Shown: positions 1 through 64,000 of the stretch, piece after piece
Position numbering within the stretch: the first letter of the stretch is position 1
How the letters are laid out: every line of letters starts with the position of its first letter
NCBI GenBank assembly: GCA_965603825.1
Contig: CBFDEM010000059.1
Location: 1 to 64,000 of the forward strand
Direction: 5' to 3'
Source: Blepharisma stoltei ATCC 30299
Lineage: Eukaryota > Protista > Ciliophora
Length of the DNA: 64,000 nt
Notes under the pieces: generated by a model
What the model saw: the letters and a program-made list of their open reading frames with translations, nothing else
Database searches by the model: none
What the model was told of the DNA's origin: nothing
Program-made: the position numbers and the translations under genes

Positions 1-2427
1 CACCCTAACACCCTAACACCCTAACACCCTAACACCCTAACACCCTAACACCCTAACACCCTAACACCCTAACACCCTAACACCCTAACACCCTAACACC
101 CTAACACCCTAACACCCTAACACCCTAACACCCTAACACCCTAACACCCTAACACCCTAACACCCTAACACCCTAACACCCTAACACCCTAACACCCTAA
201 CACCCTAACACCCTAACACCCTAACACCCTAACACCCTAACACCCTAACACCCTAACACCCTAACACCCTAACACCCTAACACCCTAACACCCTAACACC
301 CTAACACCCTAACACCCTAACACCCTAACACCCTAACACCCTAACACCCTAACACCCTAACACCCTAACACCCTAACACCCTAACACCCTAACACCCTAA
401 CACCCTAACACCCTAACACCCTAACACCCTAACACCCTAACACCCTAACACCCTAACACCCTAACACCCTAACACCCTAACACCCTAACACCCTAACACC
501 CTAACACCCTAACACCCTAACACCCTAACACCCTAACACCCTAACACCCTAACACCCTAACACCCTAACACCCTAACACCCTAACACCCTAACACCCTAA
601 CACCCTAACACCCTAACACCCTAACACCCTAACACCCTAACACCCTAACACCCTAACACCCTAACACCCTAACACCCTAACACCCTAACACCCTAACACC
701 CTAACACCCTAACACCCTAACACCCTAACACCCTAACACCCTAACACCCTAACACCCTAACACCCTAACACCCTAACACCCTAACACCCCTAACACCCTA
801 ACACCCTAACACCCTAACACCCTAACACCCTAACACCCTAACACCCTAACACCCTAACACCCTAACACCCTAACACCCTAACACCCTAACACCCTAACAC
901 CCTAACACCCTAACACCCTAACACCCTAACACCCTAACACCCTAACACCCTAACACCCTAACACCCTAACACCCTAACACCCTAACACCCTAACACCCTA
1001 ACACCCTAACACCCTAACACCCTAACACCCTAACACCCTAACACCCTAACACCCTAACACCCTAACACCCTAACACCCTAACACCCTAACACCCTAACAC
1101 CCTAACACCCTAACACCCTAACACCCTAACACCCTAACACCCTAACACCCTAACACCCTAACACCCTAACACCCTAACACCCTAACACCCTAACACCCTA
1201 ACACCCTAACACCCTAACACCCTAACACCCTAACACCCTAACACCCTAACACCCTAACACCCTAACACCCTAACACCCTAACACCCTAACACCCTAACAC
1301 CCTAACACCCTAACACCCTAACACCCTAACACCCTAACACCCTAACACCCTAACACCCTAACACCCTAACACCCTAACACCCTAACACCCTAACACCCTA
1401 ACACCCTAACACCCTAACACCCTAACACCCTAACACCCTAACACCCTAACACCCTAACACCCTAACACCCTAACACCCTAACACCCTAACACCCTAACAC
1501 CCTAACACCCTAACACCCTAACACCCTAACACCCTAACACCCTAACACCCTAACACCCTAACACCCTAACACCCTAACACCCTAACACCCTAACACCCTA
1601 ACACCCTAACACCCTAACACCCTAACACCCTAACACCCTAACACCCTAACACCCTAACACCCTAACACCCTAACACCCTAACACCCTAACACCCTAACAC
1701 CCTAACACCCTAACACCCTAACACCCTAACACCCTAACACCCTAACACCCTAACACCCTAACACCCTAACACCCTAACACCCTAACACCCTAACACCCTA
1801 ACACCCTAACACCCTAACACCCTAACACCCTAACACCCTAACACCCTAACACCCTAACACCCTAACACCCTAACACCCTAACACCCTAACACCCTAACAC
1901 CCTAACACCCTAACACCCTAACACCCTAACACCCTAACACCCTAACACCCTAACACCCTAACACCCTAACACCCTAACACCCTAACACCCTAACACCCTA
2001 ACACCCTAACACCCTAACACCCTAACACCCTAACACCCTAACACCCTAACACCCTAACACCCTAACACCCTAACACCCTAACACCCTAACACCCTAACAC
2101 CCTAACACCCTAACACCCTAACACCCTAACACCCTAACACCCTAACACCCTAACACCCTAACACCCTAACACCCTAACACCCTAACACCCTAACACCCTA
2201 ACACCCTAACACCCTAACACCCTAACACCCTAACACCCTAACACCCTAACACCCTAACACCCTAACACCCTAACACCCTAACACCCTAACACCCTAACAC
2301 CCTAACACCCTAACACCCTAACACCCTAACACCCTAACACCCTAACACCCTAACACCCTAACACCCTAACACCCTAACACCCTAACACCCTAACACCCTA
2401 ACACCCTAACACCCTAACACCCTAACA
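1..2427 (+). repeat. Telomeric repeat (CCCTAACA)n, about 300 units, at the chromosome end
   Basis: Near-perfect 8-bp tandem repeat from base 1, ending ...cctaaca|tacatg at 2427, with one extra C near 787-790. CCCTAACA is the heterotrich (Stentor/Blepharisma) telomere unit. Confidence 0.98.
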
Positions 2428-2694
2428 TACATGATTTTAGAAATAATACTTTGGTAGATTAACTGTATCGAGATTTATTTCATTAAAAATCTATATAAGG
2501 AATATCTATAAGTAAATTGCAATATAAAAATTGGGTCAATGGGAGAAGCAATAATCTATTGCGCTGCTGTTCAAGTGTATTGCTCATATAATAAAGGATT
2601 TATATACATAGGCATAGATGGCTATGACTACTTCAAGTTTGATTTGAATGAAAAATGCTTAATTGCATTAAAAAGTCATAAAATGCTTAGTTAA
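2428..2694 (+). pseudogene. 3' remnant of a Kelch-propeller family gene, truncated by the telomere
   Basis: Reads QVYCSYNKGFIYIGIDGYDYFKFDLNEK...MLS*, matching the C-terminus of the 55201-56817 protein (QVYILNNKGEFYIGI...YYKFNLDEK). The upstream part has stops. Confidence 0.7.
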
Positions 2695-2696
2695 AA

Positions 2697-5600
2697 GTAA
2701 TAATTAGTAATCTAGCAATTGCTGACAAGTTCTGCAACTCATTTCCTACCAGAGCTTGAAGAAAACAAATTTTTAGAATTGTCAGTGAAATTTTATTTGT
2801 CTAAATTTCTCAAAGACTGCAACCAAAACAAGAAAAAAGAGCTCTTTTCAGCATTCTGCATCTCAGTTAACCAAAAATTTCCCCCAGAATCAATCCTAAG
2901 ATGTCATAGATTACCTTCAGGAGATGCTATCCTGATTCCTAAAGAAAAATCAATACAACAAGATTTACTGAATCAAATCACATATGAATTAAAATACAAA
3001 GGAAGAGACATCATGATACCAATCGGAATCTTATGACTAGGTGGTGAAATCAACTACAATAGGTATCGGATTAATTTTACATTACCTCCTGGAATATCGA
3101 TTGAGGAAACAATTAAATCATTAAAGCAAATCTGCGATATAAAAGAAATAATTATGAATAACACAATACAAAATGAAGGCAAGTTTCACAGTCTTAATTT
3201 TATACCAGAAGCAAAATACACAATATATGCTGAATTTAATTCACTAGAGCAAGCATTAGATCTCACAGATATATTGAAAATAGGAAATAACTCAGTATGA
3301 TTAAATCACGCAGGAACAATGCAATGCAACACTTGTAACGAAATCGGACACCTTGAATCAAACCACGATAAAATTATTGAAATCAGAGAAAAAAGAAAAA
3401 GAATTAAGCAATCTAAGAAAGTCAAGAAAGATTCAAGAAATTTAAATTTAATCGATCAAAAATACTCAGTCTCTGATAATAAATATGAAAACAACTTAAA
3501 AACACGCAAGATCTCAACAATTAAGCCACCCAAAAAAAACATTCATCCTCCTGTTAAAACTCAGAATAATGAACCAGTTAATGCCTACAACTATGATATC
3601 AAGACATATATTCCTCTAAAGAAGAGCATCATAAAGCCGATAGAAATCATAGGAAGAACTATTCTAAAAGAAAATCACAAAAATACAATCAAAAAAATTT
3701 TTATAATTAAAAAGACTCCAGCAATAAGGAAAAATGAACCAGAAAGAGAAGATGTAAATTGAAAGCTTATTAAGGAATCCTCGCAATCCTATAATGAAAC
3801 TGCTTCCAAATCTCCAAAACTTTCTCCATCATCAGAAATAAATTCATCCACTTTGATGACAGATTTTCCTGAAATAAACGTTTCTAAAATCGAAAACCCA
3901 TTCTTACATAAAAAAGAAAAGAAAGAAAAACTGATAGTTGAACCCTTGATTTCAATTTATAACACCCAAAATAAGAAAAAGTTTGAAAATCCTTTCATCA
4001 ATAAAGATGAAAAAGAAATTTACAAAAATAAAAAGATACAAATACTAGAGAGCAGAATGTTCCAAGATATGATTAGACCTCTATGCACAATTCTCTTTAT
4101 TGAAGCATCTGATAATCTCACAGATCCAAAAAAATGATTGAAAATAACCCATTCTCCCTTAAGAAAAAATAATGTCCTACCCGTTCAAGTTGAAGAGGAA
4201 ATTATAATTCCAAATCCAAGAAGATTGTGCGAAAAAATAATAAGAAAAAATTTTGGATTCATCAACATTTCAGGAATTGGAAAAGACGATCTATCACGAA
4301 GACAATTAAGAAATGTTATGATCGAAAACGATATTACTATCTTAGGAATAGCAGAAACTTGATTAAAAGATAAAGTTTATATTGATGGTTTTGTGTGAAT
4401 AGGTAATAATGGACCTATAGTAGGCTACAGAGGATCAGGTGGAACTGGCTTATTAATTCATAATTCACTGGCAAATGAAATAACTTGAATTGAAACTAAT
4501 AACCATAGAATAACTGCAGCAAAGATAGAAGATTTTTTTGATAATATGCATATATGCACCAGTACTTGCAAACCACGAAAATGAAAAATCAATTAACGAA
4601 TATAAATGAAACTTCTATATCAACTTTCAGAGGAAATAATAGACACACTATTATCGATTATATTATTTCAGAAACCCTATCAAAGATTAAATACATAGAA
4701 GTCCCACAATTAAACACCAATCACGTATTATTACTATCTCATATAAAAAGTGTCCAGATAATACCAAAGCAAATATCCGTGATTCCATGATATAAATTAG
4801 AAGGCAAGGAATTAGAAGCGTTCCAACACAGAATCTGAATCAATTTCCAGAATAAAGGAATCTACAAAACTCTTGATCCTTTAGCAATATTTAATAACAT
4901 CAAATCAACAATTGATGAAGAATCAAAATACCTACTAAAACATTTAAAACCAGACCATTTTAGAACCCCAGAAATGAAAATCTTATTAAATAGAATAAAT
5001 GACTCGAGGAAATGAATAAAATTTTGCTGAACGCAAAATAATAGAGAACTTGCTAACAAACTACAAAAGGTAAAAAAGGCATGAATAAATAAACTAAAAA
5101 GACTATCTAACTATGAAAAAATCAGTGAAAGCAGATTGAAAGAATGTATGCAAGATCCATATGGAGCCTGAAACAAAATAAAACGTCAGATGAATAAAAA
5201 TAGAATCGCATTATCATTAAACAAAGAAGAGATTAAAGCTTGAGCAACAGAATTTGAAAATCAATTTAAAAGTAAAATAGAATTCATACCACAAAAGGGA
5301 TGCTCAAAAGAAGAACTATGAGATTTCCAAGATATCCAGAAAATCATTAAAAAATTACCAAACAAAAAAGCTCCTGGACCAGACAATATAAGAAATGAGA
5401 TAATAAAGAAAGGTGGAGATATAATGGCAGAAGCAATTACACATTTCCTTAATAGTTGCAAATTAAATGGAATCCCAGACAAAGCCAATGAAGCAAAAAC
5501 AATCCTTATATACAAAGGAAAAGGTAATCCGAAGGAACTTAATAGCTATAGACCCATAACCTTAATGAATAATTTTATGAAGATTCTTGACAAAGCAGAA

Positions 5601-7554
5601 CTAAAAAGAATTGAAAATACGGTTAATATCTCAGAAAGACAACATGGATTCACAAAAGGAAAGTCATGCATGACTCAGATTTTTCTCTTAAAATCTACAC
5701 TGGAATATCGTAAGTATTACAGGATTGGAAAAGGTAGAGACTCATATATATTATTTGTTGATTTCTCAAAAGCTTATGACTCAGTTAATAGAATTAGACT
5801 ATTAGAGAAAATTAAAGCAAAAAATATAAAAAATGATAGCTGAAAAATAATCTCACAAATGCTAAAAGGTGAACAAACTACACTTGTCATAAATGGGATT
5901 GAAACAGAAAAAATAAACATAACAAGAGGTGTGAGACAAGGAAGTGCAATATCACCATTGTTATTTAATATATATATAGATGATATAGAAAAGGAAAATA
6001 ATGACATCAATATAGAACTCCTCCCCAATCACCAATTAAAATCAAAAATCAATTTTCAATATGCGGATGATACAGCTTTTGTAATAGAAGATTGAAAAGA
6101 CATTGAAAACATTTTAAATAAACTTGATAAATGATCAAAAGATAATGATATGAACTTGAATATAGGACCGGAAAAAACAGCAATAATGCCAATCATAACA
6201 AAAAATAGGAAAAATATTATAAGTAAACTACCTAAAATATCATACCAAAATCATGAAATACCAGTTGTTGAAAAATATAAATATTTAGGCAAAATAATGA
6301 ATGGAAATATAAGAGGTACAGGATTCGACCAAGCGCATTATAAATACCTCAAAGATAAAAGCAAAATATCTACTTGCTCTCTAATCCCTATGATTAGAAG
6401 AATGCTTAACATCCCAAGTAAAACTCTTATAAACTGCTTCAAAGCAATATTCTTACCAAGATGCACATATGGTCTTGAAATATGCTCAAGAATTAAATGC
6501 AAAACTGCAATTAAACAAATTCAAAGATCATTCAATAAGATTATAAGAGAATGTTGCCATGTTTATGACAAAACACCTATTGAACCCATATTACTTGATT
6601 TAAATATTCCAACAATACAACAATATATTGACCAAAAATCATTGATATTTTTACAAAAAATTTTTGAATTAACACATATATCTGAGATTGCAACCCATTT
6701 CCTAAGAAATTTCGATAATACAATTACACCGACAATGAAAATCTACCAAGAGTTGCTTCAAAAATATAATTTTACAAAACCATTCGATTTTAATAACAAC
6801 ATGATTAGCTGAAATGACAAAAATTGAAAAGGAAATGTCAAAGATAAACTCAAAATCTATTGAAGAAACGAAAACATGAGCATAATAAATAAAAAAGTAA
6901 CATTAAAGATGTTTAAAGAATTAAGGAATCAAACTTTTACCACGAATAAACTCCCAAAATTCTGAATACTGAATAAAAACCTAATTACTGAAACAAGAAT
7001 AAAGGCTGCTTGAAGATATGGTGCTGGTCCATCTAAAGTATTAGTTCTATTGAGAAACAGAAATAATCAAGATAACACTTCGAATTTATGTGAATTATGT
7101 AAAGTCAAGGAAACAGATAAACATATTCTTAACGAATGCATAAAATATAAAAACGAAAGAATCAAATTTATACAAAGATTACAAGATATGATAGGCAGAT
7201 ATATTAACAATACAAGCATATACAATTGACTTATTTCAGATGTTACAGAATTAAAATTTTTAGAAGAATTAGGTGAAGAAAAATGAGAAAAGATTGACTT
7301 TTTAACAAAGATCACACTAAGAAGTATTGATGATAAATTGCGAACTAGCAGAGAAAACAGCAAACACAAGCATTTCTTTGAAATCCAAAATATTGAAGAT
7401 GACCTCAAAAAAGAAAACATATCTATTCATGATTTAAATTTTTGAAGACTCGTTAAAAGTATAAGGCGTTTGAAATAGTACGCCAATAATTAATTTAATC
7501 CAATCCAATTTTTATAAAAAACAATAAACCGGTTTATCATATTTAAGAAAATTA
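2697..7554 (+). mobile_element. Non-LTR (LINE-like) retrotransposon with APE endonuclease and RT, probably 5'-truncated
   Basis: With TGA=Trp it encodes an RRM-like region, a CxxCxxxxHxxxxH knuckle, APE motifs (FINISG, IAETWL, GGTG, IYAP, TF..IDYI, NH), RT motifs (KAPGPD, YRPITL, QHGF, DFSKAYDSV, GVRQGSAISPLLF, YADD, KYLG) and a C-terminal CELC-x7-H-x4-C. Ends are set by a candidate 12-bp direct repeat GCTTAGTTAAAA (2685-2696 and 7555-7566) and are less certain than the element call. Confidence 0.92.
2716..7478 (+). pseudogene. Retrotransposon polyprotein (ORF1-like + APE + RT + CCHC), disrupted within the APE domain
   Basis: ORFs at 2719, 3319, 3853 and 4138 share one frame joined by TGA. 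There is a +1 T in the T7 run near 4533-4539 and a second frame change near 4593-4604 where the GDFN segment is missing. ORFs at 4554, 5424, 5859 and 6150 share a frame that stays open to TAG 7476-7478. Confidence 0.85.
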
Positions 7555-7567
7555 GCTTAGTTAAAAA

Positions 7568-10500
7568 ATGAACAAAAACAAGAATTTTTCTGAAATCAGA
7601 TTTATAAAGATACTATCTTTTTTAGCAATGCTCAGATTTTTGTTCTTCATTTGAAATTATTATTGCTCAAAATGATAGGAATGAGCTCAATCAAGTTTGG
7701 ATTGAAGACATAAAAAAACAGTTTGAGCCAGTCATCGAATGGTATCAATGCGATTATTCTTTAATTTCAGAGTGTGTTAACTCACATCCAAATGCCATAA
7801 TCGTTCTTGATTTATCAGAAAAGTTTGAAGACACAACTAAGCCTTTCTCAATTATGCAAAGAAAATAATAAAATTCATTTGGTTCCTCAGAAAACTCATG
7901 AATCCCTTTATTACGACGAATGGACATATAGCATCTTTCCATCAAAGTTAGCCCAAACCGATGCATATTTTGCAGTTTTAGCTTACTTTAATTGAGACTC
8001 ATGGACTTGTAATCACTGATGGAGATCATGCATACATCAAGCAGAAATTTCTAGACTATTCAGAGACTTTTGACTATATAACTATAGAATCATCGGCAAG
8101 CCTTGAAAAGGTAGTAAACAGAGTTATCAAGCCTTTAGGAGCAACATTGTATTACATTTTTGCAAATTCTGTTCTCTCATCAAAAATTCAGGAGACATTG
8201 AAATCCAGAAAGCTCCTTTCAAGGGGAGATGGGATATTGCTAACCCAAGATAGCTGCTATGGCTGCAAAACCAATGGAGCAATCATTGTGGCTGCATGCA
8301 GGGCAAGAATATGCTAGCTCTCAAGAGCAATTTTTAATTAGCTCTTTTGAAAATTTAATTCTGTATTTATTGAATCACACAGCAGAAACAACAGAAGAAC
8401 TAAAGACATTTGCTGGAGATATACAGTGAGAAAAATCAATTCTCTATTGTAAATATTCAGGACAATCAAAGGCAAATAGTTGGATCAGTCTCTGCTGGAT
8501 CAGTAGCAATCTCGAAAACCTTGATTTTCCCTGGAAATACTACTGATGTGCCCAAGTCAGATAAAAAGATTTTGCATATGACAGTTTCTGGAGGCTCTTA
8601 CAACCCTGGAACTCGCTTCTTTGAGCCGCTCCTCTTTTATATTATGGCGCTTATACAGCATGAAGTTTAATTAATGAAGGTGTGCTTGGAATTTTAACAC
8701 ATTTTCAAATAAATTATTTTATTTTTGATTGCGGCGTGATTACTTATGATAAAGAATATGCAACAGCCTGCTTTACCAAAGATATAGATAAATTTGGACT
8801 TGCACACATATCAGCGACCTAGCTCTTTAATGACTATTGCAGAAATAAATCTTTTTAAAAGCTTAAATTTAACAATCCCAGTTGTTGGGTCAATCCTGAT
8901 GATTATTCATTGAATTCTACGTCGCTTTATCCTTTGTTTACAAGGGTAATTATTTCAAACCGCTATCTTTATTCGCTGACTTCGCTTTTATTTAGAGCTT
9001 TAGGATGAAGGAAAATCTGTGTTTTATATTCAGATGATGTAACTGGGAAATCAGGATATTCAGCACTTATAAGCAATGCAGAACAATATAACATAGAAAT
9101 TCTAAATTCTGAAAACTCAAGGGCTATCCCTGCAGACTCTAAATAGAACTAATATAAAAAATTACTCTGGATCATTGCAGAAAATCGTTGATACAGATGC
9201 AAGGCTTCTAGTTTTATTTTTTTTGCCACCTCTAATATATTATGTAATCGAAGAGCTTTATGATATGGGCTTAAGAAAAGGAGATCTCTTTATTTTTGTT
9301 ACAAACCAAGAAATACTTACAATGATCCAATACGATTTTATATAGAGTATAAAATTAAAGAAACTGGAGTTCCAATGATGGCTGTTAGTGGGCGAAATTG
9401 AGTAGGTAAGGTTGGGGAATTTGCTTACTCACAGATATCATCTAGATATAATGGAGTCCCTATTTGCCTCAACTTGCTCGAGCTATGATGCGGCATATTT
9501 AATAGGGATAGCTTTAGACTACATGATAAACCAAGGATTTGATTATACTGATCCTTACCAAATAAATTCAGCAATTAGAGCTCAAAAGTTTACTGGGTGC
9601 ACAGGAGTAGTTTCTATCGACAAAAGCAGCAATGACAGAGTTATGGACATTTTTGATATAATGGCCAGCAAAATAGATACAAATTCTGGAAATGTGAACA
9701 GCATACAAAATGGGTGAATTTCGCCCATTTGGTAGTACAATGCTGAGTATTAGAACACCTCTCATTTATGGAGATGGAACTACTGTAAAGCCAGATGACC
9801 TTAGAAACCAAAATAATAAATGCCCTTTCTCCTGATAAGCTTAGTAAGAACATTTGCTAAAGGAAGAATTCTCGTTTTTTCTATCTGCTTTTTGTTTGCT
9901 TTAGTGTCTTTCGCTAGCAACAGCATATATATGAAAAAACTGATGAAATATAACCATTGAAGAACTTAAAGTAAAGCAAGAAATTTCTCTGCAAGATATT
10001 ATTGTTGAGATAACCATAGGTATTGAATTTTTCCAATTTGCGGCCATGGGACCAGATATAGCCCCAATAAATAGCATCCTAGCAAAAATTAGCAGCTCTC
10101 TTTCTCTCAATCTGGAAAATATTTTTGCACTCCAGAAAGGGATATTTTGAATTCTAATAGATGGAGTCTTTGGGGCTATTTTATTTTGGCTCGTTTTATG
10201 CTTAGTTGTTCTACTCAGTTTAGATGAAAGATTTCCCAGAGTGACAATTTTCAGATTTTTAGCTTGGCTTGCAGACTATTTAATGCCTATTTTAGGCAAT
10301 TTGTGCTTTATCCCCTTTGTTTCGATGTGCTTGAATGTATTTATGTGCGACCATTCTATTGGAGATGGCTTTACTGACAGTTTTCTTGCTGCTGACTGTT
10401 ATTATTTTTGCTGGAAAGACGAGCACCTAATATATGCCATTTTTTCTTTTATTGCCCTCTTATGCTATGAACCACTGGCTGTTCTGTGCAGGCCTTTGTG

Positions 10501-11036
10501 GCAAGAATTGCAGCACATGGTGCATATACATACAGCTCCTCCGTTTTTAATGGTAAAAACTGTGTTTCAAGTCATATTTATAGTCATGAATAAAACAGTC
10601 AAAAGGGCTGATCAGCACTATCCATGGAGCCCTTTTTGCTGTTCTAATGGTCGCGTACATTGGATTTATATTTAGGTATAAGCCCTATAATTATCCAAGA
10701 CTGTGCTGGTGGCAAGCTTTGAGCTTAATTGGTGTGGTTTGGCTTTCTGTAATCTCGACAATCTCGTCAAATTTTGAAGGAAACGCGTATATTTATTTTT
10801 CCATAGTGTGCGTGGGATGAATTATAATTGCTCTTATCGGAATTTATGTGCAAGGAAGAAAGTATCCCAGTCTTCTGTATAGAAAAAAAGGCTTGGATAC
10901 AACTCATTTATTCAAGTTCGCATTTACTTTTGGTAAGCACTCCAAGAATGCTCTTGCAAAAATTGTCCCAGATCGTCGTCCATCATCTGTAGATTTAATG
11001 CCGAAAGACTTTTCAATTGCAAAGGAAGTTGATTAA
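7568..11036 (+). CDS. Receptor-like protein copy A (tandem Venus-flytrap/ANF-receptor-like domains + ~9 TM), with many 1-bp indels (pseudogene or read errors)
   Basis: Colinear with intact copy D from ATG 7568 to KEVD-TAA 11036, but scattered single-base insertions shift the frame. Confidence 0.75.
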
Positions 11037-11059
11037 TTTAAGTCTTTAGAAATTTAATA

Positions 11060-11669
11060 CTTAATTATTTGTTCAATATGAGAATTTGGTAGGAGTTATC
11101 AATTGAGAACTATCAGCGCTTGATGAGAACCAATAAGAGTGAATAAGATATTATTATAATGTGATAGTGCCATGGTATAGACTTTTTAAGAACTTATATC
11201 TCGCAGAATATGATGTTAGGTTTGCTAAATTAAGATTCAACTAATCTTATAGATTTAAGACATTAAGATAGGCTATTTACTCAAATTCCAAAAATAAGCA
11301 AGTATATATTTAATAAAAGTTAAATTTTTTTGGATAATATAAATATTATGTAAATTTATAGCATACAAATCTAAAATAAAACATAATTAAATAAAAGAAA
11401 TTTATTTATATATTTTTAGCTAGACAAATAAGTTTTAGAACCAGAAATTTTTTGACATATCAATATTGAAAAATATGTCAGAACTTCTTAATACGATTTC
11501 TCCTAAAATGGTAAATGAAATTTATGTACCAAACAGATATTTAATCCATAAAGATATTTCAAACACTATATATTTCTATATTATTCGCTGCCTGCATAAG
11601 TCTTCTTATATATATAAAACGTTTTAAACGTTCAGATTTCAGTAAATGAATTAAAACTCTAATACAAAA
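11060..11669. promoter_or_regulatory. Conserved ~550-600 bp spacer, putative bidirectional promoter of the receptor genes (copy 1)
   Basis: Shares blocks such as gagaatttggt, aattgagaactat, gatagtgccatgg and cttatatctcgcagaata with 24830-25360 (same orientation) and 16240-16760 (inverted). Confidence 0.55.
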
Positions 11670-14600
11670 ATGAATCAAAAATCAGCAAAAAAAGAAGCAA
11701 GGCATTTCTGGCATAGGGTTTGTAAAGATATTATTTCTTTTATCTATGCTAAATTTAGTCTGTCTTCTAGCTGATATTCTTATTGTCCAAAGTGATAAAA
11801 ATAAAGGCAGCCAAAACTGAATTAATGAAGCAAGAAGACAATTTGAGGCGGTTGTTGACTGACACTATTGCAACTATACAGCAATTTCAGAGTGCCTCGA
11901 TATTTATCCTGATACTTTAATCGTTCTTGATTTATCAGACGATTTTGAAATACAACTGAGCCTTATCTCAACTTTGTGAAGAAAACAAGAAAATCCACTT
12001 GGTTCCTCAGAAAAAGTTATGAGTCTTTATTACTATGACGAATGGACGTATACCATCGTCTCTTCTCATTCAGCTCAAATGAATGCATACTTTGCAGTTT
12101 TAGATTGCTTTAACTGGACTCAAGGACTTGTAATTTCTGACGAAGATAACATATACAGCAAAAAAGAATTTTTTAGAATATTCAGCAACTTTTAATTATT
12201 TAGCTGTAGAGTCATCAACAAACATTGAAAGTTTAGTAAATCGGATTATCAAGCCTTTAGGCACTACTTTGTATTACATTTTTACAAATTCTGTTCTCTC
12301 GTCGACAATTCAAGAAGCTTTGAAATCTAAAAAACTTCTACTGGAAGGAGATGGATTAATTTTAAATCAAAACAGTGGTTACGATTGTATAATCGATGGA
12401 GCAATTATAATCACTATAAAAGGCCAAGAATATGCAAACTCGGCAGAGGAATTTTTATTTAAATCAATTCAAAATTTATTGCAATATTTATTTAATAGCA
12501 CGACAGAGCCAGCGACAGTTGAAGAAGCAAGATATTTAATGATGGTATATGGCCAGGAAAGCCAATTTTCTATCATTAATGTTCAGGAGGGCAAAAGAGA
12601 AATCATCGGCTCAGTCTTTGATGGAGAAGTAATAATAGTAAAAAATTTAATTTTCCCTGGAAACACTCCTAATGTGCCAAAATCAGACCAAAAAATATTA
12701 CAAGTATCAATCTCTGGAGGCTCTACTAATCCTGGCACTGCTCCAATGACATCTCTACCCCTTTTTTGCAACGGGGCATATACAGCATGGAGCTTGATAA
12801 ATGACGGCACATTAGGGATTTTAAAAAATTTTCAAATTAAATACTTCATTTCTGACTGCGGCACATTGAATTATGATGAAAAGTTTGCGAGACCTTGCTT
12901 TACCAAAGATATAGATAAAATTGGATTAGCGCATATATCAATGGGTACTGTAATAGCAACTGGAGAAATGAAGCTCTTTGAGAGCTTAAATGTAACAATT
13001 CCAGTCGTTGGGGCAGCAGCAGTAGGCCGTGCACTGAGCTCAACCGCACTTTATCCTATGTTCACAAGAATCGTCGTTCCGAACGACTACATACTTGCTT
13101 TGAGTTCGCTTTTCTTAAAAGTTCTCGGCTGAAGTAAACTCTGTGTCTTATATTCTGATGACTTATCAAGCAAGGCAACATATTCCACACTTATAGAAAC
13201 TTACACGAAATATGGCTTAGAAGTTTTAAACCCTGAAAGCTTAAGTGAGATCCCTGATAATCTAAATAGAACCACTATCAAGAATTATGCTAGCTCATTT
13301 CAAGCAATCTTAGATACACAAGCAAGGCTTTTGATTTTAATATGTATGCCTCCTGAATTATATTACATTCTTGAAGAGCTGTATGATTTAGGCCTAAGAA
13401 AAGGCGATCTCGTAGTTTTTGTTAAAAATTCAGTACTTCTTACAATGACAGAATACGATTTTATGTATACTTATAAATTTAAAGAAACAGGAGTTCCGAT
13501 GATCTCTATTTCTGGACAAAACTGGGTTGGAGAAGTTGGAAACTTTGCGTACTCAAAAATAGCATCTCTTTATAATGCAGTCCCTTATTCATATGCTTGC
13601 AATTACTATGATGCAGCTTATTATATAGCACTTGAATTGGATTCTATGATAAATCATGGGTTTGATTATTATGATCCTTATCAGCTAAATTTGACAATGA
13701 GAGCTCGGAAATTTATCGGATGCACAGGAAAGTTTTCGATTGATAAAGACAGCAATGACAGGATTTTGGAAAATTTTGATATTAGTGTTAATAAAATAGA
13801 TGCAGCTTCTGGAAATGTGACTGCTTATAAATTAGGAGAATTTCACCCATATAGCAGCATAATGCTAACTATTGATTCACCAATTATTTATGGAGATGGG
13901 TCCTCTATAAAGCCGGATGATCTAAGAAATCAAGATAATGAATGCCCTTTTTCTAATAAGCTAGTAAGGACGTTTACAAAAGGAAGAATTCTCACTTTTG
14001 GCATTTGCTTCGGATTTGCTTTAGTCTCTTTTATTTCTACCGCATATATATGAAAAACGTGGTGAAATATCGAAATAGAAGAGCTTAAAGAAAGGCAAGA
14101 AATTTCGTTGCAAAATTTTATTGTTCAGATAACAATAGGTATTGAATTTTTCCAGTTTGTAGCGATGGGGCCAGACATAACTCCAATCAGTACTTCTTAG
14201 CAAAAATCAGCAATTCTTTTTCCCTCAACATAGAAAACTTTTATAAGCTTAAAAATGGAGTATTTTGAATTGTAATTGATGGGATTTTTGGAGCTATTAT
14301 TTTATGATTAATTTTGTGTGCAACTATTCTGCTCAGATTAGACGAAAAATTTCCTAGAGTGTCATTTTTCAGAATTTTAGCTTGACTTGCTGACTATTTA
14401 ATGCCGATTTTAGGTAATTTATGCTTTATTCCATTTATTTCGATGTGTTTGTGTGCGATCAATCTATTGGAGAGATTGCTATTACTTTTGCTGGAAAGGT
14501 GATCATTTAATATATGCGATTTTTTCTTTTATAGCTCTTTTATGCTATGAGCCTCTTGCAATATTTTGTAGGCCTTTGTGGCAAGAATTGCAGCATACTC

Positions 14601-15113
14601 TACACATACACACGTCTCCTTTATTTTTAATGGTAAAAATAAAGGTCCAAATCATACTTATAGTCATGAATAAAACAGTCAAAAGAGCTGAAAGTACAGT
14701 ACGCGAAGCTTTATTTGGTGTTGTAATGGCTTCCTACATTGGATTTATATTTAGATGGAAGCCTTATAATTATCCAAGATTTTGTTGATGGCAAGCATTA
14801 AGCTTAATAGGTGTATTATGACTTTCTGTGCTTTCAACAATCTCATCTAACGTTGAAGGAGGCTATTTAATTTAATTTATTTTCTGTTTCTCTGTGTAGG
14901 ATGAGTTTTAATTGGTGCTATCGGTATCTATGTACAAAGAAAAAAATATCCAAGTCTGCTGTATAGAAAAAAGGTCTGGATACAAATCATCTATTTAGAT
15001 TCGCATTTACATTTGGTAAGCACTCGAAAAATGCCCTTTCAAAAATCGCCCCTCGTCGTACTTCTGAAGAACTTTCGTGCAAAGATTTTTCTATTTTGAA
15101 GCAAGATTATTAA
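11670..15113 (+). pseudogene. Receptor-like protein, divergent B subtype, with frameshifts and small deletions
   Basis: ATG 11670 to KQDY-TAA 15113, colinear with D but more divergent. Frameshifts near 11960-12180, 14200 and 14870-14980; deletions at about 14445-14475. Confidence 0.75.
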
Positions 15114-15354
15114 ATAATAAAATTTATTAGAATTTAGCTTTAAGTTCTTGATTTATGTGAAAGCTATCATAACTAGTGTTATAAAGAGCATGTTTTGAAT
15201 AGCTCAATATGCTTTTGCCACGAGGAATCATGCCTATCTACTTAGCATTCATAGAGAAATTTCCTGCTCTGTTTAGCTTAAATCATCGCAAAGATCCCCA
15301 AATGCCAAGCCGGTCCAGGAGTGGAAGGCTTGGTATTATCACCATTTTATTTGT

Positions 15355-16180
15355 GTGAGATTTGCTAAGATGTTATATTTGTTATCTATGCTAAATTTGT
15401 CTTTCTTTGTTGATATTCTTATTGTCAAAAGTGATAAAAATAAAGGCAGCCAAAACTGGAAAAGAGCAATTTGAGTCAGATATAGATTGGAAATATTGCG
15501 ATTAAACAGAAATTTCAGAGTCCTCAGTATTTATCTTGATACTTTAATCGTCCTTGATTTATCAGACAATTTTGAAATACAACTGAGTCTATCTCGATAA
15601 TGTGAAGAAAACAAAAAAGTCCACTTGGTTCTTCAAAAAAGGTATGAGTTTTATTGCTATGACGAATGGAATTATAGCATCATCCCTTCTGATTCAGCTC
15701 AAATAAATACATACTTTGCAGTTTTAGACCATTTCAACTGGACTCAAGGATTGTAATTACTGACGAAGACTGAATATACAGTAAAAAAGAATTTTAGAAT
15801 TTTCAGCAACTTTTGATTATTTAGCTATAGAGTCATCGACAAACATTTAAAGTTAATTAATCGAATTATCAAGCCTTTAGGTACTTCAATGTATTACATT
15901 TTGCAAATATTATTATTTTGTCAGAAATTCAAGACACTTTTGAAATCCCAAAAGCTGTTGCTGGCTGGAGAAAGTTTAATCAAAACAGCGGCTTTGGATG
16001 CAATATTGATAATTACTATAGAAGGCCATGGATATACTAGCTCACAAGAGGGATTTTTGTTTAGCTCAACTGAAAATTTATTGCAATATTTATTCAATAG
16101 CACGACTGAGCCTGCAACTGTTGGAGAAATAAGATAATTAATGAAGAAGACATATAATAAAAAAAATCAATTTTCTATAA
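15355..16180 (+). pseudogene. Degenerate 5' fragment of a B-subtype receptor gene (C)
   Basis: Matches about 11720-12570 (e.g. gataaaaataaaggcagccaaaac, aatagcacgac) with many stops. Confidence 0.8.
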
Positions 16181-16239
16181 TAAAAATTAGATTTTTTATT
16201 CATTTACAAAAATCTGAAAGTTTAATAACATTTTTATAC

Positions 16240-16760
16240 CTAAGAAGACTTATGCAGCAATGAATAATACAGGAATATATAGTGTTTCAAATATCATTTA
16301 AATAACTATTTTATTGATAAATTTTAATTTTCCGCTTTAGAAGAAATCATATTAAGAAGTTCTAACATATCTTTCAGTATTGATACTAAAAACTTATTTG
16401 TCTAAGGAAAAAATATAAATAAATAAATTTTAATTATTTATGCTTTTGCTTTGGATTTTGTAGAGACATGATATTTATGCCATTCAAAAAATTTTACTTT
16501 TATAAGATATATACTTTTCTTATTTTTTTGAATTTGAGTAAATAGCCTATCTTAATGTTTAAATCTATAATATTAGTTGAATCTTAATACATCATATTCT
16601 GCGAGATATATCTCCTATAAAGTCTATGCAATGGTACTATCGCAACGTAATATATCTTATTTGCTCTTATTGGTTCTCATTAGGCGCGAATAGTTCTTAA
16701 TTAATAAATTATTTAGTCGAAATTCTCATATTGGAAAAATAATAGAGGATTTACTTAGTT
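16240..16760. promoter_or_regulatory. Inverted copy of the conserved receptor spacer, upstream of copy D
   Basis: Reverse complement of the 11060-11600 and 24830-25330 blocks (e.g. tattctgcgagatata). Confidence 0.55.
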
Positions 16761-16767
16761 TAAAAAA

Positions 16768-19700
16768 ATGAACAAAAAGGCTAATTTTTCTGATATCGGA
16801 CTTATAAAAATACTATCTTTTTTAAAAATGCTCAATTTGTGTTTTTCATTCGAAATTATTATTGCTCAAAATGATAGGAATGAGCTAAATAAAATTTGGA
16901 TTGAAGAAATAAAATATCAATTTGAATCAGTCATCGAATGGCATCAATGCGATTATTCTTTAATTTCAGAGTGTGTAAACTCGCATCCAAATGCCATAAT
17001 AATTCTTGATTTATCGAACAGCTTTCAAAAGCAACTGAGCCTTTCTGAATTATGCAAAGAAAATAATAAAATTCATTTGGTTCCTCAGAAAAATCAAGAA
17101 TTTCTTTACGACGAATGGACATATAGTATCGTTTCATCAAACTTAGCCCAAACAGATGCATATTTTGCAGTTTTAGCTTACTTTAATTGAACTCATGGAC
17201 TTGCAATCACTGATGGAGATCATGCATACATCAAGCAGAAATTTCTAGACTATTCACAAACTTTTGATTATATAATTATAGAATCTTCGGCAAGCCTTGA
17301 AAAGGTAGTAAACAGAGTTATCAAGCCTTTAGGAGCAACATTGTATTACATTTTTGCAAATTCTGTCCTCTCGTCAAATATTCAGGAGACGTTGAAATCC
17401 AAAAAACTCCTTTCGAGAGGAGATGGGATATTGCTAACCCAAAATAGCTGCTATGACTGCAAAATCAATGGAGCAATCATTGTAACTGTTGCAGGACAAG
17501 AACATGCTAGCTCTCAAGAACAACTTTTGATTAGTTCTTTAGAAAATTTAATTCTGTATTTATTAAATCAAACAGTAGAAACAACAGAAGAACTAAAAGA
17601 TTTGCTGAAGATATATAGTCAGAAAAAACAATTTTCTATTGTAAATATTCAAGACAATCAAAGAAAAATAGTTGGATCAGTTTCTGCTGGATCAGTAACA
17701 ATCTTGAAAGCCTTGATTTTCCCTGGGAATACAACTGATGTGCCCAAGTCAGATAAAAAGATTTTGCATATGACAGTTTCTGGAGGCTCTTACAACCCTG
17801 GAGCTCCTCCTCTTACAGTAGCTCCTTTTTTATATTATGGCGCTTATACAGCATGAAGTTTAATTAATGAAGGTGCACTTGGAATTTTAGCACATTTTCA
17901 AATAAATTATTTTATTTTTGATTGTGGCGCGGTTACTTATGATAAAGAATTGACACCAGCTTGCTTTGCCAAAGATATAGATAAATTTGGACTTGCACAC
18001 ATACCAGCGCCTAGCTCTTTAACGACTATTGCAGAAATTGATTTTTTTAAAAGCTTTAATTTAACCATCCCAGTTGTTGGCTCAGAATCTGATGATTATT
18101 CATTGAATTCTACATCACTTTATCCTCTGTTTACAAGGGTGATTGTTTCAAACCGCTATCTTTTATCGCTGAGTTTGCTTTTATTTAGAGCTTTAGGATG
18201 AAGAAAAATTTGTGTTTTATATTCAGATGATATATCTGGGAAATCAGAATATTTAGCACTTATAAGTACTACAGAGCAATATAACATAGAAATTCTAAAT
18301 TCTGAAAACTCAAGGGCGATCCCTGCAGATCTAAATAGAACTAGTATAAAAAATTACTCTGGAACATTGAAGAAAATCGTTGATACAGATGCAAGACTCC
18401 TAGTTTTATTTTTTATGCCACCTCCATTATATTATATCATCGAAGAGCTCTATGATATGGGCTTAAGAAAAGGAGATCTCCTTATTTTTGTTACAAAGGA
18501 AGGAGTATTTCCAACGAGACTATACGATGATGTTGATAAATTAAAGATTCAGGAAATTGGAGTTCCAATGATATCTATTAGTGGACGAAATTGAGTAGGT
18601 AAGGTTGGGGAATTTGCTTATTCGCAGATATCATCTAGATATAATGGTCACTCATTTCCCACCACTTGCTCTAGTTATGATGCGGCATATTTAATAGGGA
18701 TAGCTTTGGACTACATGATAAACCAAGGATATGATTATACTGATCCTTACCAATTAAATTTAACAATCAGAGCTCAAAAGTTTACTGGGTGCACAGGAGT
18801 AGTTTTCATTGACAAAGGTAGCAATGACAGAGTTATGGATGCTTTTGATATAATGGCCTGCAAAATAGATACAAATTCTGGAAGTGTAATAACATACAAA
18901 ATGGGAGAATTTCGTCCATTTGGCAGCACAATGTTGAGTATCAAAACTCCTCTAATTTATGGAGACGGGACTACTGTAAAGCCAGATGATCTTAGAAACC
19001 AAATTAATAAATGCCCTTTTCATGACAATCTAATAAGGACATTTGCTAAAGGAAGAATTATCGTTTTTTCTATATGCTTTATGTTTGCTTTAGTGTCTTT
19101 CGCTGTCACAGCTTACATATGAAAAAACTGATGAAATATAACCATTGAAGAGCTTAAAGTAAAGCAAGAAATTTCACTGCAAGATATTATTGTCATGATA
19201 ACTATAGGTATTGAATTTTTCCAATTTGCGGCTATGGGACCAGATATAACCCCAATAAATAGCATCCTAGCAAAAATTAGTAGCTCTCTTTCTTTCAGTC
19301 TGGAAAATATCTTTGCTCTCCAGAAAGGGATATTTTGAATTCTAATAGATGGAGTCTTTGGGGCTATTTTATTTTGGCTAGTTTTATGCTTAGTTGTTCT
19401 ACTCAGTTTAGATGAAAAATATCCCAAAGTGACTATTTTCAGATTTTTAGCTTGGCTTGCAGACTATTTAATGCCTATCTTAGGCAATTTGTGCTTTATA
19501 CCCTTTGTTTCAATGTGCTTGAATGTATTTATATGCGACCATTCTATTGGAGATAACTTTACTGACAGTTTTCTTGCTGCAGACTGTTATTATTTTTGCT
19601 GAAAAGACGAGCACTTAATATATGCAATTTTTTCTTTTATTGCCCTCTTATGCTATGAGCCACTAGCTGTTCTGTGCAGGCCTTTGTGGCAAGAGTTACA

Positions 19701-20220
19701 GCACATGGTGCATATACATACAGCTCCTCCGTTTTTAATGGTAAAGACTGTGGTTCAAATCATATTAATAGTTATGAATAAAACAGTTAAAAGGGCTGAT
19801 AGCACTATCCATGGAGCCCTTTTTGCTGTTCTAATGGTCGCGTACATTTTATTTATATTTAGATATAAGCCCTATAATTATCCAAGACTATGCTGGTGGC
19901 AAACTTTGAGCTTAATTGGTGTGGTTTGGCTTTCTGTGATCTCAACAATCTCATCAAAGGTTGAAGGAAACGCGAATGTTTATTTTCCTGTAGTGTGCGT
20001 GGGATGAATAATAATTGCTCTTGTCGGAATTTATGTGCAAAGAAGAAAATATCCCAGTCTTCTGTATAGAAAAAACTTGGATACAACTCATTTATTCAAG
20101 TTCGCATTTACTTTTGGTAAGCACTCCAAGAATGCTCTTGCAAAAATTGTCCCAGATCGTCGTCCATCATCTGTAAATTTAATGCCGAAGGACTTTTCAA
20201 TTGGAAAGGAAGTTGATTAA
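16768..20220 (+). CDS. Intact receptor-like protein copy D, 1150 aa: signal peptide, two periplasmic-binding type-1 (Venus flytrap-like) domains, ~9 TM segments, short tail
   Basis: Seven supplied ORFs (16768-20035) lie in one frame joined by TGA=Trp. VFT hallmarks: LNSTSLYPLFTRV, ALGWRKICVLYSDD, YDAAY, FTGCTGVVFID. The C-terminal third is hydrophobic. Confidence 0.9.
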
Positions 20221-20355
20221 TTTAAGACTTTAGAAATAATATATTAGAGTATTGCTTATTTAATCTATTTTTAATCTATTTTTAATTTATTTCTATTTAT
20301 TTTTAATTCTTAGAATGCAATGGCTTCAAAAAATCAGCTATTTAATAATTATTAT

Positions 20356-20740
20356 ATGATGAAGAAGAAATTCTTCAAGCCAAGGTGTATGAATGAGGTT
20401 GGGTATGCATGCAAATTCTCTTTTCCTAAGGCTTTATTGTGCGGAGAGCATATTTAGGAGCATGCAAACTTGCCTAGTAGAGCTCATAATCTTGAATCAA
20501 TTTTTATGCAGGACAAAAGATGCAATTCTTGAATTCATTACAAAAGAAAACACAAAATGTAGCGAGTTGAGAAGAAATATTATAGATCCTTTAGCCAGCG
20601 TCTTCCTAATCAAAGAAAGATTTAGGAGATTTCAAAAGAAAGTTGGATTGCTACCCAGATGAAATAAGTGATTTCTTTGCAAAATTTCGCAAGCTTCAAA
20701 ATTATTAAAGTCAGAACAAGATCCTATTTTAGGATTATTG
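20356..20740 (+). pseudogene. 5' remnant of a Zn-module/coiled-coil (Kelch family) gene
   Basis: Reads RCMNEVGYACK...LLCGEHI*EH...GTKDAILEFI, aligning with KCLRQVAFVCK...TCEHHLKQH...GTKEAICNYI of the 56817 gene. Contains an internal TAG and a frameshift. Confidence 0.7.
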
Positions 20741-21322
20741 AGTTTATCTCAACTAAATAGAGAAAACAAAAAAATCCGCCTGATTCCTTAGAAAAAGTAT
20801 GAGTTTTATTACTATGACGAATGGACTTATATCATCATCATCCCTTCTTATTTAGCTCAAATGAATGCATACTTTACAGTTTTAGATTATTTCAACTTGA
20901 CTCAATGACTTCTAATTAATGACCAAGACGACATATACAGTAAATAACAATTTTTAGAATTTCAGCAACTTTGATTATTTAGCTGTAGAGTCATCGGCAA
21001 ATATTGAAAAATTAGTTAATCGAATTATCAAGCTTTTAGGTACTTCAATGTATTACATTTTGCATATCTATTATTTCATGAGAAATTCAAGAAAAAACTG
21101 TTACTGGCTGGAGATGGCTTAAATTTAAATCAAAACAGCAGCTAGGGATGCAATATTGATGGGGCTATTATTGTCACTATAAAGGCCAAGAATATTCAAG
21201 CTCGACAAAGGATTTTCTATTTAACTCAACTTAAATTTATTGCAATATTTATTTAATAGCAGCACGGAGCCAGCGACAGTTGAAGAAATAAAATACTTAA
21301 TGAAGAAAAATAACGAAAAAAA
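20740..21322 (+). pseudogene. Degenerate internal fragment of a B-subtype receptor gene (E)
   Basis: Matches about 11955-12560 (tactatgacgaatggac, gagccagcgacagttgaagaa) with stops. Confidence 0.8.
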
Positions 21323-21358
21323 GCAATACTCTAATATATTAAATTCTAAAGTCTTAAA

Positions 21359-24300
21359 TTAATCAACTTCCTTTGCATAAGAAAAGTCCTTTGGCATTAA
21401 ATCTACAGATGTGCGACGATCTGGGACAATTTTTGCAAGAGCATTCTTGGAGTGCTTACCAAAAGTAAATGCGAACTTGAATAAATGAGTTGTATCCAAG
21501 TTTTTTCTATACAGAAGACTGGGATATTTTCTTCTTTGCACATAAATTCCGACAAGAGCAATTATTATTCATCCCACGCACACTACAGGAAAATAAACAT
21601 ACGCGTTTCCTTCAACATTTGACGAGATTGTAGAGATCACAGAAAGCCAGACCACACCAATTAAGCTCAAAGCTTGCCACAAGCACAGTCTTGGATAATT
21701 ATAGGGCTTATACCTAAATATAAATCCAACGTACATAACCATTAGAACAGAAAAAAGGGCTCCATGGATAGTGCTATCTGCCCTTTTTACTGTTTTATTC
21801 ATAACTATAAATATGACTTGAACCATAGTTTTTACCATTAAAAACGGAGGAGCTGTATGTATATGCACCATGTGCTGTAACTCTTGCCACAAAGGTCTGC
21901 ACAGAACAGCTAGTGGCTCATAGCATAAGAGGGCAATAAAAGAAATATCGCATATACTAGGTGCTCGTCTTTTCAACAAAAATAATAGCAGTCGGCAGCA
22001 AGAAAACTGTCAGTAAAGTTATCTCCAATAGAATGGTCGCATATAAATACATTCAAACACATTGAAACAAAGGGTATAAAGCACAAATTGCCTAAGATAG
22101 GCATTAAATAGTCTGCAAGCCAAGCTAAAAATCTGAAAATAGTCACTTTGGGATATTTTTCATCTAAACTGAGTAGAACAACTAAACTTAAAACTAGCCA
22201 AAATAAAATAGCTCCAAAGACGCCATTTATTAGAATTCAAAATATCCCTTTCTGTAGAGCAAAAATATTTTCCAAACTAAGAGAAAGAGAGCTGCTAATT
22301 TTTGCAAGGAAACTATTTATTGGAGCTATATCTGGCCCCATAGCCGCAAATTGGAAAAATTCAATACCTATGGTTATCATAACAATAATATCTTGCAGCG
22401 ACATTTCTTGCTTTTCTTTCAGCTCTTCAATAGTTATATTTCATCATTTTTTTCATATATATGCTGTGGCAGCGAAAGACACTAAAGCAAACATAAAACA
22501 TATAGAAAAAACGATAATTCTTCCTTTAGCAAATCCCCTTATTAGATTTTCATGAAAAGGGCATTTATTATTTTGGTTTCTAAGGTCATCTGGCTTTACA
22601 GTAGTCCCGCCTCCATAAATGAAAGGAGTTTTGATGCTCAACATCGTGCCTCCAAATGGGCGAAATTCACCCATTTTGTATGCTACTATATTTCCAGAAT
22701 TTGTATCTATTTTGGTGGCCATTATATCAAAAGTGTCCATAGCTCTGTCATTGCTGCCTTTGTCGATAGAAACTACTCCTGTGCACCCAGTAAACTTTTG
22801 AGATCTGATTGCCGAATTTATTTTGTAAGGATCAGTATAATCATATCCTTGGTTTATCATGTAGTCCAAAGCTATCCCTATTAAATATGCTGCATCATAG
22901 CCAAAGCAAGTGTGGGCAAATATAATGCTATTATATCTAGATGCTATCTGTGAGTAAGCAAATTCCCCAACCTCGCCGACTCAACTTTTCCCAGAAATAG
23001 CCATCATTGGAACTCCAGTTTCCTTAATCTTTAATAAATCAATAGTATCGTCTGGTATTATTGGAAACATTTCTTGCTTTATAACAAAAATAACGACATC
23101 TCCTGTTCTTAAGCCCATATCATAAAGCTCTTCGATGACACAAGATAATAGAGGTGGCACAAGAAAGAAAACTAGAAGCCTTGCATCTGTATCAACGATT
23201 TCCTGCAATGTTCCAGAGTAATTTTTTATAGTAGTTCTATTTAAATCTTCAGGGATTACCCTAGAGTTTTCAGAATTTAGAATTTCTATGCTATATTGCT
23301 CTGCAGTGCTTATAATTGCTGAATATCCTGATCTCCCATTTAGATCATCTGAATATAAAACACAGATTTTCCTTCACCCTAAAGCTCTAAATAAAAGCGA
23401 AGCCAGCGAATAAAGATAGCGGTTTGAAATAATTACTCTTGTGAACATAGGATAAAGCGATGTAGAATTCAATGAATAATCATCAGGTATTGACCCAACA
23501 ACTGGGAAAGTTAAATTTAAGCTTTTAAAAATATTTATTTCTGCAATAGTCACTAAAGAGCTAGGCGCCGATATATGTGCAAGTCCAAATTTATCTATAT
23601 CTTTGGTAAAGCAAGCTGGTGTCAATTCTTTATCATAAGTAACCACGCCGCAGTCAAAAATAAAATAATTTATCCGAAAATGTGTTAAAATTCCAAGCAC
23701 ACCTTCATTAATTAAACTTCATGCTGTATAAGCGCCATAATAGAAAAGAGGAGCGAATGTAACAGGAGGAGCTCCAGGATTGTAAGAGCCTCCAGAAACT
23801 GTCATATGCAAAACCTTTTTATCTGGCTTGGGCACATCAGTAGTATTTCCAGGAAAAATCAAGGTTTTCGAAATTTTTACTGATCCAGCAGAAACTGTTC
23901 CAACTATTTGCCTTTGATTGTCTTGAATATTTACAATCGAGAATTTATTTTTCTGGCTATATATCTTCAGCAAATGCTTTAGCTCTTCTGTTGTTTCTGC
24001 TGTTTGATTCAATACATACAGAATTAAATTTTCAAAAGAACTAATTAAAAATTCTTCTTGAGAGCTAGCATATTCTTGTCCTGCAACAGTCACAATGATT
24101 GCTCCATTAGTTTTGCAGTCATAGCAGCTATTTTGGGTTAGCATTATCCCATCTCCTTTTGAAAGGAGTTTTTTGGATTTCAACGTCTCCTGAATTTTTG
24201 ATGAGAGAACAGAATTTGTAAAAATGTAATACAATGTTGCTCCTAAAGGCTTGATAATTCTGTTTACTACTTTTTCAAGGCTTGCCAATGATTCTATAGT

Positions 24301-24819
24301 TATATAATCAAAAGTTTCTGAATACTCTAGAAATTTCGGCTTGATGTATGCATGATCTCCATCAGTGATTACAAGTCCATGAGTTCAATTAAAATGAGCT
24401 AAAGTTGCAAAATACGCATCGGTTTGGGCTAAGTTTGATGGAAGGATGTCATATGTCCATTCGTCGTAAAGAGATTCTTGATTTTTCTGAGGAACCAAAT
24501 GAACTTTATTATTTTCTTTGCATAATTGAGAAAGGCTCAGTTGCGTTTCAAAACTGTTTGATAAATCAAGAACGATTATGGCATTAGGATGTGAGTTAAC
24601 ACACTCTGAAATTAAAGAATAATCGCACTGATACCACTCGACGACTGATTCAAACTGATATTTTGCTTCTTCAATCCAAACTTGATTGAGCTCATTCCTA
24701 TCATTTTTAGCAATAATAATTTCAACTGAAGAACATAAATTGAACATTGTTAAAAAAAATAGTTTCTTCATAAATCCGATATCAGAAAAATTTTTCGATA
24801 TTTTAGCCTTTTTGTTCAT
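21359..24819 (-). CDS. Receptor-like protein copy F, inverted relative to D, with one frameshift in a T-run near 21945
   Basis: ORFs from 24819 to 22869 share a frame; the 21979 and 21541 ORFs are shifted by one base. One T is missing in YAIFSF, possibly a sequencing error. Confidence 0.85.
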
Positions 24820-24829
24820 TTTTTAACTA

Positions 24830-25420
24830 AGTAAATTGTTTAATTATTTTCCCAATGTGAGAATTTGGTCTAATGAGTCTATCAATTGAGAACTATTAGC
24901 GCCCTAATGATAGTAAATAAGATTTATTATGATGCGATAGTGCCATGGCATAGACTTTCCAAAAGCTTATATCTCGCAGAATATGGTGCATTAAGATGAG
25001 GTTATTTACTCATATTCCAAAAAAATAAGCAAAGTGTATATTATAAAATTAAATTCTTTGAATAGCATAAATATCATGCAAATTTATAAAAATAAAAGCA
25101 TAAACAATTAAAATAAAGATATTTAAATTTTTTTTTCTCAAGTTTTTTGGAATCCGACATATTTTGAAACCTCAATACTGAAAAATATGTCAGAATTTCT
25201 TAATATGATTTCTCTTAAAATATAAAATGAAATTTAAGAATCAAAAATATATGCAATCCATAATGATATTTAAAACACTATATATATCTATATTATTCAT
25301 AGCTGCATATGCTTTCTTCTATATAAAAAAGTTATTAATGAATTAAAACTCTAATACAAAAATAAATAAAAAATCAGCAAAAAGGAAGCAAGGCATTTCT
25401 AGTATAGGGTTTGTAAAGAG
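24830..25420. promoter_or_regulatory. Conserved spacer upstream of F, followed by a ~60-bp stub of a B-subtype 5' end on + (ATG changed to ATA)
   Basis: 25340-25418 matches 11645-11728 (ttaaaactctaatacaaaa...aagcaaggcatttct...tagggtttgtaaaga), then similarity stops abruptly. Confidence 0.6.
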
Positions 25421-26983
25421 GGATCAAATTATTTAATATTAAGGCTTCTTCTTTAATATTTCAGCTGAGGTAAGCCATAAAATTCAATCTGGAAGGCGCT
25501 AAGAATGGCTTAAAGATAATGGAAAAAATAAATATCTGATCCATTATTTATTTAACATTAAGGAGATTTTGACTTCAAAATTTTATTTTCGAAAAATAGC
25601 TATCTAGAGGGGAAATTACACTTTGGATAAACAGTTAAACACCCTATAAGCCAAACTTAATTAAAATTATGCAAAATATAGCATTTAAACCAAAATTATG
25701 CTTATTATGTTTATAAATCATAAGTGTGCATTATGTAGAATTCTTCCAGAAATTTGATATCAAGTATCCTCGTGGATGCAATAGAGTCGCTCATCAGGCA
25801 GGCATTTAGGAATTTATAGATAGCGTATTTGTTATAGATAAATCTCAAGTCACCTTAATTTATATATTAGAATCTCGATCATTTTTATTAGAAATGCAAT
25901 TGAAATAATAGCGCATATTGCGTATATTAGTGGATTGCAGAGTTTATTTAAGAAATAGAAAAAGATTAATTAAGTCTATTACATATTTCCTATTTTATAT
26001 TCTGAGCATCCAAAATTGATGCAAAATTATTTTAAATAAATTATATTTCATTAAGAGCTGATTAAAGTGAATGCGGGTGTATATATGAAAATTCTAAAAT
26101 TTTATTTGCTAAATTTTTATAAGGTTGCAAAAGTGACATAAGGCAATAGAAAATATTCTAAAATTTAATACTATACTGAAGAGCTAGCAAAATTAATACT
26201 TGTGAATGGCAGATTGCCTTATTTAAGATTTTATCCTCTTCTGAAGATGCTTGATAGAAAATTTCTTGAAGAGTTTTTAAATATGACCTAAAGATGACAA
26301 TAAATGCTTTTGGCTTAAAGGCTATATGTTTTGCATTTATTCAGTTGCGGGTTATGGATTATATACCCTCAGAATAATTTTACTGAAACTAATTATTTGG
26401 GTAAAGCATTGCCTTTCATCTAGACTGGCATTCAGGAGCATTGATGAAATTTAGATAAATCTCTCATTATTTTTAGACATCTTGATAACCTTCAGAGGAA
26501 ATACCATAACAATAATTAGTGCATATTAGAGCACTGTAGAGTTTATTTTTATTATGGAAAAGGATGAATTAAAGTCTAATAATTATTTTCATATATACAT
26601 TCCAAGCATTTAAGTCTCTTATTTAATTATACTATATTTTAGTAAAGGTTGAGCTGAAAAAAAAATCAATGCGGATAGATATAAAACTTTTATCTAAAGA
26701 GCTGTAAATAATATAGTAACATAGAGTGAACAGCATGGAACTTCTGATCCTAACTCACTATATAATTTTTCTGAATTTATTCAAAAAGAATGCACAAGGG
26801 AGTTTTCCTAAAAATTATAATATCGCAGCGAAGTTATTAATTATATTTTAAAATCAAGTTATTTTTCTATAACAGCCAATACAAAATATATTTATAAAAT
26901 TTAAATGTATAATTTTTATTAAACATAATGCATCAAAATCTAAGATGCTTTTTATACAGAATAAAATTAATCTGAAATGCAAT

Positions 26984-28162
26984 TTAATTGCTAAAATCAG
27001 CTTTAAGCTGAGTGCCATCAGGCATTGTAAGTAAAGATTGATTATTTTTGATTCATGGATGATTCAAGGCGATGTCAATAGTTATCCTTTTATTGAAGTC
27101 AAATTCAAGCATTTTTCTAAGCAAATCTTTCAGTTCTCCTGCAGCTAAAATTCAATTATTTTCTTCAAAATCAAGGCCTCTTTTATAGCTGTTTAGGAGA
27201 TCATTCTTGCTTTGCCCTCGAAACGGAGGCTTTCCTTGGATCATTAAATATAAAATAACTCCAACACTTCAAATATCACTAGCAGGATTATCATAAACCC
27301 GACTGAGTATTTCAGGAGCCATATAGCAAGTCTATATGTAATTTACCACCCCATTTATTTTAATTTGGTCTTCTGGTTCTCAAGGATAATTTAAACCAAT
27401 TATTTTGCAATTAGTTTTCACATCTCTTGAGTCTATATAAATGTTTTCAAGGTTTAACCCTAAATGAAAAATTCTGTTCTTATGAAAATAATGTAAACCG
27501 CATAAAATATCTTTTATTATATTGCAAGCCATAGAGCTCCCAATATTTCCATTATGAATCTTATGAAGTAAATTATTTCCAGGAAAGAACTCATAAATTA
27601 AAGATCAATTTTCTTCTGATTCATAGACTTCGTGAAGCTTGATAACGTTTGGGTGATCCTAAATTATTCTTACAAGACATTGGAATTTTTGAATTTCCAT
27701 TATATATTTTTCTTGAGCTTCTATAGGTATTGAAGCTTTTTCAACTTCTCTAATAACCCTTTTAAGCCCAGTTTTTCGATCTTTTGCCAAAAAAGTTTTT
27801 CCATTTTTCTCAGAATGTAGCTTTCTGACGACTGAGAAATTATCTTTAATAAGGATTTTCAAAAATGCATGTGAGAAGCCTTCATTAAATAAGTCACCTG
27901 AAGAGTTAGTATCAGGAGTTTTTGTTGAGGATAATTTCATGTTTTTTGATAAGAATGGGCTCTTTGGCGGTGAAGGGCTTGATGATCAAGCTTTATAATG
28001 TCGCTTTGGTGTTCTTGGCGACAGTTTCGATTTTCGCCCTATATTAGATGTTTCTGGAGCAATTATTTTGAACTCGATTTCTGACTTTAAAGATTTAGTA
28101 GAAATGGCAACCTGATCCTCTTCACAGGTGGGATCTGACCGTTTGGAGCAGCAGCAACCCAT
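26984..28162 (-). CDS. CAMK/CDPK-like pseudokinase with N-terminal MGCCC acylation motif and two 15-nt introns (382 aa)
   Basis: Open frame with TGA=Trp after removing both introns. HPNVIKL, YMAPE, DIWSVGV, PPF and HPW are present; VAIK, HRD and DFG are replaced (RVIRE, HLGLNLEN, IGL). Confidence 0.85.
27332..27346 (-). other. 15-nt spliceosomal intron GTAAATTACATATAG
   Basis: Removal joins NGV|TCYMAPE and removes an in-frame TAG. Confidence 0.88.
27659..27673 (-). other. 15-nt spliceosomal intron GTAAGAATAATTTAG
   Basis: Removal joins CL|DHPNVIKL and removes an in-frame TAG. Confidence 0.9.
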
Positions 28163-28972
28163 TTTCTTTGTTCTAAAAACGATAATTAAAAACGGAATAA
28201 AAAAATGTTTTGGAAGTAAATTATTCAAAAGTTGGGGTTTTTAAAGTGATATATTCTAATCTATAATCTTATGTGATAGCCTAATATGCATAATTTTATT
28301 ATAAATCAATTTTTTTAAAATATCAAACTTTATGGCATTTTTAACAATAAATTTCCAAAATTATATAAATGAATAATAGTCTATTAATATAAATTTTATT
28401 ACGTTTATTAAAGATTTAGATAGAATAATGCTATGCTCTAAGGATTTGCTTATATTTTAATTAGATTATAATTTTAACTTCCCTTTTTATTAATTACTTG
28501 AGATGTGAATTTAAATTTGTCTAGCTCCAATTAAAATAATAAAAAATTAGCTTAATTTGTTCTTATATGATAATATGGAGTATTGAAGGTTTAGGACACC
28601 AAAGATTATTATTTGCTTATCACACTTAAAGCAGCTGCCATATTCTGTTGACAAATTAGCAATAATTTTAATGCATATTCTTTCTAATAGCTTCATAAGA
28701 CATGACTTTACTAAATTTCTATTATCATTCCTTCACAATATGCTTCTTTGTTTGGGATAAGTCTGGTAATAAAATCAAGAATTTATCATATAATAGTTAA
28801 TATTAATAAATATAATATTTTAACATAATATAGTCCTAAAATTCATGTAAAATTTTAAAAAATTGGAGATAAGTGCTCCATATAAACAATAAAGGAACTG
28901 GTTTGCAAAAATAGTCCGATTTTTAAACAAATTTCTATTATTTCTATTTTAATAAGCCCCCTATAAATCAAA

Positions 28973-29482
28973 ATGAAATATCGTAAAGGAAGCGATAAAA
29001 AGGAAGAAAAAGAAGAAAATGACAAGCAAAACCAATCTGCTGAAACCAAGCGAGAAGCCTATTTTTCTCATCTTTCCAAAGAATTCACAAAATCCCTCAG
29101 AGAAGAAAACTACGAAGATGCAGAAGCTCTTCTAAAAGACCTTGCCAAGCCTGAACTAATGGAACTTATTAAACGGGAAAGGCTCAACCTATTTAAGCTT
29201 GCCCTTATCACTTGCAAACTTCCTACAGTCCTTAACTGACTTATCAATAACTTACCGACAAAGCAAATGAAAAGAATTATTTCCTCAGAAAAATTCGCAA
29301 AACTTAAAGATTTTTTGCTAGAATTTATAGTCCACTCTAAAAGAAACCGAGTTTCAGAGAAAAAGCGGAACCTTTCAATACAAAAAGCTAAATTGCTGTT
29401 TAGCATTGGGGATAAACAAGTTAATAAGATCATACTTAACCACGTGCCATGGGTTAAAGAATACAAACTAAAAGAAAAATAA
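28973..29482 (+). CDS. Hypothetical protein, 169 aa
   Basis: Two ORFs in one frame joined by TGA 29237-29239; ends in TAA. Confidence 0.7.
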
Positions 29483-29516
29483 TTTATAGACTAATAAATA
29501 TGTTATTCATTATTAC

Positions 29517-30446
29517 CTAAAGCATTCTTCTGTTTTCCAGCAATTTCTTTATATAAAACATTTGCCAAAAAGTAACCACAGCCACCCCAAAGCTCTCTAA
29601 AATGCTGAACCAGAACAAATTATCATTAGCACTCGCCACAGTCCTATAATGAGACTCCATTCTTAGCGTCGCGAATTGATTATCAACCTGAAAATCCTTT
29701 ACTCCTTTTTGGATTTTCACTAAATATTGCTCTACAGGCTCTAAGTGCTGATTTAAAAGAATTTCTTCGGTTGAGTTCCCAGTATGCAGAGCTAGCGTCA
29801 CATAATGTTTTTGCAATAAGCTGTAATTTTTGAACCTCAGGAAATACTGGCCTTTATACATAGCATCAAACCAAAAAACAGCTTCTTTCCTTTTTCTGAG
29901 CTCAATAAGGACTCTGTCCCTGGGGTCGACAACAAAAAAGTCAATATCAGTAGTTTCTTTACTTGAGATAAACCAAGCTCCACGTACGTGTGAAGGTGAA
30001 ATAGTTATATCAGCGTAAAATTCGTCTTCGCCACGTGGGACCATTTCAAAAGTGATCATTTCGTCAGGGACGAAGTCTTTCATGTGCTCTTCCCATTCTT
30101 TGGCAAGATCATATGTAGGGTCATCAGGGTTAACTTCGTGATGCTTGTAATCAGGGTCGTTTTCTCTTAATAAGTCTTCTTTGGTTATAGTATTTAAAGG
30201 AATTCCTCTAAAAGGCTCTTTAGCAGCTTCATCCTTTGGGGCAGGATTTTGAGCTGGAGGGTCTGCTGGCACAAATTTTTCATCATTAATTGGATTATTT
30301 GGGGCTTGATATATTTCTTCTTTATTTAGCGCTGAGTTTTCAAGTTCTTGCTGCTCATCAGTACTGTGTTCATGCTTTGGGATTTGCTCTTCTTGGTCTA
30401 TTTGAGCAAAAGCTATGCTGATTATGATAAATAGTAAAATTTTCAT
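29517..30446 (-). CDS. p24/emp24 (TMED) GOLD-domain cargo receptor with an acidic N-terminal extension
   Basis: Signal peptide MKILLFIIISIAFA, GOLD motifs (DIDFFVVDP, GQYFLRFKN), coiled coil, TM WFSILESFGVAVVTFWQMFYIKKL. Alternative start at 30470. Confidence 0.92.
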   Translation of the reverse strand: MKILLFIIISIAFAQIDQEEQIPKHEHSTDEQQELENSALNKEEIYQAPNNPINDEKFVPADPPAQNPAPKDEAAKEPFRGIPLNTITKEDLLRENDPDYKHHEVNPDDPTYDLAKEWEEHMKDFVPDEMITFEMVPRGEDEFYADITISPSHVRGAWFISSKETTDIDFFVVDPRDRVLIELRKRKEAVFWFDAMYKGQYFLRFKNYSLLQKHYVTLALHTGNSTEEILLNQHLEPVEQYLVKIQKGVKDFQVDNQFATLRMESHYRTVASANDNLFWFSILESFGVAVVTFWQMFYIKKLLENRRML

Positions 30447-30767
30447 AATTATCTTATGTGGAATTGCCATGTACCCAATTTATTTCACATTAAAAGAAAA
30501 TTCTAAGCAATATGATTGTAAATTATCAAATAAAATTCTACTTTTCTTTAAATTTTGCGAATCTAATGTATTTTTCTATAAATAGCTCGCTGAAAATATA
30601 ATTTTGAGAGAAATTTTCATGCGTTGTGTTAGTAATATATCTAGATAAAATGAGATCATAAGGCATCAAATTGAAGCTTTATCCTAATATATATTTCTTT
30701 CTGTTTAAGTAAATAAGAATTAATGATCCATTGCATATTTTTAACACTAAAATAATTAATTTTTAAG

Positions 30768-31970
30768 ATGGCATCAGAACAAAAAGCTAGTCTTCAATGT
30801 TTGAGCTTAAATCTGCTTACAGAAATTTCTGAATATCTTCTACCCCTTGATATAGTCTCTCTCCTTGGAGTCTGCAAACGCCTCCACTCTTTTTGGACCT
30901 CCAAACTCGCCTATAAAACAATCCTAAACCCACCCTATTTCAATCTAACTGTTAGAGAATCATGGCTTCTTTTGCAAATCAAATATTTATCTGAGCGTAA
31001 AAATTATCCTGAAATTCAAAGAATTGGTTCCTTGAAAATGATTTATGTTCTCGATATATCTTATAGCCCTTTGGTTTTGACCTTATTTTTAGATAAAAAT
31101 TTATCAAAATGAAAACCATATAAAAACAATAGATACAAAATTATCAAAAATCTTGAAACGAATTTCTCAGTTCATTCTCTGGCTTATCACAATGGCCATT
31201 TATGCATTCTATATACCAATAATATGCTGAGATGTTTATTAAATAGTGAAATATTGCTTAATATTGAGAATTTTGAAATAAATTATTTAAATGTGCTGAA
31301 AATGTTTTATTTGAATAATGCTGAGTATTTAGTATTATTTCTCAATTCAGGATGAGTCGTTTTTATGAATAATCAATGCGAAATTATTTCAAATCGAAAA
31401 ATAGGTACTATTTCTGAATATAAAGTAATAAAAAATGATATCTTTATTGCGTGTGTATATAATGAAGTCATTGCTATATCCCCAAATAAAGTCCAAAAAC
31501 TTTGTGTCTTCAAAGATATAGTTAGCCCAAATATTTTTATAAATAAAGAAAGTCAAAAAATAATAATAGGAATTTCGAAAAATGTAGAGACTCAATTTCA
31601 GCATAAATCAATTCAAATTGCAAAAAAAGGAAAATATTATGCAGATATTGAGAGGCGTTTGTTTTTCCAAAAGATTAACAATAGAAGTTGTGTCTCAGTC
31701 GTTGATGAAAAAACTAATAAAAAATATCGATTTAAAGCTGCTAGGGAAGTTGCTAGCATATTTGGCGACAAAAGAATGATACTTGTAGCAGTAAACCACT
31801 GAGAGAATAGGCAAACAAGTCTTTTATTTTATTTATGAGAAGATGGATCGCCAATTTTTACAAAAGATTTTGATAAGAATATAAATGTTTTAGGATTTGA
31901 GTTTCCTTATGTCATTTATTCGTATACTTCTGATATAATGATTGAGGAAATTCATGTTATGAAGTTGTAG
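30768..31970 (+). CDS. F-box-like protein with beta-rich C-terminus, paralog 1 (400 aa)
   Basis: N-terminal LQCLSLNLLTEISEYLLPLDIVSLLGVCK..W fits the F-box pattern. One frame with TGA=Trp to TAG 31970. Confidence 0.8.
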
Positions 31971-32502
31971 GGAAAAAATTAGATAAATTTTAAAAATTAT
32001 AAATAATTTATAGTAAGTCATCTCTCCATATAAGAACAGTCTCAGTTATTAAAAATACTTTTAGATACTATAGAGAAAATAGCCATGTGATATTTAAATT
32101 CAATTTAATGTGGAAATATTTTTAAGTCTAATAATTCTCTTATTTCAATTGATAATTGAGCATAGAGAATGCATATTAAATTGAGCAAAGATTTTAAGAT
32201 TAAAGAATTAAGCTTCAATCCTTTAATAATGAATTTTTCAGTACAAAAATAATAGTAGTTTAAGCATTAATAATATAATTTTAAAAAATCAACAATGAAG
32301 ATCGAATTCCTTGAATTAGGCTTTGTTATAAATTGGAGTTACACAAAAATAATATTTTGTTTTAACGATTTAAAAAAAATTTTTTATTTTATTTAGCCAA
32401 TAAATCCTTGTAATTTTGAGGCATTAATATAAGATTGATATGGATATCGATATAATAAATTTATAAACTCTTATTATAAAGTTGTTTATTTAATAACTAT
32501 AA

Positions 32503-33699
32503 ATGGCATCAGGCTTCTTCAGATTGTCAGCTTTAAGTTACAACCTCTTCAATGAAATCGCTGATTTTTTGGAACCTCAAGAAATAGTCACAGTTTTGAG
32601 CATAAATAAATACTTTAATAAATTTTGGAACTTCAGGGTCGCTGAAAAAATTTTCCCTCATATAAACTTTAGCACTGGTCTGAAACCTCGAGACAGATGA
32701 AGACTGGGAAAAATTAAATATTTTGCTCCTAAGTTTGCCTCATCAACAAAATCAATCGCTTCAAGCAAACGAATTTATCCTCTTTCAATCACATTTGACC
32801 CATTAAAAATTATCGCTTTAAGAGATATGTCCTTATCATTATGATTCCCTGAAACTAACGAAATAAAAATTATACCAATTTTACATGAAAATTTTTCTAT
32901 TCACTTAATTGCATATGAAAATGATCAATTAGCGATTATTTACACAAACAATAAGCTAGTTTTTTATACAGAAAGTGGGGAAATTAAACGAGAGCTTGAT
33001 ATTTGCTATTTATATATATCTAAAATATTTTATTTGGAAAAAGGAAATTATTTGGCTCTTGTCTCAACCTCTAGTGAAATAATATTTATGAATAATTTAG
33101 GAGAAACTGTGTCAAAAAGGACAATTGGGTTTCTTGCTAAATATAAAATAGTAAATTCTGACATATTCATAGGTCTTGTCAGAAGCCAATTATTAGCTAT
33201 ATCTCCCCATAAAGTAAAATTGCTTTTAGAGTGAAATGATTATAGGCGGATTCCAGATTTTTGGGTAGATAAGAAAAACAGCAAAATAATTGCTCATAGT
33301 ACAACTGATTTTCAGTTTGGATATAAGAATCCACAAGTAGAAGTTAAATCTTTTGGAGGGTTGATTTTCTTAGTAAATGAGCACTATCTTATGTGATTAC
33401 AAGCGCAGCATGGCATTGAGAGTACTGTTATAATTGACCAAGAAACCGAGGATATGTATGAAATTGATATGAAAGGAAAAATTTTTCAAATAGTGGGAGA
33501 TAAAAATTTAATTGTAGCCCATTTTATAGATATGAAAAGAAACACTATTTTATATTTTTTTATATGAAAGGAGAGGGAGCCACTTTATGCCTTAAAAATA
33601 CATGAAAGTTTTGAAATATTAGATTTCCAATTTCCTTATCTAATTTATATGGTGACTTGCGATGATGGAATAGGAAAATTAAAAGTAATGAAGGTGTAA
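32503..33699 (+). CDS. F-box-like protein, paralog 2 (398 aa)
   Basis: LSYNLFNEIADFLEPQEIVTVLSINK..W; in frame to TAA 33699; shares the C-terminal F.FPY.IY motif. Confidence 0.8.
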
Positions 33700-33799
33700 T
33701 TATTTAAGTTTATTAATTAATTTCTTTGATATTTAAAAATTTTTATAGGGTTTATATTCCATAATTTCCTCAATTTCTACAATTATTTAAGTCTTGTAT

Positions 33800-35286
33800 A
33801 TGTCATCGGGAAACCTAGTTGATACCCTCAACCATAATCTCCTCAATGAAATTGCTGGATTTTTAAAGCCACACGAAATTGTAAGGCTTTTTAGCATAAA
33901 CAAGCATTTCAATAAGTATTGAAATACCAAAATCGCTAAAATTTTCCCAGGTTTTCAAATCAGTTCAGATATGAATCTCCAAGACTTATGGAGATTGGCC
34001 AAAATTAGATACCTTGAATCAGAAAATCTCCATTGGTCCGTAAAGCATTTTCGAATTAGATGCAATTCTCCTCTCTACACCTTATATATGATCCTTTAAA
34101 AATAGTTCTTTTCAGCGAAAACGATTTTATTATATGACTTCCAGAATCTGATGAAATAAAGTTCATCAAGATTTCATATCAAAATGATTATCGCTTGAGT
34201 TCATATGAAGGAAACAATTTAGCTGTTTTATATAAAAATAACAAAATTGTTTTTTACTCAGATGACGGAACTGTAAGAAATGAAATAAGTTTGAATAAAA
34301 TTAAAAATCATGAAGTTAGCAAAATGCAACTCTTGAAATGTGGAAAATATCAATTATTAAGATATCCACCTGTAAGATTAAGGAATAGCAATGCATAAGC
34401 TAGATAAAGCTATTAGTAAGATTAAACTAACTTCTGATGATGCAGTAGTTTATCATTCAGGAAAGAAAATTTATAAACTTTCTCCATGATTAATTATTAG
34501 CTTAGAGTTATTCATGCATTCGCAGCTATTGTAATTTTGGTTTAGATAAGCTAAAAGCATTATTGATGATACTATTATATATCAATTCGATGTGTGTATA
34601 TGCTAGGTTTCACAGGCGAAAGTGTATCGGAGATGGTGATGAACCAAAGTTCAGTCCTGGGCATGAATTTATAGTGGGAAAATGGGACATTAAGCTGGAA
34701 AGGATTCCCAACATGCCAGAGGGATGATTTTATTTTCCAGTAGAAACATATATATAGTACAATGCCAGATGTTGCATCCTAGACTGTGAGTTTTCATTTC
34801 TTCATCAGCTGGCCAGAAATTTCAGCCTTTTGAATTTTCTATAACGACTCTGATAAACTTGGAAAAATAATCGTTCATACCCCATATTATGGTGAATTCA
34901 AAAAGGACCCTTCAGTCATGATAGTAAATTTTGATGAAAAAGCATGATTTGCGAATGGACTCCTTTTAACAGCGCCTTCAAAACTTGAAAGAAATTTTCT
35001 AATAACTGAAGAAACGTCTTATATGAAGTATGAAGTCCCGAAGTGCGGAAAAGTATCAAGTATCATTGGAGATAGCAATATATTTTTAGTTCATCTTTCT
35101 GATTATTTTTATCCTGGATATGGACTTATTCATGTTCTGTATTTCTACATATGAGGAGAGAGGCTTCCATTTTATGAAAAATATTTTTTTAAGCACATTG
35201 AAATTTTAGAAGTCAAATTCCCATATATAGTTTATATGATACCAAATAAAGATGGAGTGAATGATTTCTATGCAAAGAGGCTTTAA
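33800..35286 (+). pseudogene. F-box-like paralog 3, frameshifted and interrupted by ~300 bp of foreign sequence (about 34500-34795)
   Basis: Start LNHNLLNEIAGFLKPHEIV and end WGERLPFYEK...KRL* match paralog 4. The frame changes near 34075. Confidence 0.75.
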
Positions 35287-35519
35287 TTGCTAAATGCTTT
35301 ACTATTATTAACTTTAGTTTCTTATATATAACTACTTTATAATTCTAATAGAATCCGCAATTTTTATGTAAGAAAAATTATTATAAAATGCTACTAGTTA
35401 AGCTAGCAAATTTATCAACTTAATAAAAAGAATTCATATTCGTTTATCTAAGGGTATATAGGCAGACATCTCTATAAAATTTCACCACGATTATTTACAT
35501 CTCGTTAAATTCCATAAAT

Positions 35520-35960
35520 ATTTACTAGAGAACTTTTGGTTTGACCAAGAAAACCCAAAAATAATTGCTCATCGTCTATATCAAAAGCAAATAGGAAAAC
35601 CCTTCAGTTTTAGTGAAGAAATTAATGGAAAATCTTTTTAGTGAGTAGGCTCTTTTTAACAGTATCTTGGATTATGCCTGAATCAAATTTTATAATTTGT
35701 GAAGTGAAATTTCGTATACAGAATGAAATCCCAATGGCAGGAGGGGTATTAAGCGGACAAAAATTAGCTTTTATATCACCTTTATTGTAGTTATGATAGT
35801 GAGCTCGCGAATATTGTATATTTCTACATGATAAGAAAGGCTTCCTTTTTATAAAAAACTTCTCAATAAGCGATTTTTTAGAAGTCAGTATCCATATGTT
35901 ATATTTAAGATACCTAATAAATGTGATGTTTCTGATATCTATGCTGCGAGACTTTATTAG
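35520..35960 (+). pseudogene. Degraded 3'-half remnant of an F-box family gene
   Basis: Remnants of ttttggtttgac..caaaaaataatt, gaaatcccaatg and aggcttcctttttataaaaaa match paralogs 3 and 4. Confidence 0.6.
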
Positions 35961-36294
35961 TTGGTATTATAAGTTTTAGTTTCCTTATATATTTTTAATA
36001 TATATTTCATATTTATCTTAGTCTCTCATTGTCCATGCTCTAATAAAATAAGGGGACATCCTTCAGTTTTAAAGACCATTTTGATGAAAAAGTGCGGCTT
36101 TTCGTCAGCTTCTTGAACCATGCATTAGCAAAAAGCCTAATAAATTCCAAACAGAGAAAGAGCAAGAGTGTAAACATAGAATTGAGGATATTAACATATT
36201 TTCAGCTCGAGATAAATATGGATATATTCATATTCTGTTTTTCAGAATTAGGAGTCTCATAAATTAATTATTCTATATCATTATATTTATAATA

Positions 36295-37512
36295 ATGACG
36301 TCAAGAAGCTTATTCGAAACCTTGAACTATAATCTTCTAAATGAAATTGCTGAATTTTTGAAACCACATGAAATAGTTGCAATTTTAAGCGTAAACAAGC
36401 ACTTAAATAAGTTTTGAAATAGCAATATTACTGACAAAATTTTCCCTGGTTTAGAAAGCAGTGGAAATTTAAACCCTTGGATCCGATGGAAACTGACCAA
36501 AATAAAATACCTAGAGACTGAAAATCTTGATTTGCCTATTAAAAGCATATGGCTTCACAAAAATAACTACCCTCTCAAAATCTCATTTGACCCTCTAAAA
36601 ATCATTCTTTTTCAGCACGATAATTTCATTACATGAATTCCAGAATCCGACAAAACAAAAAGCATAAAAGTTGGGAATAAAGAGGATTCTGCTTATTTAA
36701 GTGCTTATGAAAACAATAATCTAGCAGTTTTATACACAAATAGCAAGCTGGTATTTTATTTAGATAATGGAATTATTAGAGTTGAGAATAATTTAGGAAG
36801 CTGGAATAGCCTTGCTTCGACCAAACTACTCTATTTAAAAGGTGGGAGATATTTGATTATTGCCAATAAATTTAGTGAAATTGCTTTTATAGACAGTATT
36901 ACTGGGAAAATTATAACAAAGCAAAAGCTAGAAAGTCCTATTGAAAAGCTAAAGCCGCTAACTCGAGATACTCTAGTTTGTCTGTCAGGGAGGCAGCTTT
37001 GAGCAGTTTCTCCATGATTAGTTAAGCTTCTCATTAGTTTTCCTGGTGATATGCCAATTGATTTTTGGTATAATAAAGAAATTCAAAAAATAATCATCCA
37101 CAGCCCATATAGTAACTATCTTTTTGATAAAGACCCTTCCGTTATATTGAAAAAGTTTAGTGGGAAAATTTTTCATGTAAACAAGCGCTTTTTCACAGTT
37201 CCTTGCGATATGTCAAGTGAAAGATTAGTTGTTGGAGAAGAAGACTCTCAAATGCACTACGAAATTCCAATGAATGGAGAGGTATTTAATATTATTGGAG
37301 ATAATAATATGTTTGTAGTCCATCTGGTTCATTTTACTCCAGAATGCCAATATATTTATTTTATGTATTTTTATTTATGAGGAGAAAGGCTGCCGTTTTA
37401 TGAAAAGCATTTCTACAAATGCTTTGAAATTTTAGATTTTAAATTTCCAAACTTGATTTACATGATAATTAACGATGATGGTATAAATGACGTTTGTGCA
37501 ATGAGACTGTAA
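36295..37512 (+). CDS. F-box-like protein, paralog 4 (405 aa)
   Basis: LNYNLLNEIAEFLKPHEIVAILSVNK..W; single frame with TGA=Trp to TAA 37512. Confidence 0.82.
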
Positions 37513-37777
37513 TTTATTCTGTTATCTAGTTTATTTATTTATATAGATACTCAAAAACAAGATAAAAATTAATTACAGAAATAGGCTTAGAACTAAATTA
37601 AATAAGCTTAAAATAAAATTCATAAATAAATATCTGAAAATACCAATATATCTACTTACCAAGGATGTATTCATATTAAAATCATATTTCACAATTTTAT
37701 TGATTTTTCTTTAATTAAATATTTTATCACATTTTAGCCTTTTATGTTTTCCACAAAATATAATTAAATTATAGCTA

Positions 37778-39238
37778 ATGTATTGCAATAGCGAGGGATG
37801 CCAAGGCAAGCCAGCTGCATGATGTGAGTGCCAAAACCAAAAAACCCTTATTTGCCAATCCCACATAGCATCTCATCTCCAGACCCCAGCTCCCAATGGC
37901 CAGATTCACTTTATTAAAGTAATCGAATACAAAAGCATCAATTTATCAGCATCAAAAAACCTCATTAAAACAGTCCAAACCAAAAGAGAAAAACTAATCT
38001 CTTCTAAGGAAGAAATGATCAAAACTGCTCATGAAGAAATATTTGCTATAGAAGCAAGGCTAAAAGAATCAATAAGAAAAATCAATGATGAATTAGAAAA
38101 TTTAAATGGGCTAATTTGCGAAATAATTTCAATTTCAGAAATCCCAAATATCCCCCTAAGTCCAATCCGCGAAATATTAAGCCTGCCAGACCTCGATGCT
38201 GCTAAAAAACTTGACGAGCTTTTATCAGCTGAAACCTCCGAATTTGCAGATGCTTCGCCCTCTCTCGTAATATCAGCCTGAAAAAGTGCTCAAAATACTA
38301 TTGACTATGGCAGCTTGCATGAATGCTGCAACCCGATAAAAGTAAGCTCAAAAGGAATAAGAGCAGTTTCCTTTTCCCCATCTGGACATCTATTTGCTAC
38401 TGCAGGATTAGACTCAAATTTGCGACTTTGGAACTTCAAAACTCAAACACTGGTCGCAACTTATGGAGAGCACGACCCAAAAAGGATAAATTCAATAGCA
38501 TTTCACCCTACTGGGAGCTTTGTCGTATCATCCAGTGCCGACAACACCATGATCCTTTGGACTCCTTTCCATCAAAAATCTATAAAAACATTCAAAGGTC
38601 ATGAAGGCTCTGTCAGATCTGTGTGTTTTTCACCAGATGGCTATTTTATAGCATCTGGAAGCAATGATAAAACAGTAAAATACTGATTTATAGCCCAAGG
38701 CTTAATTGTTCACAGCTTTAGAGGCCATTTAAAAGAAGTCACATGTGTCACATTTTCCCCTAGTGGTCGTTTTATTGCCTCAGGAAGTGCGGATTCTACG
38801 GTTAAAATATGGAAAATTGCTGAAAGGTGTATGGGCACTGAGATAAAATCAGAACCAGGCGAAATTAAAACGATTTCTTATTCTCATTCAGGTAATTTAA
38901 TTGCATGGGGAGGGGAAAATAGGGCAATTTGGCTTTATTTTTTTAAAACAAAAACAAGTTCAAAACTGGCAGGACATACAGATACAGTTGAAAGTTTGGT
39001 TTTTTCACATTGCGATAATTTTATTATTTCAGGGGCTGGAGATAAGATTATTATTGTGTGGGATTTGAGGGATAATCGACAAGTCAGAGTGCTGAGAGGA
39101 CATTCAGCAGCAGTTAGGTCATTAGCGTTTTCACCATGTGGGAAATATATTATTTCAAGTAGTGAGGATGGGTGCATTAAAACTTGGGGAGTTGATGAGA
39201 CCGCAGCTCTTGGGCAACGCTCAAAGACTACTATTTAA
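37778..39238 (+). CDS. Cys/His Zn module + coiled coil + WD40 propeller protein (486 aa)
   Basis: Begins MYCNSEGCQGKPAAWCECQNQKTLICQSHIASH; about seven canonical GH..WD repeats; all supplied ORFs in one frame. Confidence 0.9.
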
Positions 39239-39386
39239 ATAATTAAGGACAAATTTAATAATCTTATGATATATTTATAACTTTTTGTATTTAGGGTATA
39301 TCTTAAAGAATTCAGCTTCGATAAAAATTACTCTTTTTTGGAATACTATATCATACTTCATACTAATTAATATTTTATTTATAAAA

Positions 39387-42300
39387 ATGCTGAATCTCAG
39401 AGCCCTTATAAGATTTTTCTCAAGCAGAAATGGGATTTTACCTCCAGGCCTTTCCAAACAAAGATCGATAATAGAATTCGAGCTAAAAAAGGTTAGGAAC
39501 CCTGAGTCTTTTATCAGCATTTTAAAGGACACACATTGATCGCCCCACCAGCAGATCTATGGGATTCTGCTTTTTAATAAGTGATTCGACAAGCATGATA
39601 TAAATACCTTTATAATCAAAGAATATCACCATGTGATTGAGATGATTTTAAGTGACATCCAAAATCTTGACTACCAAGCCGTCATTGATTTAGCTAATTT
39701 AATATCCAATTCCACCGGATGAAGAGAAAGATACCTAAACACAGAAAATATCGAATCCCTTAGATTTCGGATACATGAGCTAATTGAATCAAATTGCTAT
39801 AACAAAACACAATTAATCAGCATTCATAAAGCATTGAAAAACTTAAAATTCAATGTGGAAAATCTCTCGCAAGAAATTGAAAAGATTTTGAAAAATCCTG
39901 CTATTCAGCTGAGTTTACAAGAAATAGCTGATATTGTGGTAGGATTGGACCTGAAATTAATGATGAGCCGCAAGCATTTATTTGGCCCAGTACTTGATCG
40001 AGTGATAGATATAAAAATTGAGAATTTTGACTCACAATCAGCTTTAACAATATTGTCATTTTTTAAAAAAATTGATTTTGGTGCAGAATTTGAGTCTATT
40101 TTGCTAAAATATGTAGGGATTTTGGAAACAAAAATGACTAATTGAAGTGAATATGAGCTGCTGGAGGCAGCAAAATGCTATAGCAAAATCAAAATAATGC
40201 CATCTGCAAAGTCAAATAGGCTTTGAAATAATATCATAGAGGTGTTATTGAAGAAAGGAAATAAGACTGATTTGAGCTTTTTAATTGAAATTCTAAAAAA
40301 TAGTGAAATTGCTAAAGAGAAGCTAGTAAAGCTGGCTTTAAGCTTAGTCTTTCCTAAACTAGAAAGAAGACTTATTAGAACTGAAGATTTACTCCCAATA
40401 TTAGAGAGCTCCAAAAAAACTCCATTATCTTCAGTGAATTCAGAATTCCTAAAAAAACTCTTAGAAAGCTTACCATTTTATAATGAACTTGTCCTCTTTG
40501 AAGCTATCAATCATATATCATTCATTAAATTTTCTAAATTAGGCTATATTTCCTCATTTTCATCAGTTCTGAACTTTGATAAAATTTTAAATTTTGACAA
40601 AAACTCCCTATCAAGATTGCCATATGACCAAAAGTTTATTATTTTAGATAAAATTTTCACCACACATCCCTCATTAAGGCCTATTCTTATGCCATGATCT
40701 GATTTTCTTATAGAAAATATTTCCCAAGAAATTTCAGATCCCCATAGATTATTTCAAATGCTTGCAAAGATTCGTAAGATCTCAACAATCCCAAATGAAA
40801 CTTATATCTCCTCAGCAACTTTTAAAGAGCTAAAACCAATCCAGGAAAAAGTTTATAAGTTTTTGGACTTTAAACTGGCTGAAAAGAAATTTTATAAAGG
40901 GGTCTTGCTGTTCTCTTCAATATTTTATGAAAGCGATCCGAGTGCGTGGGTATATTTTATTGAGAAAAACAAGCTAATGATAAATGACCAAGATGAAATC
41001 CATCAAACAGTAAAATTCACAAATGCGCCTTTTGAAAAAATCAATTTGCTTCTTGAAAAGTATGATATTTACACGCCTAATATCATAAGGTCAGCGGTGC
41101 TAAGACTTCAGGGTTCCACTGATAAAGAGTTTTCTGATTTTTTGACCCACATTAACAATATTCATGCAGATAATTTTACGATTCAGCCAACTTCTTTTAT
41201 TGATTGGCACTTGTTTTGGAAAATTTGCAGAGAAAATAAAACAAGTTTGATTTCAGACTTGCTTGACAAAATTAGCATGAAAATGATGAACTTGCCTTAT
41301 TCTAAGCAAAATATTGATACTGCCATTTCAATAGCTAATATACTAAGCAATGCAGGAAAACTTACAAAAGAATATGCCAACAAGCTTATTAAAGAGCTAG
41401 ATCCTAAGCTTGCTCTTAAAAAAGAGCTTATAATTCCAATAATTCTTGAATCTTCAAATGAAGAGCTTAAAGTGCTTTTATTTGAAGAAATACTCAACTC
41501 TAAAATAAACTCCAGTCAATTTATCAATATCATTGAGTTTATTCTGCAGAGGCCAAGGCAAGAAAATATTGAAAACATTGTTACCCAAAATATTTGAAAT
41601 ATCATAAAAAACTATAGCGTAGATGATATCATATTAATTTTAAGCAGCCGCGAGCTATTTGAAAATTACAAAACAGAGCACTCAGGCTTAGTACACTTGA
41701 TGCTGAGCAAATGCTCAGAGGTAATGAAACATAAGCCAATTTACTTGCATCATATTTCAAATATATTTAGTATTTTACCATATGACTGACAGAATATCAT
41801 TTCCCCAAATTCAATCATTAAAAAATTGTTACAGTCAAATGAAAGCTTGAAAATTGGATCATGAAACCAAAAGTTCATACAGAAAATGACTAACTCAGGA
41901 TACAAAGATGATCTAATTAGTCAAATTCTGTTCAACAGTAAGAATACACAAGACCAACAATTTTTCCCAGATTGCCTATCATATATAGCTGATTTTAGAC
42001 TAGAAGAAGACCCACTTGCAGTTGTGACACATTCCAGGATCATGGCAGCCACCGAAAAGGACCAAATTGTGTTTGACAGCAATTTAGCGACTGTGAAGTA
42101 TTGCTATGGACTTATCCGATGTGGAGGGAAAGAAGCTGAGATTAAGAGACACTTAACAAATGCCAAACAATATGAGGAAGAAAATTTGACGTTCAAGCAC
42201 GTTTTAATTGATAATCATTTGGCCTTAAATCATCCAGATTGGGGTTTACATCAGGAATATCCGAATTTTGGATTCAATTATTTGAGCTACTTTGGGATTG

Positions 42301-42584
42301 AACCAGAATTAATGAATCGATATAAAATGATATTCCAAAGCCAAGGGGTAAGGGTCGGTGAATTCGTAAATAATGTCTGGGTGCCTCTATTTATACCTCT
42401 AAGACAAATTGCTTTGTGGCCGATCTCAAATTTCATATTTTTTTACCAAACGAAAGATTTGAAAGGGGAATTTCACATGTATAAAACTCAATTGAGTCAA
42501 GTTTGCAAGAAAGTGGTCTTTTTGCCAAAAAATGTGGGTAAGGACTTCAAAATCCATGAATTTCTTGAAAAACCATCTATATAG
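39387..42584 (+). CDS. Large helical protein, probably mitochondrial, with a possible degenerate C-terminal RAP domain (1065 aa)
   Basis: Five ORFs in one frame. MLNLRALIRFFSS resembles a presequence. The C-terminal IALWP..F...KDLKGEF..YK.QL....KKVVFLP resembles the RAP/FASTK pattern; the function call is tentative. Confidence 0.75.
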
Positions 42585-42801
42585 GTTAAAATAGCATAGA
42601 TAAATTTACTATATTTATTTCATCAATTTCTAATTTTAAGTATTAATTATTTAAAAGCTATTAATTTTATATGAAAATTTAATTCACAAGCAGCTCCAGT
42701 TCTTTAATAATAGCTATTAAGCCTTTGTAAGAGAAATATCAGCCTTATAAGAACGAACTTTTAATTGAATATGAAGCCATCTAATATACAATAATTATAG
42801 A

Positions 42802-44151
42802 ATGGTCGATCAAAAAGATGCCTATTTCAGTAGCTTCACAATGATTAAAGACATTTCAAGGAAAAGCACAAAAACCATTATTTGAATTGTACAATTTAAG
42901 CATTACCAGGAAAATTTAGGCTTCCCTAGAACTGCAGTGATGAAGAGATACAATGAGGCATCAAATAGACGTATTGAAAAAGAAGCCTTAATCCTAGAAT
43001 ACGTCGGGAGGCTACACAATAATATTGTAAAAATTTACCATCACATGATAATTGGAGGCAAATTTACAATTTTCATGGAAACCTGCAGCAAAGACAGCAT
43101 TGCCTACATGATATTACAAAATAATGGAAGAGAAGTCTGAAATAAAAGCCAACTTATAAAGAATTTTATCACGGTTTCAGAAGTTTTAGCTTACCTTCAT
43201 CTAATCAATATTGTCCATAGAGACATCAAGCCTGACAACATATTTGTGTGCGAAGATGATGAATGGAAGATCGGCGATTTTGGAGGAGCAAAAAAACTTA
43301 TTAAATGCAATGAGCCTAATACAGTTGCAGGGACAGAACTTTATATGTCCCCATTTTTAATAGAAAAGTACAACCTCAAAATCCCTAAGAGCGATGATAT
43401 TGATCCAAAGAAAGAAGATGTGTACTCACTGGGCAAAACTTTTTATGAAATCGCCAGTATGAGCCTATATGAGAAATTTCCACAAAATGAGACACAAAGC
43501 AAAAAACAAGTACGTCGTGGCATGTTAGGGCACAGTAAAGAGCTGATAAGCATTGTTTTAAGCATGCTAGCACACAATCCTATTAAAAGGCCTTCTATGA
43601 AAGAAGTTTGAGAAAGACTGAGAGAGCTCCAGGAAGCTTTTGCAAAATTAGAATACTCAGAAATCCAGGATGCAATGCCAGTTGAAGAAGAAAAAAGCTC
43701 AGCTCGAGAAGCTAACATGATTATAAATGTTAATTCAATCCTTCAAAGTACAATAGAAGGAAGAAGGCCAGCAATGAGAATTTCTGACTATTATGCCTCA
43801 TCTTCGTCAGCCCATGAAACAGAAACTGTTCATGATTTTTCTGGCAACTTTACTTTGGAAGAATTCAATGATTATTTTTCTAATGGGATGGATGTAGAGG
43901 AGAACTCTGGTCAGGCTGAAAGATTAAATGGAGAAACCTTGGTTTTGAATGGGCTAGAAAATCTAGGAATCAGTCAAAGCTATTTGCATAATGGAAAAGT
44001 AAGATGCAGCTGTGGGCTTGAGGTTGAGTGGGAGGAATTTGAATCATATTTTACGACATGTTTGTCTTTTGAGCAAAATGCTACAGATATTTGCTGCAAC
44101 CATTGTGGAAATAGATACCCTCAAGAACTGATTCAGAAAATTACACAATAA
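42802..44151 (+). CDS. Ser/Thr protein kinase with a C-terminal Cys motif (449 aa)
   Basis: AVMK, HRDIKPDN, DFG, GTELYMSP, DVYSLG; C-terminal CSC...CNHCG. Confidence 0.9.
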
Positions 44152-44479
44152 TAATTGTAAATGCAAAAATTAATAGGTATAATTTTAGACTTGCTAAACA
44201 ATTTCTAATTAATAAAAGTTATATAACTTTTCCATACTTTAATGCTTATTGGTGCAAATAGATTTAGATAAAATGTATGCCTAAGCCCTTATGCATAAAA
44301 TATAAAAAATGAGTAGGAAAGCTTTTGAAATTCCTAAATCATAATTAAGAGAAGAAAATTATTTTCAATTTTCCTAAATTTCAAATAATCATGATTAAAC
44401 TTTAATTTTAATTTGAAAAATCTTTTTGTTAATCTTATTAATAAAAATAATTGTAAATTCTATATTAATTTTTATAGAA

Positions 44480-45973
44480 ATGAGAAATCGAAAAGAGTAT
44501 TATAGAAATTTCAACATCATCAAAACAATCTTTTTCAATTAGAAGACTTTAGTGCAAAAAGTAGAATTTAAGCATTATAGCAAAGGCTGCGGTTATCCAA
44601 AATACGCAATCATGAAACAATATCATGAAATCAAATCAAATGAGCGCATCAAAAAAGAGGCCAAAATCCTTCAATTCGTGGGGAAGCTTCACAAAAACAT
44701 TGTCCAATTCTACCATCACATGGAAATAAAGAAAAAAGTACTAATTTTCATGGAGATCTGCAGTCAGGAGAGTCTTGAAAAAGTAATTATGCGTAAAACA
44801 GGTGAATACTGGACTGAAGACTTCCTGCTAAAAAAATTCGCAACGATAACAAATGTCTTGGCTTTGCTCCATTGAAAAACAATAGATGTGGCGCACAGAG
44901 ACTTAAAGCCACAAAACATTTTTGTCTGTGAAAATGATGAGTGAAAGATCGGCGATTTCGGAGGCGCCAAAAGAAGATATGTGACGTGCAATAATCTCAA
45001 CACAATAGAAGGGACTGAAAACTATATGTCACCATTAATGCTGGAAAAGTGAAAAGAAGGACCCAAAAGCTCTGAAATTGATCCAAAGAAAGAGGACGTG
45101 TATTCGTTAGGTAAAACATTTTATGAAGTTTTGACAAAAAATATAAACTCCACATTCGAGGAAGGTGAGGCAGAAAATCGGGAAAAAATAAAAGCAGAGA
45201 TGCTCGGGAAAAAGTATAGCGAAGAGCTCATCAAAATCATTTTAGAGATGGTTACTCATGATCCTAAAATAAGGCCTACTATGAATGAAGTCCATGAAAA
45301 AATCAACCAGCTTATAGCTCGAAGATTAACAATGGCTCCTGCTTATTTAGAAAACCAAATTGAGATTCAAATGGAAGAAAAGAAAGGGTTTGCCCGTGAA
45401 AGTGAGGATATTTTTAGCCTTGAGGCTATAAGTGAAATAAAAATAGTTCCTATCTCTTCACAATGTCAAAGCCAAATGCGAGTGGAAGAAGAAAAGGTGT
45501 CTGCTCGTGAGGGCAATAACGTTTTTAGCATTGAATCTTGACATGAAAGTTCCATAGAGGAAAGAAAAAGAATTGAAGCTCTAATGGATATTGATAGCAC
45601 AATGCAAGGGTGGCTAAAAGAGTATTTTGTTAGCAGATCAATTGAATTTCCACTTACTAGTGAAACAGAAAGCTCTGAAGCAATTGACCAGAGCAGCTTC
45701 TCAACAGATAATTTAGCTACTGATAATAGAATAGCAGAAAGCCTTTTTTCTACCAGACCAGCAAATCAAATCACAGAGCCAAGCAGTCCTGAACTAAGTA
45801 ATAATATAAAATGCCCTAATTGCTGGCAGATACAGCATTTTGAAATGTTTAAGGCTTTTGTCTCCACATCCTTAGATGATATCAAAGTGAATCCGACAGA
45901 TATTTATTGCATCATCTGTGGAAACAAATTTCCAGAAGATTTTATCAATGATTTTCTAGCGCATAAACAATAA
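44480..45973 (+). CDS. Paralogous Ser/Thr kinase with an in-frame TAG at codon 21
   Basis: AIMK, HRDLKPQN, DFG, GTENYMSP; C-terminal CPNC...CIICG. TAG 44540-44542 lies inside an N-terminus that aligns with the upstream paralog. Confidence 0.8.
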
Positions 45974-46280
45974 ATTACAAGCCAACTGAGAAACTAATGC
46001 TACACTTTGAAGGATTAAGAAAAAGAAGATTTATGATAATTTAACATTTATATATCAATAAAAATTAGCATTTCTCCCGCTCTATAATATTATAGCAATG
46101 ACATTTTATCAATTCGCCTTATAAATATAGATTTTATAATTCCATAGTAAATTTCTTGACGACCTTGGATTTGAAGACTGGGAGCTATTTAAAAATATTT
46201 TTGATAGTCTAAAGTAATTTTAACCTTTTTCATCTATTTCTCAAAACTTAAATGAGTTTTATTTATGCTAATTTTAATAA

Positions 46281-48176
46281 ATGATGGACGAGCTTAGAAA
46301 TTCTTCAGGAGCATTGCCAGCTCATTTTAGAAGGCATTCACAAAGGAGATTCACAGAAGCCAACGCTGAACATTTCGAAACTGAGACAGTCAAAATGACA
46401 TTAAATTCTTTGCCTAAGCTTCCAGATGGTCAACGGCTTGGGATTTACAGCCTTTTTGCAGTCTATGCAAATTCTAGCGACATCAATGCAAACATTCCTA
46501 CCACATTAATTAGAATTGACAACGAGTCTTTATATTTACTAAAAACAAACGAGCATGGCAAAATTTCTTCTCGTCCTTGTCGTGATGATGATTTTTTCCA
46601 TCCTTTAGAGACTAAAAAAGGAGCAACTTATTTTTACAAGACCCTTTATAAAGAAAGCACTGTATTTAATTCAAGAAAAAGCGCTGAGCTTTTCTGGAAG
46701 TCATCTAAAGACTGGCCAGCTTTAATTCAAACCTGCATCCAATCTAAAACGAAGCCGCCTTCAGTTACAAGAGCACTGTGGAGGGCAGGAATGAAAACAA
46801 GATACTACACCATCATAAATCGTCAGCAGCTTAACCAAGATCCAAAAGCTCCTAAAAAGTGCACAATGCCGAGCATGTATCATAGAAAAAGTCAAGTAGA
46901 TTTCAAGTACATCAATATGATTCACAGAACTTCTCGATCTATCAACAACCCTTACAAAGTCAACGTTACAACTCGAAAAAGCTTTGATGATAAGAAAAAG
47001 CTTGACCGTGCCGCTACTTTACAGAGCCGAGAAAAGCCAGCTCCTGATCCTCAGGAGAATTTAGGTAGCCAAAATGAACTAATTGTAAACACAAGGGCTC
47101 CAGAGAATCTTCTCGTAGTAGAAGACCCTATAAAGGAAAATGACTTAGAGCCACTAGTTGATGAAATAATTGATTTTTTGAATATCAATATTTACAAAGA
47201 CCAAAAGCTGATAGGAATTGTGCTTGATTTCATTAGAAATCAAGACGAGCAGTGGTTTCTGCTAGACTGCAAAGAAATTTCAACAGTAAGTAACTACGCC
47301 GTAATTAAAAATAAAAGGAAAGCACAGATTATCGGAAAAGAGACCAGAACAAGGCTCAGTATTGACACAACTAAGCTGAAATTCAAAAGCCACAAGACTG
47401 AGACTGACGAAGACATTGACGAAAAACAATCCTGCCCATTCATCATGAGATCTCCTCCTCCGCCGCCATCTCCAAGCATGACTAAAAAATCAGCCCAAGA
47501 TCTTGTCGAGCGCTGAAACAAAATAAATGAAAAGCTTGAATCAGTGATAAGCAAAAGTCTCCCTAATAAATTAAAAAATGCAAGTATAGAAGAACAGAGC
47601 ATCAAGGCTTACCAAACAAGACTTACAATGAAAAACAGCATGCCTGATAGTGAGCAATCCAGCGTCAATGATATTTCCCCATTGGCCCCACCCACGTCAA
47701 ATTCCTTATGGTCAGATGAAAAAGATGAGCATATTAATAAATGCTTAACTGATGTAATAGAAAAATTCGAAGAAATGAATATGAATAAAGAGCTGCTGAA
47801 AGTAAAAAAACAGAATTTAATCGGGAAATACGGAGGGGACGAGTTTTGGACGATGTTTATTGATAGCTTATATAAGAAAATCATGTCGACTGGCTCTCCG
47901 TTGAAAAAGCATTTTTTGAGCTCAGATTTGTCAATGATTACCAGTGGGATGCATAAGGTCTTTAACGGCTGTGCGAGTCTGCAGTTTCGAAGGAAAATTA
48001 AAGCGATTCATGAAAATATGGGGATTCTTGAAAGTGAGTTCGCGATTTATTCAGGGTTTTTTGAAGACACACTCAATGAGTTTAACGTAGAAGAGGGAGA
48101 TAAAGAAATGATTATGTCTCAGATAAGGCTAATGAAAAGCTTGATATGTCAGCCACTGAGTCAGCAAAGTAACTAA
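46281..48176 (+). CDS. ATP-grasp-like domain fused to a C-terminal truncated (2/2) hemoglobin, paralog 1 (631 aa)
   Basis: One frame with a single TGA. C-terminal KYGG...LYKKI..PLKKHF...IKAIHENMGI.ESEF...F.DTL.E matches group I truncated globins. The ATP-grasp call is by motif resemblance only. Confidence 0.8.
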
Positions 48177-48652
48177 TTTTTGAGTAATTAATGCTTGATC
48201 CATTATAAATAATTTTATAATAAATTTATTGCGATATAAGCGGAGATATTAAGGAGGGATGAAGGTCTTTATCATAGATGCATATAAAAGCTGAAAGAAG
48301 ATCTAATTAAATTGGTTATGACAGAATTAAAAATATTATTGTGACTAGCATTAATTTATAATTTTTTAAAAGGCAATTTAAAATCTTAAATAAAGGGAAT
48401 AGTTGTTAATAAAGACACCTAGAAAAGTTTAATTAGTATTTTCCATGCTTTATTCAATCTGATAGCATCAAAATATCCATTTTGTTTTATAATGATATAA
48501 TAGCTGGCGAATAATAGTTATTGTTAGATCATCTAAAATTCCCATAAATTTTCAATTAAATACCAAATTCTCCTGTGAGAATGCTAAAATGAACAATGCA
48601 TAGAAAATCCATATTTCTGATGGTCCTGGATAAATAAAAGATCCACAAATCC

Positions 48653-50560
48653 ATGGACGAACACAAAATTCTCCCAGCGAGTTTATCTTTCCCATTTAAG
48701 CGGACATCGATAAAAAGCGTCACAACAGCCATGAGCAGCCATTTGGAAGAAGAGTCTCTTAAGAGAAACCTCAGTAATCTGCCCAATCTTCCAGATGGCC
48801 AGCGACTCGGCATATACAGTCTTTTTGCAGTATATGCAAATTCGAGTGACATTAATGTAAACATACCAACAACTCTAATCCGAATAGACAATGCAGCCTC
48901 ACTTTACCTTCTAAAAACAGATGAAAATGGCACCATCACCTCACGAGCCTGCAGTGACAATGATTTCTTCTATCCTGATCGAAATACAAAAACCTCAAGG
49001 CGTGATGTCTTTTTCTATAAAACTTTATACAGAGAAAGTATCCTGCTTAACTCTCGCGAAAGCGCTGAGTTCTTCTGAAAGTCCTCAACAGACTGGCCAG
49101 CCATGATCCAATGTTGCGTCCAGTGCAAATCCAAGCCGACTTCTGTTACAAGAGCGATTTGAAGGGCAGGTCTAAAAACCAAGTACTGCACCATCATAAA
49201 CCGTCAACAAATGAAGCACTCCAAAGGAGCTAAAAAGCCAGCGGCCTATCAGAAGAAAAAAAGTCTGTCCATTTTGGGAGATTTCAAGTACACTAACATG
49301 ATTCTCAAAACCTCAAGGTCAGTTAACAATCCATTCAAAGTCAATATGACAGCCCGTGCCAGCATTTCTGAGAAGCCAAAACTCGAAAGGACACTGTCAA
49401 TGAAAAACCAAGAATTCAGAAATCCTGATAGCCAGCATGGGCTGATTGTCAACACCAAAGCTCCAGATAGCATACTTGTGGTTGAGGATCCTATTAAGGC
49501 TGGAGACCTAGATCCAATTGTGGCAGAAATCGTTGATTTCTTGAATATCAACATTTATAAGAACCAGGAGCTAAAAGGGATTGTGCTTGACTTTATCCAT
49601 GATAAAGACTATAAATGGTACCTGCTAGATTGTAAAGAAATTTCGACACACAACCGGTCTCCGTCTATCAACAGCATGCGAAAAGGCCAACCGCGTAGCA
49701 AAATCAATAAGTCAAGGCAAAGCTCAGAAGTGGAAACAGTCTCTACAAGCAGCAGAAAAAGCTCAGAAAGTTCTCCGCTAAAGTATCGGTCATCCCCGAT
49801 CGCTATAAACATTTCAGAAGAAAAACAAGCTTGCCCATTCGTAATAAGGTCTCCTAGACCGCCTCCAAGCCCAGCCAACAAGTCTACACAAGGAATAGTG
49901 GAGCGCTGGAATCGGGTGAACCAGAGGCTTGAGCAGATCTTGAATCTGAAGCCTTTTAATGAAGTTGCATGTGCAGATATCGAAGAACAAAGCATCAAAT
50001 CATACCAAACCCGGTATTGCTTAAAGAACATTGATTTTGGGGAGCCATCCAGCGGCAGTGACAAGTCTCCTCACCTTTCTCCTCCCACTTCTAATGCATT
50101 GTGGACTGATGAAAACAATGACCACATCAATCGATGTTTTACTGATGCTATCGGCAGAATTGAAGAAATGAACATGAACACTGAGCTTTTGAAGGTAAAA
50201 AAGCAAAACCTGGTAGGCAAGTATGGAGGGGATGAGTTCTGAAGCAACTTCACACAGAGCTTGTATAAGAAAGTCATGTCCACTGAGTGCCCACTACGAA
50301 GATATTTCACAAAAAACAACATTGACATGATTTTGAATGGGATGAATAAAGTCTTCAACGGATGTGCCACGCTACAGTTTAGGAGGAAAATCAAAGCTGC
50401 CCATCAAAACTTGGGGATTTTGGAAAAGGATTTCAATATTTATTCAGCACTTTTCGAAGACACTTTGAATGAGTTTAATATTGAAACTGAAGATAAAAGC
50501 ATGATCATGTCACAGATCAGATCAATGAGATGCCTAATTTGCCAAGCTCCGAACCAATAA
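48653..50560 (+). CDS. ATP-grasp-like + truncated hemoglobin fusion, paralog 2 (635 aa)
   Basis: Colinear tandem paralog; IKAAHQNLGI retains the putative proximal His. Confidence 0.8.
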
Positions 50561-50620
50561 AGTATTTTGATATTAAATAAGTACCTTAAAATCATATTTT
50601 ATAAAATTGAGCTTAAAATA

Positions 50621-53600
50621 ATGCAGGAAAGGCTCGAGAGAAAACCGACGGTATTGCCATCGGAAAGAGCTGCATATGCAAATAAGCTGGAATTAGAAGA
50701 AGAACTGCTATTGGACTTAACAATGAACCTTGACTCGTTCACGATCTGTGAAATAAAAAAAGAATTCGATAAAAAAAGCGGCGCATTAGATTTGGAAGAT
50801 TTTGTAAACAGCTTGAGGTTTTATTTTGACCAATGGAAGCCAAACTTAGAAAACCGAGATAAAATCATGCTAAAACTAATTATTCAGCTATTCAAAGACA
50901 TTGATATTAATAAAAATGGGATAGTTGAATGAGAAGAGTTCACGAATTATATCATTGAAAAAGCTACAGCTCTGAATGCGATGAAAAAGACCCGAACTGA
51001 TGTCATTAAAAATTACTCACTCAGTCCTGTTTTAATTGCTTGTCCTAATAGCATGACTGTTGAAAGGCTTGTGCTGATGGAGACACTTGATAGAATTGGG
51101 GTGATTGAGGACTATACACATATCGTCAAATTTTATAATCCAGAAACGGGAAAAACTATGGGAAAAGAGCTACAAGTACAAAATGAGGAATTTCAACAAA
51201 TCAATATACATCAAGCTTCATATCTATACAAAGGCCCAAGAAGGGTAATAGTAAATAATGCTGCATTTTTACCTGAGCCTGAGTATCAATATTTAGTAAC
51301 CTTATGCAATGATGGGACTATTAGATCTTGAGGCACAAATGGGTCTCACTTTCACTCAATGAACCACAAGGGTGGATACCCAATACTTTACTGTAAAGAG
51401 CCTCAGAGAGCAGTAGCATGAAATTACCTGAACAGGATTTTATATACAGGAGACAGTGAAGGAGACATCAAGATCTGGAACTATGAAGACCGAGAGTCAA
51501 ATTTTCCAGCCCAAGTCTTAAGTGAAGGCCACGAAGACCTGGTGACTGACATTTTTGCGATTCCAAAATTTGAGTTTTTATTTTCCTGCTCGCTAGACCG
51601 TAAAGTAATTTTATGAGATACTATATCTAATAAACCACGCAGAGTCTATAGCAGCCATACTCAAGGAGTCCTTTCTCTTGCCTTTAATTCTGAGTACCGG
51701 CTTCTTTTCTCTTCTGGGTTTGATCATGATATTTATGTATGAAACCCGTATATTGACTCAGCAGCATTTACTATTGAAGGCCACAGTGCATCATTGGTAG
51801 GGGTTAAAGTACTCCCAAACAGTCCTCAAATAATTTCTGCTGACATTGACGGATATGTAAAAGTATGAGACATAAGAAACTTAAGCTGCGTGCAGACATT
51901 TAATATTGAAGAAAAACGATCTGGAGAAAGGTTTTCATTGAATGATTTTTTGTATATTCCCAAGCTGCAAAGGCTGATATTCGGAGGCAAGTCTTTGGTT
52001 TTTTATGATTATGATAAGAACTGTAGCCCTCACCTGGTTGACGATAACATCCCATTAGGCTGCTATTACACCCCAAATTCACAAAAAATGGTTACACCAA
52101 TTGTAAACAAAGTCAAACTGTGGAATGCACTGACAGGGAAATATGAAAATTTTTATGCACCCTCTGCAGATGGAGACATCTCCTGTGCAGAAATGGATTA
52201 TTTAGCAAAGAGAATCATTTTAGGGAACCAGAAAGGTCATGTCAGAGTGTATAATATAAAGAATGGGGCTTTGATGAAGTCATTAACTGACCATAAAGCA
52301 GAAATAAATTGCATTAGCTCGTCAACACAGCTTAATTTAATTGTAACGTCAAGCTTAGATATGGTCATAATGGTCCATGACGACAATGTACTTTCAGACT
52401 CACATCTTCTTTATTACGTAGATGAAGTCTGAAGCATTGCTCACTCACTAAAACTTGTGTATTTCCTTGACATGCTAGTAATTGGTGCAGGTGATGGCTC
52501 AGTTAAATTCTGAGATCTAGAAGCAGGTGAGCTTTCTGACCATGAGTTTTCCCATAATAGAGAGATTTCTGCTATTCAGGTGGTCGAGCTTTATCCCTTA
52601 GTTTTCTCTTGTGATGTGAGTGGAGAAGTAAAGCTTTGGTCACTTCCACCCTCCCCTTATAAATGGTGTAATATTTACAAGTTTTTAAATTTAGACCAAG
52701 AAGGGGTGAATTCATATGTACAGTCAACAGAATATGACAATAAAAGGCATATTTTATTTATAGGCGATGAAAAAGGATGCCTTAAAGCCTTTTCATTCGA
52801 AAAATTAATAAGCGTTCTTGAGATTGCTCCTATTTCTTCAGATGGAAGAGAAAACAAGCTAAAATGCTTACGCAATCAGCTTGGAAAAGATTTGCCTGAT
52901 CTCCCAAAGAATTTAGTTTATCAAATATCTTCTATGAAACTGCATTCAGAGTCGATCCGCCATTTGCACTTTATGACTGAAAACTCTACACTGATAACAA
53001 CAAGCTACGATAAAAATGTGAAATTAGTGTCCACAGAGGCTTGGGAGGTCATTGGAGCTCTTCAGCAAGGCTTAAATATGAGACCCTATGCCAAAACTGA
53101 GTTTGAAAGCCAAATTCCATGACGGTTTTATTTGAATACAAGTGCGATTGATGCCCAAATTGACTCTGAAATTAATAAGCTCAGCCAGAACATGGAAAAG
53201 CAGAATTTAAACCCAAAGCCACATGATGAGAGGTCAATGCTAATTGAAGGTCGAGGCTTTATGGAGCCGCAAACATTAATGAATTTAATTAAGGTAAAAA
53301 GGCCTAATAAATTCAGCAGAATTCCGACTTTAAAAAGCACCCTATTTCAAACGAAAATAAAAATAAACCCGCAAAAGCTGTCAAGGAACCATTCTTTGAT
53401 GCTTGTAAATGCTAAAGCAATCAAAGATAAGAAATTGAGTGAATTGAACAGGTCAATGATAGACAAAAAGATCAGACCTCCTGAAAAAGAATCAAAATAT
53501 AAAATTTTAAATAAGTCATTTGTTCAGCCAAGCAAATTGCAAACATTGCCTTCTCTTTCAAATATTTATAAAAATGACAATTATAAAAGCAGCCTTATAC

Positions 53601-53677
53601 TGCAAAAAAGATTAAGCAAAAGTGTATTCAAGACAGCATCTAAGCTTGCTGAAGCATTGTCGGAGCCTTACTTTTAA
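50621..53677 (+). CDS. EF-hand + WD40 repeat protein, WDR49/EFCAB8-like and probably ciliary (1018 aa)
   Basis: EF-hand DINKNGIVEWEEF followed by many WD repeats (SCSLDRKVILWD, SSGFDHDIYVWNPY); all ORFs in one frame. Confidence 0.88.
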
Positions 53678-54544
53678 TTTCAGATTTAATTGTAAAAAAC
53701 TGTTTATATGCATAATCAAATAAAAAATTACTAATAAAACAATCAACCGATTTTAGCTATTTATTTAAATAAAATAATTTTTTATAGAGAAAGATAATAA
53801 AACTTTAGCCAAATTCGAGATTCAAGTAGAAGATATTCTGACTAGTCCTTTTGAAACAAAGCCAAATTAATTTTGCTATGCGTTAAATTAAGAATTTTTA
53901 TTAAAAAAACTCCCAGACTTTAAAAGAGTGAATTTAAGAGATTATTTAACTTTTCATTTTTCTGCAATAGCCTTAACATTAGACTGCCAATTCTTCCATT
54001 TCCGCTTCGATTGCAAGATATTATCAAAAAAGATATGCTTCTATTCAGAAATCCTCATAAATCTTCTCTTTTCCCATTTATTAATAATGTCTCATTACAT
54101 TATTGCAAAATGTTACTTAAGTATAATATTAAGGAGCTCTATTTTTAAATTCTTATAAAGAATTATATATCTACTCTTAGACGATAGATAAAGATTCTAT
54201 ACTCTATTTCATCTTTTGAGAGATTGGATTATTTAAAGATTAGTTCCTAAGCTGCTGGCCGTATAATTTCTTATAATGACTATTATTTGCACTTCGAAGC
54301 CGAATTATAAAGTAGGAATCCCTATAATGCTGAGAAAAAATTTTTAAATTGAAACAATGCCAGATGATTTAGAAAACTTCAACTTTGGATGAACTGAACG
54401 CTTATACTCATTAAATAAAATAATTCTGCTACATAAAGTATCTTTTCAATCGCAGATTCTGAAATTGCAATTTATAATTTTGAATGAGAAAGTTTAATCC
54501 TCTGAGAATGCTGCCTCCAAGCTAACATTGAAGTATAAGTTTTT

Positions 54545-54633
54545 GCTTAAATCAGCTCCTGACTGTAGACCTCTCGAAAATAAGGAACCGGTTCCTTATT
54601 CCCGAAAGGTCTACAGTGAGATGCTATTTAAGC
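54545..54633. repeat. Imperfect palindrome (fold-back) centred at 54589/54590
   Basis: actgtagacctctcgaaaataaggaacc|ggttccttattcccgaaaggtctacagt: 28-bp arms, 3 mismatches, no spacer, extending to gcttaaat...atttaagc. Confidence 0.85.
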
Positions 54634-55200
54634 TGAAATCTAAATTTCTGAATTCAGTTTCGTCTCTACTTAATATGCAAGCTCATTTAAGCTGAAAAAT
54701 ATGTTAATTTAAGTATTTCGTATAATTTTTTTTTAAAATCATAAGTTATAATTTGCAAACTGTACCAGAAGTATATTTAGCAGGGAGTCATTTGCAATAT
54801 TTATTCTATTGAAATAGCAGTATTTCAATGATTTCACTGCTCTACTAAGATTAAGAATTTGAATTTATTGGCAAGGATAAAAGGTTCAGATACCTAAGTT
54901 TTGCATTTCATTATTATTTTAGGCAATTCAAAACTCAATCTTTAAGTTAAATAAGATGAGATATTCATAAGTTTTATTTGAATTTGGTATAATTTCTAAA
55001 CTTTTGGTATGGTATAGTATTTAAACTTATATGAAATAACGGTATAGGCTCTTTATGACCAGCAGCTCCTTTGCTATTATATTAATCTTTTAAGGAGCAA
55101 TATCAAGGAGAGCTCTGGAATTTTCATATTAGCTAAACTTCTAGGTATATAAATGGGAATTTTTATAGAGCGATATACCATTGAGAATGAATTTATTAAA

Positions 55201-56817
55201 TTAAAATTTAAGCTGCTTATTTTTCAGTTCATTTAGCAGTTTTTCATCTAAATTAAACTTGTAGTATCTCTTTTTATGTTTTTCGAAGAAACTATATTCA
55301 AATATCCCAATATAGAATTCTCCTTTGTTGTTTAAAATATAAACTTGCCAAGGAAGATTGCTGCTTGGCGAAGCAGAAACTCGTGCCCAGTCAGTATCGC
55401 TTCCCATTCCACATTCATAAACTGACCCATTATTACCATACTCAATCAAATACAGCCTCTCTGCGTTTATCAGGAGCTTTCTTTTCTCTGCCATAAATTC
55501 GAAAGGAATAGTCGTGAAAGAATTGGTATCAATTGAATATCGCAAAAGATTCTTATTTAGCCATCCAGAAATCAAGATATTTCCATTAATTATGATGCTA
55601 TTGCAATAGGCATCCACTTGAGTCATTGGAGTTAGCTTATTCCATCGATTTTCATTTAAATCAAACCTATCTGATAAAGCTGAATGAATAGGGTAATTGA
55701 CATCTATCCCTCCAAAACAATAAATACTCCCGTTAAAATAGGTAGCTGAGGAGTAGTTACAAGGTGTTCCAATGGGCAGGTTTCGAATTTCATAATTTTT
55801 ACCAATTATCAACGCAAATCCTGAAGATGGAGGGTGTATACCGAAACAGAACAATTCGCCATTTGGAAGCCTAGCAATGCATGTGCCTGGGTCGAACGGC
55901 TCCTCAGTCTCTAGAGGTATCACCTCTTCCCTTTCATTATCAGTGTCATAAATAAGCAAATTCTTATCATCAATAAGGTAAATATTGCTGCTTGTCTCAT
56001 CTATTTCTGGATCTGCAGGCTTTTTGATTGATTCTTTATCTTTTTTACCGAATGTCATCTCAACAGTTTTTCCACTCGAGTATTTATCAGAGCTATAAAT
56101 ATCAGAGTCCTTACTCTTGTTTTCTAAGCTGCCCTCTTCAAGCTCTTGCATAATTTTCTCAGTATCTCCTATAAGTTCCTGAATATAACTCTGCAATTTC
56201 ACTAGCTCATTTGCATTTTCATTGGCACTTGCTTTGCAGTTTTCAAGAAAGCTGTCTATTTGTAAAATCTTGTTCAGCAAGTTATCCTCAATAAAGCAGC
56301 TTATCATTTTCTTGACAAACTTGCTTTTTCCAAAAATTTCTTTAGCATAATTCGGTGGAACTGTGCTCTCTGGAATAAATTTTTTTACCCTTAAAACCGC
56401 ATTTTCACGATTTAAAGAAAGTGATTTTATCAATGGGTCTTTCTCCAATTTGGATACTGCTTCAACATGATTAACTTTGTCAATATATTTTTGCAATTCT
56501 TCTATCTCTACGTCTACTTTCTTAAGAAACTCTTTCATTCTTTGTTCTAGATCACAAAAATGATTGCTAAAAGAATTTAAGAGATCTTTCTTTAGCTCTT
56601 CCTTTTTCTTGATTTCTTGTGAGATATAGTTGCATATTGCTTCTTTGGTTCCATATATTGGATCAAAGAGAAGAGGGTTTAATTGATGAATTTTACCAGG
56701 GTCTTTGGTGTGCTGTTTTAAGTGATGCTCGCATGTGTAAGTTTCAGGATTTGTACACTTGCATACAAAAGCAACCTGTCGTAAGCATTTTGCTGCTCAG
56801 CATGGCTTAAGTTCCAT
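55201..56817 (-). CDS. Cys/His Zn module + coiled coil + Kelch-like propeller protein (538 aa)
   Basis: Starts MELKPCWAAKC...CKC...CEHHLKQH, reading through a TGA at codon 7. Kelch motifs LFCFG, IYCFGG, RFDLNENRW. Confidence 0.88.
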
Positions 56818-56844
56818 TTTATTATATCTATAATATTTTAGTGT

Positions 56845-57165
56845 CATTTGACAATTCGCTTTCATAGATTGATCCATTATAATCACATTCAATTAAATAC
56901 AGTCTCGTTGCACTTATAAGAATTTTGCATTTTTTAGCTTAAAATCATAAGGAATTGCTCCGAAAGTGTTGCTACCAATTGAATATCTCAAAAGATTTTT
57001 ATTTTTACTTTCAGAAATCACAATATCCCTGTTAAATATTGCACTATTGCAATGGTAATTTAATTTATCGGTTTTCATTTAAATCAAATCTCTCTGATAG
57101 AGTTAAATAAATACGATTATATCCTCCAAAGCAATAAACACTATTATTGAAATAGATATAACTTT
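56845..57165 (-). pseudogene. Internal Kelch family remnant
   Basis: Reads YFNNSVYCFGGYN...LSERFDLNENR*..NLLRYSI..RLYLIE, matching the adjacent intact gene. Confidence 0.75.
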
Positions 57166-57207
57166 TCAATTTAATACTCTAATATATTAAATTTCTAAAG
57201 TCTTAAA

Positions 57208-60200
57208 TTAATCAACTTCCTTTGCAATTGAAAAATCCTTCGGCATTAAATCTACAGATGATGGACGACGATCCGGGACGATTTTTGCAAGAGCATTCTT
57301 GGAGTGCTTACCAAAAGTAAATGCGAACTTGAATAAATGAGTTGTATCTAAGCCTTTTTTCCGATACAGAAGGCTGGGATACTTTCTTCTTTGCACATAA
57401 ATTCCGACAAGAGCAATTATTATTCATCCTACACACACTACTGAAAAATAAATATACGCGTTTCCTTTAGTGTTTGATGAGATTGTCGAGATCACAGAAA
57501 GCCAGACCACACCAATTAAGCTCAAAGCTTGCCACCAGCACAGTCTTGGATAATTATAGGGCTTATATCTAAATATAAATCCAATGTACGCCACCATTAG
57601 AAGAGAAAAAAAGGTTCCATGGATAGTGCTATCAGCCCTTTTAACTGTTTTATTCATGACGATAAATATGACTTGAACCACAGTTTTTATCATTAAAAAT
57701 GGAGGAGCTGTATGTATATGTACCATGTGCTGCAATTCTTGCCACAAAGGTCTGCACAGAGTAGCCAGTGGTTCATAAAGCACAAGTCGCCTAAAATAGG
57801 CATTAAATAGTCTGCAAGCCAAGCTAAAAATCTGAAAGCTGTCACACTGGGGTATTTTTCATCTAATCTGAGTAGAACAACTAAGCATAAAACTAGCCAA
57901 AATAAAATAGCCCCAAAGACTCCATCTATTAGAATTCAAAATATCCCTTTCTGGAGAGCAAAGATATTTTCCAAGCTGAAAGAAAGAGAGCTACTAATTT
58001 TTGCTAGGATGCTATTTATTGGGGTTATATCTGGTCCCATGGCCGCAAACTGGAAAAATTCAATGCCTATGGTTATCTCAACAATAATATCTTGCAGCGA
58101 CATTTCTTGCTTTTCTTTAAGCTCTTCAATGGCTATATTTCATCATTTTTTTCATATATATGCTGTGACAGCTAAAGATACTAAAGCAAACATAAAGCAG
58201 ATAGAAAAAACGATAATTCTTCCTTTAGCAAATGCTCTTACCAACTTATCAGGGAAAGGGCATTTATTATTTTGGTTTCTTAGGTCATCTGGCTTTACTG
58301 TAGTTCCATCTCCATAAATGAGAGGTGTGCTAATACTCAACATTGTGCTGCCGAATGGGCGAAATTCTCCCACTTTGTATGTTGTCACATTTCCAGAATT
58401 TGTATCTATTTTGCAGGTCATTATATCAAAAGCATCCATAACTCTATCGTTGCTGCTTTTGTCAATAGAAACTATTCCTGTGCACCCGGTAAACTTTTGA
58501 GCTCTGATTGTTAAATTTAATTGGTAAGGATCAGAATAATCAAATCCTTGGTTTATCATGTAGTCCAAAGCTATCCCTATTAAATATGCTGCATCATAAC
58601 TAGAGCAAGTACTGGGAAGTGGAAAACCATTATATCTAGATAATATCTGCGAGTAAGCAAATTCCCCAACCTTACCTACTCAATTTCGCCCACTAATAGA
58701 TATCATTGGAACTCCAGTTTCCTTAATCTTTAATTCATCAGCATTATCATCGTATATTCTCGTTGGAAATATTGCTTCCTTTGCAACAAAAATAAGGAGA
58801 TCTCCTTTTCTTAAGCCCAAATCATAGAGCTCTTCGATGACATAATATAATGGAGGTGGCATAAAAAATAAAACTAGAAGTCTTGCATTTGTATCCATGG
58901 CTTTCTTCAATGTTCCAGAGTATTTTTTTATACTAGTTCTATTTAGATCTTCAGGTATCGCCCTTAAGTTTTCAGAATTTAAAATTTCTATTTCATATTG
59001 CTCTGCATTGCTTATAAGTGCTAAATATTCTGATTTCGAAGATACATCATCTGAATATAAAACACAGATTTTCCTTCATCCTAAAGCTCTAAATAAAAGC
59101 AAACTCAGCGATAAAAGATAGCGGTTTGATACAATTACTCTTGTAAACAGAGGATAAAGTGACGTAGAATTCAATGAATAATCATTAGAATCTGACCCAA
59201 CAACTGGGATGGTTAAATTAAAGTTTTTAAAAAAATTAATTTCTGCAATAGTCGTTAAAGAGCTAGGCGGTGATATGTGTGCAAGCCCAAATTTATCTAT
59301 ATCTTTGGCAAAGCAAGCTGGTGTCAATTCTTTATCATAAGTAACAGAACCGCAATCAAAAATAAAATAGTTTATTTGAAAATGTGCTAAAATTCCAAGT
59401 GCACCTTCATTAATTAAACTTCATGCTGTGTAAGCGCAATAATATAAAAGAGGAGCGACATATAGAGGAGGAGCTCCAGGGTTATAAGAGCCTCCAGAAA
59501 CTGTCGTGTGCAAAATCTTTTTATTTGATTTGGGCACGTCAGTAGTATTTCCAGGGAAAATCAAGGTTTTCGAGATTGTTACTGATCCAGCAGAGACTGA
59601 TCCAACTATTTGCCTTTGATTGTCTTGAATATTTACAATAGAAAATTGTTTTTTCTCACTATATATCTTCAGCAAAAGTTTTATTTCTTCAGTTGTTTCT
59701 GCTGTTTGATTCAATAAATACAGAATTAAATTTTCTAGAAAACTAATTAAAAGATTTTCTTGAGAGCTAGCATATTCTTGCCTTACAGCAGTCACAATAA
59801 TTGCTCCATTGTTTTTACAGTCATAGCAGCTATTTTGGGTTAGCAATATCCCATCTCCTTTTAAAAGGAGTTTTTTGGATTTCAATGTCTCCTGAATTTT
59901 TGATGAGAGAACAGAATTTGCAAAAATGTAATACAAAGTTGCTCCTAAAGGCTTGATAGCTCTTTTTACTGCCTTTTCAAGGCATGCTGACGATTCTATA
60001 GTTATATAATCAAAAGTTTGTGAATACTCTAGAAATTTCTGCTTGATGTATGCATGATCTTTATCAGTGATTACAAGTCCATGAGTTCAATTAAAGTAAG
60101 CTAAAGCCGCAAAATATGCATCGGTTTGGGCTGAGTTTGATGGAGAGATACTATATGTCCATTCGTCGTAAAGAGATTCTTGATTTTTCTGAGGAACCAA

Positions 60201-60521
60201 ATGAATTTTATTATTTTCTTTGCATAATTGAGAAAGGCTCAATTGTGTTTCAAAACTTTCTGATAAATCAAGAACGATAATGGCATTTGGATGTGAATTA
60301 ACTCAGTCTGAAATTAAAGAATAATCGCATTGATACCACTCGACAACTGACTCAAATTGATATTTTGTTTCTTCAAATCAAATTTGATTGAACCTGTTCA
60401 TATCATTTTGAGCAATAATAATTTCAAACGAAGAACACAAATTGAGCATTGCTAAAAAAGATAATATCTTTATAAATCCGATATCAGAAAAATACTTCGA
60501 TATTTTAGCCTTTTTGTTCAT
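57208..60521 (-). pseudogene. Receptor-like copy G with a 157-bp frameshifting deletion at 57775-57777
   Basis: Colinear with D except that D 19497-19653 is absent; the junction retains one TAT. Confidence 0.85.
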
Positions 60522-60589
60522 TTTTTTTAACTAAGCAAAAACGAAAATTCTGTTTTATTATTTTGATATAGCAACATAAACTCATTTAT

Positions 60590-63500
60590 AAGGCAAAAAA
60601 GTAACAAAATTCATTTCGTTCCTCAAAAAAAATACGACTCCACTTACTATGACGAATGAACATATGACATCATTCCATAAAACCTAGCTCAAGAAAATGC
60701 ATATTTTTCAATTTTAGCTTACTTTAATTGAACTCGTGGACTAGTAATCACTGATGAAGATAATGCATACATCAAGCAGAAATTTCTAGAGTATTCAGAG
60801 ACTTTTGACTTTATAACTATAGAATCATCGGCAACTCTTGAAAATTTGGTAAACAGAATTATCAAGCCTTTAGGTGCAGCTTTGTGTTACATTTTTGCAA
60901 ATTCTGTTCTCTCACTAAAAATTCAGGAAACGCTAAAATCCAAAAAGCTCCTATCAAGAGGAGATGGGATATTACTAAGTCAAAATAGCGGTTATAAAAG
61001 CAAAATTAATGGAGGGATTATTGTGACTGCTGCAGGACAAGAATATGCGATTTCCCAAGAACAATTTTTAATTAGCTCTTTTGAAAATTTAATACAATAT
61101 TTACTAAATCACACAGCAGAAACAGCAGAAGAGCTAAAGCATTTGTTAAAGATATATAACGAGAAAACTCAATTCTCTATTATAAATATTCAGGGCAATC
61201 AAAGACAAGTAGTTGGATCAGTTACTACTGGATCAGTAACTATCTTCAAAGATTTTATTTACCCTGGAAATGCTACTGATGTGCCAAGATCAGATAAAAA
61301 AATTTTGCACATGACAGTCTCTGCAGGCTCTACCAACCCTGGAACTCCTCCTATAACCGTTGCGCCTCTTGTATATTATGGCGCTTATACAGCATGAAGT
61401 TTAATTAACGAAGGCAAACTTGGAATTTTAAGACATTTCCAAATAAAGTATTTTATTTTTGATTGTGGTGTTATTACTTATGATGAAGAATTTGCAACAG
61501 CCTGCTTTAAAGATATAGATAAATTTGGATTAGCACATATACTGCGCCTACCTCCTTAATGACAATTGGAGAAATAGATCTCTTCAAAAGCTTAAATTTA
61601 ACTATCCCAGTCGTTGGATCTTCAGCTGATGACTATTCATTAAATTCTACATCACTGTTTCCTCTGTTTACTAGAGTAGTTATGTCAAACCGCTATATTT
61701 ACTCTCTGACTTCGCTATTACTTAAAGCTTTAGGCTGAAGGAAAATCTGTTTTTTATATTCTGATGATGTGTCTGGAAAGTCAGCATATTCAGCGCTTAT
61801 TGGCAATGCAGAGCAATATAACATAGAAATTCTAAATTCTGAAAATTCAAGAGTGGTTCCTGCAGATCTAAATAGAACTAACATAAAAAATTACTCTGAT
61901 TTATTGCAAACAATTATTGATACACAAGCAAGGCTTCTAGTTTTATTATTATTACCACCTGTATTATATTATGCAATTGAAGAACTTTATGATATGGGTT
62001 TAAGGAAAGGAGATCTCGTTATTTTAGTTCAAAGCCAAGAAATGATTACACTAATTCAATACGATTTTTTGTATGAATATAAGGTTAAGGAAACTGCGGT
62101 TCCAATGATGGCTGTTAGTGGGCGAAATTGAGTCGGCAAAGTGGGGGAATTTGCTTACACAGAGATAGTATCTCGATATAATGGTGTACCATTCGCCAAC
62201 ACTTGCTCTGGCTACGATGCAGCATATTTAATCGGGATTGCTTTGGAATACACTATAAACCAAGGATATGATTATAATGATCCTTACCAAATAAATTCGG
62301 CAATCAGAGTTCAAAAGTTTGCTGGGTGTACAGGAATAGTTTCTATTAATAAAAACAGCAATGATAGAGTTATGGATGCTTTTGACATCATGGTCGGCAA
62401 AATAGACAAAAACTCCGGAAGTATGATCTCGTACAAAATGGGTGAATTTCGCCCATTTGGCAGTACATTGCTGGCTATTAATGCACCTTTTATTTATGGA
62501 GATGGAAGTACTGTAAAGCCAGATGACCTTAGAAACCAAAATAATAAATGCCCTTTTCCTGATAAGTTGGTAAGGACATTTGCTAAAGGAAGAATTCTCA
62601 TTTTTTCTATATGCTTTATGTTTGCTTTAGTGTCTTTCATAGCAACAGCATTCATATGAAAAAATTGATGAAATATAACTATTAAAGAGCTTAAAGAAAA
62701 GCAAGAAATTTCACTACAAGATATTATTGTTGAGACAACCATAGGAATTGAATTTTTCCAATTTGCAGCTATGGGGCCAGATATAGCCCCAATAAATAGC
62801 TTCTTACTACGCCTTCCATTCGCGAACATGTATTTTTTGGATTAAAAGCAGTACAAAAACTAAATTTTATGTTGAAAAACTATATAAATGAATAAAAAAG
62901 ATTCAAATGAGAAATTATGCGCCGTTAATTAAAGTTTATTAGAGAGATTATAAATATTTATTTGTTTTAAAAAGCCTAATATTTGGTAAATTTTGAAGAA
63001 TTAATCTAATTTTTCTCAAAATGCGAAAATACGCTCTTCTTTTATGTGGCTATAATTTCTTTTTAAGCCTTTATGTCTTTATTTTCTTAGCAAAAATCAG
63101 TAATTCTCTTTCTTTCAATCTAGAAAATATGTTTGCTCTACAGAAAGGAATATTTTGAATCGTCATAGATGGAGTTTATGGAGCCATTATACTTTGGCTA
63201 ATTTTATGTTTAGTTATTCTGCTCAGCTTAGATGAAAAATATCCTAAAGTGACGGCTTTCAGGATTTTAGCTCGACTTGCAGACTATTTAATGCCTATTT
63301 TAGGAAATTTGTGCTTTATACCTTTTGTTTCAATTTGCTTAAATGTGTTTATATGCGATCATTCTATTGGAGATAGCTTTACTGAGAGTTTTCTTGCTGC
63401 CGACTGTTATTATTTTTGCTGGAAAGATGAGCACCTAATATATGCAATTCTTTCTTTTATTGCGCTCTTATGCTATGAGCCATTGGCTGTTCTGTGCAGA

Positions 63501-64000
63501 CCTTTGTGGCAAGAATTGCAGCACATGGTACATATACATACATCTCCTCCGTTTTTAATGGTAAAAACTGCCATTCAAGTTATATTTATAGTTATGAATA
63601 AAACAGTTAAAAGGGCAGATAGCACTATCCATGGAGCCATTTTTGCTGTTCTAATGGTTGCGTACATTGGATTTATATTTAGATATAAGCCCTATAATTA
63701 CCCAAGACTGTGCTGGTGACAAGCTTTGAGTTTAATTGGTGTGGTCTGGCTTTCTGTGATGTCGACAATCTCATCAAACACTAAAGGAAACGCGTATATT
63801 TATTTTCCAGTAGTGTGCATAGGATGAATCATAATTGCTCTTGTCGGAATTTATGTGCAAAGAAGAAAGTATCCCAGTCTTTTGTATAGAAAAAACTTAG
63901 ATACAACTCATTTATTCAAGTTCGCATTTACTTTTGGTAAGCACTCCAAGAATGCACTTGCAAAAATTGTCCCAGATCGTCGCACATCTGTAGATTTAAT
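60590..64000 (+). pseudogene. Receptor-like copy H: 5'-truncated, frameshifted near 61510-61550, carrying a 283-bp insertion, and running off the window end
   Basis: Similarity to D begins about 100 codons in (NKIHFVPQK) and continues to DRRTSVDL at the window edge. Confidence 0.85.
62807..63089. mobile_element. 283-bp AT-rich insertion bounded by TTCTTA direct repeats (retained IES-like sequence or small mobile insert)
   Basis: TTCTTA at 62801-62806 and 63084-63089. Removing the insert restores INSFLAKIS and the reading frame seen in the paralogs. No terminal inverted repeats and no GT-AG ends. Confidence 0.7.

Follow-up and report, generated by a model that had tools for sequence, protein, structure and literature searches.

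The DNA analysed here (the window) comprises bases 1-64000 of a 67-kb somatic contig of Blepharisma stoltei (NCBI CBFDEM010000059.1, same coordinates). The contig opens on telomere repeats (Table 1), and the subtelomeric position claimed by an earlier note on this DNA is thus borne out on this contig. The telomere unit and the reading of UGA as Trp both agree with those reported for B. stoltei (PMC9942806). Long ORFs were obtained with code 4; the bacterial code gave fragments only and was hence rejected. TGA codons are located at Trp columns conserved across the family described below, and they account for 10 of the 19 Trp codons in copy D.

To locate the copies, the whole window was searched by tblastn with copy D, and its six-frame code-4 translation was scanned with the family HMM. 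As a result, six long copies of one gene (A, B, D, F, G and H) were found, as the earlier note had counted, together with two (C and E) of its three supposed fragments; neither search returned a third fragment in the window. One cluster is made up of A, B and D (7.5-20.2 kb) with F (21.4-24.8 kb), and the other of G and H (57.2-64 kb). They are separated by 32 kb (~25-57 kb) of unrelated genes, which encode a kinase, EMP24, two WD40 proteins and a Kelch protein; this contradicts the view of positions 7568-64000 as one array.

Except for B, the copies are 83-89% identical. Only D is intact, and it is annotated as such in the public record (1150 aa). Disabling lesions are present in five of the six long copies (A, B, F, G and H). 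B appears in the public record as a 553-aa ANF_receptor protein, and F and G are annotated as proteins of 969 aa (P0215) and 942 aa (P0225), respectively. The deletion in G takes out the Cys loop of the membrane domain and portions of the flanking helices 4 and 5. H lacks its 5' end (~86 N-terminal codons) and carries in-frame stops at codons 91 and 127, the former falling in the poorly aligned 5' end, as well as a 1-nt deletion and a 283-nt insertion (62801-63083). The "repertoire" attributed to the window was therefore overstated, as it consists of one intact gene and decayed copies. The nearest neighbour among the copies switches along the gene, and the copies are gene-conversion mosaics. 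Gene conversion homogenises and reshuffles this young, subtelomeric array, most of which is in decay.

Table 1. Positions of the gene copies in the window and of the domains and variable segments of copy D.
Feature	Position	Strand	Remarks
Telomere repeat (CCCTAACA)n, Blepharisma type	1-2427	.	sequence read directly
Copy A	7563-11033	+	full length; 88.7% nt identity to D; 17 single-base indels, anomalous in kind
Copy B	11683-15104	+	divergent, ~70% nt identity; many indels, several frameshifting; central ORF 12134-14197 intact
Fragment C	15343-16191	+	VFT1 piece only, divergent; ~38% aa identity to D residues 9-298
Copy D	16768-20220	+	1150 codons + TAA; coding to 20217; uninterrupted from its Met
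VFT1	16867-17757, D residues 37-333	+	flytrap resembling NMDA-receptor amino-terminal domain
VFT2	17758-18993, D residues 334-745	+	ANF_receptor-type flytrap
Variable loop 1, PPLTVAPFL type	17797-17832, D residues 347-358	+	beta1-alpha1 loop; at extrapolated GABA-B1 Trp65
Variable loop 2, GSESDD type	18076-18099, D residues 440-447	+	aligned with GABA-B1 Gly151, Ser152, Ser153
Variable segment	18403-18438, D residues 549-560	+	includes position aligned with GABA-B1 Tyr250
Most variable segment	18472-18558, D residues 572-600	+	includes position aligned with GABA-B1 Trp278, lobe 2
Variable loop 4, HSFPTTCSS type	18634-18672, D residues 626-638	+	includes position aligned with GABA-B1 Glu349
Nine-helix membrane domain	19045-20049, D residues 763-1097	+	predicted from hydrophobicity and AlphaFold model
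Cytoplasmic tail (predicted), conserved	20050-20217	+	9% variable sites among copies
Fragment E	20666-21253	+	VFT1 piece, divergent; ~36% aa identity to D residues 60-268
Copy F	21362-24822	-	1-nt deletion at codon 957, beside T run
Copy G	57211-60530	-	157-nt frameshifting deletion, codons 914-965 lost
Copy H	60579-64000 (window end)	+	head to head with G; runs ~36 nt beyond window end

The ectodomain of D had been described as two tandem flytrap lobes in which a motif pair occurs twice, and the FNW...ITDGD and LGW...VLYSDD motifs are indeed found once each in either half. Among database proteins, F (P0215), G (P0225), the tail of H (P0001) and the paralogue P0162 were used in place of D. For the first module (VFT1), the family profile A2 matched the GluN1 amino-terminal domain among PDB sequences (E 7e-15). 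In the AlphaFold model of VFT1 from copy F (pLDDT 92.6), strands and helices alternate, and Foldseek again returned GluN1 (E 3e-15, TM-score ~0.6). The second module (VFT2) matched Pfam PF01094 on two collinear pieces of D (E 3.5e-4 and 2.3e-3) and on full-length paralogues (E 1e-15 to 1e-56), in which Pfam found ANF_receptor and Peripla_BP_6 and nothing else. The VFT2 profile A3 matched PDB sequences with E-values of 4e-30 to 1e-21, including AtGLR3.4 (4e-30), GABA-B1 (5e-25), and T1R, mGluR and CaSR (~1e-23). Single pieces of D had no match among PDB sequences, and the matches were given by the family profiles. VFT1 and VFT2 are also homologous to each other (hhalign probability 97.9%). Both modules are PBP type-1 (LIVBP-like) flytraps, the fold on which the earlier note had made its reading depend, each matching by profile and VFT1 also by model.

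The flytraps are followed by a linker of ~20-40 residues with one invariant Cys and by a hydrophobic region. A Kyte-Doolittle scan of D gave about nine hydrophobic segments, as previously noted, and the AlphaFold model of one paralogue's TM domain contains nine long helices (pLDDT 88, pTM 0.85). Between helices 4 and 5 lies a Cys-rich, predicted extracellular loop. Four Cys residues of the membrane domain are invariant family-wide, and all invariant Cys residues are predicted on the outer side. The L..DC...CW...H and KPYNY motifs expected in this region are present in D. The TM region and the tail, which had been called nearly invariant, are the most conserved parts of the copies, with 21% and 9% variable sites, respectively. 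No Pfam family was detected in the membrane domain (pieces of D and 49 TM domains), and 7tm_3 (PF00003) was absent from full-length paralogues at E ≤0.01 and from the 49 TM domains at E ≤1. The TM profile matched no PDB chain at E ≤10, Foldseek gave no fold match in PDB (GPCR entries at E >1 and TM-scores <0.2), and no internal repeat was found by hhalign (probability 3.7%). Pfam scans of full-length paralogues showed no NCD3G between the flytrap and the membrane part. The membrane domain, for which neither Pfam nor the solved structures offer a relative, is thus not a class C 7TM, in agreement with the earlier reading. The other identities tried for it, those of an ionotropic glutamate receptor, a cyclase or a transporter, were likewise rejected on the results of Pfam, the PDB profile search and Foldseek.

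The gene belongs to a genome-wide family that is not newly seen here, having been reported in the supplement of the genome paper (Singh et al. 2023 SI Appendix, PMC9942806). There, B. stoltei orthogroups OG0000085 (81 proteins) and OG0000014 (143 proteins), 224 in total, are described as proteins of ~1100-1200 aa with a central ANF_receptor domain and 7-9 predicted C-terminal helices, whose genes are clustered, in many cases at the ends of contigs and together with eroding pseudogenes, and are shared among ciliates with Stentor only (PMC9942806). D matches the traits of this heterotrich ANF_receptor multi-TM family (1150 aa, PF01094 central, nine C-terminal helices) and shares 41-46% identity along its entire length with annotated B. 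stoltei members, and the window, with two clusters, five damaged copies and two fragments, fits the clustering trait. The membrane domain occurs in 276 representative clusters; full-length members among the best 150 of these are ~1000-1240 aa and carry it C-terminally. No stand-alone or otherwise-fused membrane domain was found, the shorter matches being truncated family members. All named matches are from B. stoltei or S. coeruleus, and among named organisms the family is so far known only from heterotrich ciliates. The SI Appendix stops at domain and TM counts (PMC9942806). To that account we add that the N-terminal third is a second flytrap, that the membrane domain is without a Pfam or solved-structure relative, that the pocket-homologous sites are the variable ones, and that the copies of this array are gene-conversion mosaics.

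The four sets of loop variants quoted in the earlier note are exact in the sequence, and the differences cluster in lobe 2 as it had stated. Among D, F, G, A and H, 76 sites have at least three residue states, of which 51 fall in VFT2, 17 in VFT1 and 8 in the TM domain. The ligand contacts of GABA-B1, as listed in PMC6429233, map to D residues 352, 419, 443-445, 462, 553, 581 and 635, with the position of Trp65 extrapolated four residues past the aligned block. These contact-homologous positions all vary among the copies (9/9), compared with 36% of other VFT2 sites (Fisher p 1.2e-4). Family-wide, the corresponding columns have an entropy above the rest (Mann-Whitney p 0.004-0.005). The most variable segment (residues 572-600) exists as three "cassettes", {D,G}, {F} and {A,H}. 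The variable loops, proposed earlier to line the ligand pocket, thus fall at positions homologous to GABA-B1 contacts. The variable residues are placed "at the cleft" by sequence homology to GABA-B1, and on this basis it is at the ligand-holding positions of related receptors that the copies diverge most.

Taken together, these genes probably constitute a large heterotrich family of type I multi-pass surface receptors with tandem flytraps and a nine-helix domain. Such a receptor would be built, in order, of a signal peptide, VFT1, VFT2, a short Cys-containing linker, the nine-helix domain and a conserved cytoplasmic tail of ~55 residues. A small ligand would be caught in the VFT2 cleft, with specificity set by the variable pocket loops, and VFT1 may serve in assembly or modulation. 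On closure of VFT2, the signal could travel along the linker and the extracellular, Cys-rich loop into the nine-helix bundle, an invariant part that together with the conserved tail would generate a single output, ionic or enzymatic, common to all paralogues.

A special case of this receptor reading, which we regard as unlikely, is that the proteins are ligand-gated ion channels operating by the logic of ionotropic glutamate receptors, with an ATD-like and a ligand-binding flytrap on top of a membrane pore, so that the ligand shifts the membrane potential directly. The best matches of VFT1 in both sequence and fold are NMDA-receptor amino-terminal domains, the best match of VFT2 is the plant GLR3.4 channel, and conserved charged or polar residues lie within the predicted helices (Asp67, invariant; Gln80, Lys254 and Gln258, nearly invariant; numbering of the first sequence of the TM alignment). 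A channel would also suit the electrically controlled swimming of ciliates. However, Pfam detected no Lig_chan, pore loop or type-2 S1S2 in the full-length paralogues or the 49 TM domains, and Foldseek returned no channel, the best channel-like entry being a viral "TRP" protein (E 0.3, TM-score 0.28).

Because the copies are recombinant mosaics, single-tree codon site models (M1a/M2a) were ruled out, and selection was estimated from pairwise and windowed counts, with most of the copies compared being damaged. The dN/dS values are 0.14-0.27 for the TM domain, 0.31-0.42 for VFT1 and 0.22-0.64 for VFT2, and pN/pS is 0.8-1.1 in the pocket neighbourhood compared with ~0.4 in the remaining VFT2. The ratio is therefore not uniformly well below 1, but runs from ~0.2 (TM) through 0.4 (framework) to ~1 (pocket). 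For residues 572-600, a region picked post hoc, pN/pS reaches 3-9 in five cross-cassette pairs (nominal p 0.02-0.07), and the pocket excess of nonsynonymous-variable over synonymous-only-variable sites has an odds ratio of ~2.3 (p 0.02-0.06). These counts suggest positive selection at the lobe-2 segment, and the pocket dN/dS of ~1 fits relaxed constraint as well as diversification. Of the claim of a diversifying family, the non-uniform dN/dS thus stands, and a dN/dS above 1 is only suggestive, given the post hoc region, the p values of 0.02-0.07 and the mosaic copies.

It is quite improbable that the variation is functionally meaningless, that is, neutral drift of unconstrained surface loops, mixed by gene conversion, in decaying pseudogenes or in proteins whose VFT2 has lost ligand binding. 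The damage to five of the six long copies, the pocket ratio lying at the neutral value, and the "decayed remnants" mentioned in the genome paper (PMC9942806) would all agree with such drift. Yet even damaged copies, when compared with each other, give an overall dN/dS of 0.25-0.40 and of ~0.2 for the TM domain, indicating that most of the divergence arose under constraint, and D is intact. Moreover, the contact-homologous columns are unusually variable in 56 B. stoltei-type paralogues (nearly all full length) and in 72 other alignment members, and residues 572-600 show 17-27 nonsynonymous vs 0.5-2.3 synonymous differences in four pairs.

It is very unlikely that the proteins are nutrient transporters or transceptors, in which a substrate-binding flytrap is fused to a permease in the manner of a bacterial tethered binding protein: flytraps of the clan do serve uptake systems, IMG labels some members [quoted passage not shown], and the top, non-significant Foldseek entries are LeuT/APC-fold amino-acid transporters, but the latter have E 0.4-1 and TM-scores ≤0.23, the membrane domain is without the internal repeat typical of secondary transporters, no transporter Pfam family recurs among the 49 members, and a family of over 200 paralogues, in which the pockets vary and the membrane part does not, fits sensing better than uptake.

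As probable receptors, the family members offer very many concrete candidates for the sensing of small molecules by Blepharisma and Stentor, and their tandem flytraps on an orphan nine-helix bundle would represent a third way of joining a flytrap to the membrane. The young array is a natural experiment, in which the framework has been homogenised by gene conversion and the pocket segments have been kept apart, thereby indicating the residues that likely set specificity. More tentatively, the nine-helix domain might be a structurally new flytrap-coupled transducer distinct from GPCRs, glutamate-receptor channels and cyclases, and the family of more than 200 genes might form the main small-molecule chemoreceptor repertoire of heterotrichs, with selection diversifying the pocket loops and gene conversion shuffling them. 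Gamone 2 is a tryptophan derivative, and we know of no Blepharisma gamone receptor; one family member could be the gamone 2 receptor, and roles as pheromone, prey or predator sensors, as the earlier note had raised, are pure speculation. In the literature, no molecularly defined ciliate chemoreceptor of such kind was found, and nothing on the family, also as gamone receptor, was found beyond one supplement paragraph (PMC9942806). Until a ligand or an output has been shown, the family is of modest practical value, and its existence had been reported before.

The nine-helix domain has a single significant fold match, the uncharacterised 284-aa protein A0A5J6VI06 of a "Megaviridae environmental sample" in BFVD (E 2.8e-4, probability 1.00, TM-score 0.52 by query length and 0.69 by target length, both structures being predicted). 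The two share 14% identity, and the viral protein, at its length, is without flytraps. The flytrap solutions known so far are the GPCR, the channel and the single-pass enzyme. With natriuretic-peptide receptors and guanylyl cyclase receptors, the family has the ANF_receptor ectodomain in common; unlike them, its members are multi-pass by prediction, have a tail of ~55 residues, and contain no kinase-homology or cyclase domain according to Pfam. Ionotropic glutamate receptors supply the best sequence and fold match of VFT1 (GluN1 amino-terminal domain) and plant GLR3.4 the best sequence match of VFT2, but their type-2 S1S2 and Lig_chan domains were not found here by Pfam. Unlike class C GPCRs, the family has two tandem flytraps and nine predicted helices, and no NCD3G, 7tm_3 or GPCR fold match in PDB; the NCD3G cysteine-rich domain is also absent in GABA-B. 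Nevertheless, class C GPCRs (GABA-B1, mGluR, CaSR and T1R) have a flytrap of the same Pfam family, with significant profile matches, and likewise combine a variable ligand pocket over a conserved membrane transducer with multigene expansion, V2R and OlfC being class C chemoreceptor repertoires.

The receptor copies in the window probably encode surface ligand sensors, in which the second flytrap module (VFT2) would set ligand specificity and an invariant nine-helix membrane domain with its tail would deliver one common output. Searches with tblastn (query: the intact copy D) and with a family HMM against the six-frame code-4 translation recovered six long copies (A, B, D, F, G and H), as the earlier note had reported, and two fragments (C and E) instead of the three it had listed. 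The array drawn there across 7568-64000 has members at both ends but is made of two clusters: neither search found family sequence between 25 and 57 kb, which codes for a kinase, an EMP24 protein, two WD40 proteins, a Kelch protein and others. D is a continuous 1150-codon ORF, also annotated so in the public record, and all other long copies carry damage. DNA identity is 86-89% among A, D, F and G, and 83-85% between H and these four. The protein motifs and the four sets of loop variants quoted in the earlier note are exact.

Features of the window, with GABA-B1 contact positions transferred to D numbering and segments found in the older public record of the contig
Feature	Location	Observation
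Cluster 1	7.5-24.8 kb	A, B, fragment C, D, fragment E, F
Cluster 2	57.2-64 kb	G and H, head to head
Copy A	7563-11033	17 single-base indels
Copy B		numerous indels; nucleotide identity about 70%
Fragment C	15343-16191	follows B
Copy D	16768-20220 (+)	intact
Fragment E	20666-21253	follows D
Copy F		single 1-nt deletion, codon 957
Copy G		157-nt deletion spanning codons 914-965
Copy H		about 86 N-terminal codons gone, two stops, 1-nt deletion, 283-nt insertion
H insertion	62801-63083	between helices 2 and 3
ORF pair	2716-7475	626 and 977 codons
WD40-repeat gene	37775-39235	between receptor clusters
WD40-repeat gene	50561-53674	between receptor clusters
Trp65	D about 352	loop 1; extrapolated four residues past aligned block
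Ser130	D 419	outside variable loops; conservative Ser/Thr change
Gly151, Ser152, Ser153	D 443-445	loop 2 (GSESDD)
His170	D 462	outside variable loops; conservative Ile/Val change
Tyr250	D 553	variable segment 549-560
Trp278	D 581	start of most variable segment
Glu349	D 635	loop 4
Older-record segment	about 56160	L001 2177-2554
Older-record segment	about 56455	L001 2853-3069
Older-record segment	about 58157	L001 4777-4991
Older-record segment	about 60603	L001 7441-7571
Older-record segment	about 63374	L001 10356-10553

In copy A, the indels are all private (14 insertions and three deletions, none in a homopolymer run). Its private single-base substitutions number just 22, of which 12 are nonsynonymous and 10 synonymous, and A has no in-frame stop when read in the frame of D. 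So many indels for so few substitutions is very unlike ordinary pseudogene decay; the indels may have arisen as a consensus artefact of repetitive subtelomeric sequence, or may have a biological cause. The insertion in H is AT-rich and unique, with neither inverted nor direct terminal repeats and no second copy in the window, and the annotated 338-aa ORF for the H tail begins within it. The two fragments, which cover part of the first flytrap module (VFT1) alone at 36-38% amino acid identity, may be remnants of older members interleaved with young copies. The WD40-repeat genes, like the kinase-like, EMP24 and Kelch genes beside them, are unrelated to the receptor family.

The window opens with a perfect telomeric array of the 8-mer CCCTAACA (bases 1-2427); the genome paper of B. 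stoltei describes the identical unit, together with UGA=Trp and introns of 15-16 nt (PMC9942806). Compared with bacterial-code ORFs, long ORFs appear solely when TGA is read as Trp (code 4). TGA supplies 10 of the 19 Trp codons of D, and eight of these ten (the two FNW/LGW-motif Trp codons among them) stand at columns with Trp in 67-95% of family members, thus confirming the code internally. The tabulated pair of code-4 ORFs directly follows the telomere repeat; the second, of 977 codons, carries a reverse-transcriptase domain (RVT_1, E 1e-12 and 7e-10 for two separately searched pieces), and the pair looks like a non-LTR retroelement at the chromosome end.

CBFDEM010000059.1 is 67,429 nt long, with coordinates identical to the window over 1-64000, and public proteins from the window include P0001 (63021-63998), P0215 (copy F) and P0225 (copy G). 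The same contig has an older public record, 83,625 nt long, whose additional segments are bounded by TA and carry terminal inverted repeats, indicating a version that includes germline-limited sequences. The five segments tabulated (131-378 nt; three TA-bounded, three with terminal inverted repeats) look like such sequences (IESs), and one lies within copy G and one within copy H. At the far contig end, outside the window and about 3.4 kb past H (L001 about 14200-14610), the sequence closes with many tandem units of the 8-mer ACTTTATA, which differs from the telomere repeat.

The family had been described before, in the SI Appendix to the genome paper, as two homologous orthogroups (81 and 143 proteins) with a central ANF_receptor domain and 7-9 C-terminal helices, in gene clusters that often lie at contig ends and include eroding pseudogenes, and with relatives among ciliates solely in Stentor (PMC9942806). 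Our own searches are consistent with this: at least 60 paralogues in B. stoltei exceed 1100 aa and are spread over many large contigs. The window clade shares only 41-46% identity with them and is therefore a distinct amplification, local and recent. The earlier note also raised a speculative role as pheromone, prey or predator sensors; the related points confirmed are that gamone 2 derives from tryptophan and that the strain behind the published MAC genome, ATCC 30299, belongs to mating type 1 (PMC9942806). The present analysis adds the second flytrap, shows that the nine-helix domain is an orphan, maps the pocket with statistics and finds that the copies are mosaics.

For the ectodomain, D was searched as TGA-free pieces, and whole-domain work used database proteins of the same family. 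Two collinear pieces of VFT2 (D residues 334-745) match ANF_receptor in Pfam, as do full-length paralogues around residues 350-690 (E 1e-15 to 1e-56), which show no Pfam domain besides this and the related Peripla_BP_6. Against PDB sequences, a VFT2 profile of 128 sequences matched the plant GLR3.4 amino-terminal domain (4e-30), the GABA-B1 flytrap (5e-25) and those of T1R, mGluR and CaSR (about 1e-23). VFT1 (residues 37-333) has no Pfam match in D, and its profile (124 sequences) matched the GluN1 amino-terminal domain (7e-15). The AlphaFold model of VFT1 from copy F (pLDDT 92.6) again retrieved GluN1-type amino-terminal domains in Foldseek (3e-15, TM-score about 0.6), and VFT1 and VFT2 are homologous (hhalign probability 97.9%). 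The double flytrap proposed in the earlier note is thus real.

A piece of the membrane region of D matched 276 representative clusters; among the 150 best listed, the full-length proteins are about 1000-1240 aa with the same C-terminal match position, and all named matches come from B. stoltei or Stentor coeruleus. In a confident AlphaFold model of the paralogue P0162 (58% identical to D here; 129 sequences; pLDDT 88, pTM 0.85), the domain has nine long helices, in line with the predicted number of about nine. Of its four invariant Cys, one immediately precedes helix 1 and three are in the helix 4-5 loop; all would lie on the outer face if the ectodomain is outside, placing the short KPYNYxR loop and the tail, both conserved, on the inner side. 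The domain has no Pfam family, no match among PDB sequences even in a profile search at E 10, and no significant PDB fold match in Foldseek (best E 0.44, TM-score 0.23 or less), where the GPCR entries are noise. We found neither an internal repeat nor an occurrence outside this receptor family. The sole significant fold match is the predicted structure of A0A5J6VI06, an uncharacterised 284-aa protein from an environmental Megaviridae sample (E 2.8e-4 against P0162:745-1136, which corresponds to 19045-20049 in D; TM-score 0.52 by query length, 0.69 by target length), a hint that giant viruses may carry a flytrap-less version of the module. With this viral protein as the only fold match and no Pfam or PDB relative, the identities of class C 7TM, which the earlier note had also doubted, glutamate-receptor pore and cyclase receptor were rejected. 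A ligand-gated channel, a specific version of the surface-sensor reading, fits the ATD-like matches of the flytraps and ciliate physiology but lacks a pore signature, and we consider it unlikely.

To locate the variable loops relative to the ligand pocket, GABA-B1 contacts (PMC6429233) were transferred to D through a HMMER alignment of the VFT2 profile with GABA-B1. Comparison of D, F, G, A and H shows variation at all nine contact-homologous positions, versus 36% of other VFT2 sites (Fisher p 1.2e-4), an enrichment that holds within ±1 to ±4 residues. Contact columns also vary more than the other columns of the domain, both in 56 B. stoltei-type paralogues (Mann-Whitney p 0.005) and in 72 other members (p 0.03). 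In receptors with a single retained ligand, ligand-contact sites are normally the most conserved.

The closest copy switches along the gene: D is nearest G across most of VFT2 and almost the same as F over codons 887-912; over codons 587-612, A clusters with H. The copies are therefore gene-conversion mosaics, so pairwise counts were used instead of single-tree site models. By the pairwise Nei-Gojobori method, overall dN/dS is 0.25-0.40; it is 0.14-0.27 for the membrane domain, 0.31-0.42 for VFT1 and 0.22-0.64 for VFT2, where contact-homologous neighbourhoods reach 0.8-1.1 versus about 0.4 elsewhere. These neighbourhoods also favour nonsynonymous-variable over synonymous-only-variable sites (odds ratio about 2.3, p 0.02-0.06). 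dN/dS is clearly non-uniform, which removes the objection, raised in the earlier note itself, of a uniform ratio well below 1. At residues 572-600, from the lobe-2 loop of the Trp278 equivalent, four cross-group pairs show 17-27 nonsynonymous versus 0.5-2.3 synonymous changes (ratio 3-9, nominal p 0.02-0.07), but because the region was picked post hoc, omega >1 is only suggestive there. The diversifying family envisaged earlier thus holds as to variable pocket-homologous sites and uneven dN/dS, with positive selection only suggested. Neutral decay or a dead pocket could also leave such variation, an improbable account given the constraint visible even between damaged copies and the family-wide pattern at contact columns. 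The most variable segment falls into three old 'cassettes', {D,G}, {F} and {A,H}, which fits a homogenised framework with pocket segments kept apart; patchy conversion from more distant paralogues also fits. A transporter or transceptor, which has non-significant fold matches and nothing else in its favour, is the least probable reading.

Surface sensing through VFT2 remains the reading we prefer. Unlike class C receptors, the window proteins lack the defining 7tm_3 domain, but they may be likened to class C chemoreceptor repertoires, in which a variable flytrap pocket sits on a conserved transducer.
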